Shown: piece by piece, positions 1 through 64,000 of the stretch
Layout of the letters: every line of letters begins with the position of its first letter
Position numbering within the stretch: position 1 is the stretch's first letter
NCBI GenBank assembly: GCA_963848965.1
Contig: CAWKFG010000001.1
Span: 416,001-480,000 of the forward strand
Origin: an uncultured bacterium
GTDB lineage: Bacteria; Babelota; Babeliae; Babelales; Babelaceae
Reading direction: 5' to 3'
DNA length: 64,000 nt
The notes under the pieces: model-generated
What the model saw: only the letters and a program-made list of their open reading frames with translations
The model's database searches: none
Told to the model about the DNA's origin: nothing
Program-made: the position numbers and the translations under genes

Positions 1-689
1 TCAAACCATTTAGGATGCTGCTGTATACAGAGCCCATAGCTTTTTAAAAAATTACATTCAAGATTCCCAATATTTTTACCTTCTTGGTAGAATGCTTCTT
101 GCTCCTCAGTTGCTTTTTTAATTGAAGGGAGAGCTTGTACTATTTCTTCCATATTACCAAGTTTGAACAGCGTGGTTTGTACATAGTTAACAGCTTTTTC
201 GTAGTCATTTTTTAAAATAAGTTTAAGCACTAAAGGATAACTCTTACTACTATTAACAAGTCTTAAAAAATCTAAAAATGATAATACAAGCTCTTGATTC
301 ATTCCATTGTACAGTGCTTTGTATTTAGTAGAAACAATGTTGGCTGGTTCTAATGAATTTTGATAATCGTTTAATAGCTTGGCTATTGCTTCATTTCTAT
401 AATCATAATAAGGCATTTTTTGTGGAGCTTTTACTAGCGAGGTATCATCGCAAGTTACAACCTTACCGAGTGGACCATAAATATCCGCATACTTGTCTAA
501 GAGGTACGCTTTAAAGTTGGCTGCTATTTCTCTTCCTATTTTGTCGTATAAAGGGTCGTTATCCCTCACTACTGTACAAAGAGCAGAGGATTCTTCTAAT
601 TTTAATGATGATGTGTCTTCTTCCATGCAATAAATAATTGTTGGCAGTGAGAGTAAACTGAATAAGGTAAGTTTTTGTAGATAGCTCAT
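1..689 (-). CDS. Secreted hypothetical protein, 3' end beyond the window edge
   Basis: Manual translation from ATG at 689: MSYLQKLTLFSLLSLPTIIYC|MEEDTSS..., apparently open to the window start; AAGGA RBS upstream; not in the ORF track because it has no stop in the window. Confidence 0.75.
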   Translation of the reverse strand, partial: MSYLQKLTLFSLLSLPTIIYCMEEDTSSLKLEESSALCTVVRDNDPLYDKIGREIAANFKAYLLDKYADIYGPLGKVVTCDDTSLVKAPQKMPYYDYRNEAIAKLLNDYQNSLEPANIVSTKYKALYNGMNQELVLSFLDFLRLVNSSKSYPLVLKLILKNDYEKAVNYVQTTLFKLGNMEEIVQALPSIKKATEEQEAFYQEGKNIGNLECNFLKSYGLCIQQHPKWF

Positions 690-817
690 AAAATTCCTTA
701 AATTTTAAAGGTTCTTTGTTTTTGAGATTGTGATGATATAAGGTGAGTTAGTCCCTTTCATTCTTTAAGACACATAAATATTTTTATAAAATTTAATTTT
801 GAGAATAGCATATTAAT

Positions 818-1275
818 GTGTTAAATGCAAAGGAGCAATTTAAATCAATCGAGGATGGTATCATTACTTTCGCTCTAGCGGATTTAGCATACCTTGAAGT
901 AGCACTGCACCTCTTCTTTAGTGATGGCGCTGTTCCAGAAATAAGCGCACTTATGTTAGGTAAAATGGAAGTAACTGCTGCTGAAGGTTTCCAAGAATGT
1001 GTAAACTGTAACTTACAGAGATTACCTTCTTCAAGTAAAGAAGATTTAGATGAAGAATGTCCTTTCATTCTACAGCCTAAAATTGCATCATTGAACCTAC
1101 AAAATAGCCTTCAAGTTCCTGCTATCTCCGACTCTCGTTGCTACAATACAGGATGCCAGCAAGCGGCAAAGAATACTTGTACTCGTTGTAGAAAAGCTCG
1201 TTATTGCAGCAAAGAATGCCAAATAAAGATTGGACAGCAAAACATAAAGCAGAATGTAAATCAGCTCATACGTAA
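818..1275 (+). pseudogene. 5'-truncated, frameshifted zf-MYND protein; paralog of 14997..16397
   Basis: ADLAYLEVALHLFFS matches ADLAYLELALMLFFS of the paralog; CYNTGC..CTRCRKARYCSKECQ, then DWTAKHKAECKSAHT* resumes in another frame after the A-run near 1225. Confidence 0.75.
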
Positions 1276-1312
1276 GTCTTGATTGCTCTACGACAATCTG
1301 TCTACCTTTACC

Positions 1313-1415
1313 CAACCTTTGGATCTTACGTATCCACAGTTTATCGTACTTGTAACGACCGCTTGGCTTACAAGAAAAGGAGATCTAGCTAATCAAATTG
1401 ATGTTAGTCAATTCC
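1313..1415 (+). pseudogene. Fragment of a MarR-family regulator
   Basis: Translates as QPLDLTYPQFIVLVTTAWLTRKGDLANQIDVSQF, resembling the MarR LDLTxPQF..L...Q.DL N-terminal helices; no start codon and no C-terminal half. Confidence 0.5.
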
Positions 1416-1458
1416 CATCTGCACAGGTCGGGAGAGTTTCTTGCTAAGCTTGATTAAG

Positions 1459-2763
1459 CTAACTTCTTGCAGGAGCACTAGCGTTGTTTAGAAAAATGAG
1501 AAGTTCTACAAAAAGATCTTGAGGCAATAAACCAAGGTAATTAGCAGCTAGTGAATTTTGCGTAATTCCACAATCAGCAACTGCTCCGCTACCTAAGAGT
1601 GCTGCAACCATAGCACTGTCTTTGTCTTTTAATGCTTCTTTTAAGAGAGCTTGCATCTCATTTTTTATTCTATGTATCTTAGTACCAAAGAGATTGATAA
1701 GAGTGATAGCGCTTTTTCTATTAAATTGCAGGGCATAGTCAAAAGCTGTGTGCCCATCACTGGCAGCTGCATTCAGATAATCTTGGGAACAATTATTATC
1801 TTTTAAAAGTGATATAACTTCTCTATGTCCTAGCATACAAGCAAGCATAAGAGTTGTTATAGTATTGGTAATATAGAGCTTAGTTTTAGCGTACTCTTTA
1901 GGATTTTTAAGATACTCTTCCACTTGGGGAAGATGACATAAGGTAAGCAAGTGAGTAATCGCTTGATGTTGTTCGTTTTGAGCAACTGTTAAAGCATCGA
2001 GATCATATGTGTCTTTAGCAGTAATATCAGCGCCTGCAGTTATAAGTAAAGCTACTGTTTCTGTAAGCCCTTCTTCAGCCGCAATTATGAGGGCTGTACG
2101 GTTATTATGGGCTTTAATAGTAACATCAGCACCCAATTCTATGAGCTTATGTGCTAGAAGCGTATCTCGTTGCTCTATGGCTCTCATTAAGATAGTTCTG
2201 CCGCGTCTATCTTGATGATTGATAGTACGAGTACCTGCACTAAGTAAGAGAGGTATTATATCTTTTTTCTCTAGCAGAAGTGCTGTGTTTAGAAGTGTTT
2301 CGCCCCGAGCATTTATACTATTAACATCAGCTCCTAGGCTAATAAGAAGTTCTACCATCTTCTTATTACCTGTTGACACTGCGTATTTCAATGCTGTATC
2401 TCCAAGCGAGTCTTCGTAATTAATGAGAGCGCCATGTCTTTTAAGTACTGTAACTATTTCGGTGTATCCTTTAGAAGCTGCTAAAGATAGAGGAGTAATA
2501 CAAGCTTTATAGTGAGCATTAATGTCTTTTATCATTTTGCAAAGAAACGTAACCATTCTTATATTGTTTTGCTCTACCGATGCCAATAAAGAACTAGCTT
2601 TATCTTCTTCTGGTACTTGGGACCACTGTGCTTTTTCTTCCTCAGATAAAGACTCTAAAATATTGTCGATAGTCCTACTTTTATCAAGTGCATTCATTAT
2701 AAGAAATGAGCCCTGTAAGTGAAAAGGAATTAATAAAAATAGAAGAGTGTAAAGCAAGTACAT
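1459..2763 (-). CDS. Secreted ankyrin repeat protein with C-terminal F-box-like motif
   Basis: Hydrophobic N-terminus; repeated TPL/TALxxA..G..EIV.LL..GADVN; C-terminal LGLLPQDLFVELLIFL. Confidence 0.9.
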   Translation of the reverse strand: MYLLYTLLFLLIPFHLQGSFLIMNALDKSRTIDNILESLSEEEKAQWSQVPEEDKASSLLASVEQNNIRMVTFLCKMIKDINAHYKACITPLSLAASKGYTEIVTVLKRHGALINYEDSLGDTALKYAVSTGNKKMVELLISLGADVNSINARGETLLNTALLLEKKDIIPLLLSAGTRTINHQDRRGRTILMRAIEQRDTLLAHKLIELGADVTIKAHNNRTALIIAAEEGLTETVALLITAGADITAKDTYDLDALTVAQNEQHQAITHLLTLCHLPQVEEYLKNPKEYAKTKLYITNTITTLMLACMLGHREVISLLKDNNCSQDYLNAAASDGHTAFDYALQFNRKSAITLINLFGTKIHRIKNEMQALLKEALKDKDSAMVAALLGSGAVADCGITQNSLAANYLGLLPQDLFVELLIFLNNASAPARS

Positions 2764-2831
2764 CAGAAGCTCCTTATGGATTTTTAAATTAAACTATAAA
2801 TCTACTATAATATAAATTAAATTTCTGTCAA

Positions 2832-2950
2832 GACCGATGCTGGTTGGATCTTTGGTTACACCCATAGTATCTTCTTGTTTAAAGATAGCTCTGCTAGATT
2901 TATAAATACTCAAGATAGTTATGGTTATTCAACCTCTGACTATGCTCAAG
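2832..2950 (+). pseudogene. Probable ankyrin repeat remnant
   Basis: FKDSSARFINTQDSYGYSTSDYAQ resembles LKDNNCSQDYLNAAASDGHTAFDYALQ of the adjacent ankyrin protein. Confidence 0.3.
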
Positions 2951-3225
2951 TGAAGGTTAGTGATTATTTTGTTCAAGGTAATGAAATACTAATACAGACG
3001 TTATTTATAAAACGCGGTATATTTATAATAAATTTCAAGCTTCATATTATTCATTTATGGATAGTATGAAAAAAATTTTATTCTATAAGGAATCTAATTT
3101 TTATAGCTATAAGAATTAGATACATTAGGAGGTAAATGTGAAGGTTCTTTACCAGATAATAGAGACGATATGCCTGTTAAATATTCTCATAAATCTAGAC
3201 TAGCCGATTTTCTTAATTTCTTAAA

Positions 3226-5391
3226 TTATTTTTTGCAAAGATAAAGTACATCATCTAGTAATAAAGGCATATAGTAAGAGCTTCTATCTTTATAATAAAT
3301 CAATAAAGAGCGATCGTTATCAGTAAAAGTAGCATAATCAATATCATTAACAGAATAATGAGGCTTTAGTTCTCTTAAATCTTTATAAAATACTGCTCGA
3401 GGAATTTGATTGTGGGACAACTGCCAAAGATACAACGTAGCGGTTTTTTTTGAAAAAGTAATAAAATATTGGCTATTGGAGGTAAATGGCCCTAATAGAG
3501 GTAGGTTTGATAGATTATCGAGAGATCTTAGTGAATTGAAAGAATAGTGACTGCTACCAAGTCTGTAGGCAGCTTTATTTTCATCATAAAGAAAGCATCC
3601 AGAAACAGCGCCTAACCATTTTTCTTGTTGTTTATCCCATAGCAAGGTACTATCATAATGAGCAGAAGCACATGCAAGCAGAGCTGTATTAGGGCTAAAG
3701 CAAAGTGCGTCAATAGAATAAGGAGCAATAGGTATAGAATAACCACGAAATTGTTGATTTATAAGAGTTGCTACTACAATACACTGATATGCTGGTAGAT
3801 ATGCTGCACCAGAAGAGAAGAGAGCTGTATAGATGTCAAAGGGTATATTATAAGCTCTCATATGTTTTAAAAGATCTTCTGAGATAATCTTTGTATCATC
3901 GCTATTTCTTGCTAGTGTATGAGTTTTTACCTGTACGTCTTCAAAACAAACTGGCTGAGTTTTATCAAAAACATTTTTATTAAAAGTGTTTATTATAGTA
4001 ACATCCTTTAAATCTTCATAGGTTAAAAGAAATGAGTTAAGCTCTTCATTAGTAAAAGAGGGATTATTGTGCAATTTAAAAATTCTATCGTCATGTGTTG
4101 ATTTGTTAAGAAGCCTTAAGAGATGGAATACTCCTTTTAAATTTAAATTGTTATTCCTTAAATCAAGATAGGTCAATTTCGGAGGTAGCGTGGTTAATGC
4201 AGAAAGAGAGCTATCGGTAAGGTTAAGTCCTTGAAAGATAAGAGAACGTATAGAAGAAAAGTGATGTATAAAGGGAGCTTTTAAGGCACATTGTGTTACG
4301 CTAAAGTCCTGGCTTTCAGCTCGCTCAAGATATAAGCCATCTCTTAAGCGAAATGTCACAGTACCCGCATTTGTCGTGTTGTATAAAGGATAGCGTGTAA
4401 TTGCACTCCGAAAGCCGTTTTTAAGAAAGGGTATAATAATCTTAAAATTTTCATTTTCTATATTTAAAGGATATGCAGATAGTGGTCCATTGCTATAGAA
4501 CGTTATGGTATGGGGTAATACAAGCGGCTGTGGAACATCCTGGAAATATTTTATGATTCGTGCTAGTGTTTCATACGCTGGATGATGATGCTTTTTATGC
4601 ATTCCAGCACTTACGATAATATAGCGAGGTCTCACTTTATAAAGAAAGTTTAAGCTTGTACAATTATCTGTTGTAGCTCCATGATGACTAGGCAAAAAAA
4701 TTACTGATTCAATAGGCTCTGTAAGCGTATCTGTTATTCTTCCTGTTGCATCTCCTGTAAGTAACGCAGAAAAGGCTCCATGCTGTATCTTTAGTACAAT
4801 GCTGGTATCATTTTTATTTCTTGCTTCTGATAGTGCAGCTAAAATATGTGCATAGGTAGGGAGATAAGCAGCTGTTTTGTCATATGATAAGTGACAAAGA
4901 TAGGCATAATAAAATGTATCTGGAAAGCTTTGCTTTAAAATATCAAGAAGATAAGCAAAAGACTGTGGTTCTTGTTTTAATTTTGGACTCTTTCTTAGAG
5001 GGAGCCAACCAGTTGAAAAGGTTGTTTTGTAATGCTCTGGCTTGCCTCCTAAAAGTATTTTTACTACTAAACCTTTGGATAGTACTTTATGAGCAATGAA
5101 GGGAATCCAGCCGTAGTGGTCCTCATCTCCATGACTTACTACTATATAAATTTCACGCTGCGATGTACTATTAATAAGATAGTTGGCAATGGTATTAAGC
5201 TGTAAATTTCTTAAGTCACTTTGCGTGTAGGGATCTCGTGGATGCTTGCTTGAACCACCATCTACTAAAAGAGTAGGGCTATTTTCACAAGTAATAGCTA
5301 TGCAGTTACCCTGTCCTACGTTGAATATCTTGAGTTCCATCCCATGTAAAAATGGTACCAAAAAGAAAAGTAAAAAGATATAGATACGCAT
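3226..5391 (-). CDS. Secreted ComEC/Rec2-type metallo-beta-lactamase-fold hydrolase fused to LRR and WD40-like regions
   Basis: FNVGQGNC, LLVDGG, SHGDEDHYG, NDTSIVL, LLTGDA, SHHGA, HHHP (ComEC MBL motifs); LTYLDLRNNNL (LRR); LCFSPN..LLAC..TLLWD (WD40-like); likely start MRIYIFLL at 5391 (ORF open from 5424). Confidence 0.85.
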   Translation of the reverse strand: MRIYIFLLFFLVPFLHGMELKIFNVGQGNCIAITCENSPTLLVDGGSSKHPRDPYTQSDLRNLQLNTIANYLINSTSQREIYIVVSHGDEDHYGWIPFIAHKVLSKGLVVKILLGGKPEHYKTTFSTGWLPLRKSPKLKQEPQSFAYLLDILKQSFPDTFYYAYLCHLSYDKTAAYLPTYAHILAALSEARNKNDTSIVLKIQHGAFSALLTGDATGRITDTLTEPIESVIFLPSHHGATTDNCTSLNFLYKVRPRYIIVSAGMHKKHHHPAYETLARIIKYFQDVPQPLVLPHTITFYSNGPLSAYPLNIENENFKIIIPFLKNGFRSAITRYPLYNTTNAGTVTFRLRDGLYLERAESQDFSVTQCALKAPFIHHFSSIRSLIFQGLNLTDSSLSALTTLPPKLTYLDLRNNNLNLKGVFHLLRLLNKSTHDDRIFKLHNNPSFTNEELNSFLLTYEDLKDVTIINTFNKNVFDKTQPVCFEDVQVKTHTLARNSDDTKIISEDLLKHMRAYNIPFDIYTALFSSGAAYLPAYQCIVVATLINQQFRGYSIPIAPYSIDALCFSPNTALLACASAHYDSTLLWDKQQEKWLGAVSGCFLYDENKAAYRLGSSHYSFNSLRSLDNLSNLPLLGPFTSNSQYFITFSKKTATLYLWQLSHNQIPRAVFYKDLRELKPHYSVNDIDYATFTDNDRSLLIYYKDRSSYYMPLLLDDVLYLCKK

Positions 5392-5713
5392 TTCTCTATG
5401 AAGCCCGGCAAAAGTTACTAGCATACTCTTAAAATTTTAACAGTTCTGTCGACAAAATCAAGAAAGTATATTTTAGAGCAGATCTATTATAAGGTATAAC
5501 TACACTAGATCAAGCGTAAAGTATGAGTAACACGAGGAATATTGAGCTTTTGCAAAAGCTCAATAAACAAGCTCAACTTAATAGATAATAGTATCTCTTT
5601 ATGAATGCTGTTATTTATAGTTTTTCTCTTCCTTGATCGTAGATGGTAACCAAAGTTACAAGGTAGATACTCTTGCTTCCTCGTATGGTTGTCCTTGGGT
5701 ATAAGGACGTGTT

Positions 5714-6004
5714 CTAAAGACAATTATGTCTCGTGGAGTGGTTACCGTGCGAAACAATTAAGGAATCATGTTCAGCCAAATCTCTAATATTAACCTCTCT
5801 TCCCATAATTGTTAATTTTACGCTGCTTGACTGTAGTCTTTGAGAAACTCCATACCTAAGAGGGATAGGATTTTGTAAGTATGGTTCAGCACGCGGTGTA
5901 GTTATAAGAACTTCTCTATTTGATTGATTTATAACATATACTGCCTGAACTGCTATAACGCTAAAAATAGTCATAGCAAGTAGCTGTGCAACTCTTTTAA
6001 TCAT
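5714..6004 (-). CDS. Small secreted hypothetical protein (3' end possibly frameshifted)
   Basis: Signal peptide MIKRVAQLLAMTIFSVIAVQA; AAGGA RBS; an alternative frame near 5740 reads VTTPRDIIVFRTRPYTQGQPYEEARVSTL*. Confidence 0.6.
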   Translation of the reverse strand: MIKRVAQLLAMTIFSVIAVQAVYVINQSNREVLITTPRAEPYLQNPIPLRYGVSQRLQSSSVKLTIMGREVNIRDLAEHDSLIVSHGNHSTRHNCL

Positions 6005-6298
6005 AAATTATCCTTTTATACCTAAATTGTCCTATTATGATGTATTTTACTTATTTCATGAAAAGATTTTCCTAGTCTAAAAGGGTATGTTGCTCGTCGT
6101 AGTTATAAAATGACAAGACCTTGGGGCTAAAGTGTTGAGCGTGCTTTGCAATTGAGTTATATACATACTATGGAAAGCAGAAACCCATATATAGAGTTTG
6201 GTCTAATCATGAAAAATGGGCTTATAATGCCAGGGAACACCAATTTTTAGCTGAGATGGTACACTATTTCTTGAACATAGAACAGATGTTAATAGATG

Positions 6299-7051
6299 TT
6301 AATACATGAAATACATATAGTAAGGCTGCTTGAGTTTTAACGGCTTTTTCATTTTGTGAGCTTGTTTTTTGTTTTTACTAAAATGAAAAGTACCTTTATT
6401 GTAATATATCCGTGGGCTTTTTGGCTTATTAGAATGAAATAGGACAATTCTATCTACAGTAAAGTTTTTGTTAATCTTGCTTTTAAACTTATGTTTCATA
6501 GAAGAGAGTGTATGCTGATGGCCAGAAGTGCTTTTTCTGTTCGTTAACTTGCCAATTGTTATATGTGCTCCATAAGGGAAATCTATGCGGCTATCAAGAT
6601 GCTTGATAAGTTTTTTTCTTTTTGCCACATGAAGTGCTTGATAAATCTTATATGCAAGATGAGTGAGCTCTTTATGAGGAGCTAGGTATAAAAGTACTAA
6701 GCCATCTTTGGTAAAATTAATATGTGATCCTTTAAACGCACTTTTGATATTAAACGGTCTTTGTTGTGCTGCAACTGCTTTTAAAATCTTCTTAACTTTT
6801 GGGAATTCTTTTTTACTTAGTGGAGCTATTGTTTTAAGCGTAATATGCAAATTCTTGCCTGGTGTAGGCTGAAGCTTCATGCCACGGGATAGCTTATTGC
6901 TTATATACGTTTGTACGTTTTTAATCTCATCCTGCATAAAGTGGGGAAGCCCTATAGCCGCAAATTCTATTCCAGTGCAAATCCAGGAAAAAGATAAAAG
7001 GACTATTAAGAAGGTGCTCACTTGCAATAGAGAGCGTATAGTGGTAAACAT
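6299..7051 (-). CDS. 2H phosphoesterase (ThpR/LigT-like) with signal peptide, Lys-rich
   Basis: Two HxT motifs (NLHITLK, AHITIGK), N-terminal FAAIGLP, C-terminal FTVDRIVLFHS; hydrophobic N-terminus. Confidence 0.85.
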   Translation of the reverse strand: MFTTIRSLLQVSTFLIVLLSFSWICTGIEFAAIGLPHFMQDEIKNVQTYISNKLSRGMKLQPTPGKNLHITLKTIAPLSKKEFPKVKKILKAVAAQQRPFNIKSAFKGSHINFTKDGLVLLYLAPHKELTHLAYKIYQALHVAKRKKLIKHLDSRIDFPYGAHITIGKLTNRKSTSGHQHTLSSMKHKFKSKINKNFTVDRIVLFHSNKPKSPRIYYNKGTFHFSKNKKQAHKMKKPLKLKQPYYMYFMY

Positions 7052-7080
7052 AGTTCCTCTGGAAAATTAGTTTTATTTAT

Positions 7081-8121
7081 TTAACTTACTTTAGTAGCAT
7101 GCAAGAAATAGAGCTGAAGCAATTGTACTATTTCAAGTGGAAGTTGTATATAGCGCTTTTGAGGGTTTCGAGAAAGCTCATCAATGAACTTTTCAACTTC
7201 TTGCCTATGTTGCTGAGCAGCTGTTACTAACAGCTCTTTAATCTTATGGAGCTTTATACCATGTCCTTTATTTCGTCGAGGAGTGTATATCTGATTAAAC
7301 CGTTCTAATGCTTCATATGGTAAGGCTCCAAAAGGGAGCAATAGCTCTTTTGATATTTTTAGCTCGCCTTGTGCTATTGCAATCAAGAGTGCACGAGATA
7401 GCCGTTGTCGCTCTTCTAATGTACAATGCAATGATGAGTTAGGAGAATCTACCAGAGCTCGTAGTGCTACAGGAATTATATATCTGCTCCATCGTGCTAT
7501 AGTGGATTCTTGCGATCTATCTTTTGCTGCTTCGTATAAGCGTGCAATAGCAATCTGTAATGCTACGTAAAATCCTGTCGCTGCATAGTGTTCAAGCGGA
7601 TCAGGAAAGCATTCTGAAAACATTGCATCATGATGATCTGTAAGATGTGGGTCATCATAAGCATTTGTTCCATATTCAAGCAGTAGTTTTGTCATCGGTA
7701 TATCATGATTTTTCACAAAGGTCTTCATGAGTGCTGACTGCTTTCTATCATTCATTAAGCAGCATGTTAATGCACCAGCACGTAAGAGTTCTAAGGCACA
7801 TGCCAAATGGCCATGTGCTGCAGCAGCATACAAAGGGCTTTTTTTAGCTCCTTTTCTTGCCCAATCAATATCTGCGCCGCAATCAATAAGAAGCTTTACA
7901 ACTTCTACATGCCCATTAGAAGCAGCCACATAAAGTGGGCTGTATATGAAGGGATCGCCATTAGGATCTGCTCCTTGTGCAAGCGCTTTCTTCGCGCTAT
8001 CTAAGTTTCCTTCAGCTGCAGCACTGAGCAGAAGAACGGTATCATTTTCATCGAGTTCCATGGCAAGGCTAGAGGAGAAATGAATGAAAAATAAAGCAGT
8101 AATACTAAGCACAATGCGCAT
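7081..8121 (-). CDS. Secreted ankyrin repeat protein with C-terminal F-box-like motif
   Basis: SPLYVAASNGHVEVVKLLIDCGADID; C-terminal IQLPLEIVQLLQLY; likely start MRIVLSI at 8121. Confidence 0.88.
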   Translation of the reverse strand: MRIVLSITALFFIHFSSSLAMELDENDTVLLLSAAAEGNLDSAKKALAQGADPNGDPFIYSPLYVAASNGHVEVVKLLIDCGADIDWARKGAKKSPLYAAAAHGHLACALELLRAGALTCCLMNDRKQSALMKTFVKNHDIPMTKLLLEYGTNAYDDPHLTDHHDAMFSECFPDPLEHYAATGFYVALQIAIARLYEAAKDRSQESTIARWSRYIIPVALRALVDSPNSSLHCTLEERQRLSRALLIAIAQGELKISKELLLPFGALPYEALERFNQIYTPRRNKGHGIKLHKIKELLVTAAQQHRQEVEKFIDELSRNPQKRYIQLPLEIVQLLQLYFLHATKVS

Positions 8122-8337
8122 TGCTGTCCTTGTTAGGTTTCTATAATCTATTAGTAAATACATTTATAGTATAGGCTATATAATCGTAAAAAGATACTTG
8201 TCAGGTACGAATTTTATGCTTAAAAATATTTATAGCTAGAAAATAGTAGCCATAATCACGTAAGAACCACTTGTTTTAGAATCTCTATTATAGTACTTTA
8301 GAAATAAATCTAAAATCCTCTATCAAGGAGAAAAACT

Positions 8338-8829
8338 ATGAATAGAGTATACGTAGTTAGCATATTTACTCTGATAGCTCTGTTTAGTATTCAGTCTACA
8401 CAAACAAAGCTTACCAAAGAGGCCGTTAGTTATATAGAATATCTTCAACGTGATATACAGCATCTGTTAAATGAGCGCTCTCGCATAGAAAAAAGACTTG
8501 AAGATGCTATGCAAAAGTATTATCAAACTTTAAATATAGTATTTCAAACAACGGAATCGAAAGAACAGATAACTAGTCAGAATCTTGTTACTAAATGGAT
8601 AACTGTAGGAGTACCTTATGATGCAGGAGATAGCTCGGAAAAGCTTGAAAGCAAAATAAGAAATATAACTTTAGATCACCTTAAGTGGGGAAAAAGCACT
8701 GTTGTTCCTCGGGAATGGGGCGCATTTGATCTGCAGATTATGGTAACTCTTCCTTCTAACGCATTGCCTTTACTTAGAGGCATATTAGAGACAATGCTTA
8801 CAGGATATTATATAACATATATTAATTGA
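8338..8829 (+). CDS. Secreted hypothetical protein with coiled-coil segment
   Basis: AAGGAG RBS, hydrophobic N-terminus, 163 aa ORF. Confidence 0.75.
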   Translation: MNRVYVVSIFTLIALFSIQSTQTKLTKEAVSYIEYLQRDIQHLLNERSRIEKRLEDAMQKYYQTLNIVFQTTESKEQITSQNLVTKWITVGVPYDAGDSSEKLESKIRNITLDHLKWGKSTVVPREWGAFDLQIMVTLPSNALPLLRGILETMLTGYYITYIN

Positions 8830-8831
8830 AC

Positions 8832-8863
8832 AAATAAGGGATATTATATAATATCCCTTATTT
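8832..8863. terminator. Perfect 32-bp palindrome, probable bidirectional terminator
   Basis: AAATAAGGGATATTATATAATATCCCTTATTT directly after the stop at 8829, between convergent genes. Confidence 0.65.
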
Positions 8864-9057
8864 TTAAAGCTCATTCTGAGCCATCGTGCCTTCTCTGCTG
8901 CGATGCAAGGACGATTAGCTATGCTTTGAAAAATAGAGATCTTGCAGCGTGTAAACTATCATCTTACCAGACTCACCACCTCTATTATACATAACTAATG
9001 GGTATCGTTATAGTGAGTAAAAGCGAGATTCCTACTATGCGATACATGTTCTGCTCC

Positions 9058-9483
9058 TTATTTATCTTTAAGGTAAAGATGAGAAAAAAGCTTTATTAAT
9101 GTTCCTCCCAAAAGAGCGAGTGCCAAGAAAGGGTCAAGCAACATTTGGCCTGTTAATGCGCTTTGTACTACTTGATAAAGGAGTGCTAAGGCTAAGAACA
9201 AAGTTATAAACAAGGTAGCATTACGCTCTGCTAGTGCTTCATGAAGCAGTTCTCGTTCATCTCTTTTTATTCTGATCATGATATCTATGGTTTCAATCAA
9301 AATAAATAGTAGCCAAATGGCAGTGAAAGAAAGGCGTATTTTGCTCTCTATAGTGGGGATTAATTGGAGCATTATAAGAGGAGTTGCCAATATACAAATG
9401 TACAACCATCCTTGCCATGTTCGTGGTTTTAATCCCCAACCGCTATATTTTCGCGTCTCAAACCAATTAGGATTCCCAATCAT
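9058..9483 (-). CDS. Membrane protein (DUF2178-like) coupled to an XRE regulator
   Basis: Four hydrophobic segments with a KRDERE motif; start overlaps the stop of the HTH gene. Confidence 0.7.
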
Positions 9484-9680
9484 GATTCCTCCTCAAATAT
9501 AAATAACTCTTGAATTGACGTTTCTAGTTTCTTAGCTATTAAGTAAGCTAATTTAAGCGAAGGATTATATTTGCCCTGTTCTAAATAAAGGATTGTTTCT
9601 CTTCTCACATCTACAGCATTTGCTAACTCTTCTTGTGTCATATTAAGTTTGACACGAAATTCCTTTATCCGATTCTTCAC
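9480..9680 (-). CDS. XRE/Cro-family helix-turn-helix transcriptional regulator
   Basis: MKNRIKEFR...[35 protein letters not shown]...I.ELF. Confidence 0.92.
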
Positions 9681-9846
9681 ACATAACCTTTTTTTTAAGT
9701 AGTCATGTTAGAATTATATAACATCATGTGAGGGCTGTCAACTTATAATGAGTAAAAAAGTTAAACTCCTTAATGGATTATTGACTTATAGTATTCCTTA
9801 TTAGTACTCTAATCTTGAATAGTTATTTAAAATAAAGGAAATAGAA

Positions 9847-10239
9847 ATGAAGAGATTAATGCTTTTTGTGATTTTATGTTTTTCTGCGTCTGTTGCTTTT
9901 GCAGCTGGAACGCAGACATATACCTTCTCTAAATCTACGTTAACCCTTGGTGTTCAAAATCCAGCTACAGCACATCCAACAGTTATAAAGCTTTCTTCTC
10001 AAGGAGGCAACAAGTATGGTCTTACTCTTACAAACAATGAAGGAATTGCTTTAGGAGTTGCGAGTCAACAATATCCTACTATTCTTCCTACAGCTCCTAC
10101 AGATGATAAGATAACAATTGCTCTTTATGTAAATGATGCAAATCGTGCAAGTTTAAATTTAGTTGGTATGAGTCAAACGAGGTCACTTGCTCTTACAAGC
10201 ACTGATGGTAATACTTATAGCGGTACTATTAGTCTATAA
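9847..10239 (+). CDS. Small secreted Thr/Ser-rich beta-type protein
   Basis: Signal peptide ending AFA; AAGGA RBS. Confidence 0.75.
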   Translation: MKRLMLFVILCFSASVAFAAGTQTYTFSKSTLTLGVQNPATAHPTVIKLSSQGGNKYGLTLTNNEGIALGVASQQYPTILPTAPTDDKITIALYVNDANRASLNLVGMSQTRSLALTSTDGNTYSGTISL

Positions 10240-10261
10240 ACTGACTGTTAAGATATTTCTG

Positions 10262-10921
10262 TTATTTGATAGGTAATTGTTTCATCAGTTGGATACGCTC
10301 GTAGGGAGCCAGTATTAATTGAATACTCTCCCATATTAGTATGAATTTATCTGGTACTGCATCTTTAATATCTGTTAAAAATACCAGCCGATCACTAGGA
10401 TTCATGTGAGGTAATAATACTTGCAGCATATCAGTCAACTCATCAACAGACATGCTTTGATAAGTGGGAAACTCTACTCTGCGTAAAGTTTCATCGTCAT
10501 ATAATCTTTGTAGCTCTAGTAAAATAATTGTTTCTTCTTCATGAAGATGAAGAAGATTATCGCCTACAAATTTTCTATACCAAAGATAAAACTGATATCC
10601 TAACTCTATCAATTCTTCTTCTTGAGTTGCTGCACGTATAGTTTTAAGCATTGTTTGAAGATGAGCAATGGATTCATCCATATGTTCATGCTCTTTTTCA
10701 ATATCCTTATAAACAGAAGAGCCTTTATCGTATAACAGTTTATGGAACGTTTTATCTTCGTACTCAGCATGACCTTTAAGCATGCCAATAAGAAGATTAA
10801 ACTCCTTTTCTACATTCTCAACTTCAGTATGGTGCCTAAAGTCTGTTTTTGCAATCAACCGTTCTAAATCATTGAGTGCAGCACTTACATATTTATGTTC
10901 ACGATAAAATTTGTAACGCAT
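10262..10921 (-). CDS. Hemerythrin-domain protein
   Basis: EHK, GHAEYED, EHEHMD and HLHEEE HxxxE motifs. Confidence 0.85.
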   Translation of the reverse strand: MRYKFYREHKYVSAALNDLERLIAKTDFRHHTEVENVEKEFNLLIGMLKGHAEYEDKTFHKLLYDKGSSVYKDIEKEHEHMDESIAHLQTMLKTIRAATQEEELIELGYQFYLWYRKFVGDNLLHLHEEETIILLELQRLYDDETLRRVEFPTYQSMSVDELTDMLQVLLPHMNPSDRLVFLTDIKDAVPDKFILIWESIQLILAPYERIQLMKQLPIK

Positions 10922-11026
10922 ACCGTCTTTCTAGGATAACCTTAACCTATAGTATCTACTAGTATAGCTCTTTATAAAGGGGTCTTCAAGAAAGGTTTCA
11001 ATAGAAGAAGGATTTTATGAAATTAT

Positions 11027-11055
11027 TTGACTGACCGCCGGTCAATTAGTATGCT
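11027..11055 (+). promoter_or_regulatory. Sigma70 promoter with TetR-type operator
   Basis: TTGACT-17 bp-TATGCT; inverted repeat TGACCG-C-CGGTCA at 11032..11044. Confidence 0.65.
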
Positions 11056-11133
11056 AGTAAGTAAACTATGTAGAATCAGTTTTCTCCTAGCATAAGAAAA
11101 ATAAGGAGGAATTGCTTAGATAAGGGATGAGAA

Positions 11134-11527
11134 GTGGCCAGAACTGTAAAAAAACTGGCTGTACGTAGATAAGAAATACTAAAAGCTGCACGATATCTTT
11201 ATTAAAAGCTCTTTATCAGCCTGGCAATGTTGGTATGCATACTCGTCTTTTGGCTCTTACTCTTATAAAAGAGGCGTCTCTCTATGCAGAACTAATTCTG
11301 CAAGGTTGTAAAAAGGGCTCTTTAAGACAAATGCTCCTTTAGAATGTGCCGAATTTATGCTTTCTGGGATACAATTTTTGACTGATGTAGGAATTTATCC
11401 TTGATCAAACGAGGAGCTTGTGCGGCGAGCTCTCGCATTTCCTGAAATTGTTGAGGCGCTTCTTAAAGTTCCAGCAGGCTCTTTTAGATTTTTAGTCAAT
11501 AAGCTTAGTAACTTAATAAAGGAGTAA
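11134..11527 (+). pseudogene. TetR/AcrR-family regulator pseudogene
   Basis: GTG-ARTVKKLAVRR*EILKAARYL, HTH region missing, then ...YAELILQGCKKG/FKTNAPLECAEFMLSGIQFLTDVGIYP*...FPEIVEALLKVPAGSF; two in-frame stops and a frameshift. Confidence 0.75.
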
Positions 11528-11529
11528 CT

Positions 11530-12363
11530 ATGCAAACATATAAATATAGCCCGACGCAATTTTTTTTGCTTACGTTTCTAGGAACATGGATTTTTGGGTT
11601 GTTGGCTGCTTATTTTAGTTATCAGAGCGGGATAGAAAAACTGCAGTTGCTTTTGATACTGCTTGGATTATGTATGCCTTTTATTGCAGCTTTGATTATG
11701 ATCTATGGTTCAAAAAACAAGGAGCTTATTAAAGATTTTTGGAATAGATTAAGTCCGTATAGAATCAAGTTAAGTTTCCTTATAGTGATAATAATGTTTA
11801 TGCCTTCTGTGTTAGTTTTAGCGACAGCGATTTCATTGTTGTTTGGTCAATCAATAGATCAATTTGCGCTTTCTAGTGAGTATGAAGTTATGAAAAGGTG
11901 GAACATATTTAGCTTATTAATTTCACTTTTTCTAGCACCTACGTTAGAAGAGCTAGGATGGCGAGGGTATGGTGTAGATAGTCTAAGAGCTTACCTTACT
12001 CTATTTACTACCTCACTACTATTTGCTTTTCTTTGGGGAATATGGCATATACCATTGTTTTTCATTAAGGGTTATTATCAACATGAACTTTGGAAGGTAA
12101 GTATTATTTATGTTATCAATTTTTTTATGAGTATTTTTCCTGCTGTTATTTTGATGAACTGGGTATACTACAAAAATCGCCGCAGCATTACTGCAGTTAT
12201 CTTGTTTCATGCTATGATGAATCTTTCAGCTGTTCTTTTAAAGACTTCACAATGTACTAAAGGTATTATCACGCTACTTTTGCTTATAATTTCAGCAATT
12301 GTCGTTATAAACAATAAGCGGTTTTTCTTTAGTAATACTACAGATAAACAGATAGATTCATGA
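11530..12363 (+). CDS. CPBP (CAAX protease/Abi family) intramembrane metalloprotease
   Basis: EELGWRGY, LWGIWHIP and LFHAMMN motifs; multiple TM helices. Confidence 0.92.
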   Translation: MQTYKYSPTQFFLLTFLGTWIFGLLAAYFSYQSGIEKLQLLLILLGLCMPFIAALIMIYGSKNKELIKDFWNRLSPYRIKLSFLIVIIMFMPSVLVLATAISLLFGQSIDQFALSSEYEVMKRWNIFSLLISLFLAPTLEELGWRGYGVDSLRAYLTLFTTSLLFAFLWGIWHIPLFFIKGYYQHELWKVSIIYVINFFMSIFPAVILMNWVYYKNRRSITAVILFHAMMNLSAVLLKTSQCTKGIITLLLLIISAIVVINNKRFFFSNTTDKQIDS

Positions 12364-12375
12364 GGAAGGATTTTT

Positions 12376-13020
12376 ATGTGGGAATTTGGTTTCTTAGTAA
12401 CAATTATTGGTATAATAAGCTTACTTGTAATTATCTCAGTTATATGGCGTTTATATTCTAGACGTTATTCGCTTCCGTGTCCATCATGGTTAGCATGGCT
12501 AGTTGAATTAGATAACCCCTTTACTACAGTTAATCGTGCTGAAACTATTGTTCAGCATTTGGATCTCAAACCGGGTATGACTGTGGTGGATATTGGATGT
12601 GGTCCTGGTAGAGTAACTCTACCAGTTGCACGTAAAGTTAGTCCAAGTGGTGAAGTAGTAGCGATGGATATACAAGCAGATATGATTCGTCGGGTTCAGG
12701 AAAAAGCACGAACAGCGTATCTTACAAACATTACATTTCTTCATGCTGGCATTGGTGAGAAAAAATTAGAGCATAATAAGTTTGATCGAGCGTTATTGGT
12801 GACTGTTTTGGGCGAGATACCACATCGTGGAGTTGCGTTAAAAGAAATTTTTGATGGGTTAAAGCCAGGCGGTATACTTTCAGTTACTGAAATAATTTTT
12901 GATCCTCATTTTCAATCTCGTAGTGCTGTGCTTCGACTTGCAAAAGCAGTTGGGTTTAAAGAGAAAAATATGTTTGGAAATCGAATTGCATTTACCATAC
13001 ATCTAGAGAAACCTCGGTAG
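12376..13020 (+). CDS. Class I SAM-dependent methyltransferase
   Basis: VVDIGCGPG motif I; LKPGGIL; N-terminal TM segment. Confidence 0.9.
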   Translation: MWEFGFLVTIIGIISLLVIISVIWRLYSRRYSLPCPSWLAWLVELDNPFTTVNRAETIVQHLDLKPGMTVVDIGCGPGRVTLPVARKVSPSGEVVAMDIQADMIRRVQEKARTAYLTNITFLHAGIGEKKLEHNKFDRALLVTVLGEIPHRGVALKEIFDGLKPGGILSVTEIIFDPHFQSRSAVLRLAKAVGFKEKNMFGNRIAFTIHLEKPR

Positions 13021-13189
13021 TTATGTTCGTTAAATTATTGAACTGAAACTCAACGTAATCATTCTTACATAGAGTAACTAGAAAGCACAATGCGTTAGGG
13101 CTGTACTTTGACATTTGAATGCATAAGCATTATTCTGTAAAAGATTGAACGTACGTTGCTACTAATTATCTTACAAAAATTATTATGAT

Positions 13190-13849
13190 ATGAGAAAAGT
13201 TTTTTGGGATAATCCCTATCAGAATAAGTTAACCACTAAAGTTGCATCAGTTGAAAACAATCAGCTTTTATTTGATGAAACAATTATCTTTTCTTTTTGT
13301 GGTGGCCAAGAAAGTGATAAAGCCTATATTAATGAGCTTTCTATACTAAGTTCAAGAATGGAAGGTACTCTTATTTATTATATGTTGCCAGATGATCATG
13401 GCCTTTCAAAGAACGATGAAGTTACTATGGCTATTGATTGGCCTCGTAGATATAGGCTTATGCGGTTACATTTTGCTGCAGAACTGGTACTTGAGATTGT
13501 TACACAAAAGTATAATCTTGAAAAAGTTGGTGCCTATATTGCAGAAACTAAGGCTCGAATAGATTTCAAATCTGATAAAAATGTTTCAACGTTTTTTGAT
13601 GATATACTGGCTCACTATAATGAGATAATACAAAGTAATAAGCTGATCCAAACCGGTTTTTCTCATGTTGAAAGTCAAAGGCGTTTTTGGAAGATTGATG
13701 ACTTTGCTCAAGTACCTTGTGGAGGAACTCATGTTAAATCAACAGCTGAGGTAGGATTTGTGAATCTCAAAAGAGATCGTCCAGGTAAATCGATAGAAAG
13801 AATCGAAATAAGGCTTGTTGATGACTTTGTTCCTCAAAGTCTCTATTAA
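13190..13849 (+). CDS. AlaX-type alanyl-tRNA editing protein
   Basis: GGQESD, IDWPRRYRLMRLH and VPCGGTHV motifs. Confidence 0.9.
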   Translation: MRKVFWDNPYQNKLTTKVASVENNQLLFDETIIFSFCGGQESDKAYINELSILSSRMEGTLIYYMLPDDHGLSKNDEVTMAIDWPRRYRLMRLHFAAELVLEIVTQKYNLEKVGAYIAETKARIDFKSDKNVSTFFDDILAHYNEIIQSNKLIQTGFSHVESQRRFWKIDDFAQVPCGGTHVKSTAEVGFVNLKRDRPGKSIERIEIRLVDDFVPQSLY

Positions 13850-13908
13850 TATTATCTTAACTGTAGGTCAACTGCTCTCTAATAGCTATATATTAGAAGA
13901 AGTACTAG

Positions 13909-14772
13909 TTATTTCAATATTTTGACTTCATCTACAACCATATCCCAAGAACTATTTTTTGGCTTTTCTGGATCATCTTTTTTCTGAGCATTTAGTGTTA
14001 TATAGCCATTCTTTTCATAGAGATTTTTTATCCACTGTGGCTTTTCTATAATACACTGTAAAGATTTATAGCTTTTTGGATCTATTAACTCGATAAGAAA
14101 GTTGCTATCTGGTCTTACTGTAATATTCCAATAGCGCGATATTTCTGGATGTTTAAGAGCTTCTTCTACAGCTGCACAATCGCCATCGATTGTTTTACAT
14201 CTTCCAGTATTTGTAGGATCGGGCCAGTTACACCATTTTTCTTTTTGTTTTTCTATCTCATGTGGAGGAAGCTCTTTTTTCTTTAACTCTTCTGGTAATA
14301 TGTTGCAATTTCCGCAAAGATAGAAGAGCCCTTGTGGCTTGTCTGCAGGAACTTTCTCTGGAAAAACCCATCCATACTCATCACCGCCGTTATAACATTT
14401 ATCTTCATGGAAATAATATGCAAATTGATTTGCCATAGAATTAGTAGCATAGTTTTTCTTTATAAGACCTTTAAAAGATATACCAGAAATTTTATCATGC
14501 TTGTCACTGAGCCACCGATTACTTGTTGTTCTATAGGGATTGTTAGGGCATCCTTCTTCTTTTGCTGTAGCATACCACTGCTGCTTTGTAACAGGAAAGG
14601 ATACTGAATAGTGAGATGTTTTTGTAAGTGAAAAGGGCGTTTGGCTTGGATAGGTATAGTTATACGGCAAAGTAATGGCAGTCCAATGCTTTTTTGGACC
14701 TTCTTTGGGTATTTCCATACCATAAGTAACGAGGAAAAAAGAATTAATTATAACAATGAAAAAGTACTTCAT
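13909..14772 (-). CDS. Secreted hypothetical protein, Cys/Trp-containing
   Basis: Signal peptide ...TYG|MEIPK; 287 aa ORF with AAGGA RBS. Confidence 0.75.
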   Translation of the reverse strand: MKYFFIVIINSFFLVTYGMEIPKEGPKKHWTAITLPYNYTYPSQTPFSLTKTSHYSVSFPVTKQQWYATAKEEGCPNNPYRTTSNRWLSDKHDKISGISFKGLIKKNYATNSMANQFAYYFHEDKCYNGGDEYGWVFPEKVPADKPQGLFYLCGNCNILPEELKKKELPPHEIEKQKEKWCNWPDPTNTGRCKTIDGDCAAVEEALKHPEISRYWNITVRPDSNFLIELIDPKSYKSLQCIIEKPQWIKNLYEKNGYITLNAQKKDDPEKPKNSSWDMVVDEVKILK

Positions 14773-14996
14773 AGACTATTCCTTATCTTTACTGTTTTTA
14801 TTCTTAATAGTATATATTTATGGTTGGTTGTAGTTCAATAGTTTTTGTGTTGTAACGAGGACTTGTTTTGAGGGAAGTTTAGTCTTTGCGGTAATAATAA
14901 CTTAACGACAAAGAATAGCCTTTTTGATAAAAAATCATAAAAATACTATACTATACAACATATTTATTAATGATCTTTAAGTTTGAAAGTAATCCT

Positions 14997-16397
14997 ATGA
15001 GCAAAATTAATCTTTTACTAAAAACATTTCTGATAAACATTGTTACACTTTTATCATACAGTACTTATTCTTTTGTTTCGTTCTATCTTCTTAAAAATGA
15101 TAAAGGAGAAGTTATTCTTATTTTGGGTGATTATCACTATGAAGAATCTTTAGCACAGAAAAATAAAGAGCATATAGATCTTTTTATTAAAAAGGCATTA
15201 GAGTCCAGCAATGCTACTATTCCTTGTGTTGTTGAATTAGATAAAAATTTTGAGCCTGCTTTTAGAGGAGAAACTCTTCCTGCTGGTCTTGAAATGGCAG
15301 ATACTATAGCTCATTTAGCTTCTTATGCTTCAAAAGGAATAGCGCATGAAAAGCTTCAGTTTGTTCCTTATGATTCACGAAACTTTGATTCCATCCTTCT
15401 TGTAGCGGCAATGAGATGGTTGAGCCAATTGTTACCTCATGCGCAAGCGCAAAAATCTTTATTTTCTCGTGAACACTGGAACTCAAAAGTTAAGCCCAAT
15501 TTTCTTCATACACCAGAAGCTCAAAATTATACGGTAAAAGATTATTTTACCCAGCTTGATCAAAATGCTTTCTATATTAAGAGCCTTGCAGAAAAGTATA
15601 GCACGCATTCTTTTTACGCTTCAGTATTTAAAGAATTATATGACAAGTTTTTACAAGCGATAGAGCAAGCAAAAAACTATTTTACAAGGTCCTCCGCTGA
15701 TAGGTCGATGATTTTGGCAGTACTAGACTCGTTTGATGATTATTTAGAACCATCTAAATTTTTACAGAAGTATGAAGAGTTTAATAATACCCTTTTAATG
15801 TCGCTTGATTACTTATATTTTGATATTTGTTGCCTTGATAAAGTGTTGTCCTTATGCCCACAAACTTCAAATAAACTAGTAGTAATGGCAGGAATAGCTC
15901 ATGCAGCAGCTCTTTGTAATCAGCTTAAAAAAGTTGGGTATAAAAGTATCTTACAAGAGGTTCATGAAGCTCATATAGAAGGCACCGCAGGCTTCTTTTC
16001 AGCAGATCTAGCCTATCTTGAATTAGCCTTAATGCTCTTTTTTTCTCAAGGACATATACCAAATACAATATTACCAAAACTAGAAGAATCAACTCGCTTT
16101 GCAGCAGAGGCTTTTAAAGAAAGAGTGACCAGAGGCATTGAAAAATATGCTCAGCTAGGACTACTGCAAAAGCCAGTTAAACAAGCTACATCTGAAACTC
16201 TACCATCAGATTTTAAAGCACTTAAAGTTGAAGAACAGCCTTCAGTTTCGGTACCTGATTCTCGTTGTCATAACAATGGATGTCAAAAAAAAGCAACAAG
16301 TACTTGTACGCGCTGTAAAAAAGCTCGTTATTGTAGTAAAGAATGTCAACTAACAGATTGGTCTAAACAGCATAAATTAGTATGTAAACCAACATAA
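14997..16397 (+). CDS. Secreted protein with putative EreA/ChaN-like N-terminal domain and C-terminal zf-MYND
   Basis: ILGDYH, CVVE, YDSR and VVMAGIAH motifs; C-terminal CHNNGC..CTRCKKARYCSKECQLTDWSKQHKLVC; ORF open from 14970. Confidence 0.8.
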   Translation: MSKINLLLKTFLINIVTLLSYSTYSFVSFYLLKNDKGEVILILGDYHYEESLAQKNKEHIDLFIKKALESSNATIPCVVELDKNFEPAFRGETLPAGLEMADTIAHLASYASKGIAHEKLQFVPYDSRNFDSILLVAAMRWLSQLLPHAQAQKSLFSREHWNSKVKPNFLHTPEAQNYTVKDYFTQLDQNAFYIKSLAEKYSTHSFYASVFKELYDKFLQAIEQAKNYFTRSSADRSMILAVLDSFDDYLEPSKFLQKYEEFNNTLLMSLDYLYFDICCLDKVLSLCPQTSNKLVVMAGIAHAAALCNQLKKVGYKSILQEVHEAHIEGTAGFFSADLAYLELALMLFFSQGHIPNTILPKLEESTRFAAEAFKERVTRGIEKYAQLGLLQKPVKQATSETLPSDFKALKVEEQPSVSVPDSRCHNNGCQKKATSTCTRCKKARYCSKECQLTDWSKQHKLVCKPT

Positions 16398-16423
16398 AAG
16401 TTTACGCAAAATGATGTAAGTCT

Positions 16424-16458
16424 TATAGAGGAGCTCTGCTATCTAGAGCTCCTCTATA
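16424..16458 (+). terminator. Rho-independent terminator
   Basis: TATAGAGGAGCTCT-7 nt-AGAGCTCCTCTATA followed by a T-run. Confidence 0.7.
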
Positions 16459-16531
16459 TTTTGACATTATTATAGAGAGCGTTATGATAAAAATTGACAA
16501 GATACTTTCGCCATACGTTAAAAGGAGCTGT

Positions 16532-16687
16532 ATGATAAGCAAAAAAAGCTGTAGTGCTAAAATTACGCATAAAAAAGTATGTCAAGAACTAGGTAAAGCA
16601 GCTGTTCTTACCTTAGGACAATGGGATCGATCATTTTCAGAACTTGCTCGTCCAAATGCTTGGCCAGAATGGGCTAAACGTAAATAA
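16532..16687 (+). CDS. Putative lasso peptide precursor (copy 1)
   Basis: AAAGGAG RBS; MISKKSCSAKITHKKVCQELGKAAVLTL|GQWDRSFSELARPNAWPEWAKRK; promoter-like TTGACA-16 bp-TATGAT at 16461..16488; paralog at 32461..32619. Confidence 0.7.
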   Translation: MISKKSCSAKITHKKVCQELGKAAVLTLGQWDRSFSELARPNAWPEWAKRK

Positions 16688-16799
16688 ATAACAATTCTTT
16701 TTTATTTATAGGTACTGCTATCACTATAAAATGTAAAATGAGACCGTACTTGCATACTAGATGTCTATTGGCTGCTCGTTATGATTTTAATATTTTTGT

Positions 16800-16828
16800 T
16801 TGACGTTATAGTTTCTTTGTGCTACTAT
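16800..16828 (+). promoter_or_regulatory. Sigma70-like promoter upstream of the ABC exporter
   Basis: TTGACG-17 bp-TACTAT with an extended -10 TG. Confidence 0.45.
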
Positions 16829-16989
16829 TTTCAATTAATAAACAAAATGTAAGCCTAAACTTCAGAGCTTACTCCCTATATGTCACTACCCTTACGTTGA
16901 GGTTGTATCATGAAATTCCAAGCTTTTTTAATACAAAGATAAGAGATTAATAAAAAGCTTTTCTATTCTTAATTTATTTAAGGAATTTC

Positions 16990-17928
16990 ATGGATATTCT
17001 TAAAGTAAAGGGCTTATCTAAAGTCTATACTTCTGGCTTTTGGCCATTCAGGGTACAACAACAGCACACTGTCGTTAATACTATTTCTTTCACTATTAAA
17101 AAAGGTGAGATTCTTGGCCTTCTTGGTCCAAATGGGGCTGGCAAAACTACAGTTATTCAAATGCTTCTGGGTACCTTATTGCCTAGTAAAGGAGCAATTA
17201 CCTATTTTGGTGTTGATTTTAAACAGCATAGAATAGCCGTTCTTAAGAGAATTGGTTATGCAAGTGGGTACGATAAATTAGCTTCTCAGTTAACTATAGC
17301 TGAGAATCTTGATATTGTTGGGCGAATTTATGGTATTGCACAACCCTTAAGGCAAGAGCGTATTAAAGAACTCTTAACCTTTTTTGGTATATGGCATATG
17401 AAGGATTATAAAACAGGAGTACTTTCAGCTGGTCAAAGTACAAGAGTTTTGCTTGCAAAGGCTTTTATTGCAGATCCTGAAATTGTTTTACTTGATGAAC
17501 CAACAGCAGCTTTAGATCCTGATATTGCTCATGAAGTACGTCAGTTTATTTTACGACAATGTGAAGAAAAGGCTATTTCTGTTTTGATTACCTCACATAA
17601 TATGGATGAGGTTACAGAGCTATGTGACAGGGTGCTTGTTCTTAAAAAAGGAATAATTATTGCAGATAATACGCCTGAAGAGCTTGCTCAGTCAACTTCA
17701 AAGGTCAAACTTCACCTTACTATTTTAAATAAGCTTGATCTTCTCCTTGCGTACCTGCAAGAGGGTGGATTGAGGTATACTATTCAAGGAATGAATGTAA
17801 CAATTGAGTTAGATGAATTGGCAGTTTCGCAGTTTCTTTCAGTAGTGAGTGAAATGAAAGTTAGCTATTCTCATATTTTTATTGATAAGCCAACGCTTGA
17901 AGATTATTTCTTAAGTATTTCTAAATAA
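16990..17928 (+). CDS. ABC transporter ATP-binding protein (DrrA-like exporter)
   Basis: GPNGAGKT Walker A, LSAGQ signature, LLDEPT Walker B, TSH, C-terminal PTLEDYFL. Confidence 0.93.
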   Translation: MDILKVKGLSKVYTSGFWPFRVQQQHTVVNTISFTIKKGEILGLLGPNGAGKTTVIQMLLGTLLPSKGAITYFGVDFKQHRIAVLKRIGYASGYDKLASQLTIAENLDIVGRIYGIAQPLRQERIKELLTFFGIWHMKDYKTGVLSAGQSTRVLLAKAFIADPEIVLLDEPTAALDPDIAHEVRQFILRQCEEKAISVLITSHNMDEVTELCDRVLVLKKGIIIADNTPEELAQSTSKVKLHLTILNKLDLLLAYLQEGGLRYTIQGMNVTIELDELAVSQFLSVVSEMKVSYSHIFIDKPTLEDYFLSISK

Positions 17929-17940
17929 AAAAGGAAACAT

Positions 17941-18735
17941 ATGATTTCATTTACTTCTGTTTGGGCAGTAGTGCTCCGTCATGTTCGTATGTGGAAGCGA
18001 GATCCTAATTATATACTGGGCGGATTTTACTGGCCTTTTCTGGATATATTAATTTGGGGCTTCGTAGGTGCCTGGATTCAAAGGTCACAGATAGGCCACT
18101 TTAGCAATTATGAAAGTGTGGCATTGCTCGCAATTCTTTTATGGCAGGTAATAGGACGAGGATGTAATATTATTTCTATCTCATTGTGTGAAGAACTATG
18201 GTCTCGTAACATAGTGAATGTATTTTCATTGCCATTAAGAATATCTGAGTGGATGCTAGGAATAATACTATTTAATGCGTTAATGATGTTTATTCTCTTT
18301 TTATTCTGCACAGGAGTTATATATTTCTTCTATAATGTGTCACTATGGTATATTGTTTCAACATTCTTTATGTTTATGCCACCACTTTTTCTTTCAAGTA
18401 TCTGGATAGGCTTTACGTGCCTACAGATTATAATTACCTTGGGACGAAGAGGTGCAGAGTTTGGTTTTATCATTGGGTGGTTCTTTATGCCTTTTAGTGG
18501 AGCTTTTTATCCACTAGAAGTATTACCCTCTTGGGCACAGACATTCAGTAAACTTTTACCTATGAGTTACGTCTTTCAAGGAATGCGAGCATATTTAATG
18601 CATCAGCAAGATCCAACTCCTTATTTAATTAAGGGATATGCTTTAAGTTTGGTTTTTGCAACTTATTCAGCGTTATTATTTATCTACTGCTTTAATAAAA
18701 GTAGGCAAAAAGGTCTTGCTCGGTTATCTGATTAA
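17941..18735 (+). CDS. ABC-2 type transporter permease
   Basis: About 6 TM helices; FSGAFYPLEVLPSWAQ..S.LLP.SY motif; follows the ATPase gene. Confidence 0.92.
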   Translation: MISFTSVWAVVLRHVRMWKRDPNYILGGFYWPFLDILIWGFVGAWIQRSQIGHFSNYESVALLAILLWQVIGRGCNIISISLCEELWSRNIVNVFSLPLRISEWMLGIILFNALMMFILFLFCTGVIYFFYNVSLWYIVSTFFMFMPPLFLSSIWIGFTCLQIIITLGRRGAEFGFIIGWFFMPFSGAFYPLEVLPSWAQTFSKLLPMSYVFQGMRAYLMHQQDPTPYLIKGYALSLVFATYSALLFIYCFNKSRQKGLARLSD

Positions 18736-18808
18736 AAATGCTGGCAGACAACTCAAGCTTCTAAAGTACTATGTAAGCTCGAGCTGTTTCTGTCAGTTTT
18801 ATAAAACA

Positions 18809-19864
18809 CTATTCTTTAAGAAGCTCACAGGCGTCCTTTAATGGATCAGGATTATTTTCTTTAAGTTTGTGACCAAGAGCAGTGAGATAATTTTTTGTTC
18901 CAATGAGGTATATCCACGTGTATTCTAGTACTTTGCCGTATAGAATAATATAAGGAGAATAATCTTGTAATGCTGTTAGCCCAGGAATAAAAAGGCCGCG
19001 AAAATTTTGTTTAAGATGTACTTGATTCTTTAGAAGCCTTTTTTCGTCGTTCTCTGTAGGATCATAATACACTGGTTGTACGCCAAGCATAAGAGCGATT
19101 TCATTTAATTGTTGCGGCCAAGAAACCTGTTTTTTTTCCCATACTCGCTCTATCCATGCTTGTACGTCGTTTTTCTCATGAATACCTGTTTGCGGTACAA
19201 TAAATGTGCTTACAAATTGAGGAGAAAGCTGAATTTCTTTTTCGTAACATTTGTATATAAATGGTAAAGGTAGCAATGGGTCAGTAGTTCCTAGCCAAGC
19301 ATAGGAGGATGAGGAATCACTCGCATTTTTTCGTATAATATAAAAGAGTTCATTGGAATAACGCTTATAAATTTCCTTATAGGGAGTATAGTTCTCAAAA
19401 TCTATACATGTTTGTTCTTGGTGGTATACATTAAAAGTTGTAGGCTTTATCCCTAGTAAGGTATAAAGAAATGGTACATCATTAAACTCGAAAAAGTTAG
19501 AGCATTCTGCGTTATATCGTACACGGATGTTACCACTTTTTATCGTTATTTCCTTTTTCAGTTGCTCAATGAAGGGCTTTACCAGTTGTAGCTTATTCTT
19601 AAACTTCTCAAATCGCTTATTCCATTGAAAGATATGTATCTTCAGGTCTTGAGGTAAGCTGCTTACGTAGAAGTCTATATCTTTTTCTAGCGCAGTAAGA
19701 AAGTTTTTCTCAAAATCAGCAGTGAGTTGCGCTGCTTGGTTTTGCCATAATAGGCATGCTGCTTTATGAAGATAGTCATTACTTGTAAGTAGTTCTACCT
19801 CCATAGAATAAAGATTAATCCCTAAAACCAGAGATGTTATAAAAGCTATTGTTTTTTTAAACAT
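18809..19864 (-). CDS. Secreted hypothetical protein (F-box-like segment)
   Basis: Signal peptide ...LYS|MEVE; SSLPQDLKIHIFQW. Confidence 0.75.
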   Translation of the reverse strand: MFKKTIAFITSLVLGINLYSMEVELLTSNDYLHKAACLLWQNQAAQLTADFEKNFLTALEKDIDFYVSSLPQDLKIHIFQWNKRFEKFKNKLQLVKPFIEQLKKEITIKSGNIRVRYNAECSNFFEFNDVPFLYTLLGIKPTTFNVYHQEQTCIDFENYTPYKEIYKRYSNELFYIIRKNASDSSSSYAWLGTTDPLLPLPFIYKCYEKEIQLSPQFVSTFIVPQTGIHEKNDVQAWIERVWEKKQVSWPQQLNEIALMLGVQPVYYDPTENDEKRLLKNQVHLKQNFRGLFIPGLTALQDYSPYIILYGKVLEYTWIYLIGTKNYLTALGHKLKENNPDPLKDACELLKE

Positions 19865-20088
19865 ATTTATCCTTTTATTGATAGCAGCTTGTTGTTATTG
19901 CTAGTCTGAAATTAATTATAATATATCATATGTAACTCGTAACCGCAACTTGTAAGGCTGAGCTTATAGGGCAATTTTTGGGCTTACTGCTGCAGTCTTG
20001 ACCCGCGGCTAATAAGCATTATTGACTTTTATGGGGTATGCTATAAAATTATTATAAATACAAGTAAGAAATATTAATGGGATAATCT

Positions 20089-20805
20089 ATGAAAAAAGTA
20101 CTTTATTTATTGCTATGTGGATCCTGTATAGGTGCTAGTGCTATGGAACGGCAAATATACGAACAAACTTGGTTAGGGCTATTACCAAATGATTTACGAG
20201 TGGAATTGAGCTATTATAATATTAAGAACCAAGCTGAAGAAGTTAAAATGGCTGTAGAAGCTGCTAAAACTTATGATGAAGCACTTTATAAAGCAAAAGA
20301 ATTGTCACAGCAGGAGTGTTATGCTCTTGCATTCAATAACCTATCTTTTACACAGAACCTTATTACTTTGTTAATGAAGAAATATAATAAACCATTTGAT
20401 CCTGCAGTTGGATATGTAGATCCTGAAAAAGCTATAGCAGAAGCACTTGGGACTTTAGGAGCACAACAATGGCTCGAACTTAAATCGCTTGAATCAGCAT
20501 ATTTCGATGCGATATTTAAAGGGAACTGCGAAGTTGTAGAGTCTATCCTGAGCCAAGGAATAATAAATATCAATGCTAAAGATAAGTTGGGGTATACCGC
20601 TTTAATGTTTGCAGTAGATTACGGCCATAAGGATCTAATACTATTGCTGCTGCAGAAGGGTATTGATGTTAATGCTGAAAGTACTCTTAATTGGACTGCC
20701 CTTAAAAGAGCACAATTATATAATAGTAATGATATAGTTGAACTCCTCAAAATACATGGAGCAATTGATAATCGCGGCATAGAAGCTAGCTTTTCTAAAA
20801 GCTAG
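20089..20805 (+). CDS. Secreted F-box-like/ankyrin repeat protein
   Basis: ...ASA|MER; LGLLPNDLRVELSYY; GYTALMFAVDYGHKDLILLLLQKGIDVNA. Confidence 0.88.
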   Translation: MKKVLYLLLCGSCIGASAMERQIYEQTWLGLLPNDLRVELSYYNIKNQAEEVKMAVEAAKTYDEALYKAKELSQQECYALAFNNLSFTQNLITLLMKKYNKPFDPAVGYVDPEKAIAEALGTLGAQQWLELKSLESAYFDAIFKGNCEVVESILSQGIININAKDKLGYTALMFAVDYGHKDLILLLLQKGIDVNAESTLNWTALKRAQLYNSNDIVELLKIHGAIDNRGIEASFSKS

Positions 20806-21354
20806 TAGATTTTTTCTGTCCATTTATTTTATTGATAAAGTCTACCACTTTTTTAAATGTGTGACCGCATTCTCTCTTATGGCCTAGAATTCCTAAAGCC
20901 AGATAGAGTATTTTCCTGCTTGCAGATGAGATTTAAAGTAAGTATACTAAAAAAGAGAATAAATCATTTTTTGTCTTTGGATCTTAAAGACATTTGCGCA
21001 TAAGGGCTAAGCATGAATTTAAAATACTCATTTCTTCTTCTCTCATTGCTGCTTTCGGCATGGCCTCTTTTCTAAGGTACTGAGTTTCTTCAGCACCAGA
21101 CCCTCATTTTATCGTTTTATGTGCCCAATTACTGTTCTTTGGGTTTAGATATTCTTTTGCTTTTAGAAGTTCTACGTTAAATATATAGTCATTGATTTTA
21201 CGTGGGTTACTGCATTGTGCTCAATACCTTCTTCCTTAGCAAATAAGAAATCATAGTTATCATTAATTAGGGGTAGCTGAAGAAATATTAGATAGTTAGG
21301 TATATTATGCCTGAAATTCATAGAGCAATTCACTTAGATTATTGAGGAAAATAA

Positions 21355-21825
21355 ATGAAAAATCTTAATTTACCTAGTATTCATTATTTAGATAGTAAAC
21401 AGATAAAATACAAAGTTCTCCATCTTACTTCGGTAGCGCGTAGTGCACACGATGTGCAAAGGCTTTATGGCTGTTCTCTTGAGCAAATTTTAAAAACTCT
21501 TGTACTCATAAGCAATGAAGGACCTCTTATTGCTGTAATTCAAGGTAGTGAAGAGTTATCATTTGAAAAGGTTAAAGCCTTCTTTAATCTTACTGCTTTA
21601 AGATTTGCAACAGCAAAAGAAGTTCTGGCTATTACTGGCTATGTTGTAGGTGGTGTTTCTCCTTTTGGGTTACCAGAAAATATAAGAAAGATAGTTGATA
21701 AGAAAGCTTTCGACCAGCAAACTTTAAATATGGGAGGAGGAACTCCTTTTATTGGTCTAGAACTTTCTGCTGCTGACTTTAAAAGCGTATGGGATGGATA
21801 CATAGATAGTATTTTAGCCGCATAA
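21355..21825 (+). CDS. YbaK/EbsC-family aminoacyl-tRNA deacylase
   Basis: QILKTLV; TGYVVGGVSPFG motif. Confidence 0.9.
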   Translation: MKNLNLPSIHYLDSKQIKYKVLHLTSVARSAHDVQRLYGCSLEQILKTLVLISNEGPLIAVIQGSEELSFEKVKAFFNLTALRFATAKEVLAITGYVVGGVSPFGLPENIRKIVDKKAFDQQTLNMGGGTPFIGLELSAADFKSVWDGYIDSILAA

Positions 21826-21967
21826 CAAATAAGGTAGCTACAAAACATACATTGACGTGTAAATCTGCTTGAAGTTTTAACAAAGAGCAGCTCACAATTG
21901 ACAGTTAAGTCACTCTTGCTATTCTAATGCAAAATACTTTTATTCGTAAAGTAGGGGCTTCTTTAGC

Positions 21968-24508
21968 ATGAAAAAGTTGTGTTTTTATATAATAAGAGTA
22001 ATGGTTATTAGCTGCCATTTTCTTTCATTGTTGGCTATGGAGAAAGAGAAAGCAGGCTATAAAAAGGGTATAGAGCATTATAAACACAATGAATTTGAAC
22101 AATCAGTAAAGCAATTAAAACAGGCAGTTAATAGCACTGATGAATTTATAAAAGCACATGCTTTACATGCAATTGGTACTATCTATTTAAAGCAAAAAGA
22201 TTATGAGAAAGCAGAGATATATCTCTTGCGATCTTTGGCATGTAAAGAAAGACCAAATGCGCTTTTTAATAATTTAGGAATAGTATATTGGAAAACGTGG
22301 CGAATAGAAAAAGCTATAGAGTGTTTTAAACAAGCCTTAGCTGTAAAAGATGAGTGTGTTCAGCAGAACATTGCTATTTTATTAAAGGACCACCTTGCAC
22401 ACTCTTTTGCACCAGAAGCTTTACAATCGCTTGCTTTTGACAATAGAGAAGATATACAAGGTAAAGAGGAACAAGTGTCTCAAGAAAAGGCAGGTGAGCC
22501 TGTTACCTATAAAGAGCCTGAAACAAATAATATAGTAGCAATTGAACCTGTTGTGCCTAAAAAGCCAGAGCCTCGCCGTAAACACCGCAAAAAACCAAAG
22601 CGCACAAGTGTAAAACAAGAAGATCCAAAGGAAAAAAAAGAAACAGAGGAATCACCAAAGAAAGAAAATAACAATACATTGTATGAATGGCGCTGTGAGC
22701 ATATTTTTTCTCATAAACTACTGCAAGGGCATAAAGATCCTTGTGGCACTGCACTTGCTCTTTATTGTAATAAAGATGGCACAGAGCTTGCTATTCTTAC
22801 CTATAACTATTTATATCTTTGGGATACTCAAACAGGGATCTGTAAAGCTATTAAAGAGCTGGCAGATAAGGTAACCATTGCTCTTGCAAAAGATCATCCT
22901 CTAGTTTCTTGGAATGAAGATACACGAGAGCTTTATGTAGTGACAGCTACAGGAATTATAAAAGTACATGCTTTAGATGAATCACCCTTTCACCTTGTAC
23001 TTAAAAAAGAGGGAACCCTGTGGCCTCAAGGGCAATCGCATGGAACATTTAATAAAAATACTACTTTGTTTGCAGCTCTTATAGAACATGCAGGACAAAA
23101 GCTGTTAGTATATTGGGATTTAGAAAGTGGTCGTATGAAGATTCTTGATAAAGGTCCCTTTCTAACAACTCTTATTGGTTTACACTTTACCCATGATAAC
23201 AAGTTATGTGGGGTAATGAAAAATGGTCTTATGAAGGTATGGGATCTAGCTGGTAATTGTTCTACGTCTCAACTACAGGTCAATGGTACAAAAATGATTA
23301 GTGCGAGCGTAAGTCCTGATGGGCGTCTTATCTCTATGAGGGCTGCTGACGGTACAAAGCTATTTTCCTCTGCTACTCTTAAAGAGTTGCCTATACTCCA
23401 AGAGTCTAATTCTGCAGGCTATTTTGCTCGTGACGGTAGTTGTATAGTCGTAGCATATGCGAGCGGAAATATTACAGTATTTTCTGGTGAAGGAAAGGTA
23501 CTTTCTACTTTACAAGCAGGTCGAGAGCGCTTTTTACAAGTATGCTTAAATAACAGTAATGATATGTTTTTTGCTCGTACTGAATCAGACAAAATACAAA
23601 TCTGGAAGCGTTTTGAAGTACCTGAAGTTCGGGTAAACCAAGAGCAGTTACCTCTAGTAAAAGAGCAGCCAGTTCCTGCTTTATTTATACGAATATATTG
23701 CCCTAATATACAGTTTGAAGGTGATTTAGCTAGTGTAGAGGGAGATATTGTGCAGGAAAATGTGACTACTGTATTATGTGATAGTTCAAAACATTACATA
23801 TCTATCTATATGGCACATGGTTCTACTATTATAGTACGTCCGGCAAGGCAAGACCAGTTTGAACTACCAGTACAGCATAAGGGCTATATTTGGGTTTTAC
23901 GAACAATTAAACATCGAGGTGTGCTTGCTTCTGCAGGAGAAGATTGTTTAATCCATCTGTGGAATTTAAAGGAAAGAGATTGCTGTGGGCTTTTAAAAGG
24001 ACATAAGGCACCGATATGGTCTTTAGCATATGATGAAGAAACTGAAACTTTATTTTCGGGAGCTCAAGATGGAGTTATTCATAAGTGGAATCCTAAATAC
24101 AGTGAGTTGATAGGATCATTCATTGGGCACACTAAGAGAGTAAATGATGTAAAATCTTTTGCTGTTTTACAAGATGCGCAAATTCCTTCCAAAATACTCC
24201 TTTCGGCTTCAGATGACTGTACTGTGCGATTGTGGAATAGAGAAACTGGTACCTGTATTAAGATATTTACAGGGCATACAAAGCCAGTAAGACAGGTTAC
24301 TTATTGTAATAAACATGATCTTGTTGTTTCAACAAGCGAAGATTATACTCTGAGGTTATGGGATATACGTTCTGGAGAATGCCAAAAAGTAGAGGGGCTT
24401 TTAAATTTTCGGGTAAAAAAAGTTACTGTAAACGAACAAGAAGATTTTATCAGCGTTGTATATAGTGATGGTACAACTAGTACCTATCCAATTGTAAAGA
24501 AAGTATGA
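21968..24508 (+). CDS. Secreted TPR plus WD40 repeat protein
   Basis: ...LLA|MEK; TPR helices (LFNNLGIVYWK..KAIECFKQAL); GH...SAS.D.TVRLWN WD40 repeats; basic linker. Confidence 0.9.
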   Translation: MKKLCFYIIRVMVISCHFLSLLAMEKEKAGYKKGIEHYKHNEFEQSVKQLKQAVNSTDEFIKAHALHAIGTIYLKQKDYEKAEIYLLRSLACKERPNALFNNLGIVYWKTWRIEKAIECFKQALAVKDECVQQNIAILLKDHLAHSFAPEALQSLAFDNREDIQGKEEQVSQEKAGEPVTYKEPETNNIVAIEPVVPKKPEPRRKHRKKPKRTSVKQEDPKEKKETEESPKKENNNTLYEWRCEHIFSHKLLQGHKDPCGTALALYCNKDGTELAILTYNYLYLWDTQTGICKAIKELADKVTIALAKDHPLVSWNEDTRELYVVTATGIIKVHALDESPFHLVLKKEGTLWPQGQSHGTFNKNTTLFAALIEHAGQKLLVYWDLESGRMKILDKGPFLTTLIGLHFTHDNKLCGVMKNGLMKVWDLAGNCSTSQLQVNGTKMISASVSPDGRLISMRAADGTKLFSSATLKELPILQESNSAGYFARDGSCIVVAYASGNITVFSGEGKVLSTLQAGRERFLQVCLNNSNDMFFARTESDKIQIWKRFEVPEVRVNQEQLPLVKEQPVPALFIRIYCPNIQFEGDLASVEGDIVQENVTTVLCDSSKHYISIYMAHGSTIIVRPARQDQFELPVQHKGYIWVLRTIKHRGVLASAGEDCLIHLWNLKERDCCGLLKGHKAPIWSLAYDEETETLFSGAQDGVIHKWNPKYSELIGSFIGHTKRVNDVKSFAVLQDAQIPSKILLSASDDCTVRLWNRETGTCIKIFTGHTKPVRQVTYCNKHDLVVSTSEDYTLRLWDIRSGECQKVEGLLNFRVKKVTVNEQEDFISVVYSDGTTSTYPIVKKV

Positions 24509-24608
24509 TAATTTCAAAAGTCTAGCAACGGAAGATTCTGTGCTAAATAATTGATCAGAGTTTCGTATAATGAGCCTACGTTTGCAGTTGCCAATATATT
24601 AACTCTGC

Positions 24609-25541
24609 TTATTGCTTGGCTCTTTTACTTAAAAGCAAGTTTACTATATCTTTATGACCAAATTGAATAGCATACTTTAAGGCAGTTTTACCATCTTCAG
24701 CTTGTGCATTAATATCAGCCCCTTGTTGTAATAAAAATTCTACGATATCTTTGTAACCGTTTCTTGCAGGATTTAATAAGGCGGTTTTGCCAAAATCATC
24801 TCGAGCGTTAACATCAGCTCCTGCTTCTATAAGAAGTTCTACTACATCTTTATGTCCACTCATAGTAGCAAACATTAAAGCGGTATAACCATTATTATCT
24901 TTTGCATCAATATCTACGTTTTTATTTAACAATAGCTCAACTATTTCTTTGTGTCCGTATTTTGCGGCCCACATGAGTGGTGTCCAGCCATAGTCATCTC
25001 TTGCATTAGCATTAACTCCTTGGTCTAAAAGAGCTCTTACTGTTGAAAAGTTTTTTTCTACAGCGTCTAAAAGTTGTAATTCATGCGGGTGCCTTTGCAA
25101 CCATTCTTTTGTCCCTGTAACTGTAAGAGAGTGCGCTATATCTTCTTGTTTGCGAGGAGCTCTTTCTTTTTTATGTAAAACATGAATAAGAAAGTAGGTA
25201 AAGGAAAGACTATTGAAGATAGGGCTCAATTGATTATCTTTTAATACTTTTTTTATAATTGCTAGTGCTTCATTGTATATTGTAGGAGATTTGAGAATGG
25301 TTTCGATTATCTTGTAACATAGATATAAATCCAATTCTCGTTTAAGTTCTAATGGTAAAAGTGCAAAATGGCCTTCTTTATAAATATTTTCCAAAGCCAG
25401 ACTTGCTATAGGCAGTGCTGTGGTAATAATTTCCTTACTAGTAGGACCTGGATTGGGACTTTTTTGATCATGCGATATAGAGTGCATAGCTAAGGCACTA
25501 ATGAAGGAGGTACCGATAACAGCATAGAGTAGCTTTTGCAT
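24609..25541 (-). CDS. Secreted F-box-like/ankyrin repeat protein
   Basis: FALLPLELKRELDLY; near-consensus ankyrin repeats GWTPLMWAAKYGHKEIVELLL. Confidence 0.92.
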   Translation of the reverse strand: MQKLLYAVIGTSFISALAMHSISHDQKSPNPGPTSKEIITTALPIASLALENIYKEGHFALLPLELKRELDLYLCYKIIETILKSPTIYNEALAIIKKVLKDNQLSPIFNSLSFTYFLIHVLHKKERAPRKQEDIAHSLTVTGTKEWLQRHPHELQLLDAVEKNFSTVRALLDQGVNANARDDYGWTPLMWAAKYGHKEIVELLLNKNVDIDAKDNNGYTALMFATMSGHKDVVELLIEAGADVNARDDFGKTALLNPARNGYKDIVEFLLQQGADINAQAEDGKTALKYAIQFGHKDIVNLLLSKRAKQ

Positions 25542-25683
25542 TTATTTTTCCTTTTATAACTTTATTATATATGTTTCATTGTAAATAATATATGTTTAAA
25601 TGTAAATAACGAATTGGAGCAACAATTTTGTGTGCGTCCTAATGCATAGCCAAAATGGGCTAAACGTCAAAAAAATGAACTTT

Positions 25684-26763
25684 TTATTTTTTAGCAAACT
25701 GCCTATACTCCTCAAAGCTTGGCAATTGAGGAAAATGCTTTAATAGATCCGGAATTTTTAGTACAGGTAACGTCTGGTATTGTGACAAGATTTTGTCATA
25801 ATCTATAGAGTAAAGTTTTTGGATCTGCTCTGCCTCTTCAAGTGCTTTTTTTGTAAGAGCTGCTATACAGTTATTATAGGCATTCTTTTTAGCTGGTGTA
25901 TTTGCAAGGCTTTGTAGTGCCATAATACCTCTATAGATAGTAAAAATAGTGCGAGCCAAAATTCTTGCCTTCCTTCGTGCTTGAGCATCTGTAGCGTCCA
26001 TAAGTTTATAGGCGATAATGAGCTCGTAAAGAGGAGGAATGCCAAGACTATAAAAATCATAATTTGGTTTAGCCATGAACAAGCGAGATATAGGTTCAGT
26101 ATCCCAAATGACAGCAAAACCATTAGAGTCAAAAACTATATTTTCTGACCGGACATCTGCAAAGTATGTTTGTCTAATAACCTCACATAAATCATGAAAC
26201 TGTTCGTCAGTCATTGATTCTAAGCGTTTTGTAAGGTCCGGTTTTATTTTTTCAGCTAGAACTGCAAAATTTCTGTCAAGCATCTTTCTATTAGCGCCAG
26301 GAAGTGGATAGGCATATTTTTTAGGAGCGCGAACTTTAGCTTTGAGTTTATTTGCTACATCGTTTATACGATCAGCTTCAACAATACGACTTAAATTATT
26401 TTGCGAAGTTAAAAGTTCTTTGACCGCTTGAAGTTTGATTACATAATCAGGAACGGTATCGGTTTCAAATACTATATAACGAACATATGAATAAAGTGGG
26501 CCTAATCGTTTGGGAACCTTAAAGAAATTGAATTCGTCTGGTGAATCTTCAAATTTTTTTAATAAGACTTCCATAGTATCCATATCATGAGCTGTAATAT
26601 CTGCTCTTTTAAAGAGATTGTCAAGCGATTCTCGTACAGAAGCAGGTGGCAAATGCTCTTGTACCCACTGCTGACTAAAAGGTGAAGCTGCATAACAACT
26701 AAGTGATACTACTATACTACTTAGTATGCCAATGAATTGAGAATAATATATAAATGAAGACAT
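25684..26763 (-). CDS. Secreted atypical protein-kinase-like protein
   Basis: YVIK (beta3 Lys), ADVRSENIVF (catalytic-loop-like), IWDTE (Mg-binding-like); signal peptide; ORF open from 26769. Confidence 0.6.
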   Translation of the reverse strand: MSSFIYYSQFIGILSSIVVSLSCYAASPFSQQWVQEHLPPASVRESLDNLFKRADITAHDMDTMEVLLKKFEDSPDEFNFFKVPKRLGPLYSYVRYIVFETDTVPDYVIKLQAVKELLTSQNNLSRIVEADRINDVANKLKAKVRAPKKYAYPLPGANRKMLDRNFAVLAEKIKPDLTKRLESMTDEQFHDLCEVIRQTYFADVRSENIVFDSNGFAVIWDTEPISRLFMAKPNYDFYSLGIPPLYELIIAYKLMDATDAQARRKARILARTIFTIYRGIMALQSLANTPAKKNAYNNCIAALTKKALEEAEQIQKLYSIDYDKILSQYQTLPVLKIPDLLKHFPQLPSFEEYRQFAKK

Positions 26764-26962
26764 GGCCACCTCGGTATTTATTTTTATAATTATAAAAGGC
26801 TAAATTAATCATAGTATAATTATATTTTATTCAATTTGAATATTTTAAGTCAATGGTGAGAGATTCAAGGTGTCAAGTGTCTTAGATTCGTTGTCAAAAA
26901 TATTCTGCATCTAAAAGGGTAATTCTTGTAACAGTTGATTGATATGAGATCTTGCAAATACT

Positions 26963-28138
26963 TTATAAGTTTTTTATGACCTGGTCTGTATTTTTCCATG
27001 ATACTATTTTACCGTTTGTTCGTATTTGGTCTTGACTGCCACCATAAATGACTATCGAAGTTTCGTTGCTATGTATTTCTTTTTTGAACCAAGCTAATGT
27101 TTTGAAAAAGTTATTTTGTATGGTTTCAAAAGACTTGATTTCTACGGGTATTGTACGACCACCAGCTTCTATAATAAGATCGATTTCGTTTTGATTGCTA
27201 TCTCTAAAAAAAGATAGACGGCATTGCATATTGAAGGCATAGCAGTTTTTTAGAAAGTCAGCGATAACCATATTTTCAAACAGAGCTCCATAAATAGTTC
27301 GATTCTTTGTTATGACTTCTCGGTTAACTCCCATAAGATGTGTGGCAAGACCGACGTCATAAAAGTAGAGCTTAGGAGATTTTGTAATCCTTTTACCGAG
27401 GTTATCTTGGTACGAAGGTAGTAGAAAAAGAATAAAACTAGACTCTAGGAGTGACAACCAGCTACGTGCTGTATTAATTGAGATACTACAATAAGTAGCT
27501 AACTGAGTAATATTTAAGGTCATTCCAATGCGTAATGCACATAGTTGAATAAATTTTTTAAAGCTTAGAACATTTTCAATATTTCTTACCGTACGTATAT
27601 CCCGTTCAACATATGTTGAGATGTAGTTTTCATAAAAATCTTTCTCGTTAACGTAAGGTTGGTATACACGAGGATAGAACCCTTTAAATAGTTGATCTTG
27701 AGGAGATTTACACAGTAACTGTGAATTCTGTAGTTCTTGTATTGAAAGCGGTAACAGAGTATAGAAATAAGCCCTGCCTGTTAAGGATTCGCTTATTTTT
27801 TCATGTAATAAAAAATTTTGAGATCCTGATAGAATATAATATCCTGGTTGTGGTTCTTTATCTGCTTCTACTTTTATTTGAGGAAATAGTTTTGGCGCAT
27901 ATTGTGCTTCGTCAATTATGATTCCATGCTCATTTTTATAATTGTTTAAAAATCCTTTAGGGTCTTGATTGGCAAACTCAAAAAGTTCAGTATCTTGCAT
28001 ATCTAAATAGGTATAATGGGGAAATAGCTCTTTGGCTAATGTGCTTTTTCCAGATTGTCGTGGGCCTATAATGGCTAAAATAGGTACTTGCTTTATACCA
28101 GATTTAATTGTCGGAGTTATAGATCTTTTAATAAACAT
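26963..28138 (-). CDS. AAA_14 / DUF4143 ATP-binding protein
   Basis: GPRQSGKS, IIDEAQ, LSGSQ, ESLTGR, KSPKLYFYDVGL, EIDLI..PVEIK. Confidence 0.92.
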   Translation of the reverse strand: MFIKRSITPTIKSGIKQVPILAIIGPRQSGKSTLAKELFPHYTYLDMQDTELFEFANQDPKGFLNNYKNEHGIIIDEAQYAPKLFPQIKVEADKEPQPGYYILSGSQNFLLHEKISESLTGRAYFYTLLPLSIQELQNSQLLCKSPQDQLFKGFYPRVYQPYVNEKDFYENYISTYVERDIRTVRNIENVLSFKKFIQLCALRIGMTLNITQLATYCSISINTARSWLSLLESSFILFLLPSYQDNLGKRITKSPKLYFYDVGLATHLMGVNREVITKNRTIYGALFENMVIADFLKNCYAFNMQCRLSFFRDSNQNEIDLIIEAGGRTIPVEIKSFETIQNNFFKTLAWFKKEIHSNETSIVIYGGSQDQIRTNGKIVSWKNTDQVIKNL

Positions 28139-28297
28139 TTTGCACCTTTCACTATATGAATATCATAACATATAGTGATCGATTTTCATAGATTTTTCTG
28201 TGTTTTAAGCACATTGGACAAAGTATTCCATGAAGGAGGTTATCAGGGCAATAAGGATCAGTGTATGAAGAAAGGCTTGCTGCTCATCTTTGCCTGT

Positions 28298-28993
28298 TTA
28301 ACTTTTTTGATGCATGGCACATTCAAGTATCTTTTCTGTAGTTATATTGTTTCTTAAGCGAGCAAAGCTTAGAGCTGTGTCACCATGAGGATTTTGAATG
28401 CTTGGATTTGCACCATACTCTAATAGTAGTTTAACATGAGCATCATAACCATTGAATGCTGCCAGCATTAACGGGGTCAAGCCTTCGCGGTTTTGAGCAT
28501 TAACCTTGGCTCCTGCTTTTAATAATAGTTCTGCTATAGATGTACTTCCAAGAGCCCTAAATAAAGCAGTTTCATTAAGTCTATCTTGAGCATTACTATG
28601 AGCACCAGCCTTAAGAAGGCGCTCTACTATGTCTTTATGGTTACCTGCTGCAGCGGACATTAATGGAGTGTTACCAGATTCACCTTGAGTATTAATGTTG
28701 GCACATGCATTAAGAAGAAGCTCTACTATTTCTTTGGATCCTCGTCTTGCAGCGTATATTAAAGCAGTGTCGCCATACTGGTTTTTTGCATTAACATCAG
28801 CACCTTTATTAATAAGCTCTTTTACGGTATCTACTTTACCTGTTTGTGCTGCCATCATTAAAGGAGTTTGGTCGCCGCTCCATAGTATGAAGTGTTGGTT
28901 ATCATCAAGACTTATAACTCTAATTTCTTCCATTCCAAGAGCATTGATAGTGAATCCAATTATTCCTGTGAGTACTATAATTTTCATAAACAC
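28298..28993 (-). CDS. Secreted ankyrin repeat protein
   Basis: ...ALG|MEE; about 5 consensus ankyrin repeats. Confidence 0.92.
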   Translation of the reverse strand: MFMKIIVLTGIIGFTINALGMEEIRVISLDDNQHFILWSGDQTPLMMAAQTGKVDTVKELINKGADVNAKNQYGDTALIYAARRGSKEIVELLLNACANINTQGESGNTPLMSAAAGNHKDIVERLLKAGAHSNAQDRLNETALFRALGSTSIAELLLKAGAKVNAQNREGLTPLMLAAFNGYDAHVKLLLEYGANPSIQNPHGDTALSFARLRNNITTEKILECAMHQKS

Positions 28994-29113
28994 CTCATTG
29001 TAATTATTTATATTTTTATAATAGTATAATAAGTTTGTGCAATTTTCAACAACTTTAGGTTCTTTTCATAGAATTTCTCTATTGCTTGTAATATGGTATA
29101 ACTTTAGTGTGAG

Positions 29114-29308
29114 ATGGGAAGCTTATTATTTGAACGACTTAACGAACTTAAAATACAAACGCAGACGTATGATCACATCTCTTTATATACGGTAGAAGAA
29201 GCTCTTAGAGTAGCGAACTCTATTTCTGCAACACAAGGCTTGCAGCTTTCTGCCTTCACTCTCTGGACTTCTGGTGTTAGTCAGTATAATGATTACTACA
29301 AATTCTAA
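29114..29308 (+). pseudogene. N-terminal fragment of a PrdX/YbaK prolyl-tRNA editing protein
   Basis: LFERLNELKIQTQTYDHISLYTVEEA resembles the PrdX L..L.I.....H..L.TVEE start; the rest is missing. Confidence 0.55.
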
Positions 29309-32300
29309 TCTTTCTTAGAAAAATCTAATTTGTTAAGATGATCTATTTGTTGTGTCGATAATCCCCATTCCTGCCATTGTTCTGAGTTTTTTAAAATAAA
29401 CGACCAGTGGTCTCCTGCTAAAGTAAAAACTTCGTTAGGATGACCAAAGTAGTATAGTGTCTTTTTTACTAACAGTCGGAATACAAGGAAATCATAAGGT
29501 GTTTGTATATGACGTAATTTTAAAACACATGTTTTATTTTCTGCATCCCTATATAATAATATTTTTGGGTTTTCTTCAACTATGCGTCCAATAGTATCTA
29601 TAGCCATTTTACTATTAGGAAACTCATTAAAATGCTCTAAAACAGTAAACAGTATTTGTTTATCTTGCCATAGAGCATGTCGATGTTGAAAAACAATTTC
29701 AGATCTATCGAAAAGCCATTGCCACCATGCTTTATATTCATCTTTTTGCATTTGCGATAAATTAAACGATGATATAAAGTATTCTAAAATAACGTATAAA
29801 GTTGTGCATAGCCTATCATTGAACCAAATTTTTGCTCTTTCGTCGAACCAAAGGTCTAAGTTTCGCTGCAAAATTGGATAACTATGACTAGCCTTTTGAG
29901 CTAAGTCAAGCAAGTAGCAATGCATTATAGTATTAAAATAAAACTTTTGCCATAGAGTAAGTTTGTTATAAAACTCTTCATTAAAGTATAAAAGATTTGG
30001 TTCAGTAAAACTTCTTTTGAAGTCTGGCCATGTTTGCAACCACTGCCTTTGATCTGAATTAAGAATAGAAACTATGAATTTTTGGTAGAAAGCAGGCCAG
30101 CGCTTTACCAAATTTTCTGAGATGCCATTTTTAGCATCCTCATGCAATTTTTCATTAAATCTTTCATAAGACCCCTCTTGGCTACAGGTAGTCTGTTCTT
30201 TTTGAAAGTTGGCTGCATAGCAATTAGCCTCATTAATAATATTTGCGGGTAAACCCTGCTCCTCTGCAATTTCAATACCAGAAAAATCACTCGATATACC
30301 TTTTTGCATCTTGAATTTATTTATGTCATTCCGTTTTGGCATCATATAGTAGCCAAAATTAGATACTTCTTTTTGTACTTGTTTAAGCTCATTGATAAAA
30401 TGTGTAGAAGTAATAGAGACATTATTTTTATAATTACTCAATACCTTTAATGTAGCCATTGCTAACGCAGCTCCATCTATTTTATTAGTACCGTTAAACA
30501 TTTCATCAAAAGCAATGAGAGAAAAATGAGAATCAGATGATTTTCTTGCATATTCTTCTAATCCTTTAACTCGTTTTGCATGAGCTTGATGTAAAGATAG
30601 TCCTTGAGCCTGACTATCAGTTACATTGAAGCATGTTGCTATAGAGCTAAAGGGATGTAATGTTAATCTATTAGCAGTCGCTATACCAAATGTTTGAGCT
30701 AAAATAATGTTAAAAAGAAGCGCTCTCATGAGTGTTGATTTACCTCCTGCATTTGCTCCTGTAATTACAAGCCCATTCTTATTTTCAGAATGATTGCCAA
30801 TTTCTACAGAGTTAGGTATCGGCTTTGCAATAAGAGGGTTATAAAAATCATTCAATACGATGAGGGGAGATTCGAAAATTGGCTGAGGAGGATACTCAGC
30901 ATAACAGATAGGTAATTTTTCTTTTACTGAGTTATTTATAAAGAGAGCTATCGACATATATGCTTCAAGTTCTGCTAAAGCAACCATTGCTTGTAATAAC
31001 GAATCTCTATGCTCAATGAGTTGATTATAAATGATTATAAGAGACGGCAAGTCAAATGCATCGCTTGTACTTTTAAACTCTCTGATTTTATTAATTAAAT
31101 TGCCGGTATTTAAAAAGGATAAGTTGTTAAGTTTTGGTAATAAGGGAAGGAGAGAATTAGCATACTGCTCAATTTTTTCCTTTATAGTGTACATATGCTC
31201 TAAATAGCTACATAACTTCTTTGTTTTCTTGCATAATGCGCTACTTAAATCGATATAGGGAGCAAATGCTCTTTCATCAGAGATGTTCTTTAGAACGGCA
31301 AATTTCTGCAGCAGTTGGATTTTACGGTTATCCTGAAAAACCATTGGTATATCACTTGTACTAGGTAAAAGTTTAAGATAACTTATTAGTTGATCCGGTA
31401 TACTTGTTATCTTAGCTGCTGCACTCGATGCAATAAGCAATGCTTTTGGTATATCATTTCCTAGCTGGCACAGCTTCTCCATATTCATATCTATCTTAAG
31501 ACCAAAAAGACTATTCAATTTTTTGAAAACGTTGTGGATAAGAAAACTTACTGTAGGAGGAACACACTCTGTTTCCCAAAAATTTTTCAGTGGTATCACT
31601 ATTCTTCTCACCCCTTGGTTAACCTTTTGCCCGATAGTCAATCGTATAGTCTGCTCCGCAGTACATATGTTAGCTACAACTGTATTATTATTATACCAGT
31701 CAGAGGCTTTCTTTAGAGCCTCTGATTCAAATTGTGTATCAACCAATTTTAGCCCCCTGATAGTTGATGCAAAAGAATCTTCATCAAAGAGTGTAAAAAA
31801 AATAGCTTCATGATTTGCTAAATTATCAAAATCTTTCTTTAATTCATATAACAAAGGACTTGTTTGAAGCTTATGAATACTAGTTTGTCTTGTCCTTAAA
31901 ACATTAGTATCTGCGGATGGGGTGGCGAGAATGCTATAAAGATAGGCTTTTCCTAATTCAGTACTTGTATAATCAATAGTTGCAGCATAGTTTAAATGGG
32001 GTTTGTCTTTAGGTCCATAAAAGAGTTCTAAATCTATGCAAGACCAAAGATCAAGAACGCCGCTGGTAAAATTTTTTTTAGCTAATAATTCAAAAGCTTG
32101 TCTTCTTTTTTTACTGGGCAATGGATTAAGTTGTGCACAAAGTGATCGAGAATAAGAACCGTCAATTTCTTCTTCATTGAGTTTGCCTTCTGCTTTCTTC
32201 TTTTCTTTTTCAGCGCGTAAAGCTTGTTCTTGTTTTAAATGATTGTCATCTTTTTCTTTTAACGATAGGCAGTTTTGCTTAGCTATTTCTTCATAAAATT

Positions 32301-32358
32301 CTTGGCCATACAACAACGTTTGAAAACTGAGCATAAGAAAGAAAAAGTACTTTTTCAT
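29305..32358 (-). CDS. Secreted MutS-related ATPase (MutS domain V) with long C-terminal extension
   Basis: ITGANAGGKST, ILAQTFGIA, FDEMFNGTN, STHF, GIS...GIEIA...GLP; N-terminal signal peptide; no mismatch-binding domain I seen. Confidence 0.85.
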   Translation of the reverse strand: MKKYFFFLMLSFQTLLYGQEFYEEIAKQNCLSLKEKDDNHLKQEQALRAEKEKKKAEGKLNEEEIDGSYSRSLCAQLNPLPSKKRRQAFELLAKKNFTSGVLDLWSCIDLELFYGPKDKPHLNYAATIDYTSTELGKAYLYSILATPSADTNVLRTRQTSIHKLQTSPLLYELKKDFDNLANHEAIFFTLFDEDSFASTIRGLKLVDTQFESEALKKASDWYNNNTVVANICTAEQTIRLTIGQKVNQGVRRIVIPLKNFWETECVPPTVSFLIHNVFKKLNSLFGLKIDMNMEKLCQLGNDIPKALLIASSAAAKITSIPDQLISYLKLLPSTSDIPMVFQDNRKIQLLQKFAVLKNISDERAFAPYIDLSSALCKKTKKLCSYLEHMYTIKEKIEQYANSLLPLLPKLNNLSFLNTGNLINKIREFKSTSDAFDLPSLIIIYNQLIEHRDSLLQAMVALAELEAYMSIALFINNSVKEKLPICYAEYPPQPIFESPLIVLNDFYNPLIAKPIPNSVEIGNHSENKNGLVITGANAGGKSTLMRALLFNIILAQTFGIATANRLTLHPFSSIATCFNVTDSQAQGLSLHQAHAKRVKGLEEYARKSSDSHFSLIAFDEMFNGTNKIDGAALAMATLKVLSNYKNNVSITSTHFINELKQVQKEVSNFGYYMMPKRNDINKFKMQKGISSDFSGIEIAEEQGLPANIINEANCYAANFQKEQTTCSQEGSYERFNEKLHEDAKNGISENLVKRWPAFYQKFIVSILNSDQRQWLQTWPDFKRSFTEPNLLYFNEEFYNKLTLWQKFYFNTIMHCYLLDLAQKASHSYPILQRNLDLWFDERAKIWFNDRLCTTLYVILEYFISSFNLSQMQKDEYKAWWQWLFDRSEIVFQHRHALWQDKQILFTVLEHFNEFPNSKMAIDTIGRIVEENPKILLYRDAENKTCVLKLRHIQTPYDFLVFRLLVKKTLYYFGHPNEVFTLAGDHWSFILKNSEQWQEWGLSTQQIDHLNKLDFSKKD

Positions 32359-32460
32359 TAAAAACTCCGTAAGCGCGGAAACTGGGCCTTTTAAGGGGCG
32401 CTAGTTGACAGTATCCTTAGTAAGAGTCGACATTAAATACTATAAAAATCTTTTAGTTAT

Positions 32461-32619
32461 CTAGACCTTTTTGGCCCATTTAGGAAAGGCATTTGGTCGG
32501 GCAAGCTCTGTAAATGTTCGATCGGGTGGGCCTAAAGTAAGCAAAACAGCACGACCTAGCCCTTTAATGGCCATTTTTTTGTTTATGCTTTTTTTATTCT
32601 GGTTTTCTGTATTTAGCAT
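32461..32619 (-). CDS. Putative lasso peptide precursor (copy 2; not in ORF track)
   Basis: AAGAGG RBS; MLNTENQNKKSINKKMAIKGLGRAVLLTL|GPPDRTFTELARPNAFPKWAKKV*; promoter-like TTGACA-16 bp-TACAAT at 32733..32706. Confidence 0.7.
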   Translation of the reverse strand: MLNTENQNKKSINKKMAIKGLGRAVLLTLGPPDRTFTELARPNAFPKWAKKV

Positions 32620-32770
32620 AGTAACCTCTTTTGGTTAAAATTCAGAATCATCTTTAGTACTATTTTGAGCTATTTTGATTAGTAATTTATAACTTTTATT
32701 TTATGATTGTATAGCCATAAAAAATTCTGTCAACGACATAAAGTCTTTATCCTGCTATCCATTTACTTCC

Positions 32771-34012
32771 TTACTTTTTTAATGCTATGTAAAGCTCTTG
32801 TGTAGAGCTGTCGGTTAGTCTTTTTTGTTGTAACTGTGCTATAGTAGCAGGATACATATGCTCAATAAAGAGACATTTTATATCATTAGTGCTTGTATGA
32901 TGCTCGCAAGCATATACTAAACTTTTACTTAGAAGCGTAAGAAGATGCTTACAATCATGTAAGGTTTCCAAGAGATGTGGTTGAAGCGTTTGCATAAAGC
33001 ATGCTGCTATTGCCATCATTACTTCATCAAACCTTAGAGATAAGAGTTCTTCCTTCCAGTTGGCAAGGCATGAGCATGCTGGTTGATTAGATACATTGCA
33101 ATTTACACAGCAAGTATGCCCACCTTTTTTTGAACCAGCAGGAAACAAGAAGTTACCAGGACATTGTTTTCGTATCTCGTTAAATTGCGTAAACATTTTA
33201 ACATCTTCTCGTGCGCTTGCAATAGTATCAATGACAATTATAGGCACGGAGGTATTAGCTGGTAACTGCATTGAGTCAATGGGCACAATCGAATTATCTT
33301 GCACCCAAAAAGTTATAACAGTTGTAGCATGATTACATATATGTTTAGCTCTTAGCACTACAGGTATGTTGTAGAGCTTATTGAGTGTAAGAAATAGAAG
33401 AACTCCAGGCAATTTAGGGTAAACAGTAATTTCTTCTTGGCTGCCTATTTGATCAGCTACCTTTTTGAGCTCTATAGCATCTGAATCAACATTTTCAAGT
33501 AAGGAACGTATATAGTGCATAGTCATATGTGCTAGTTCTTTTTTAGCTTGTAGAAGAAACTCTTCGTTGTTCCAAGAAAGAGTACTATTTTTAGAAATAA
33601 GCATCTGCACGCAATTTTTAGGTTTTACTATAGAGTTGCTTATCCCATTCGCAGTAGCTTTGAGTATATCTCTTATTCTGTATGCTAGATGAATTCTTTC
33701 TGGGTAAGAACTGAAAGCCGAGCACAGTAAAAGATTAAGCGCTAAATATCTTTTATTCTGTTCAAGAAGCGCATCATTCTTACTGATTAACCATTCTTGG
33801 TATATATGGCCTACAATAAGTGCATTGATGTGGCATTGATTGTTACCAGGCATACCATCAAAAAGATAAATATTGCCTTGTTTTATCTCATAGAGTGCTT
33901 GACGTTCTAGAAGAGTTAATACTGTATTCCATCGCTCTTCTACCATTGCTTGTAATAAAGTACTTATGCTCACAAGTACGATAAGTATCTTACTAATACT
34001 GTGTAATAACAT
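32771..34012 (-). CDS. Secreted Cys/His-rich hypothetical protein
   Basis: ...LQA|MVEE; GNNQCHINA; HTCCVNC..ACSC cluster. Confidence 0.75.
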   Translation of the reverse strand: MLLHSISKILIVLVSISTLLQAMVEERWNTVLTLLERQALYEIKQGNIYLFDGMPGNNQCHINALIVGHIYQEWLISKNDALLEQNKRYLALNLLLCSAFSSYPERIHLAYRIRDILKATANGISNSIVKPKNCVQMLISKNSTLSWNNEEFLLQAKKELAHMTMHYIRSLLENVDSDAIELKKVADQIGSQEEITVYPKLPGVLLFLTLNKLYNIPVVLRAKHICNHATTVITFWVQDNSIVPIDSMQLPANTSVPIIVIDTIASAREDVKMFTQFNEIRKQCPGNFLFPAGSKKGGHTCCVNCNVSNQPACSCLANWKEELLSLRFDEVMMAIAACFMQTLQPHLLETLHDCKHLLTLLSKSLVYACEHHTSTNDIKCLFIEHMYPATIAQLQQKRLTDSSTQELYIALKK

Positions 34013-34400
34013 GATAATCCTAAAATCAGATAGAAATTAATTAAAATAATGCGAATAATAGTCCTTAAAACTTTCAAAGGACGTACTTATGGCGTTATTT
34101 AAAAAAAGATTGTTCTAAAATAAAGTGTATGGATAGTGTTAAAAATTGAAAAGATAATAGAAAGGTCGGTAAAAAGAAGAGAAAAGAAGCAAAGATATAA
34201 ATAAGTTTGTTGATCGACTCGTTATAGGTATAGATATGGGTATCATAGTATACTCCTTAGGATATGTTAAAAATAATTCAATTTAATAATAGCAAAAGAT
34301 ATAATAAAATCAACAAGGGTTCTTATCTGCAACTTTGACTAAAGATAGAGAAAAACATACAATTAGTAATTGTAAACCTGCAAGTATAAGGAGATATCTT

Positions 34401-36296
34401 TTGAAATTATTATTACTAGCTTTTACTTTTTCTGCTCTAAGCTTGTTTGGTATGGATACAAATGAGCGTAAGTTACTTACTCCTGAAGAGCAGTCTCTTT
34501 TAAATGCTCAATTAATTAATGAGATAGAATATTCTAATGCAAAGCTTACAAAAGTTGATGAATTGTTAAAACGTGGAGCTAATGTTAATGCTCGAGGAGT
34601 TAATAGAGCAATAACTGAAGGATGGACCGTTTTAATGTATGCTGTATATAAAGGCAACGAAGATATAGTTAAGTTACTAGTGGGGCATGGAGCAGACGTT
34701 AATGGTAAAGATACTACTTTTAAGGCCACTGTCTTAATGCATGCTATAGAAGGAAGAAATGTGGCACTAGTAAACTTACTGCTAGAGCTTGGAGCAGATA
34801 TTCATACTCTTGATAAGAGAAATAGCACCGTATTAATGTATGCTCTCTATGAGGGCAATGAAGCTATAATTAACCGACTGCTGGAACTTGGTGTTGATGT
34901 GAATGCACGAGCAGATGATAGTTATTTTGGTCGTGGTGATACAGCACTCCTCATTGCAGCAAAAAGAGGTAATGTTGCTGCCTTAACCAAGCTTGTAAGT
35001 CGTGGTGCTGACATTAATGCTAAAAATTGGCTTGGACAGACAGCCCTCATGTGTGAATTGCAATCAGGAAAAAACAAAGAAATGATTGATAGACTGCTAG
35101 AATTAAAAGCAGATATTCATGCTTGTGATGATAAGAAGCAAACTGTAATAATGTATGCGGCACAGGCAGGAGATGAAGAAATCTTTAAGAAACTTATAGA
35201 GCTTAAGGCTGATGTATATGCTCAAGATAATGGTGAGCGTTTACTACAGTATGCTGTAGAAGGAGGGAATTTAGCTATAGTTAATACTTTAGTAGATTTA
35301 AACTGTAGTATTACCCCAGGCCTCTTAGGAACTGCTGCATATTATGGACGTATACATTTACTAGATAGGTTACTAGAATTGGGCCAGGACATTCATGCTT
35401 GTGGTACTTTAGACAAAACAGTATTAATGTATGCAGTACATGGTAAAAGTCTGGCTTTTGTTAATAGACTCATAGAGCTTGGAGCTGATATCCACGCTAA
35501 AACATATTATGATGGTACAGTTTTAATGCAGGCAGCAGAAGTAGGAAGCGAAGAGATTTTTAATAGGCTATTAGATCTTGGTGTTGATAGTACTCATAAA
35601 GGTGCTTTCGATAAGACTTTATTATCGTGTGCTCTAAAAGGTAGAAAACTAGCTATTATTAATAAAGTAATGCAACTTACTAATACCTTTGCAGTAACAG
35701 CTCAAGAAAAAGAACAGATAATAGCTATTATTGGCCGAAAACTTGATAAAGAGTTTGGACCTTCAGACCTCAAGTTAGTTTGTACTGAGCATCATCAGAA
35801 GTATAAAGCTAACCTACAAGGCTATTTTTATAGAGATAAGTCGACAAAGCGAACATTTCTTACAATTGCTTCTATAATAGGATGTACAAAGAGTATGAAA
35901 ACTATATTAGATACTAATCCTCCTTGCTGGTATGTACAAGCACAAGATTATCTTGGAAGAACTGCTTTAATGTATGCTTATAACAAAGGAGATAAAGACT
36001 GTATAAGAATGCTTATTTCCTCTATTAGAGATGCTATTACAAGAGAGCCTGAATGGGCTGCTGTATGGAAGCGCTCTATGAACCTGAAAGATAAAGATGG
36101 TTTAACTTTACTTGATTATGCTTTAGACCGAGGTGATCTAGAATTTGCACGTGAATTTATTGGTCTAGGATGTAAATGCTTAGCAAGACATCTGCAGAAA
36201 GCTGATTCTATAGGATACAAAGCTATTGTCGCTCTATTATCTGCTGCGGGTAAAATTGTAGACCATACAGGAAAATCGCATTCTCTTTTTAAGTAA
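34401..36296 (+). CDS. Large secreted ankyrin repeat protein
   Basis: TTG start at 34401 after AGGAG; ...LFG|MDT; more than 10 TVLMYA..G...LLELGADIHA repeats. Confidence 0.92.
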   Translation: MKLLLLAFTFSALSLFGMDTNERKLLTPEEQSLLNAQLINEIEYSNAKLTKVDELLKRGANVNARGVNRAITEGWTVLMYAVYKGNEDIVKLLVGHGADVNGKDTTFKATVLMHAIEGRNVALVNLLLELGADIHTLDKRNSTVLMYALYEGNEAIINRLLELGVDVNARADDSYFGRGDTALLIAAKRGNVAALTKLVSRGADINAKNWLGQTALMCELQSGKNKEMIDRLLELKADIHACDDKKQTVIMYAAQAGDEEIFKKLIELKADVYAQDNGERLLQYAVEGGNLAIVNTLVDLNCSITPGLLGTAAYYGRIHLLDRLLELGQDIHACGTLDKTVLMYAVHGKSLAFVNRLIELGADIHAKTYYDGTVLMQAAEVGSEEIFNRLLDLGVDSTHKGAFDKTLLSCALKGRKLAIINKVMQLTNTFAVTAQEKEQIIAIIGRKLDKEFGPSDLKLVCTEHHQKYKANLQGYFYRDKSTKRTFLTIASIIGCTKSMKTILDTNPPCWYVQAQDYLGRTALMYAYNKGDKDCIRMLISSIRDAITREPEWAAVWKRSMNLKDKDGLTLLDYALDRGDLEFAREFIGLGCKCLARHLQKADSIGYKAIVALLSAAGKIVDHTGKSHSLFK

Positions 36297-36430
36297 AAAT
36301 AATAGTCTTCTAAAGCAAGAAATTTTGGAGCAAAGATGCCTTTCTTGTACCAAATGTTAAGTGGACTTGACATTTGGTGTCACTAAATGTTAAATTGAGT
36401 TTGCATTTAGTAGCGCATGGTAGGAAAAAT

Positions 36431-37612
36431 ATGGTAGTAATTCGTTCTTTTTGGCAAGAACTTATAGAAAGAGCATGGCTCAAGAAAAGTATTATTTGGC
36501 TTATGGGGGTTAGAAGAATAGGTAAAACAAGCCTTTGTCAAAGCCTTCCAAATATAGAATATTTTGATTGTGAGAGTCCTCGTGTACGCCAGTTGTTTAT
36601 TGATCCAGAGGGATTTTTAGCAGGTAAAAGAAATAGACGTATTGTTCTTGATGAGATTCATCGTCTTGATAATCCATCTGAAATTTTAAAACTAGCAGCC
36701 GATCATTACCCAGACATAAAAGTGATTGCTACTGGCTCATCAACATTGGGAGCAAGTGCTAAGTTTAAAGATACATTAACAGGGCGTAAAAAAGAAATTT
36801 GGCTGACACCTCTCTTATTAGAAGAAATGACTAGTTTTGGCAATGAAGATCTGCGACACAGACTTTTGCTTGGGGGACTTCCTTCTTTTTTTGCCCAAGA
36901 TGAATTAATAGAAGAAGATTATCGAGAATGGCTCGATGCCTACTGGGCAAAAGATATACAGGAGTTATTTAGAGTGGGAAAACGATACTCATTTCAAAAA
37001 TTTGCAGATCTTTTGTTAGCTAATAGTGGAGGACTATTTGAAGCAACTAAATATGCTGCATTATGTGAAGTTACCAGACATACAATTGCTAATTATTTAG
37101 ATGTTCTTGAAGAGACCTTTATTGTGAATGTTGTACGGCCTTATTCAACGCACAAACCAACCGAAATTGTTATGGCTCCTAAAGTTTATGGTTTTGATAC
37201 GGGGTTTGTTGCTTATGCTAAAGGTTGGCACGAACTAAGGCAAGAGGATACTGGGCTGTTGTGGGAGCAGTGCGTCTTGAATGAGATAAATGCACACTTA
37301 CAGTCACGCGCTACACATTATTGGAGAGATAAGCGTGGTCATGAGGTTGACTTTGTACTATATAATAAAAAGAATAATTCGCTTACAGCTATAGAATGCA
37401 AATTTAATAGTTTGCAAGTAGATTCAAGTAAATCTGCAATAACTGCTCTTGTAAATAATATTGGAGCATTACGTTATCATTATCCTAAGGGAAAGAATTT
37501 TATTGTAGCAAGTGATATTGATACCTCTTTTGAAAGAAATTATTCTGGTTTAGATGTATCTTTTGTAAATACGAAAGATCTTATTAGAAACATTTTGGAG
37601 ATTGCATCGTAG
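36431..37612 (+). CDS. AAA_14 / DUF4143 ATP-binding protein
   Basis: GVRRIGKT, VLDEIH, ATGSS, DTLTGR, PKVYGFDTG, YWRDKRGHEVDFV..IECK. Confidence 0.92.
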   Translation: MVVIRSFWQELIERAWLKKSIIWLMGVRRIGKTSLCQSLPNIEYFDCESPRVRQLFIDPEGFLAGKRNRRIVLDEIHRLDNPSEILKLAADHYPDIKVIATGSSTLGASAKFKDTLTGRKKEIWLTPLLLEEMTSFGNEDLRHRLLLGGLPSFFAQDELIEEDYREWLDAYWAKDIQELFRVGKRYSFQKFADLLLANSGGLFEATKYAALCEVTRHTIANYLDVLEETFIVNVVRPYSTHKPTEIVMAPKVYGFDTGFVAYAKGWHELRQEDTGLLWEQCVLNEINAHLQSRATHYWRDKRGHEVDFVLYNKKNNSLTAIECKFNSLQVDSSKSAITALVNNIGALRYHYPKGKNFIVASDIDTSFERNYSGLDVSFVNTKDLIRNILEIAS

Positions 37613-37694
37613 TGTTGTTGATGCGATACTTCTTTCCTGACTTTTTCATTTATTCAATTTTGAAGAAGAGCTTTTTCAAATAGGAAGATTTTAT

Positions 37695-38402
37695 ATGGCT
37701 ACATTTTTACTCATTCACGGTGCTTTTTATGGTGGTTGGTGTTGGAAAAAAGTAAAAACAATTTTAGAAAGTAAGGGTCATAGCGTATATACTCCTACAC
37801 TATCTGGGCTAGGAGAACGCGCTCACTTAAATCATCCTTTAATTGTTGATACGCATATTCAAGACATTAAAAATGTTATTCTCTTTGAAGATTTACATGA
37901 TATTATTATAGTTGGTCATAGCTATGGAGGTTTGATAATAACTGGAATAGCATCCCTTATTCCAGAAAGAATTAAACAGCTGATATATCTTGATGCATTA
38001 GTGCCAAATGACGGTGATTCGTTATTAAATCTTGTTGATTCTGAAACAGCGCAGTTTTTTGTATCCCAAGCGCAAGAAAAAGGATTTGGCTGGTTAGTTC
38101 CTCCTCTAGTAATCACTGAAGATTATTTTGTTGATCCAGTAGATGTGAAATGGGTCAGCTCTCGCGTTATGCCTCAAACATTATTGAGTTTTTCTCAAGG
38201 AGTTACTTTTTCTGAAAAAGAATTGAGCCGGATTCCATCTTTTTTTATTCTTTGTAATCAAAATCCTCATCCAACGTTACCAAAGATGAAAGAAAGGGCT
38301 CAGTACAGGGGATGGGAATGTTTTGATATAAGCAGTAACCATTTTCCTATGATTGACTATCCAGAAAAGCTAAGCAATTTGTTAGTAAAAATTGCCCTCT
38401 AA
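37695..38402 (+). CDS. Alpha/beta hydrolase (esterase)
   Basis: LIHGAFYGGWCW, GHSYGG nucleophile elbow, NHFPM. Confidence 0.92.
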   Translation: MATFLLIHGAFYGGWCWKKVKTILESKGHSVYTPTLSGLGERAHLNHPLIVDTHIQDIKNVILFEDLHDIIIVGHSYGGLIITGIASLIPERIKQLIYLDALVPNDGDSLLNLVDSETAQFFVSQAQEKGFGWLVPPLVITEDYFVDPVDVKWVSSRVMPQTLLSFSQGVTFSEKELSRIPSFFILCNQNPHPTLPKMKERAQYRGWECFDISSNHFPMIDYPEKLSNLLVKIAL

Positions 38403-38454
38403 AGTATGGTGTTCTTCAATCGATTTGTGTTCCTGAAAGCTGAGAGGAGGTATA

Positions 38455-39267
38455 ATGCTAATAAAGTATTTTATAGTACTAGTTGTATATGTAACAAGTG
38501 CTCAAGTTATATGGTGTAATGATAACAAGAACAATTCTTCTGAGGATATAATAAAGCCTGCATTTGCTTTGCCAAAAATTATTTTTCGTGCCCAAACAAA
38601 GGAAGAAGCATTCAGTTTTGTTTTATATCTAAGTAAAAAGCTGCCTTGGTTTAAACAAAATGGATATAAAATACCTTTGCCTCAACACATAGCTTTTCAG
38701 AACCTCTATGAGCAAGGCCTCGTTGCTCAAGATGAGGAAATGAGATTGAGAGATATCTTTTATGATGAAATTTATACTGTTTCTGATTTTACAAAGGGGT
38801 TACGAATAACCTCTTCTATGGAAAACGCTATAAGCTGTCTTTTTGAACGACTTTACCCCTTGCATCGAAATTGGGGCTTTAAGTTGATGTCTTGCTATGA
38901 AATAATCTTAACGCTTTATGGTCCCGGTGGAAATTATTGGCCTCGTAAAGGCTATGTGATAGTAAGAGTTGATAAAAATGGCTCTTTTGGTAAAAAGTCT
39001 GTACTTGAATCAGTTATTCATGAACTTGTTCATATAGGTATAGAAGAAACTATTGTTGAAAAGTTTAGGCTTACTCATTGGGAAAAAGAGCGCTTAGTAG
39101 ATCTTATATGCGTTACCTGTTTTAAAGATGTAGTTCCAAACTATTGGATGCAAAAGATAGAAGATACCAAAATTGATATTTTTGCTACTCAAGATGCTAT
39201 TGAAAAGAACTTGCCAGAAGCAATTGAGAAGTTTGTTGAATCAAAATCTTCTGCAGTGAGTAAATGA
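38455..39267 (+). CDS. Secreted protein with HExxH zinc-protease-like motif
   Basis: Signal peptide; YGPGGNY; VIHELVHIGIE...KERLVD. Confidence 0.7.
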   Translation: MLIKYFIVLVVYVTSAQVIWCNDNKNNSSEDIIKPAFALPKIIFRAQTKEEAFSFVLYLSKKLPWFKQNGYKIPLPQHIAFQNLYEQGLVAQDEEMRLRDIFYDEIYTVSDFTKGLRITSSMENAISCLFERLYPLHRNWGFKLMSCYEIILTLYGPGGNYWPRKGYVIVRVDKNGSFGKKSVLESVIHELVHIGIEETIVEKFRLTHWEKERLVDLICVTCFKDVVPNYWMQKIEDTKIDIFATQDAIEKNLPEAIEKFVESKSSAVSK

Positions 39268-39398
39268 TAATTCTTAACAAAAATGCTCAAAAGTAGGGTA
39301 TGCTCTTAGTAAGAGTAATGAGAATTTGCTTTTACTAAGCATTATGATAATATTAATGAATAATTGTATAATAATTTATTTGCCGATATGAGTTTTTT

Positions 39399-40961
39399 AT
39401 GAATTACTTTACTACAAGATCTTTAAGCGTAGCAGTTATATTTAATTTTTTCCTTATAAGTACATCAGTGGTCTTATGTATGGATGGAAAGGGTTTCATA
39501 GTGCGATCACCAGAGATGAGCCCCTATAGATACGAGCAAGGACTTTCTAATTATTCACATTATCTAATTCAGCGAGAATCTGTTGATTGGCGTTCTTTTT
39601 TTGGACACAGTGAACAACCTAAAAAAAAGATAGAAGCATATAATGGGCCTGACTGTATATCTCCTTTATCAAAAGATCTTGTTAAAAGTATCATTATTCA
39701 GTTACAGAACTCAAAGGACGTTGAAAGCTTTATTAAGTCTGTCAGAGCTTTAGCTAAAGTTAGTAAGCACTTTAATGTTCTTGTAAATAGTCCTGAAATG
39801 ACCACCTTTCTCATTAAGTTACTGAGTGAAAAAGAAAAGATTAAAGAAAGATATGCAGCTATACTCTTAGGAACAGCTGGATCTCTGAATTGGCTCCAAG
39901 AGCATTCTCCTTTTAAACCAGGGACAGAGCCAATAACAATAAAAGAAGCTGTTAAAATAATCATAAAAAGGTATGCAGAAAAATTTATTAGTCGATCAAC
40001 TATTCAAGAGCTTCTTCCTCGTTTTAAAGAAGATTATTATAACGTAGTATTTCCCACAAATGGTAAAACTGCTTTAATACTAGGTATAGAATATGCAATA
40101 GGAGCAATGGGTATTGACGAGGCTGAAGGAGGTATTAATACAATAAAGGCACTTTTGGCGCTTGGGGTAGATCCTAATAAGCCAGATAGGGATGGAAAAT
40201 TGCCTATAAGTTACACGTATATGTCTAAGTGTACTCCACTGTATGAAATACCACGTTTAAAAAAGATTCAAGAATTGCTTATTACAGCAGGAGCAACTAT
40301 ACCTAATGAAGCTTTGCTTTTTGATAATGCATGTGAGCAGTTAGAGCCCCAGCGTCTTTTAACAATAGCATGCTTTTTAGGATCTACAGATTTGCTCAAT
40401 AAAGCACTAGGTAAAGGTGCATCAGCTAATTCCCTTAATAGGTTTGATATATCAGATGTTATTGATGCACGAAACACAGATTTTTTAAAAATAATTGTGC
40501 AAGCGGGGTGTCCGTTAAAAAAGATTTTATCAAAGGATAAAGAAGATACCTATAACGCTTTTTGTAAAGCAGTTGGCTGTAAAGATACGCACATGCTAGA
40601 ATTTCTTATACTGATGGGCTTAGATGTTAATGTTCAAAAAAAAGATATATTTATGGGTACAAAAAGCACTCCACTGAAAGTAGCCGTACTTCTTAAAAAG
40701 CCAGAAATGATAAAATTGCTTCTTAAAGCTGGTGCTGAATTAGGCGATATTACAGATCAATGGGTTTTGGATAGTGCTAAAGAAATTAATCAAGAGCTTA
40801 TACCTCTTTGTCTTATTTGCCTTGATTATCTTGATAAGGCCTGCAATATAATAAAGACAGAATGCGACCATCGCTTTCATAAAGCATGTCTGCAAGACTG
40901 GCATCAAGTAAAAGCCGAATGTCCAGCATGTAGAAATGCTCTTCCTAAAAAGGCCATATAA
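39399..40961 (+). CDS. Secreted F-box-like/ankyrin/RING-H2 protein, putative E3 ligase
   Basis: ...VLC|MDG; PLSKDLVKSII...LAKVSKHF; degenerate ankyrins; C-terminal CLIC..C.H.FH..C...W....CPAC. Confidence 0.85.
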   Translation: MNYFTTRSLSVAVIFNFFLISTSVVLCMDGKGFIVRSPEMSPYRYEQGLSNYSHYLIQRESVDWRSFFGHSEQPKKKIEAYNGPDCISPLSKDLVKSIIIQLQNSKDVESFIKSVRALAKVSKHFNVLVNSPEMTTFLIKLLSEKEKIKERYAAILLGTAGSLNWLQEHSPFKPGTEPITIKEAVKIIIKRYAEKFISRSTIQELLPRFKEDYYNVVFPTNGKTALILGIEYAIGAMGIDEAEGGINTIKALLALGVDPNKPDRDGKLPISYTYMSKCTPLYEIPRLKKIQELLITAGATIPNEALLFDNACEQLEPQRLLTIACFLGSTDLLNKALGKGASANSLNRFDISDVIDARNTDFLKIIVQAGCPLKKILSKDKEDTYNAFCKAVGCKDTHMLEFLILMGLDVNVQKKDIFMGTKSTPLKVAVLLKKPEMIKLLLKAGAELGDITDQWVLDSAKEINQELIPLCLICLDYLDKACNIIKTECDHRFHKACLQDWHQVKAECPACRNALPKKAI

Positions 40962-40981
40962 CTTATAGCTACGAGTAATTA

Positions 40982-41857
40982 ATGAGTTCATTTGAGCAGA
41001 ATGTTATCAGATCATGGGGTGAGAAGGGTCGTACATGGTTAAAGGCTTTGCCAAAGACTACTGAGCACTTAGCACGATACTGGAATCTTACTGAGCTTAA
41101 ACCTGTTGAAAACCTTTCTTATAATTATGTTTTGAAGGGTTATCAAGATACTACTCCTATAGTTCTTAAGCTCTCCTGTGATACTAAAGAATTGAACAAT
41201 GAGCAAAGTGCTCTTACTGCATATAATGGTATTAGTTGTATACGCTTGCTTGCTAGTAACCCTGAATATAATGCTCTTTTGCTTGAACAGGCAATTCCAG
41301 GAACGACACTCGTACCTTTTTTTCCTTCTCGTGATGACGAAGCTCTTGAGCATACTGTTTCAATTATGAAACAATTACATAAAACTCCTCTGCCAGAACA
41401 TCTGCCATCATTAAAAGAGTGGTTCAGATGCTTATTTAACCCACACCCTGTATTACTAAATATCTATCATATTCGTAAAGCACAGGAATTAGTGCTAGAT
41501 TTATTAGCTACTCAGGAAAAAGTTGTTTTACTTCATGGTGATTTGCATCATGGCAATATTCTTTTAAGCAATCGAGGATGGCTTGCTATAGACCCTAAAG
41601 GCATCCTTGGTGATCCTGCATATGAACCTTGCTCATTTATGAAAAATCCCAATCCAGAAACTGTAAAGGACAAAAAGCTTATTCTTTACAGATTAGAGCG
41701 TTTTTCAGAATTGCTTTCTATTGATAAAGAGCGTTTATACCATTGGTTTTATGCTCAATCGGTACTTGATGCATGTTGGGCTTTCGAGGAAGGTGAGACT
41801 ACTATCCAGAGGGCTCTTGCTTCTGCAGAAATAATAAACTCTCTAAGAATTAAGTAA
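40982..41857 (+). CDS. Aminoglycoside/hydroxyurea phosphotransferase family protein (APH(6)-like)
   Basis: LLLEQAIPG, LLHGDLHHGNIL, WLAIDPKG..GDPAYE. Confidence 0.9.
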   Translation: MSSFEQNVIRSWGEKGRTWLKALPKTTEHLARYWNLTELKPVENLSYNYVLKGYQDTTPIVLKLSCDTKELNNEQSALTAYNGISCIRLLASNPEYNALLLEQAIPGTTLVPFFPSRDDEALEHTVSIMKQLHKTPLPEHLPSLKEWFRCLFNPHPVLLNIYHIRKAQELVLDLLATQEKVVLLHGDLHHGNILLSNRGWLAIDPKGILGDPAYEPCSFMKNPNPETVKDKKLILYRLERFSELLSIDKERLYHWFYAQSVLDACWAFEEGETTIQRALASAEIINSLRIK

Positions 41858-42016
41858 TAGTGCTTGATTAGAAGAGTTAGTAGTTTTATCTCTAATATTG
41901 AGTATAAGACATCAAATTTAACAAAAGTATTAAAAAGCTTTATAGTTGATAGCAGACTGGCTCTTTATAATAAAAGCGGCTAGAGCGTACTATTATCATT
42001 TTTCGAAAGGGTTTTT

Positions 42017-42442
42017 ATGGATTTCACTATGTTCTCACACGTCAATTATGGAGCAGTAGTTGTATCAGCAGTTATATTTTTTATACTTGGCTCTCTCTGG
42101 TATTCTGTACTGTTTCGCTCTAGCTGGTTACAGGAATTAAAACGGCACAATATTGTTATAAAAGAACCAACAAAAAATTCTTTGCTCATAAAAATGCTGC
42201 TTACATTTGGTGCAAATCTTCTTGCTTCATATGCTATGGCATGCTTGGTGATTATGACAGGCTCAACCACTGTACAATCAGGATTAATGCTTGGTATTAT
42301 TACTGCCCTTGGATTTGCGGCTACAGCTCTTGGCTTGGTTTTTATATGGGAAAGTCGATCATTAAGGCTCTTTTTAATTGATAGTGGTTACCCTGCTCTG
42401 GGCATTATCATAACAGCAGCGCTTCTATCTTTCTGGAAATAA
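42017..42442 (+). CDS. DUF1761-family membrane protein
   Basis: NYGAVVVSAV..FILGSLWYS.LF..SW; LFLIDSGY. Confidence 0.85.
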   Translation: MDFTMFSHVNYGAVVVSAVIFFILGSLWYSVLFRSSWLQELKRHNIVIKEPTKNSLLIKMLLTFGANLLASYAMACLVIMTGSTTVQSGLMLGIITALGFAATALGLVFIWESRSLRLFLIDSGYPALGIIITAALLSFWK

Positions 42443-42602
42443 CTATCATACTGATGCTGTATGGCTTTAGTAGAAGCCTATGAAAGTGTCTTATAGTTAA
42501 TAATCTCAGCCAATCTGCATAGTAAAAACTAGAAATACTGCTATAATAATAGTATAAAACTATTGTAAACATGTGGTAGTAGTAAATAGAATTACTATCC
42601 AA

Positions 42603-42679
42603 GCGCCCGTAGCTCAGTAGGATAGAGCGACAGATTCCTAATCTGTAGGTCACAGGTTCAAATCCTGTCGGGCGCACCA
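42603..42679 (+). tRNA. tRNA-Arg (anticodon CCT)
   Basis: GCGCCCG acceptor stem pairs with CGGGCGC-ACCA; ACAGA-TTCCTAA-TCTGT anticodon arm; GGTTCAAATCC T-arm. Confidence 0.97.
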
Positions 42680-42807
42680 GTCTTCGCTCTTCGAGCTATC
42701 AGCCTGTATTTTTGCAAAAAAGCAATTGAAGATCTTGATTTTTGATCTCTGTTTGTTATTATAAATTACAGATAGGTTTAAATCATATAATAATAAGGTG
42801 GATATTT

Positions 42808-43428
42808 GTGAATATATTTAAAATAGCAAGTTTGTCTTGCGCTTTTTTAATTTTAGGTACTCTATCTCCTGTAGTTGCGATGGAAATGGCTTATGAGTTT
42901 CCTCATTGTAATTGCTATTGGGTAGAAGAAGGGCGGATTCTCGCTGGTAAATACCCTTTAATTGGTAAAAAAGAGGAACAAGAAGAACAAATACGTAAGT
43001 TTTTAGATGCAGGGATTAACTACTTTGTTGATTTAACTGAAAGAAAAGAGTTAAAAACTAATGGTGGTAAACAGAATCCTTATGCAGAAGAGCTTAAAAA
43101 GGCAGCTCAAAAGCGTGGCATGAAGTTCCGCCATAAAAGAATGCCTATTAAGGATCACAAGGTAACAACCGCTGCACATATGGCAGAAATAGTGGCAAAG
43201 ATTCATAGAGCTGTCTCTAAAGGATATAAGGTTTATATTCATTGTGCAGCTGGTATTGGTCGTACAGGTACAGCCGTTGGCTGTTATTTAAGAAGCAAAG
43301 GGCTCACAGGCGAACAAGCTTTAGGGCTCATTAGTGAATTACGCAAAAAATGCAAAAAACCTATTTGTGATTCACCTCGATCTGACATTCAAAGAGATTT
43401 TGTAAAAAACTTTATTATTAAAGCATAA
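42808..43428 (+). CDS. Secreted dual-specificity/PTP-like phosphatase, copy 1
   Basis: YIHCAAGIGRTG P-loop, MPIKDH acid loop; GTG start at 42808; signal peptide ...VVA|MEM. Confidence 0.92.
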   Translation: MNIFKIASLSCAFLILGTLSPVVAMEMAYEFPHCNCYWVEEGRILAGKYPLIGKKEEQEEQIRKFLDAGINYFVDLTERKELKTNGGKQNPYAEELKKAAQKRGMKFRHKRMPIKDHKVTTAAHMAEIVAKIHRAVSKGYKVYIHCAAGIGRTGTAVGCYLRSKGLTGEQALGLISELRKKCKKPICDSPRSDIQRDFVKNFIIKA

Positions 43429-43459
43429 TAAGGCTCTTTTACCTACCGTTAAACTTTTG

Positions 43460-43487
43460 AGGCTAGTGCGCTTATGTTCACTAGCCT
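43460..43487 (+). terminator. Terminator hairpin, repeated after each phosphatase copy
   Basis: AGGCTAGTG...CACTAGCCT followed by a T-rich tract. Confidence 0.7.
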
Positions 43488-43535
43488 TTACTTTTACTAC
43501 TATTTTCAGGTAGAACGGCTTTGGGTTTAAAGCAG

Positions 43536-43562
43536 AAGCTAAGCCCTGTTAGGGCTTAGCTT
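43536..43562. repeat. 12-bp-arm inverted repeat
   Basis: AAGCTAAGCCCT-GTT-AGGGCTTAGCTT. Confidence 0.7.
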
Positions 43563-43789
43563 GAGAGGTATTCTTCAATAAGATGTAGTAATAGTGATCT
43601 CTGTAATTTTTGTAAAGATTAGTAGCGGTACTACTTGTTTATGTAAAGCTATAAAACATAGCCTATGGTTATAACGCTTAGTATTAGCTGGTTTTTGTTT
43701 AAAATTGTTTGAAAAAGTTGATTTTTACGAGCTTTTTGCTAGTATAGGTTTATAGTGATTTTAAAATATATAATAGAAGGTAATTGTTT

Positions 43790-44413
43790 ATGAATTTTCT
43801 CAAAATAACGAATTTGCTCTGTATACTTATAATTTCGGGCACTCTATCCCCTGTAATTGCAAAGAAAACTACGCATAATCTTCCTCATGGTAACTGTTAT
43901 TGGGTTGAGGAAGGACGTTTTCTTGCTGGGAAGTATCCTTTGGTTGGTAAAGAGAAGGAAAAACGTGAGCAACTACGTAAATTCTTGGATACTGGGATTA
44001 CTTACTTTATTGATTTAACTGAAAGAAAAGAGTTAAAGGCTAAAGGTGGTAAAAAAGATCCTTATGCAGAATTTATCAAGAAGGAAGCGCAAAAATGTGG
44101 TATGAAATTCCGTCATAAAAGAATGCCTATTAAGGATCACAAGGTGACAACGAAGGCTCATATGGCACAAATCGTGGCGACTATCCACAGGGCTCTTGCT
44201 AGAGGAGAAAAGGTGTATATCCACTGTGCGGCAGGTGTTGGACGTACAGGAACGGCAGTCGGCTGTTATTTGAAGAGCAAGGGGCTTACAGGGCAACAAG
44301 CTTTGGACCGCATTAACAAGTTACGTCAAAATAGAAAAAGACCTCGTAAAAATTCACCACGATCTAAATTACAAAGAAACTTCGTAAAAAGCTTTAACGT
44401 AAAGAGAAAATAA
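43790..44413 (+). CDS. Secreted dual-specificity/PTP-like phosphatase, copy 2
   Basis: YIHCAAGVGRTG; signal peptide ...VIA|KK; very basic. Confidence 0.92.
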   Translation: MNFLKITNLLCILIISGTLSPVIAKKTTHNLPHGNCYWVEEGRFLAGKYPLVGKEKEKREQLRKFLDTGITYFIDLTERKELKAKGGKKDPYAEFIKKEAQKCGMKFRHKRMPIKDHKVTTKAHMAQIVATIHRALARGEKVYIHCAAGVGRTGTAVGCYLKSKGLTGQQALDRINKLRQNRKRPRKNSPRSKLQRNFVKSFNVKRK

Positions 44414-44444
44414 GCTCTTTACGAAGTATAAGCTGCTTATTTTG

Positions 44445-44471
44445 AGGCTAGTGCGCTTTGCTCACTAGCCT
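44445..44471 (+). terminator. Terminator hairpin (repeat copy 2)
   Basis: AGGCTAGTG...CACTAGCCT followed by T. Confidence 0.7.
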
Positions 44472-44739
44472 TTATTACTAATGAAGCAAAAAATACTATA
44501 ACCAACATTGTATCAGCTTCTCAACCTCTCTCGATGGAACTCACCCCCTCTATTTTAGTAAAGATTATTGGTGTTATTAGTGTATTATATGGGCTTATTG
44601 AACATGTACTACAAGCATAATATTTATTGGCAGAGTATTTCTATTGAAAAATATTTAAAAAACTCTTGATTTTTGCTCAATATTTGCTATTATAAATTTA
44701 CTAAACATTATTAAAATACATAACAAAAGGTGATTATTT

Positions 44740-45351
44740 ATGAATTTTTTCAAAATGAAAACATTTTCTTGCGCTCTTTTAATCGCAGGTGTTCTGTCTC
44801 CTGTAATAGCAAAGCAGACTACGCATAATCTTCCTCATGGTAACTGCTATTGGGTAGAGCAAGGACGTTTCCTTGCTGGTAAGTATCCTTTAGTAGGTAA
44901 AAAGAAGGAAAGACGTGAGCAGGTCCGTAAGTTCATGGACGCAGGTATTAACTACTTTGTTGATTTAACTGAAAAAAGAGAGTTAAAAAAAAGAGGTTCT
45001 TATGCAGAAGAACTTAAAAAGGCAGCTCAAAAGCGAGGTATGAAGTTCCGTCACAAAAGAATGCCTATTAAGGATCATAAAGTGACAACTAAAGCTCATA
45101 TGGTACAAATTGTGCAAATGATTCATAGAGCGCTTGCTAAAGGACATAAAGTGTATATTCACTGTGCAGCGGGTAAAGGCCGTACAGGAACAGCAGTTGG
45201 TTGTTACTTGAAGAGCAAGGGCCTTACAACGCAACAAGCTTTTGATTTTATTGCTAAAGGGCGTAATAACAGAAAAAAACCTCGTAAACCATCACCAGAA
45301 AAGCCGATACAAAGAAACTTTGTAAAGGACTTTAACGTAAAGATAAAGTAA
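44740..45351 (+). CDS. Secreted dual-specificity/PTP-like phosphatase, copy 3
   Basis: YIHCAAGKGRTG; signal peptide ...VIA|KQ; very basic. Confidence 0.92.
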   Translation: MNFFKMKTFSCALLIAGVLSPVIAKQTTHNLPHGNCYWVEQGRFLAGKYPLVGKKKERREQVRKFMDAGINYFVDLTEKRELKKRGSYAEELKKAAQKRGMKFRHKRMPIKDHKVTTKAHMVQIVQMIHRALAKGHKVYIHCAAGKGRTGTAVGCYLKSKGLTTQQAFDFIAKGRNNRKKPRKPSPEKPIQRNFVKDFNVKIK

Positions 45352-45384
45352 GCTTGTTTAATAAGCACAGGCTGCTTATTCCTT

Positions 45385-45410
45385 GGCTAGTGCGCTTTTG
45401 CTCACTAGCC
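45385..45410 (+). terminator. Terminator hairpin (repeat copy 3)
   Basis: GGCTAGTG...CACTAGCC followed by TTTTCTTTTT. Confidence 0.75.
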
Positions 45411-45605
45411 TTTTCTTTTTCAATCGTTTTCTCTTCTTAGTTTTTACAAGCTCTTACGTCTTTTACCTCTTCTAAAAACTTCTCTACAAACTAAGATTAT
45501 AGATGAGCATGCTCATGAATATATACTCAAGTCTTATAGTTAGAACACTGTCTATCAAGAGAATGTTATGAGGTTTTGTTTACCAAAGCAATTTTAGAAT
45601 GCTCC

Positions 45606-45636
45606 TTGACTCTCGCGTAACGTCATACTTTATACT
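45606..45636 (+). promoter_or_regulatory. MerR-type promoter with 19-bp spacer
   Basis: TTGACT-19 bp-TATACT; imperfect dyad CGT-A-ACG in the spacer; directly upstream of the MerR gene. Confidence 0.75.
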
Positions 45637-45666
45637 ACCTAAGGATAATTATTAATAGGGGTAACT

Positions 45667-46425
45667 ATGAATTATACAATAAACAAATTGGCAAGGTTAT
45701 CAGGAGTAAGTGTTAGAACCTTACGTTTCTATGATGAAATTGGGTTGCTTAAGCCTGCTTATGTTGCGGAAAATAGATACCGCTATTATCAAGAAGCACA
45801 ACTTTTGAGATTACAACAGATTCTTTTTTTTCGTGAATTAGGGTTTGAGCTTAAGCAAATTCAAGATATTCTCGAGCAAAGTGATTTTAATCGAATTCAT
45901 GTTTTGCGATCTCATAAAAAGGTATTACACAATGAGATTCAAAAAATGAAGAAATTACTCTGTACGATTGATAGGACTATTAACCATTTACAAGGGAATT
46001 ATAAAATGACAGAAAAAGAGATATTTTACGGCTTTTCTAAAGAAAAGCAAGCTGAATATGAACAGTATTTAGTTCAAAGATTAGGGGCTAATAGACCTGA
46101 ATTTGCTGAATGTGCAAGAAATGTCAAAAATTGGACAAAAGAGGATTGGCTCAAGCATCAAACAACTGGCGAAGAACTTAATAAAGCATTTGTTGAAGCT
46201 TTGGAAAAAGGGCTTAAGCCTGACAGTGTGGAGGTTCAAATGTTAGTACGTAAGCATTTTGAGCTTATTAAGTTATTTTGGACTCCAACTCAAGAAACCT
46301 ATAGAGACTTAGGGCAGCTGTATCTTGAACATCCAGATTTTAGAGTATACTATGCTGCTTATCATTCAGAGTTAGCACAGTTTCTTGCTGATGCGATGAA
46401 AGTTTTTGCTGAACGAGGGTTATAA
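45667..46425 (+). CDS. MerR-family regulator with TipAS domain (Mta/TipA-like)
   Basis: YTINKLARLSGVSVRTLRFYDEIGLLKP; LGQLYLEHPDFRVYY. Confidence 0.93.
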   Translation: MNYTINKLARLSGVSVRTLRFYDEIGLLKPAYVAENRYRYYQEAQLLRLQQILFFRELGFELKQIQDILEQSDFNRIHVLRSHKKVLHNEIQKMKKLLCTIDRTINHLQGNYKMTEKEIFYGFSKEKQAEYEQYLVQRLGANRPEFAECARNVKNWTKEDWLKHQTTGEELNKAFVEALEKGLKPDSVEVQMLVRKHFELIKLFWTPTQETYRDLGQLYLEHPDFRVYYAAYHSELAQFLADAMKVFAERGL

Positions 46426-46436
46426 GCAGGTGCTCT

Positions 46437-47648
46437 ATGGTACTTATGATAAGGAGTGCGATGAGGAACGGTACGATAATAAAAATAGGATTTTTCACAA
46501 GTATAGGACTTTTTAGTATGAGTTATGGTGAATATATAAAGCCAACAGGTATGTATTCTGTTGGTACAGTGTCGTACCATATGGTCGATAAAGCAAGAAA
46601 AGAACAACGAGTGCATGACCAGATGCATAGAGAATTGATGGTTCAGGTGTGGTATCCTGCAGAGATCACAAAAGAAGATAAGCGTGTGCCGTATGTTTCT
46701 GCGCGTCTAGCAGACTTTATTGAAAAAAAAGCCAAAGAGAAAAAAGGATGGTTTTTTGGCTCTGGTTACATAGGAACTCAGATGATTACACATTCATATG
46801 CTCATGCAGCTGTTTCGTCAGAGCAAAGTTCATACCCTGTCATTATTTTTTCTCCTGGTTACGGGGTACCCTGCCATTCGTATACGTCTTTTTTTGAAGA
46901 ATTGGCAAGTCATGGATTTGTTGTTTTCGGTGTTAATCACACACATACTTCTGATCCGGTTGAGTTTCCAGATGGCAGAATAACCGAGTTGGCAGCAAAT
47001 GCTTTTTCTTTTGATGAAACAGAGATCCGATATCAAGATTTGTGCTTTGTGCTCAATGAAATTGAACAGATTAATAAGCAGGATATACAGGGCATTTTAA
47101 CTCATCGGCTTAATATGCAGCAGATAGGAGTAATGGGACATTCAATGGGAGCAACTGCTGCTCTTGAATTTTGCCAGAGATCTGAGCGTTGTAAGGCAGT
47201 AATTGCTCTTGATGGTATGCTAAAATCAACATTTATCACTCCTCATGCCTCTTTAGAATCTTATAACACACCATTAATGATTATGTATAACGTTGAACAA
47301 GGAACATTTTCTAAAGATGATAAGTATGCGCCAGCCTATGATCTAGAAACTATTTTGCGTAGCATGAAAGAGAAAGTTGGCCAATTACGTACATTATCAT
47401 TAAAAGATGTATATGAAGTGCAATGGAAGGCTCATCATATATCATTTAGTGATTATTTCTTAGTTACCTATTTAGCCGAAAATCATGAACAAGAGATGAG
47501 AAATCTTACAGATATAAAGTTTATGATAGTTACTTTTTTCAAGGTCTATGTAAAGGGCTATTCACATGAACCACTCATTAACTATTTGAACCACAGTACA
47601 AACCAAGCGTTTGTTTCAATACATCAAAAGATACAGAGCTGTTTATAG
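46437..47648 (+). CDS. Alpha/beta hydrolase, PAF-acetylhydrolase-like
   Basis: RELMVQVWYPA, YPVIIFSPGYG, EELASHGFVV, GHSMGA, HISFSD. Confidence 0.88.
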   Translation: MVLMIRSAMRNGTIIKIGFFTSIGLFSMSYGEYIKPTGMYSVGTVSYHMVDKARKEQRVHDQMHRELMVQVWYPAEITKEDKRVPYVSARLADFIEKKAKEKKGWFFGSGYIGTQMITHSYAHAAVSSEQSSYPVIIFSPGYGVPCHSYTSFFEELASHGFVVFGVNHTHTSDPVEFPDGRITELAANAFSFDETEIRYQDLCFVLNEIEQINKQDIQGILTHRLNMQQIGVMGHSMGATAALEFCQRSERCKAVIALDGMLKSTFITPHASLESYNTPLMIMYNVEQGTFSKDDKYAPAYDLETILRSMKEKVGQLRTLSLKDVYEVQWKAHHISFSDYFLVTYLAENHEQEMRNLTDIKFMIVTFFKVYVKGYSHEPLINYLNHSTNQAFVSIHQKIQSCL

Positions 47649-47822
47649 TGCTCATTATTAGTATAACAATTAAGGCCTGATAGAACAGCTCCCGGATCTC
47701 TTCTAGCGATAAAGTAGTATCTATTGAGCCGCATAGCAAAAATTGAAAATAATGTTATACTACTAATATAATAGCTTACTTGTATTACCTATGATTGTTA
47801 TAAAAAATTGCATTATCACTAT

Positions 47823-47855
47823 GCGCTTGTAGCTCAGTATGATTGAGCACAGATT
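47823..47855 (+). pseudogene. Degenerate 5' half of tRNA-Arg
   Basis: GCGCTTGTAGCTCAGTATGATTGAGC-ACAGATT versus GCGCCCGTAGCTCAGTAGGATAGAGCGACAGATT at 42603. Confidence 0.7.
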
Positions 47856-47858
47856 ATT

Positions 47859-49046
47859 ATGGAAACTACCTACATTATTATTGGTGCATCAGCAGCAGGT
47901 CTAGCAGCATTTAACACTGTAGCTCGTCTTGAACCTTCATGTACTGTTATAGCTCTTACAAAAGAAGATACTCTTTATAACACATGCTTGCTTGCTTCAT
48001 ATCTTGCTGAAAATAAGCAGGAACAAGAGATACAACTTGTTGCTCATAAAAGCAAAAATACACATATTTTGTATAATACACAGGTTACTGCATTAGACAG
48101 GAAAGAAAAGCGCATTTGTTTAGCATCAGGGCAAAAGATAGCTTATGATAAGCTGCTTATAGCGACCGGTAGTGCTGCATATATACCAGATATGTTTAAA
48201 GAGTGGCAGAAGCAATTGAAGGGACTATTTTCGTTTTATACGCTTGAAGATGCTCGTGCTGTTAAAAACTATGTAGTACAAGAGAATGTGCACGAAGCTA
48301 TTGTTATAGGAGCAGGGTTTACTGGTCTTGAATGTGCAGACGCATTAGCGCAACAGGGAATAAACGTTAAAGTAGTGGAGCTGCGTGAAAGTATTCTGCC
48401 AGGACTATTAGCCCCTTTGAGTACAGCACTTCTTACTGATATACTTGCCAAGCAGGGGGTGCAGATATATACCCAAGAGACTGTACAGGAGATTATGCAT
48501 AAGAATAAAAAAATTATAGGTGTTAAACTCTCTTCAGGACCTATGTTGACTGCTTCTTTACTAGTGTATGCTCTTGGCTCTCGTCCTGCTCTTACATTGG
48601 CGGTTGATGCTGGTATTGCTGTTAAAGAGGGCATTGTTACAGACACTTCTTTAAGAACAAGCGATGAACATATATATGCTGCAGGCGATTGTGCATTAGT
48701 AGTTGATCGTATTACACAGCAGCATGTACTTAGCTCTACGTGGCCAGATGCGATAAGACAAGGAATAAGTGCTGCTCATGCTATGATAGGAAAGGATATT
48801 TCTTATGAAGGTGTGCTCAAAACATATGTGTCATGCATAGGAGCGTATCCAATCGTTATATGCGGAGCTACAAGTCCTTATAGTGAAGAGATAGTACAAA
48901 AAGATAAGTGTCAGGTCCTGTTTGTGGATAGGCAAGAAAAGCTTGTAGGTTTTATGCTTGCAGGAGATAAAGCGCTTGCAGGTTGTTTAAAAAAAGCTCT
49001 TGAGGAAAGGATGTCCTTGAGTGCGATAAAGGAAACACTCGTATGA
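47859..49046 (+). CDS. FAD-dependent NAD(P)H oxidoreductase (rubredoxin/nitrite reductase-like)
   Basis: IIIGASAAG, YDKLLIATGS, VIGAGFTGLE, TSDEHIYAAGD. Confidence 0.9.
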   Translation: METTYIIIGASAAGLAAFNTVARLEPSCTVIALTKEDTLYNTCLLASYLAENKQEQEIQLVAHKSKNTHILYNTQVTALDRKEKRICLASGQKIAYDKLLIATGSAAYIPDMFKEWQKQLKGLFSFYTLEDARAVKNYVVQENVHEAIVIGAGFTGLECADALAQQGINVKVVELRESILPGLLAPLSTALLTDILAKQGVQIYTQETVQEIMHKNKKIIGVKLSSGPMLTASLLVYALGSRPALTLAVDAGIAVKEGIVTDTSLRTSDEHIYAAGDCALVVDRITQQHVLSSTWPDAIRQGISAAHAMIGKDISYEGVLKTYVSCIGAYPIVICGATSPYSEEIVQKDKCQVLFVDRQEKLVGFMLAGDKALAGCLKKALEERMSLSAIKETLV

Positions 49047-49687
49047 TAAAAAATAATCTTCTTTTTACCGAAGGCAAGTATATTCTTGTCATAAGTTTAC
49101 TCGCTACTGTACTAGGGTATTTTATTCATCCATTTATTACGCTTTTTGGTCTAGTATTTATTGCATTTAGCCTCTATTTTTTCCGTAATCCCGTAAGAAA
49201 CTGTTTAGAAGCAGAAGATGATGATTCAGTTATTGTGTCCCCTGCAGATGGCAGAGTAGTTGAGGTAAGTAAAGGAGAGTATGAAGGATTTGCTCAAAAA
49301 GTTTCTATATTTCTTTCGCCGCTTGATGTACATGTTAATTGGATACCAATGGATGGCGTGATTGAAGCGGTTACTTATAGGCCAGGAAAATTTTTGCTTG
49401 CGTTTACTCCCAAAAGCTCAGAGCTTAATGAAAGAAATGATGTACTTATAACGTCAGGAAAAAAGAAAGTGCTTGTACGACAGATTGCTGGCACTGTTGC
49501 TCGACGTATTGTGTGTTGGGCGCATCCTGGAAACTATAGTGCAACTAAAGATAAATATGGCATGATCAGATTTGGCTCTCGTGTTGATATTTTTATGCCT
49601 CAAGAAGTAGCAGTATCAGTAAAAAAGGGTGACTATGTCTATGGAGGACAAACGGTGCTCGGAAGATGGCACGAAGAAAGCGTATGA
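49043..49687 (+). CDS. psd: Phosphatidylserine decarboxylase (short type)
   Basis: FFRNP.R, SPADG, IFLSPLDVHVN, GMIRFGSRVD self-cleavage motif. Confidence 0.95.
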   Translation: MIKNNLLFTEGKYILVISLLATVLGYFIHPFITLFGLVFIAFSLYFFRNPVRNCLEAEDDDSVIVSPADGRVVEVSKGEYEGFAQKVSIFLSPLDVHVNWIPMDGVIEAVTYRPGKFLLAFTPKSSELNERNDVLITSGKKKVLVRQIAGTVARRIVCWAHPGNYSATKDKYGMIRFGSRVDIFMPQEVAVSVKKGDYVYGGQTVLGRWHEESV

Positions 49688-49750
49688 AAAAGGGAAAAAA
49701 GTATGGTATTCTACTACTAGAATACAAGAGACAGGCATAAGGAGGTCTCT

Positions 49751-50500
49751 ATGTTAATACGATTAAAAAAATTTAAGAAAAAAGGGAAAAAATACGAACA
49801 CTCTCTTCGTATTGTTCCCTACATCTTTACATTCTTAAACGCTATTTTTGGCTTTTTATCAATTATTCGCTCTTTTGAGGGTAATTATAAAATTGCTGCC
49901 ACCTATATTGTTATAGCGGCAATCTTAGATGGTTTTGATGGAAGATTAGCACGAGCATTTGGTTCTTCAAGTTATTTCGGTATGGAGCTTGATTCATTGT
50001 GTGATGCTATTTCATTCTGCTTAGCTCCCGCTATTCTTATCTACTGTTGGGTTCCTATTGCTCTTGCAAAGGTTGTACTTGCTTTTTATGTGTGTGCAGG
50101 ACTTGCTCGGTTGGCACGGTTTAATACCTATGCTAGTGTACCAACAGAGTATTTTACTGGCCTTCCTACAACTCTTGCAGCATCGTTTATTGCTCTTCTG
50201 GTTTTTCATCATGCATGGCTAGAAAATCATGGGATTAATTTGATGGTACATACTTCGCTTTTACTTGTCATTGTAACTGCTCTCTCATTGTTAATGATCT
50301 CTCCTATTCGCTTTACCTCATTTAAGTATGTAAAGATACAAGAACCTCGTGACTATTATACGCTGGTTTTTCTTGCTTTTGTAGTCTTATGGCTTATAGC
50401 ACGTCGATATCCTGTATTTTTATGTATTATAACCGGCTATATCTTTGTAAATATAGCTCTCTATGTTTATCAGGAAACAATCGGTAAAATTCGTAGTTAA
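49751..50500 (+). CDS. pssA: CDP-diacylglycerol--serine O-phosphatidyltransferase
   Basis: DGFDGRLAR...FGMELDSLCDAISF; RLARFN; FTGLP; adjacent to psd. Confidence 0.93.
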   Translation: MLIRLKKFKKKGKKYEHSLRIVPYIFTFLNAIFGFLSIIRSFEGNYKIAATYIVIAAILDGFDGRLARAFGSSSYFGMELDSLCDAISFCLAPAILIYCWVPIALAKVVLAFYVCAGLARLARFNTYASVPTEYFTGLPTTLAASFIALLVFHHAWLENHGINLMVHTSLLLVIVTALSLLMISPIRFTSFKYVKIQEPRDYYTLVFLAFVVLWLIARRYPVFLCIITGYIFVNIALYVYQETIGKIRS

Positions 50501-50509
50501 GGAGTATAG

Positions 50510-51325
50510 CTAATTCTTAATAAGCTTTGCTGTTTTTATCCTAAGGAAGTTAAAAAATTTACTGCTTTTTTCAAATGTTCTCATACGATCAAAATAAGGA
50601 ATGACGTTAAAGTAAGGAGTAGTCGGTCGTTGAGAAAAGAGAAATAACGTTATAGTTGAGATTCCTTTGTTATAAAACACTTTTGAAGCGTTATTTTTAA
50701 TTGCACCGTTGAGGATCTGCGGTGGCACTTCTGCATATGCTGAGATTTGGCAAAGATAGTTAAAATATTCTTCATTATTCATAGGACGTGTACCAAGATG
50801 TACAGTGATAAGCCGTTGTAGTTGGTGTGCTGTAGTATGATTTGCTAATGTATAATGTTCTTCTGGTAAGTAGTCAAAATAGTGTCTTTCATAATATCTT
50901 ACTTGGATACATCTTATATGAATAATTTCATAAAGCTGTAATGCTTTTTTAAGACATTCTAGTAGAAACGGTTTCTCAATATCTTTCTGTACTACTACTC
51001 CTTCTATCCATAGTACGATATTGCGTAACTCTTGTAAGTAAGCATTCTTTTTTCTTGTAAAGGTATCTTGCTTTTTTTCATCAAGTGTAAGATTACTTAT
51101 ATATTCAACTCGTTTGACAATAGTTTTCCAAATACGAGAGATTGTTCTCTTAAGGCTATGTATAGTTCTTTCTTGTAGATGACCGTTTACTTCAATAAGT
51201 GATGGATGTGTTATATTATAATTTAATTGTGGAAAGTACAGTTCTGAATCAGACGCTTTTTCCATTGCAACAATGGTAGTGTTAGAAAGTAGTAAAAAAA
51301 TACAAGGAGCTGTAAGTATATTCAT
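50510..51325 (-). CDS. Secreted hypothetical protein
   Basis: ...IVA|MEK; 271 aa ORF. Confidence 0.7.
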   Translation of the reverse strand: MNILTAPCIFLLLSNTTIVAMEKASDSELYFPQLNYNITHPSLIEVNGHLQERTIHSLKRTISRIWKTIVKRVEYISNLTLDEKKQDTFTRKKNAYLQELRNIVLWIEGVVVQKDIEKPFLLECLKKALQLYEIIHIRCIQVRYYERHYFDYLPEEHYTLANHTTAHQLQRLITVHLGTRPMNNEEYFNYLCQISAYAEVPPQILNGAIKNNASKVFYNKGISTITLFLFSQRPTTPYFNVIPYFDRMRTFEKSSKFFNFLRIKTAKLIKN

Positions 51326-51326
51326 T

Positions 51327-51698
51327 CTAGAGCTCTGTGTATTTAGTGGCTCTTCCCTTGCTTTTTTCTATAGGATACTTTTGAGCATTAAGCATAAGCT
51401 TATTTTCTATTGCTTGAGCAAGATCTATGTTATAACGCATACAGAAGTTAAGTAACAAAATGCCAACATCTGCGAGCTCTTGTTCTACTGCATCTCTTTT
51501 TGTTTGTATAACTTCTTTTGACGCTTCACCTTCTACCCACAGAAAAAGCTCCATAAGCTCACTGGCTTCAACTGCAAGTGACATACTTAAGTTTTTTGGT
51601 GTATGGTACTGTTGCCAATCTCGCTCTTCTACAAACTGTTTAATTTTTTCTTTTATGACTGTAAGTGTGGTTGTAGTATCTGTCATAGGTATCTCCAT
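51327..51698 (-). CDS. MazG-like nucleotide pyrophosphohydrolase
   Basis: ERDWQQYHTPKNL...EASELMELFLW...ELADV...N.QKYP. Confidence 0.92.
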   Translation of the reverse strand: MEIPMTDTTTTLTVIKEKIKQFVEERDWQQYHTPKNLSMSLAVEASELMELFLWVEGEASKEVIQTKRDAVEQELADVGILLLNFCMRYNIDLAQAIENKLMLNAQKYPIEKSKGRATKYTEL

Positions 51699-51884
51699 TA
51701 TGAATGAACTCTCTCCACTATAGCACGGCTATTTGTTTCTTGGTAGCAACAAATATGTTTGTTCTTTATTGGAGTAAGCAGAAAATTAGGTTGAGAGTGC
51801 TCATAGAAGAATTTGATCTTAGCCAGCCAATAAAGTGCTAAGACTAAATATGTTTGTTATGAAGAGTGAAGGCAGATACAAATA

Positions 51885-51916
51885 AAAAAAGCTCAGGAAT
51901 AACCCTGAGCTTTTTT
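51885..51916. terminator. Rho-independent terminator
   Basis: AAAAAAGCTCAGG-loop-CCTGAGCTTTTTT downstream of 51929..52228. Confidence 0.75.
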
Positions 51917-51928
51917 GTTGAGATCTCT

Positions 51929-52228
51929 TTAGAGTCCTAAGCGGAATCCAAAACCAATGAATGGAAGGTTAAGTGATGCACCAAATCCAAAGAGTGGTCT
52001 ACACATTGGTTGGATACAACCACATACCGCTTGTGGTATTGCCATTACAGGCGCTGCTACTGGCATAACGTATGCAGGTTGTGCATAATATGCAGCTCTT
52101 TGACAAGGAACAGCTCTTCTTGTATGGCATTGAACACATTGTTCTCCACGTACTGGTTGCATTGCAACTGCAGGAACTGCTGTAGCAAGGAGCGTATAGG
52201 CAAACATACCTAATAATAGTTTTTTCAT
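51929..52228 (-). CDS. Small secreted Pro/Cys-rich protein
   Basis: ...AVA|MQP; C-terminal FGFGASLNLPFIGFGFRLGL; AAGGA RBS. Confidence 0.7.
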   Translation of the reverse strand: MKKLLLGMFAYTLLATAVPAVAMQPVRGEQCVQCHTRRAVPCQRAAYYAQPAYVMPVAAPVMAIPQAVCGCIQPMCRPLFGFGASLNLPFIGFGFRLGL

Positions 52229-52277
52229 AAGTAAATTCCTTCGTTAATAAAATCTAAGTATTCTAGAGTTTTTGTTT

Positions 52278-52577
52278 TTAGAAACCAAAATGAAAGTTAA
52301 CACTTGTATACGGACTTACCATTGGATTAAATGGCGCTACCGGTGCGGTAACAGGATATACATTATATACTGGAGCTACATAACCTGGATATACTACAGG
52401 ATATGACACTGGCATCATTGGCCATGAAGCTACAGGATACACAGATGGTGTATAATATACCGATCTACAAATATCATAGCTTCGTCTTGTTCTGTGCCTT
52501 TTTCTGCGCTTTGCAGATGCAGAGTCTGTTACTAAAAGCAGTGCTAATGCTGCTATTGTTAGACATACTTTGTTCAT
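52278..52577 (-). CDS. Small secreted Pro/Tyr/Val-rich protein
   Basis: AGGAG RBS before MNKVCL; KRRKRHRTRR after the signal peptide; YP/PV repeats; ends SVNFHFGF. Confidence 0.72.
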   Translation of the reverse strand: MNKVCLTIAALALLLVTDSASAKRRKRHRTRRSYDICRSVYYTPSVYPVASWPMMPVSYPVVYPGYVAPVYNVYPVTAPVAPFNPMVSPYTSVNFHFGF

Positions 52578-52803
52578 AAAGCAATCTCCTATTAAGTGAT
52601 TAAAGGACATTATTTTTGTAATTAGTATAATCTAGTTTACCAACAGAAATTTATTTGTCAAAGCTTCTCGTAAATTATGCTATAATGATGCTTTATGTAA
52701 GATAAGCAAATGATTTTACCGGTAAACAGTGACTATACTCATTTGTTTTATTTATAGTATATTGTTATAATGTATAATTATATTTGAAAACAAAATTAGT
52801 AGG

Positions 52804-54324
52804 ATGCTTTATATGGTACGTACAATTAAACAACTTTGTATTTTTATTTTTTTAAGCATGTGTGTAAGCACAGGAATTGAGCTTATGTGCTCAGGTGAAA
52901 AACGGTATAATGAGCAGGACATGAATAAACGAGCTTTAAAAAGCATGAAAGTTGATGATCTGCTAGCCCAGTGTCGTGCAGTAGATAGTGTACAAAAAAG
53001 CAATAGTACACATGAATTATACAATGGTGTTTCTGACTTAGGATCTTTGCCTGTGCAGATGTCTGGTGCTACATTAGCATTATACGAAAAAGTTCCTGTT
53101 AAAACATGTAGACTTTCTGATATATGTTCTCCTGCACCCTGTAGGCCAAGTGCTCTTTTTTATCATAATGAGAATGATCAGATAGTAGTTGGTTATCAGA
53201 ATGGGGTAATAGGTATTTATCAGACAGAACATCAAACAACTAAGCTATTTTTGGGGCACAATGCTCCTTTAAAAGCCTTGTATTGTAGCAAAGATCTTCT
53301 GATTTCTGCTGCACAAGATGGCGAAGTAAAGCTGTGGGATCTTTTTACGCAGTGTTGTGTTGCTACGTTTAAGCAAGAAGGAACCTATCCAACAAAACTC
53401 TATGTTCATGCTTTTAATACAGATGTGCTTGTTATTGGCAATAATGATGGAAGTATATCATTTTACCACATAAAACGACGAGAACTTATTGCTCATTGTG
53501 CTGGACATCAAAGAGCAGTTACATCGATTATAGCTGTATCGCCCCATCTTCTTTTGACTACTTCTTTAGACGGTTCATGTAAAATGTGGAATAGTAAATC
53601 TCAAGGATGTATTTATACGCTTGAGCTTCAAAAACCACTTTATGCTGTTACTACGCATCCAGAAAACAATAAGCAAGTTATACTATGGTTAGACTCTTCC
53701 ATTAGCATGTGCAAAAAGAAATCAGGTAAGCAGAGGGCACTCTGCAAAGAAAGTGGAAACCCATTGACTGTAGTTACTAACCGCAATGGTTATGAATTTG
53801 TAGGCGGATACTTTGATGGAACAATAGGCATATGGAACAATCGTACTGCTCTCTTTCATAAAATTCATGTACATACTTGTCCTATAAGCTATCTTGATGT
53901 TTATAATGATACTATTCTTATTGGGTGTATAGATGGTACGGTAAAGCTCGGTAACCTCACTAAAGAAGGACTTTTCAATACAGTAGCTGTTTTTAACTGT
54001 ATGCAGGTACCTTTTGGCAATCGTCAGGTACATCCGTCACAAAAACCTTTTTTAGAGATGCCAGTTAAGATCCCTCTTGCTATTCTTTCAGCAATAAAAA
54101 AATCTCCAAAGGTTCCTTTATGCCCTCAAAGTGAAGATAGTCTTGCAGTTCGCTATTATAAGCATCATAGAGATAAGATACCTATGTCTCTAAACTCTTC
54201 AGAAATGGTTGATACAGGTAATCTGCACGTGCCACTATCGGGTTCATTGAGCTTACCGGATATTCCGCGCCTATTTCAAGATGAAATTGCTGATATCACT
54301 GCTAAATCCTTCAGAGTCGACTAA
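52804..54324 (+). CDS. WD40 repeat protein, probably secreted
   Basis: GH...SAAQDGEVKLWD; GHQRAVTSI...TTSLDGSCKMWN; hydrophobic N-terminus. Confidence 0.88.
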   Translation: MLYMVRTIKQLCIFIFLSMCVSTGIELMCSGEKRYNEQDMNKRALKSMKVDDLLAQCRAVDSVQKSNSTHELYNGVSDLGSLPVQMSGATLALYEKVPVKTCRLSDICSPAPCRPSALFYHNENDQIVVGYQNGVIGIYQTEHQTTKLFLGHNAPLKALYCSKDLLISAAQDGEVKLWDLFTQCCVATFKQEGTYPTKLYVHAFNTDVLVIGNNDGSISFYHIKRRELIAHCAGHQRAVTSIIAVSPHLLLTTSLDGSCKMWNSKSQGCIYTLELQKPLYAVTTHPENNKQVILWLDSSISMCKKKSGKQRALCKESGNPLTVVTNRNGYEFVGGYFDGTIGIWNNRTALFHKIHVHTCPISYLDVYNDTILIGCIDGTVKLGNLTKEGLFNTVAVFNCMQVPFGNRQVHPSQKPFLEMPVKIPLAILSAIKKSPKVPLCPQSEDSLAVRYYKHHRDKIPMSLNSSEMVDTGNLHVPLSGSLSLPDIPRLFQDEIADITAKSFRVD

Positions 54325-54611
54325 AGAAATAAGACTAGGATCGAATTTAAACCAGACGATAGCATCTATGGTAAAGTTATTTCTGTGTAACATCAAGAAG
54401 AGCAAAATCTAAAATGTACAAACCTACTTCGGCTTCTACGGCAGATGATGTATGAGTTTGCTGTTCAAGTAAGTAGGGTATAAGTGCAGGTTTAGGATCT
54501 GTAGATACAAATGATGTAGTTGCTCGTAAAAGAAGGTATGTAAGGATACTTATAGTAACCAATACTCCATATATCTGAAAACGAGCTGTGTTAAATGTTA
54601 TGAAAAGGTCG

Positions 54612-55593
54612 TTAAGAGTATAGAGTTTCGTACTTCTTGGTCCTACGCTTTTTAAGATGTAAACAAGCAAACATCGTTTTTCGCACATGCACGTTTTTTG
54701 CTTGTTCATTAATAGTATTAACATGCTTCATAGCGTCACCTTCATTAACATAATCAACTGCTATAAAATTGGGTGACCTTTTTTCATAGAGTCCAGTATG
54801 ATCGAGCCCTTGAGAAATTTCGTGCATCAATCGGTCTAAATTAACTCCGTTGATAGTGCGATAAGCTCCACCAAGATTGAGCTTGAACGTAGAAAAGTAA
54901 TTAATAAGATAAACATATCTTTTATTGTCTCTCCATTGTTGTGACTCTTTTCTTTCTTTACAAGCATGTTTTGTAAGAGAGTATTCCAAACTGATTTTCA
55001 ACAACATGTTCCCATTCATTAAAAGTCAGATCTGTTTTATCAAGAGAGTTAAAGATTACTACGCGTTTATTTGTCTGTTGCATCCATGCAATTGTTGGCC
55101 ACCCACGTTTTTGCCGCGGATCCCAATGAGCAGGCGAAAGTATAAATGGCTCAATACCTGATGCTTTAAAGGCGTTGTCCAGCAAAGCTTTATTATCTAC
55201 GTAGTTTTCTAAGAAGATAGTGATAATTTCCTGTTTATTCTGTTCAAGAAATTCTTTAATAGTAGCAAGCGATTCTTGTAGGCTCATAGGAGTTTTACCA
55301 CCACGTAAGAAAGCGTTCCATCCCAACCCGCCGTGACATAATACGATATCTGTTTTTGTTTTATTATAATAAGTATCAAGCATAAGACCACGGACACCGT
55401 TTTCTAATTGCTCTTGCATAGTCCAGTACTGTTGCGCGTAAAAAAATCCGTGCTTTTTTGCTGCATACGAGTTATGCGTTGTTAAAAACGTTACTTGATT
55501 ATATTTAAGCTGTGGATCAGGTAAGCGCCAGGGACTTAATGCATAAAGCTGAACGCTTACTGTACCAATGAGTATACTACAAATCCTTTTCAT
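54612..55593 (-). pseudogene. Secreted PI-PLC X-domain-like phosphodiesterase split by one frameshift
   Basis: TTHNSYA, QLENGVRGLMLD, LCHG, EIITIFLENY in 54958..55593; LINYF and PNFIAVDYV in 54612..55019; frames switch near 54975. Confidence 0.8.
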
Positions 55594-55837
55594 AGAAATC
55601 CCCCCTTTGCTTAATAATATATATCAATTTGTATTTATTTTTCAAGGGTGAGAGAGTAATTTGTGGAAACTTCATAAAAATATTTCTCTTTACAAGCTCT
55701 GCAAGCAATAAGCAGAACAGTTACTATGCTATCTTGGTGAGATGTTCTTTTGTCAGAAGATATAAAATTATTGACAGATATAAATTAAAAGGTCTACGCT
55801 AAAAGAAGAGACAGATTATGCTTGAAGGGGGAACTTT

Positions 55838-56977
55838 ATGAGAACGAGCTATCTTATTCTAGGAATACTGCTGTGTGGATACGATGCAGTATATGCAAAA
55901 GTGCCAGGAGAGCGGAATGAATTAAAGGAATTATCATACCATCAAGGTGAGCTTGTAGATACAATTGTCTGCCATTTTGAAGATAATCCTGCCTGTATTT
56001 ATGAACCAACTCCTACCTATAAAAAGCAGGAAGGAAAAAGTCAGGCAACATTTTTTTTGCCGTTTGCTTATTTAAATACTACACCACAGCGAGTTATTAA
56101 TCAGATTAATGCCGCAGGTAAAGAGGACTACACCATTATACTTGAACCGGTAACAAAGCCAATACGCGGATTACGCTTACGTATTGTCTATAATCCAGGA
56201 AAAATAGGTTGGGAATATGGGCCTTTAGATGTAGATAAGCATAGAGGGCTCATTTTTAAAATTTATAACAAAGATCTGTTACGCACTATTGGAGAAAAAA
56301 CAAGTCCACTAAGATGGTATGCACAAGCAAAGCATCAGCCCCGTATTGTTGTTGACGCAGCCTCCATAAGACAAAATACGGGGCACAAGGATAGTGCAGC
56401 CTCTATGGCTGCACATATAGCTTCTTTTTTACGTTCTCATGGCTGTGAAGTACTGCTGAGCAGTCATACAGACAGGAACGTATCTGCGAGCATACGAGCA
56501 AGTTATGCTAATCTCTCTGCTCGTGCCGATCTTTTGCTTTCTTTATCAACAAGTGCATACAACCATATGGAAGTATTTACGCTTTCTCCTGCTTTATTAA
56601 AAGTACGGCAAAGTACACTTACTGATGAAGAAAAAGCTCGTATTGGTGATATCACAAAGTGGGTTCATGTGCATAGTGCATTGCTTGAAACTGCTCTTGA
56701 TGAAAAATTGCAACCCTTTACAAAAAAGCAGGAGATCCCTTTAGCAAAAGGAGGAACTTACAATCGTTATAGTGAAGTACTTTTAGGAGCAGAAATGCCT
56801 GCGCTTTGTATTGAGTTAGGCACAGGAGAGAGCCCTAAAAGTGAGTACGATTATACTTCACTTGCTCAAGCAATCGGTTCCGGAATACTTCTGTATATTT
56901 CTGAAAAAAAGTTTTTAAAAACACTTTATAAAGACAAAAGATGTGGTAAATTAAAAGTTACCATGAACCAGACTTAA
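55838..56977 (+). CDS. N-acetylmuramoyl-L-alanine amidase-like protein with degenerate Zn ligands
   Basis: RIVVDA, R..YAN...ADLLLSL, VLLGAEMPALCIELG, LAQAI..GI (Amidase_3 pattern); DxGHGG and SIH histidines not in their usual places. Confidence 0.7.
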   Translation: MRTSYLILGILLCGYDAVYAKVPGERNELKELSYHQGELVDTIVCHFEDNPACIYEPTPTYKKQEGKSQATFFLPFAYLNTTPQRVINQINAAGKEDYTIILEPVTKPIRGLRLRIVYNPGKIGWEYGPLDVDKHRGLIFKIYNKDLLRTIGEKTSPLRWYAQAKHQPRIVVDAASIRQNTGHKDSAASMAAHIASFLRSHGCEVLLSSHTDRNVSASIRASYANLSARADLLLSLSTSAYNHMEVFTLSPALLKVRQSTLTDEEKARIGDITKWVHVHSALLETALDEKLQPFTKKQEIPLAKGGTYNRYSEVLLGAEMPALCIELGTGESPKSEYDYTSLAQAIGSGILLYISEKKFLKTLYKDKRCGKLKVTMNQT

Positions 56978-56998
56978 AACTTTTAACCTTATACGACC

Positions 56999-58411
56999 TT
57001 GAGTGTAGCTACCATTTGGCAAGAATTCTTAAAAATTGTAAATGAAGAAGTAGGAAGCCGTGTTGTTGAAACATGGTTTAAAGCTGTTTCTTTATTTCAA
57101 TGGGATGCCTATGGCAAAGTTGTCTATCTTAAGGCTCCTAATGCATTTGTTAAAGATTGGATTCAAGCTAATTACCAAGAGCTTTTGCGAATACACCTCT
57201 GCCGCTTACTCAATGAGCCACATATTACGATTATTTTACTTGATGAAAGCCAAGTGCATCCTGTAGCCCCCTCAAAATCAGAGACATTTCAACCAGCTCG
57301 TATATCTGGCGAAGACCTTTCTAAAAAAACGCTTATAGCTAAATCGTCACTGCCAATAAAACAGAGCGTTAATCATAATTATCAGTTTGAGACGTTTGTT
57401 GTTGGCCCTAATAATTCTCTTGCCTACGCTGCAGCACAAGCGGTTGCAGAAAAGCCAGGAGTACTGTATAATCCGCTCTTTTTGTATGGTTCTTCTGGAC
57501 TGGGTAAAACTCACTTATTGCATGCAGTTGGAAATCACCTTAAAGTACGTAATACTAAGTTACGTATTGTATACCAATCAGCAGATCGATTTGTAAATGA
57601 GTTTATTCATGCAATTCGATTTGATAAAGTAGCTGTTTTTCAACAGAAATATCGAGAACTTGATGTACTGCTTATAGATGATATACAATTTATTTCTCAT
57701 AAAGAGCAAACACAAGAGGCATTCTTTCATATTTTTAATACCCTCTATGAAGCGCGTAAGCAAATAGTATTTTCAAGTGACTCATTACCTGGTGATATTA
57801 AAGGGCTTGCAGAACGGCTGAGGTCCCGTCTTGATGGTGGTATGATTGCAGATATTCAGCCGCCTACAATAGAGACAAAGATTGCAATTTTACAAAAAAA
57901 GGCAGAAGTTCATAAAGAAAAGCTTACTGATGATGTTGCTTATTTTATTGCTTCTCGCGTCTCTTCAAATATTAGAGAGCTCGAAGGGCTTCTTATCCGT
58001 GTTCTTGCATTTGCGACGTTAACTCATCAAACAATCTCTTTAGACCTTGCTCATAAAGTATTAAATCGCTCACAAAGTGAAGTAAAACATGTTGCATTTG
58101 ATCTCTCGCAAATAGCCACATATGTTGCTAAATATTATAGCTATTCTCTTGCAGAGCTCAAATCGAGTAAACGGCATAAAGGACTCGTATCTACACGTCA
58201 TATAGCAATGTATTTTATGAAGCGGCTTACGACACACACGCTTGGTGAAATTGGTACATTCTGGTGTCGCAAAGACCATTCTACTGTTATTCATGCCTTG
58301 GAGAAAATAGAACAACAAAGAGCTGTAGATAAGCAGTTTGATCAAGAACTGCAAAAGTTAGAAACGCTTATTATGCAAAATGCTCGTATAGAGCATACAG
58401 GTACTCCATAA
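56999..58411 (+). CDS. dnaA: Chromosomal replication initiator DnaA
   Basis: YNPLFLYGSSGLGKTHLLHAVGN, LLIDDIQF, TQEAFFHIFN, RLRSRL, NIRELEG, KDHSTVIHA. Confidence 0.98.
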   Translation: MSVATIWQEFLKIVNEEVGSRVVETWFKAVSLFQWDAYGKVVYLKAPNAFVKDWIQANYQELLRIHLCRLLNEPHITIILLDESQVHPVAPSKSETFQPARISGEDLSKKTLIAKSSLPIKQSVNHNYQFETFVVGPNNSLAYAAAQAVAEKPGVLYNPLFLYGSSGLGKTHLLHAVGNHLKVRNTKLRIVYQSADRFVNEFIHAIRFDKVAVFQQKYRELDVLLIDDIQFISHKEQTQEAFFHIFNTLYEARKQIVFSSDSLPGDIKGLAERLRSRLDGGMIADIQPPTIETKIAILQKKAEVHKEKLTDDVAYFIASRVSSNIRELEGLLIRVLAFATLTHQTISLDLAHKVLNRSQSEVKHVAFDLSQIATYVAKYYSYSLAELKSSKRHKGLVSTRHIAMYFMKRLTTHTLGEIGTFWCRKDHSTVIHALEKIEQQRAVDKQFDQELQKLETLIMQNARIEHTGTP

Positions 58412-58546
58412 AAGATCGCCAAGGCGTAAAAATACTTCTTCAAGACCTCTCTAGTATTTACTTTTGTTTTTGTTTCTTTATACTGAACAAAGTATATAGT
58501 TATATTTTATGTTTGCATTTGTATTTGTGATAATAAGGGTAATGCA

Positions 58547-60703
58547 ATGTTATTACGTATTTTATTTTGTGCCATTATTTTTTCCGCTTCTTATTCGTTT
58601 AGTATGAAACGAGAAGCACCAGAGAAAGATAAAGGGCCGCAGAAAAAAGAAGCAAAGATTGCTGATGATAATAGAACTCAGTTAACTAACCGATTAATAG
58701 CTGCTGCTGAAATAGGGGATAGAGAGAAAATACAAAAGTGCTTAGAGCAAGGAGTGTCTGTCAATAGTTGTGACTCTGATGGTACTACTGCGCTTATGAG
58801 AGCCGTAGATACTGGTCGTTTGATGGCAATTCAGTTTTTGTGTGAGCATGGAGCTGATGTTAACGTGCAAAATCAAAAGGGATTTACCCCGTTAATCAAT
58901 GCCCTTATGAGAGGAGAGATAGACATAATACACTATTTGCTTGATAAAGGAGCTTGTTGTAATACACAGCGTAAAAAGCGAAAAGAAACTCCGCTTATGA
59001 TAGCTATCGAATTTGATTGTGATGAAAGTATACCACTACTTTTGCGTGCTGGTGCAGATGTTGACGCAAAAGATAAGAATGGTAATACTGCTTTAACGTA
59101 TGCTCTTATGAAAGGAGATGAAGAGACAGTCTCTCTTCTTTTAAAGCATAATACCTATGTTGATGCTCAAACGAATGAAGGAGATACTGCGCTTATGGTA
59201 GCAGCTAAATGTGGTTCTTATGCTTGTGTAAAACTTTTTATTGCAGCTGGTGCTTCAATTAATATGTGTAATAATAAGGGAATGAGTTCACTGATGATTG
59301 CTGCGCAAGAAGGACATAAGAATATAGTTGAGTTGCTTATAAGCCTAGGAGCTGATAGTGAGATATCTGATAATGGAGGGTATACTGCACTCATGATAGC
59401 TGTTACAAATGAACGAGAAGACATTGTACGATTGTTGCTTGCTCATAAGGCACATGTTAATAAAGCATCTTTGTCAGGAGAAACTGCTCTTTATATAGCA
59501 GTAGATCAAGACTATGTACCATTGATTGAACTGCTTATTGCTCATGGAGCACAAGTAAATACTGAAAGTCTGGTATGCAACCCTCTGCTTGCTGCAGTAG
59601 CGCGAGGAAATAAAACAATAGTACAATGTCTTTTAAATGCAGGTGCTGACGTTAATGTGCGCGATGAGCAGGGTAATACAGCATTATTATATGTAGTAAA
59701 GTCTAGCTCTACAGCTATTGCTTTACTTCTTATAGCAGCTCCTGCTATAGATCTTTCTCTTGCAAATAGTAGTGGAATAACCGCTTTTATTTTAGCTGTT
59801 TCTTTAGGCAGAGGTGAAATAGTAAAAGCTCTTCTTGCAAAAGGTGCATGTGATCTTTCTCAAAAAGAAGCACTGGAAACTGCATTTAAACATGCAATAG
59901 CAGGTGGTCATATAGATGTTATAGCACAGCTTATTGCATATGGAGTACCTTATAGTACGCGGGTTAATGATACTGAAGTTATGTATCCCTATAGAAGTGT
60001 TATACAAGAATGTATTGGGCACGCTCTCTTTGCAGATGCTTTTGATACAGAAGAAAAAGTAAGTGAAGAAGTAAAAAAGAACTATAAAGATGTACTGATA
60101 CTTTTAAAGCTTTTTGAACGAGCAGATCTTCAAGATTACCTTAAAGATGTGCAAACATTTAAGGAATCTGCACAGGGGTTTTCATTACTTACAAAGCTTA
60201 AAAGAAGCGATCTTCACCAGACAATGCTTATGTTTGCAGCTTTAGCTGGTCATGCTGAAGTGATTGAAAATCTTTTATCATTAAAATTGCCGTCATATTA
60301 TTGTAATGCACAGGACAAATCTGGCAGAACAGCATTGATGTATGCTCTTCTGTGTAATCATACTGATTGTATAAAAAAGCTTCTTGCATGGCATATACAA
60401 GAGGTAAACCGTATACAAATACAGTACAAAGATGATCCAGAAGCAGAACAAAAAGCTCTTGCTTGTTTAGGTATAAATTTAGCTGATAGAAATGACGATA
60501 CTGCTCTCTGTTATGCTGTAAAAAAGGGAAATCGTACTATAATACGAGATCTGCTTGCTGCTGGAGCACGCCCTACAGTACGCGCAGTAAAGTTAGCGGC
60601 AAATCTGGGTGACGTACACTTGACTATAGAGCTTCTTGCACGTATGAGTGGTTTTGCGCGAAATGCAACTCCCTTTAGCATGTTTCCTGGACTCTTTAAA
60701 TAA
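58547..60703 (+). CDS. Large secreted ankyrin repeat protein
   Basis: ...SFS|MKR; more than 12 ankyrin repeats. Confidence 0.93.
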   Translation: MLLRILFCAIIFSASYSFSMKREAPEKDKGPQKKEAKIADDNRTQLTNRLIAAAEIGDREKIQKCLEQGVSVNSCDSDGTTALMRAVDTGRLMAIQFLCEHGADVNVQNQKGFTPLINALMRGEIDIIHYLLDKGACCNTQRKKRKETPLMIAIEFDCDESIPLLLRAGADVDAKDKNGNTALTYALMKGDEETVSLLLKHNTYVDAQTNEGDTALMVAAKCGSYACVKLFIAAGASINMCNNKGMSSLMIAAQEGHKNIVELLISLGADSEISDNGGYTALMIAVTNEREDIVRLLLAHKAHVNKASLSGETALYIAVDQDYVPLIELLIAHGAQVNTESLVCNPLLAAVARGNKTIVQCLLNAGADVNVRDEQGNTALLYVVKSSSTAIALLLIAAPAIDLSLANSSGITAFILAVSLGRGEIVKALLAKGACDLSQKEALETAFKHAIAGGHIDVIAQLIAYGVPYSTRVNDTEVMYPYRSVIQECIGHALFADAFDTEEKVSEEVKKNYKDVLILLKLFERADLQDYLKDVQTFKESAQGFSLLTKLKRSDLHQTMLMFAALAGHAEVIENLLSLKLPSYYCNAQDKSGRTALMYALLCNHTDCIKKLLAWHIQEVNRIQIQYKDDPEAEQKALACLGINLADRNDDTALCYAVKKGNRTIIRDLLAAGARPTVRAVKLAANLGDVHLTIELLARMSGFARNATPFSMFPGLFK

Positions 60704-61775
60704 CGTTTTTTTGAGAATTACATGTGGTGTTATCATAAGAAAGTAAAGCAGGAGCTGGATTGACTTGCAGCTCGCGACGATACTTTCTATGATGGGTAAG
60801 TTTGTCAGTAAGACATTTCCATGCAAGTTGACAGTACCATGAAGAATAACTGTCGTATATAAGAGGCTTTTTGAGACCTACCATAGTAGGAAAGTGTTCT
60901 GTATCGATAAGCACTACCATAAGCGTTTTTTTCTCAACCATAAAATTGTCTGCATGTGCATCTATACTATTATCTAAATAATGAGCAAGTTGTAGTGCAA
61001 GCTCGCGCTCCTGTTTGTTAAAGATGCTGAGCGTTTTTTCACTTTCAATAGCATCTGCAATAATGCCATAAACTGATGGTAGAATCACTGTTTGCAGTGG
61101 TTTTGTGCCAATATTTTTGCCAGTAAGCTCAAACCAGCGACCATCTGTTGGAGTCCAAAACCATTTACGAGGTGTATCAACTCTGGTAGACCAATAAGGA
61201 CTTCGATCAATCTTTTGCTTAATAAGCTCAAGGTTTCTAATACGAGTAAATCCCGATAGATACCGATTAATACCTCCTCCCATAATGAAGAAGCATGAAG
61301 GAACCCATCCTTCAGAAAAGGGTTTTACGAAGGTTTCGGGAGTTTTGATAAAAAGTTTAAGAACAAAAGGATATTTTTTATATTTAAAGATAGCAGTACC
61401 TGAGACGGTACGCCCATTAAAGTCCTCATTTTTTAGTACCTTAAAATGCGTAAATGTTGTTTTTTTATCGGTAATCTCTTTTACCAGATGCTCTGCAAGC
61501 ATATGCAATCGTTTGCCGGATACTTTTTTGTTTTTGTCGTATCTGTAATAAATGGGCCCTTTTGGTAAGAGATGTTTAAAAAAGTAATCTTTATTAAATT
61601 TCGTAAATAGTGCTTGTTCTTCAAGATGGTAATCACGTAAATGATATGTTTTTGTTTCATCTGTCCAGCGTGTTATAATTTCGGGTATAAGAGGATCTTG
61701 TGGGCGTAAAACACTTCTTTGTGCTTGTAAAACGCTCCCTATTATAAGAAAAAAAAGTAAGGGTAAATACTTCAT
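60696..61775 (-). CDS. Secreted atypical protein-kinase-like protein
   Basis: FVLKLF, IDAHADNFMV, VLIDTEH; signal peptide; motif order shared with 25684..26763. Confidence 0.6.
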   Translation of the reverse strand: MKYLPLLFFLIIGSVLQAQRSVLRPQDPLIPEIITRWTDETKTYHLRDYHLEEQALFTKFNKDYFFKHLLPKGPIYYRYDKNKKVSGKRLHMLAEHLVKEITDKKTTFTHFKVLKNEDFNGRTVSGTAIFKYKKYPFVLKLFIKTPETFVKPFSEGWVPSCFFIMGGGINRYLSGFTRIRNLELIKQKIDRSPYWSTRVDTPRKWFWTPTDGRWFELTGKNIGTKPLQTVILPSVYGIIADAIESEKTLSIFNKQERELALQLAHYLDNSIDAHADNFMVEKKTLMVVLIDTEHFPTMVGLKKPLIYDSYSSWYCQLAWKCLTDKLTHHRKYRRELQVNPAPALLSYDNTTCNSQKNVI

Positions 61776-61941
61776 AGTGCTCCTTTTTTGCTAGAGTATC
61801 ATGGGTTGCCTTAAGAGAGCAAGAGTGAAATGGGGTTGATTTTTTTTTTATTTGTCTGTTAATATGAGAGCTGAAAAAGGACATGCGGTTATTGTGCATG
61901 AAGTTGAAGGTATAACAGTTTTAAAGGATAGGGTGCTAGTT

Positions 61942-62466
61942 ATGGAGCGAAAAGATGTGTCCCCACGTTATCAAGAAATGCTTAAATGCTTTACTCATTT
62001 ACCACAAAAGATTTTATCTTTGCAGGGTATTGATAACATGACAGAATTTGTTCTTCATACGCTGTGTGATGAAGGATGTCTTAATTTGGTAAAAGCAGCT
62101 TACTTTATTGATAACCCCGATTTTAATTGCTTAAAAGGGGTTGCTGGATTTGATAAATCAGAAGAGTATCATACAAAAAATAACCTATCGGATCACACAT
62201 CTTTTAAAAGCCATCTTTCAAGTTGTGCCTTTAATCAACAAGTGCGAACCATTAATAAACCAAGTTTTAAACGACAAGAACATTCACAAGAAGAAGTAGT
62301 AAAAAGACTTGCTACTGAATTAGGTATGCGTAATCCTCTCTCTTACTCATGGACAATAAAACATGATAATTATGGGTTGCTTCTTTTTGAACGTACTTTT
62401 GAAGAAGAATCTCATGAAGAATTTCTTAATGGACTATCACTTCTTGGCTTTTGCCCTGTATGCTAA
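61942..62466 (+). CDS. Hypothetical protein, possibly GAF-like
   Basis: KAAYFID..LKGVAG...YGLLLFE pattern; likely start at 61942 (ORF open from 61852). Confidence 0.65.
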   Translation: MERKDVSPRYQEMLKCFTHLPQKILSLQGIDNMTEFVLHTLCDEGCLNLVKAAYFIDNPDFNCLKGVAGFDKSEEYHTKNNLSDHTSFKSHLSSCAFNQQVRTINKPSFKRQEHSQEEVVKRLATELGMRNPLSYSWTIKHDNYGLLLFERTFEEESHEEFLNGLSLLGFCPVC

Positions 62467-62711
62467 AAGTTAAGGCAAGGGCTCTTTTAAATATAATTCT
62501 ATACACGTAAAAGCTCATTGCTCAAGCCATTTTATAAGGTAAGACAATGAGCTTCATTACACTCCGAGTTTCAAACTGTTTTCTATCATGTATCGAGACT
62601 TTTGTTCTGTCTATCAAAGTTCTTTTCAGAACATAGGTAACAGACCATTAATTTTATTGCAATTAGAAATAAAAATTTGGTATGCTCAAAAATGAAGAGA
62701 AGGAGAGTGTA

Positions 62712-62834
62712 ATGAAGCAGAAGAAGAAGTCAAATTTTAAGCCTAAAAAGGTAAAAATAGTAAAGGTAAATAAAGCACAAGAGCCAACGATTCCTCGGGG
62801 AGAAAGATTTGGCAAGCGTTGGTTACCGTACTAA
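62712..62834 (+). CDS. Small basic peptide (40 aa; not in ORF track)
   Basis: AGGAG RBS; MKQKKKSNFKPKKVKIVKVNKAQEPTIPRGERFGKRWLPY*; stop overlaps the pgk stop. Confidence 0.45.
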   Translation: MKQKKKSNFKPKKVKIVKVNKAQEPTIPRGERFGKRWLPY

Positions 62835-64000
62835 GATTGGAGAGCAAGAAGCCCTGGCAATTCTTTATGGCTTAAATATGCAAGTAAAGAACCTCCTCCA
62901 CTGGAGCAAAAACTTATGTCCTGTTCAAGGCCATAATGATATACTGCTGCAACCGACTCCCCCCCGCCAATCATACTATATGCAGTAGATTGTGCGATGG
63001 TTCGCAGCAGTATATGCATACTCTCAAGACTTACTGGTTGCTCTTCAATTCCCATACTCCCATTAAGAACAATGGTTCTTGCATGAGATATCTCTTGCGC
63101 GTAAAGTTCTAGCGTTTTTGGCCCTACACTGAGTCCAATACCATTTTCTGGAATAGCATCTGCAGCGACAATTTCTGTTGATCCTCCAAGAGTATTATGC
63201 GCTATAAGATAATCGAGAGGAAACAATAGTTTCACATGCAGTCTTTCTGCTTCTTTCATAATAGTATCTGCTTGTGTGATAAGAGAATCTTCAACAAGAG
63301 ATTGTCCTACAGGATAGCCTTGTGCTTTTAAAAAGGTAAATGACAGAGCGGGTCCTACTGCTAGTGTGTCAACAAAAGAAAGTAGTTCTTCTATAAGAGG
63401 AAGTTTATCTTTAACTTTGCCTCCTGCTAAAAATACAAGAAAGGGCTTGTGTCGATGTGTACGCAAATGCTCAAGGACAGAAAGCTCTTTTTCTACTAAA
63501 AGACCAATAGTTTTTCTCGTGCTTGGATAAAGTTGTGGTAATACTGTAATAGAGGTATCATTTCTGTGTAATAATCCAAAGGCATCATTTATATAATAGT
63601 CTGCTAAGCTAGCAAGGTCCTGTGCAAATGCATTTGTTGGTTGTTTTTCATGCGGCGAAAAGCGTAAATTCTCGAGCATAAGAAGTTCTCCAGGTTTGAG
63701 CTTTTGTGCGTAGCGCGCTGCTTCTTCTAATGTTGCAGCAAAAAAAACTGTATAAGCATGATCTTTAAACCATGGTATAAGATGTGCAGTAGAAAATCGC
63801 TCATCATAGCCAGTCGGACGATCTATATGAGTGCCAATAATAATACGAGCACCTTCGGCAATTAAAAGATCAAGCGTCGGTTGTACTGCTTTAAGACGAA
63901 AGTCATCTTCTATTCTGCCATTTTCTACAGGAACATTTAAATCTGCTCGTACAAACACGCGCTCGTTCTGAACAAACAGCAATGGAAGTTGAGAGTGCAT
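62831..64000 (-). CDS. pgk: Phosphoglycerate kinase (true start may lie beyond the window)
   Basis: VRADLNVP, DDFRL, LENLRF, YINDAFG..HR, GGKV.DK, GGGES, SSGGGS. Confidence 0.96.
   Translation of the reverse strand: MHSQLPLLFVQNERVFVRADLNVPVENGRIEDDFRLKAVQPTLDLLIAEGARIIIGTHIDRPTGYDERFSTAHLIPWFKDHAYTVFFAATLEEAARYAQKLKPGELLMLENLRFSPHEKQPTNAFAQDLASLADYYINDAFGLLHRNDTSITVLPQLYPSTRKTIGLLVEKELSVLEHLRTHRHKPFLVFLAGGKVKDKLPLIEELLSFVDTLAVGPALSFTFLKAQGYPVGQSLVEDSLITQADTIMKEAERLHVKLLFPLDYLIAHNTLGGSTEIVAADAIPENGIGLSVGPKTLELYAQEISHARTIVLNGSMGIEEQPVSLESMHILLRTIAQSTAYSMIGGGESVAAVYHYGLEQDISFCSSGGGSLLAYLSHKELPGLLALQS

Follow-up and report, generated by a model that had tools for sequence, protein, structure and literature searches.

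Proteobacterial lasso peptide systems of the microcin J25 and capistruin type are encoded in A-B-C-D clusters, in which the B protein is fused and an ABC exporter is included. Prochlorosins, which are class II lanthipeptides of Prochlorococcus with a LanM enzyme and thioether rings, are made from many precursors whose leaders are conserved and whose cores are hypervariable; several of these are encoded far from the enzyme gene in a small genome, and their processing in trans has been shown by experiment. Among the matches listed in a literature search, no paper described lasso peptides in Dependentiae, Babeliales or TM6, and the co-mention listed appeared incidental from its title and the start of its abstract. 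A lasso cluster of the amoeba symbiont Amoebophilus asiaticus (Aasi_0899-0902), which has homologues in Paracaedibacter symbiosus and Odyssella thessalonicensis, is reported to be upregulated at a late stage of infection, and its authors suggest that it takes part in host interaction (PMC8831229). The system described below is similar in placing lasso genes in apparently obligate intracellular bacteria of protists, but the A. asiaticus cluster is single and compact and the phyla concerned are Bacteroidota and Alphaproteobacteria; the likeness is drawn at the level of the enzyme families.

Two small ORFs were analysed in a 64,000-nucleotide stretch of DNA (the window) from a 1.73-Mb genome; quite probably they are genuine lasso precursor genes, orphan copies of a Dependentiae-wide family whose enzymes are encoded on another contig. 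Compared with the microcin J25 and capistruin type at the level of its general description, this genome is similar in that a single B protein joins a putative leader-binding domain at its N-terminus to a transglutaminase-like protease with Cys-His-Asp, in having candidate cyclases of the Asn-synthetase type, and in that Thr at -2, Gly1 and an acidic residue as acceptor at position 8 or 9 mark the family precursors, whose cores measure 15-25 aa; related Dependentiae clusters also have an McjD-like exporter (ABC_membrane+ABC_tran). It differs in that both window precursors lie on a contig without B or C genes, in that 15-17 precursors, two B genes, three C genes and an unlinked exporter homologue are present, and in that neither Pfam nor NCBIfam has a model matching the precursor family. 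The likeness to the prochlorosins is one of principle, as one or few enzymes would serve dispersed precursors here, whereas the RiPP class and the enzyme differ. The system is best taken as a known RiPP class in a new, dispersed form.

The two ORFs translate to MISKKSCSAKITHKKVCQELGKAAVLTLGQWDRSFSELARPNAWPEWAKRK (peptide 1, 51 aa) and MLNTENQNKKSINKKMAIKGLGRAVLLTLGPPDRTFTELARPNAFPKWAKKV (peptide 2, 52 aa) and are annotated as proteins in public records. Both are on contig C1, with roughly 190 kb or more to the nearest contig end (Table 1). An earlier note on this DNA had described two small ORFs, each with its own ribosome-binding site and promoter-like site, with C-terminal parts aligning without gaps and with Thr-2, Gly1, Glu9 and a 14-aa cationic tail in common, and all of these points were borne out. 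Both ORFs translate intact and their upstream sites could be located. BLASTP aligned the peptides with 25/51 identities (E 1e-17) and one gap; as this sole gap is in the N-terminal part, the C-terminal 32 residues align gap-free. Counted in the translations, the Thr at -2 is residue 27 of peptide 1 and residue 28 of peptide 2, and core Gly1, the candidate ring amine, is Gly29 and Gly30 respectively. The candidate acceptor is Glu9 in both, followed in each by a 14-aa tail with a net charge of +3 (peptide 1) or +4 (peptide 2). Bulky tail residues are Arg12, Trp16 and Trp19 in peptide 1 and Arg12, Phe16 and Trp19 in peptide 2, among which the plugs may be found. The dN/dS between the peptides is 0.42 over 32 gapless codons (dS 0.75), which is weak evidence at such a size. 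It had also been considered that the ORFs might be pieces of longer proteins, which is not what was found; the stop-to-stop frames around them are 90 and 57 aa, and when 1.84 billion proteins of any length were searched with hmmsearch the motif occurred in small proteins only, bar two spurious repeat proteins. The inverted repeat upstream of precursor 1, which overlaps the -35 element of the promoter-like site, probably terminates the MYND-finger gene that precedes it; the repeat was read directly from the sequence and is unlisted by the consensus scan.

Table 1. Coordinates of the putative precursor genes and of adjoining features in the window.
Feature	Position	Strand	Details
Inverted repeat	16427..16462	+	Perfect 11-bp arms (16427-16437, 16445-16455), then T-rich run
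Promoter-like site, precursor 1	16461..16488	+	TTGACA-16-TATGAT; 11/12 matches, consensus match only
Ribosome-binding site, precursor 1	16523..16527	+	AGGAG; 4 nt 5' of ATG at 16532
Putative lasso precursor 1	16532..16687	+	51 aa; family HMM E 6.7e-20
Predicted leader, precursor 1	16532-16615	+	Residues 1-28
Predicted core, precursor 1	16616-16684	+	23 aa
ABC ATPase and ABC-2 permease	16990..18735	+	ATPase 16990-17928, permease 17941-18735 (Pfam, NCBIfam); 3' of precursor 1
MutS domain III+V protein	29305..32358	-	1017 aa; directly 3' of precursor 2
Putative lasso precursor 2	32461..32619	-	52 aa; family HMM E 9.5e-20
Predicted core, precursor 2	32532-32464	-	23 aa
Predicted leader, precursor 2	32619-32533	-	Residues 1-29
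Ribosome-binding site, precursor 2	32625..32629	-	AGAGG; 5' of ATG at 32619
Promoter-like site, precursor 2	32706..32733	-	TTGACA-16-TACAAT; 11/12 matches, consensus match only

Judged by their sequences, both peptides are outliers of a family of 15-17 members in this genome and not a lone pair; 15 members are clear (HMM E <= 2e-16), and the next match has an E value of 0.012. All 15 have Thr-2 and Gly1 together with Glu8 (eight copies) or Glu9 (seven copies), and the same positions are kept in 27/27 aligned family members from several genomes, the conservation that the earlier note had looked for in homologues. The leader end is conserved as hydrophobic-Gly-x-Ala/Val-x-x-x-Thr-x, and is followed by Gly1. 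A leader/core regular expression matched 15 small ORFs genome-wide, whereas 20 residue shuffles yielded 0.5 on average, and the precursor match is therefore beyond chance. One of these 15 ORFs (C5:82710-82823) looked spurious and was absent from the HMM matches.

Other Dependentiae carry arrays (loci L038-L049, G006 and G009) with the same leader-end motif, Thr-2, Gly1 and Glu8/9; their B and C proteins share 39-52% and 31-47% identity, respectively, with the counterparts in this genome. Unlike in the window, the precursors of these arrays stand in tandem beside B, C and D, and only in G006 are precursors also found away from B. Some are single ORFs with 2-4 leader-core cassettes which, if processed, would be multi-core lasso precursors needing a novel C-terminal trimming. 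No close orthologue of either peptide was detected in genomes of the same taxonomic family using the A1/A4 profiles. In P0025, the nearest foreign homologue, the tail ends 4 residues past Glu9 and is too short to thread; members of its subfamily can therefore decay.

The earlier note had seen no B, C or PqqD/RRE gene in the 64 kb, and this extends to the whole of contig C1, where Asn_synthase, Transglut_core3 and PqqD had no match; a Pfam scan of 52 of the 58 window ORFs of at least 100 aa (the other six being mostly short overlapping ORFs) gave no lasso enzyme. The genome-wide check that it had proposed did recover B and C homologues, all on contig C4, which encodes two B genes, each fusing a putative RRE domain to the protease, and three genes for Asn-synthetase-like candidate cyclases. 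The B genes score 66 and 67.7 bits against NF033537 (lasso_biosyn_B2, cut-off 33) and 62.2 and 61.1 bits against PF13471 (Transglut_core3, cut-off 26). Cys188, His220 and Asp232, which we take from work on McjB to be the catalytic triad, are invariant in 13/13 aligned B proteins. The Pfam PqqD model had zero matches genome-wide; a profile of the B N-terminus (residues 5-68) had as its sole match the solved leader-binding TfuB1 (6jx3_B, E 0.0075). As proteins, the three cyclases score 72.7-76.1 bits against Asn_synthase (PF00733, cut-off 21), and their best NCBIfam models, the lasso or macrolactam cyclases NF033535 and NF033561, give 82-119 bits, below the cut-offs of 525 and 300.

Both C4 lasso clusters, of which cluster 1 holds B1 and C1 and cluster 2 holds B2 and two cyclases, are flanked by precursors, and IS5 and TnpB remnants are interspersed among the precursors of this contig. 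An McjD-like ABC exporter homologue (C4:62196-63863) is unlinked, 19 kb from the nearest precursor, and the lasso system of this genome is visibly scattered. The leaders of the window peptides are nearer to those of the cluster 1 region (mean BLOSUM62 scores 25.0 and 30.2) than to those of cluster 2 (15.2 and 17.5), and the best own-genome match of peptide 1, peptide 2 aside, is the precursor adjoining B1. The likeliest candidates for processing the window peptides are B and C from cluster 1 (C4:92.7-95.2 kb).

A complex of B1 with precursor 1 was modelled, giving ipSAE values of 0.70, 0.69 and 0.71 against 0.01 for the best of three controls. The ipSAE mark is reached by 116/157 solved complexes and by 2/215 mismatched pairs, a calibration that is only rough here as own alignments were used. 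The runs had at least 52% of contacts in common, with a partner pLDDT of at least 48. In the model, residues 15-24 of peptide 1 lie on residues 19-35 of B, in its N-terminal domain, and residues 26-29 (Leu-Thr-Leu-Gly) are in contact with residues 187-190 and 217-221 of B, among them the invariant Cys and His. The score may stem from likeness to solved RRE-leader complexes, and because close cousins of a true partner also pass in the calibration of the tool, the model does not separate B1 from B2 or show that this particular copy binds. It is an in-silico pose that speaks to predicted binding and not to turnover.

Across the phylum, the precursor profile (E <= 1e-3) and the B protease (PF13471 above its cut-off) were found in the identical 16/261 genomes, although the profile was built partly from ORFs found beside B/C genes, and genomes that are related do not count as independent. 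All precursor matches fall within about 5 kb of B in 14 of the 15 other genomes. The presence of B in every genome carrying the profile answers the concern of the earlier note about relatives that might lack the enzymes, and its lasso interpretation is strengthened by the precursor family, the B/C genes and this co-occurrence. Its guess of a protist endosymbiont fits as well, the related loci coming from Babeliales, Dependentiae and TM6.

The proposed route is as follows. Each precursor gene would be driven by its own promoter, and binding of the leader would fall to the RRE-like domain at the N-terminus of a fused B protein whose gene is on another contig, so that maturation would occur in trans. 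The Cys-His-Asp protease domain of B would then cleave the Leu-1/Gly1 bond and the Asn-synthetase-like cyclase would form the bond between the amine of Gly1 and the side chain of Glu9. The predicted product has a ring of 9 residues through which a cationic tail of 14 residues, with much Trp, Phe and Arg, is threaded; this product might be exported via the unlinked McjD-like pump or another pump.

The same observations could be read as those of decaying duplicates, stranded far from the cluster by rearrangement and unused but not yet disrupted. The scattered system with its IS5/TnpB remnants and distant exporter homologue would suit this, as would the shortened tail of P0025 and the fact that no precursor occurs, at the syntenic place or anywhere else, in the family genome whose ABC operon is most similar, G051 (permease 83% identical); in addition, the sole sequencing run found for the organism is soil-metagenome DNA, and no RNA run is listed. 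However, both ORFs are intact with promoter-like and Shine-Dalgarno sites, and the copies are 51% diverged yet retain, gap-free, the leader end with Thr-2, Gly1 and Glu9 of the core, and the motif surrounding Glu9. Together with the dN/dS value and the expectation that a 1.7-Mb reduced genome sheds unused genes, this makes decay unlikely. The peptides might instead be made without becoming lassos, either as secreted cationic peptides, which the charge of the tails would allow, or as leader-bearing decoys or regulators occupying B, for which transcription independent of the enzyme genes and a model limited to binding leave room. This is improbable, as conservation peaks at the very positions of cleavage and ring closure, nothing in the 51-52 residues looks like a signal peptide or another export feature, and across the 261 genomes the family is confined to those with the B protease.

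A further explanation is that the partners of the peptides are the genes next to them, and the distant B and C are not involved. A pair of ABC ATPase and ABC-2 permease genes lies 300 bp 3' of peptide 1 and lasso cluster 2 has such a pair too, but the two permeases are barely alike. Since the window permease has orthologues in 38/41 family genomes, most of them without lasso genes, and G051 shares the operon alone without the peptide, the link to the ABC genes is probably incidental. The MutS-like protein beside precursor 2 is a paralogue of genes flanking C4 cluster 1 (27% identity, E 7e-49), and such paralogues adjoin precursors or lasso clusters both here and in four related loci of other genomes; we know of no tie between MutS-type ATPases and peptide maturation. 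As action with the neighbours would also leave the conservation of Thr-2, Gly1 and Glu9 unexplained, it has very little probability, and the reading as genuine lasso precursors served by distant enzymes is preferred.

A wider picture can be drawn only tentatively, and taken jointly its parts are rather doubtful: that an obligate intracellular protist parasite with a 1.7-Mb genome keeps a prochlorosin-like lasso library, that one or two B/C sets mature 15-17 scattered precursors with conserved leaders and hypervariable cores, that the products act on the host or on competing microbes, and that MutS-type ATPases may be a recurrent accessory of the system. Lasso genome mining as commonly run, whether by precursor-pattern scans, RODEO or antiSMASH, seeks precursors only beside B/C genes, and orphan precursors would therefore be missed and the product repertoire of a genome undercounted. 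Maturation of the window peptides in trans, if it occurs, would mean that a dispersed precursor library can be handled by lasso enzymes in the way that ProcM handles lanthipeptides, and would bear on the substrate tolerance of these enzymes and on their engineering use. To our knowledge, Dependentiae are known almost only from metagenomes and have very few known biosynthetic capacities; if the reading is true, they would gain a defined family of secreted small molecules that could be tested in interactions with hosts or competitors.

The two small ORFs of the window, peptide 1 and peptide 2, lie where the earlier note had placed them, and the analysis supports their being orphan members of a lasso-precursor family with its enzymes on another contig. 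They share 49% identity (E 1e-17), and the sole gap falls within the Lys-rich N-terminal part. As claimed, each has its own Shine-Dalgarno-like site and a promoter-like site matching the consensus at 11 of 12 positions. Just upstream of peptide 1 is a perfect 11-bp inverted repeat followed by a T-run, read from the sequence and absent from the consensus scan output. It looks like a putative terminator of the preceding MYND-finger gene, so peptide 1 probably has its own transcript start. Between stop codons the two reading frames measure no more than 90 and 57 aa, so the ORFs are not fragments of longer genes, the alternative raised earlier. Both are annotated, namelessly, as proteins in NCBI- and ENA-sourced collections. 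Pfam and NCBIfam searches of both peptides gave nothing significant; the top-ranking models were F420_ligase at E 0.23 and, at E 0.19, the albusnodin lasso family. A search of sequencing runs for DNA of their genome listed no RNA run; a fraction of 0.38 of the words sampled occurs in one soil-metagenome DNA run.

The entire 1.73-Mb genome, which comprises five contigs and includes the window at C1:416001-480000, was translated in six frames and scanned with the leader/core pattern; this detected 15 small ORFs, against an average of 0.5 in 20 residue shuffles. Following removal of one spurious-looking ORF and addition by eye of one true member, the set again comprised 15, and an HMM built from it regained all of them at E <= 2e-16, the next ORF scoring 0.012. 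All 15 have the leader end hydrophobic-Gly-x-(Ala/Val)-x-x-x-Thr-x, followed by Gly1, and cores of 15-25 aa with the putative ring acceptor at Glu8 (eight copies) or Glu9 (seven). The expected conservation of the penultimate leader residue (Thr-2), the first core residue (Gly1) and the acidic acceptor was seen in 27 of 27 aligned family members, the last as Glu8 or Glu9. The two paralogous ORFs are not a lone pair. Thirteen of the 15 precursors are on contig C4, and contig C1 has no clear members besides the window ORFs; two weak candidates have HMM E values of 2.3 (C1) and 0.012 (C4). Membership of the window ORFs in this family is very probable. They show every sequence feature of the lasso precursor class, whereas the canonical adjacency to the fused protein with predicted leader-binding domain and protease (B) and the Asn-synthetase-like cyclase (C) is lacking.

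The window itself encodes no lasso enzyme, in agreement with the first reading, as judged from a Pfam scan of 52 of its 58 ORFs of at least 100 aa. Across the genome homologues of both enzymes are present, and every Asn_synthase and Transglut_core3 match falls on C4; the Pfam PqqD model, also proposed for a genome-wide check, had no match anywhere. As about 190 kb or more separate the window ORFs from the closer end of their contig, any B or C gene is at least equally distant. The B proteins of both clusters, B1 and B2, exceed the NF033537 lasso_biosyn_B2 cut-off of 33 bits (66 and 67.7) and that of Transglut_core3, and all 13 B proteins aligned share Cys188, His220 and Asp232. A profile of the B N-terminus (residues 5-68) matched nothing but TfuB1 (6jx3_B, E 0.0075), a lasso leader-binding protein of solved structure. 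The three C proteins exceed the Pfam Asn_synthase cut-off; in NCBIfam they match lasso or macrolactam cyclase models best, but with scores under the curated cut-offs.

An McjD-like ABC exporter on C4 is the genome's nearest homologue of the relatives' exporter. It is 50% identical to the one inside the lasso cluster of the related genome G009, with the nearest precursor 19 kb and B1 29 kb away. Transposase genes, one of them IS5-type, are interspersed among the C4 precursors. Based on the distant exporter homologue and these transposases the system looks scattered by rearrangement, and an ancestral A-B-C-D cluster appears to have been dispersed. Two Sulfotransfer_1 proteins and a DXD glycosyltransferase adjoin one precursor group, and could be tailoring enzymes or unrelated.

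Positions of precursors, enzymes and neighbouring features (C1 and C4, contigs of the genome under study; L, loci and P, homologous proteins from the searches; G006, a related genome)
Feature	Position	Strand	Remarks
Peptide 1	window 16532-16687	+	51 aa
Shine-Dalgarno-like AGGAG	window 16523-16527		peptide 1
Promoter-like TTGACA-16-TATGAT	window 16461-16488		peptide 1
Inverted repeat and T-run	window 16427-16462		putative terminator
Peptide 2	window 32461-32619	-	52 aa
Shine-Dalgarno-like AGAGG	window 32629-32625		peptide 2
Promoter-like TTGACA-16-TACAAT	window 32733-32706		peptide 2
Cluster 1	C4:92,680-95,241		249-aa B gene and 600-aa C gene; two divergent precursors just upstream
Cluster 2	C4		ABC ATPase, ABC-2 permease, 251-aa B, 595-aa C, four precursors, second convergent 585-aa C
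Precursors, cluster 1 region	C4:82,981-99,781		8, spread out
Precursor group with IS5-type transposase	C4:82981-85290		
Precursors, cluster 2	C4:795,498-796,346		4, tandem
Solitary precursor	C4:421,309		1 copy
Weak candidate	C1:407407-407637	+	Thr-2, Gly1, Glu8; beside MutS-like paralogue
Weak candidate	C4:417235-417375	-	Thr-2, Gly1, Glu8; beside MutS-like paralogue
McjD-like exporter	C4:62,196-63,863	-	
Sulfotransfer_1 (two), DXD glycosyltransferase	L011 1768-4323 (C4:79.8-82.3 kb)		adjoining C4:82981-85290
ABC operon	window 16977-18731		
MutS-like gene	window 29305-32358	-	follows peptide 2
MutS-like genes beside precursors or clusters	C4:~86-89.5 kb; C4:95.3-98.5 kb; C1:405210-407120; C4:417544-418374		
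AAA_14/DUF4143 ATPase	window 26963-28138	-	
AAA_14/DUF4143 ATPase	window 36374-37612	+	
MYND	window 14970-16397		
RING	window 39399-40961		
WD40	window 21968-24508; 52804-54324		
EF1_GNE-like	window 8338-8829		
Dual-specificity phosphatases	window 42742-45351	+	three tandem paralogues (PTP-SAK / DSPc)
MerR-family regulator	window 45667-46425	+	TipAS antibiotic-recognition domain; then hydrolase genes
Precursor-like ORFs	G006 C5:13595-13868 (L017 1203-1569)		away from B, adjoining secretin-like gene
Multi-cassette ORFs	L049 2846-3241, 3235-3609, 3631-4107; L047 6677-6976, 7000-7365		
Multi-cassette proteins	P0014-P0024, P0026-P0028, P0030		P0020 rejected (see text)

Several comparisons bear on which enzyme set would serve the window peptides. 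Within its own genome, and leaving peptide 2 aside, peptide 1 is most similar to the precursor adjoining B1 (E 0.064), with which it has Ser-Glu-Leu-x-Arg-Pro around the acceptor in common. Mean BLOSUM62 scores over positions -16 to -1 of the two window leaders were 25.0 and 30.2 against eight cluster-1-region leaders, and 15.2 and 17.5 against four cluster-2 leaders. All four cluster-2 cores have Glu8, and the cluster-1 region is mixed for Glu8 and Glu9. The complex of B1 with peptide 1, predicted with a separate alignment for each chain, reached ipSAE values of 0.70, 0.69 and 0.71 (best control 0.01). Of 157 solved complexes, 116 pass the mark used, as do 2 of 215 mismatched pairs; with our own alignments these counts are only approximate. 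The runs had at least 52% of contacts in common and a partner pLDDT of at least 48. In the predicted pose, the conserved end of the leader (peptide residues 15-24) would run along B residues 19-35, and Leu26-Thr27-Leu28-Gly29 would contact B residues 187-190 and 217-221, including the invariant Cys188 and His220. Such a pose is mechanistically sensible, and the model neither distinguishes B1 from B2 nor shows binding by the peptide 1 copy. RRE-leader complexes have been solved structurally, and the pass may therefore reflect likeness to these.

Among other genomes, a contig search with a single C protein found none, but with the C alignment A2 it found 12 loci with a related cyclase, two of them in G006 and G009. 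Their records bear titles of Candidatus Babeliales, Dependentiae, candidate division TM6, Babeliaceae and one Rhabdochlamydiaceae MAG; precursor-like ORFs adjoin the cyclase in all 12, and an McjD-like ABC exporter is present in six scanned loci. Of 261 phylum genomes, the 27-sequence precursor profile (E <= 1e-3) matched 16 and PF13471 passed its cut-off in the identical 16, the profile having been built partly from ORFs beside enzymes and the related genomes not being independent. The precursor matches span nine families. In 14 of the 15 other genomes all of them lie within about 5 kb of B; the exception is G006, where three precursors accompany a lone cyclase and others a secretin-like gene, none of them on the contig that carries B. 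One ORF near the secretin-like gene seems disrupted after the core start. A protein search with the precursor alignment A1 gave ten proteins, nine assigned to C1 and C4; the tenth, P0011, on a 35.5-kb ENA contig, is near-identical to a cluster-1 precursor. Metagenome contigs searched with an alignment of peptides 1 and 2 and P0025, their closest foreign homologue, yielded 219 pattern stretches, none of which was confirmed.

Downstream of peptide 1, at a distance of 300 bp, come genes for an ABC ATPase and then an ABC-2 permease. Orthologues of the permease occur in 38 of 41 family genomes (83% identity in the related genome G051), synteny with G051 is confined to the ABC operon (75% nucleotide identity), and the five closest permease carriers have no significant precursor match (best E 0.116). 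Since relatives that lack lasso genes also retain the pair, it is probably not a dedicated exporter of peptide 1. The gene after peptide 2 encodes 1017 aa with MutS domains III and V, and is paralogous to genes bordering cluster 1 on both sides (27% identity, E 7e-49). The genome has about ten such paralogues, five of them no more than 3 kb from a precursor or a candidate one. In four loci of other genomes (L038, L039, L043 and L046), too, MutS-like genes occur no farther than 5 kb from B or C. Two inverted AAA_14/DUF4143 ATPase paralogues (26% identity) bracket an 8-kb segment with two ankyrin genes, the MutS-like gene, peptide 2 and a 413-aa protein of no assigned family. Dependentiae, the likely phylum of this genome, are known as intracellular parasites of protists, and the window, rich in ankyrin, WD40, RING, MYND and dual-specificity-phosphatase proteins, fits the protist endosymbiont guessed at earlier. 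It also encodes a MerR-family regulator.

The lasso reading is supported by family membership, by the enzymes on C4 and by co-occurrence in the same 16 of 261 genomes, and it is likely that the two peptides are actually matured in trans. The main rival, that they are unused, decaying duplicates, is improbable. It draws on P0025, which shares 64% identity with peptide 2 and has retained Thr-2, Gly1 and Glu9, but stops four residues past Glu9, leaving a tail too short to thread; copies of this subfamily can thus decay. Against this, comparison of the two ORFs over 32 gapless codons gives a dN/dS of 0.42 (dN 0.31, dS 0.75), weak evidence of constraint.

Microcin J25 and capistruin systems have a fused B and an ABC exporter, and the present system is alike in these parts. 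Its layout is like that of the prochlorosin system, with many dispersed precursors, a conserved leader, variable cores and few enzymes. Two reports describe lasso clusters in other bacteria that live inside protists, one upregulated late in infection in Amoebophilus asiaticus (PMC8831229) and one predicted by antiSMASH in Candidatus Megaira (PMC10132079). A literature search of incomplete coverage found no report on lasso peptides in Dependentiae and nothing on remote, orphan, in-trans or multi-core lasso precursors.

In an exhaustive search of representative proteins with the precursor profile, 35 of 53 matches had two or three matched stretches. The top matches P0013 (6400 aa, a weak motif once per 280-aa repeat) and P0020 (a HEAT-repeat protein) were spurious. 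All 14 of the multi-stretch proteins inspected are 73-115 aa long with tandem leader-core cassettes, and five ORFs beside B and C in L047 and L049 have 2, 3, 3, 3 and 4 cassettes. Overall these single ORFs of other Dependentiae encode 73-159 aa and 2-4 cassettes, each with a Thr-x-Gly junction and Glu8/9. Were they processed, they would count as multi-core lasso precursors, for which a C-terminal trimming step would be needed.
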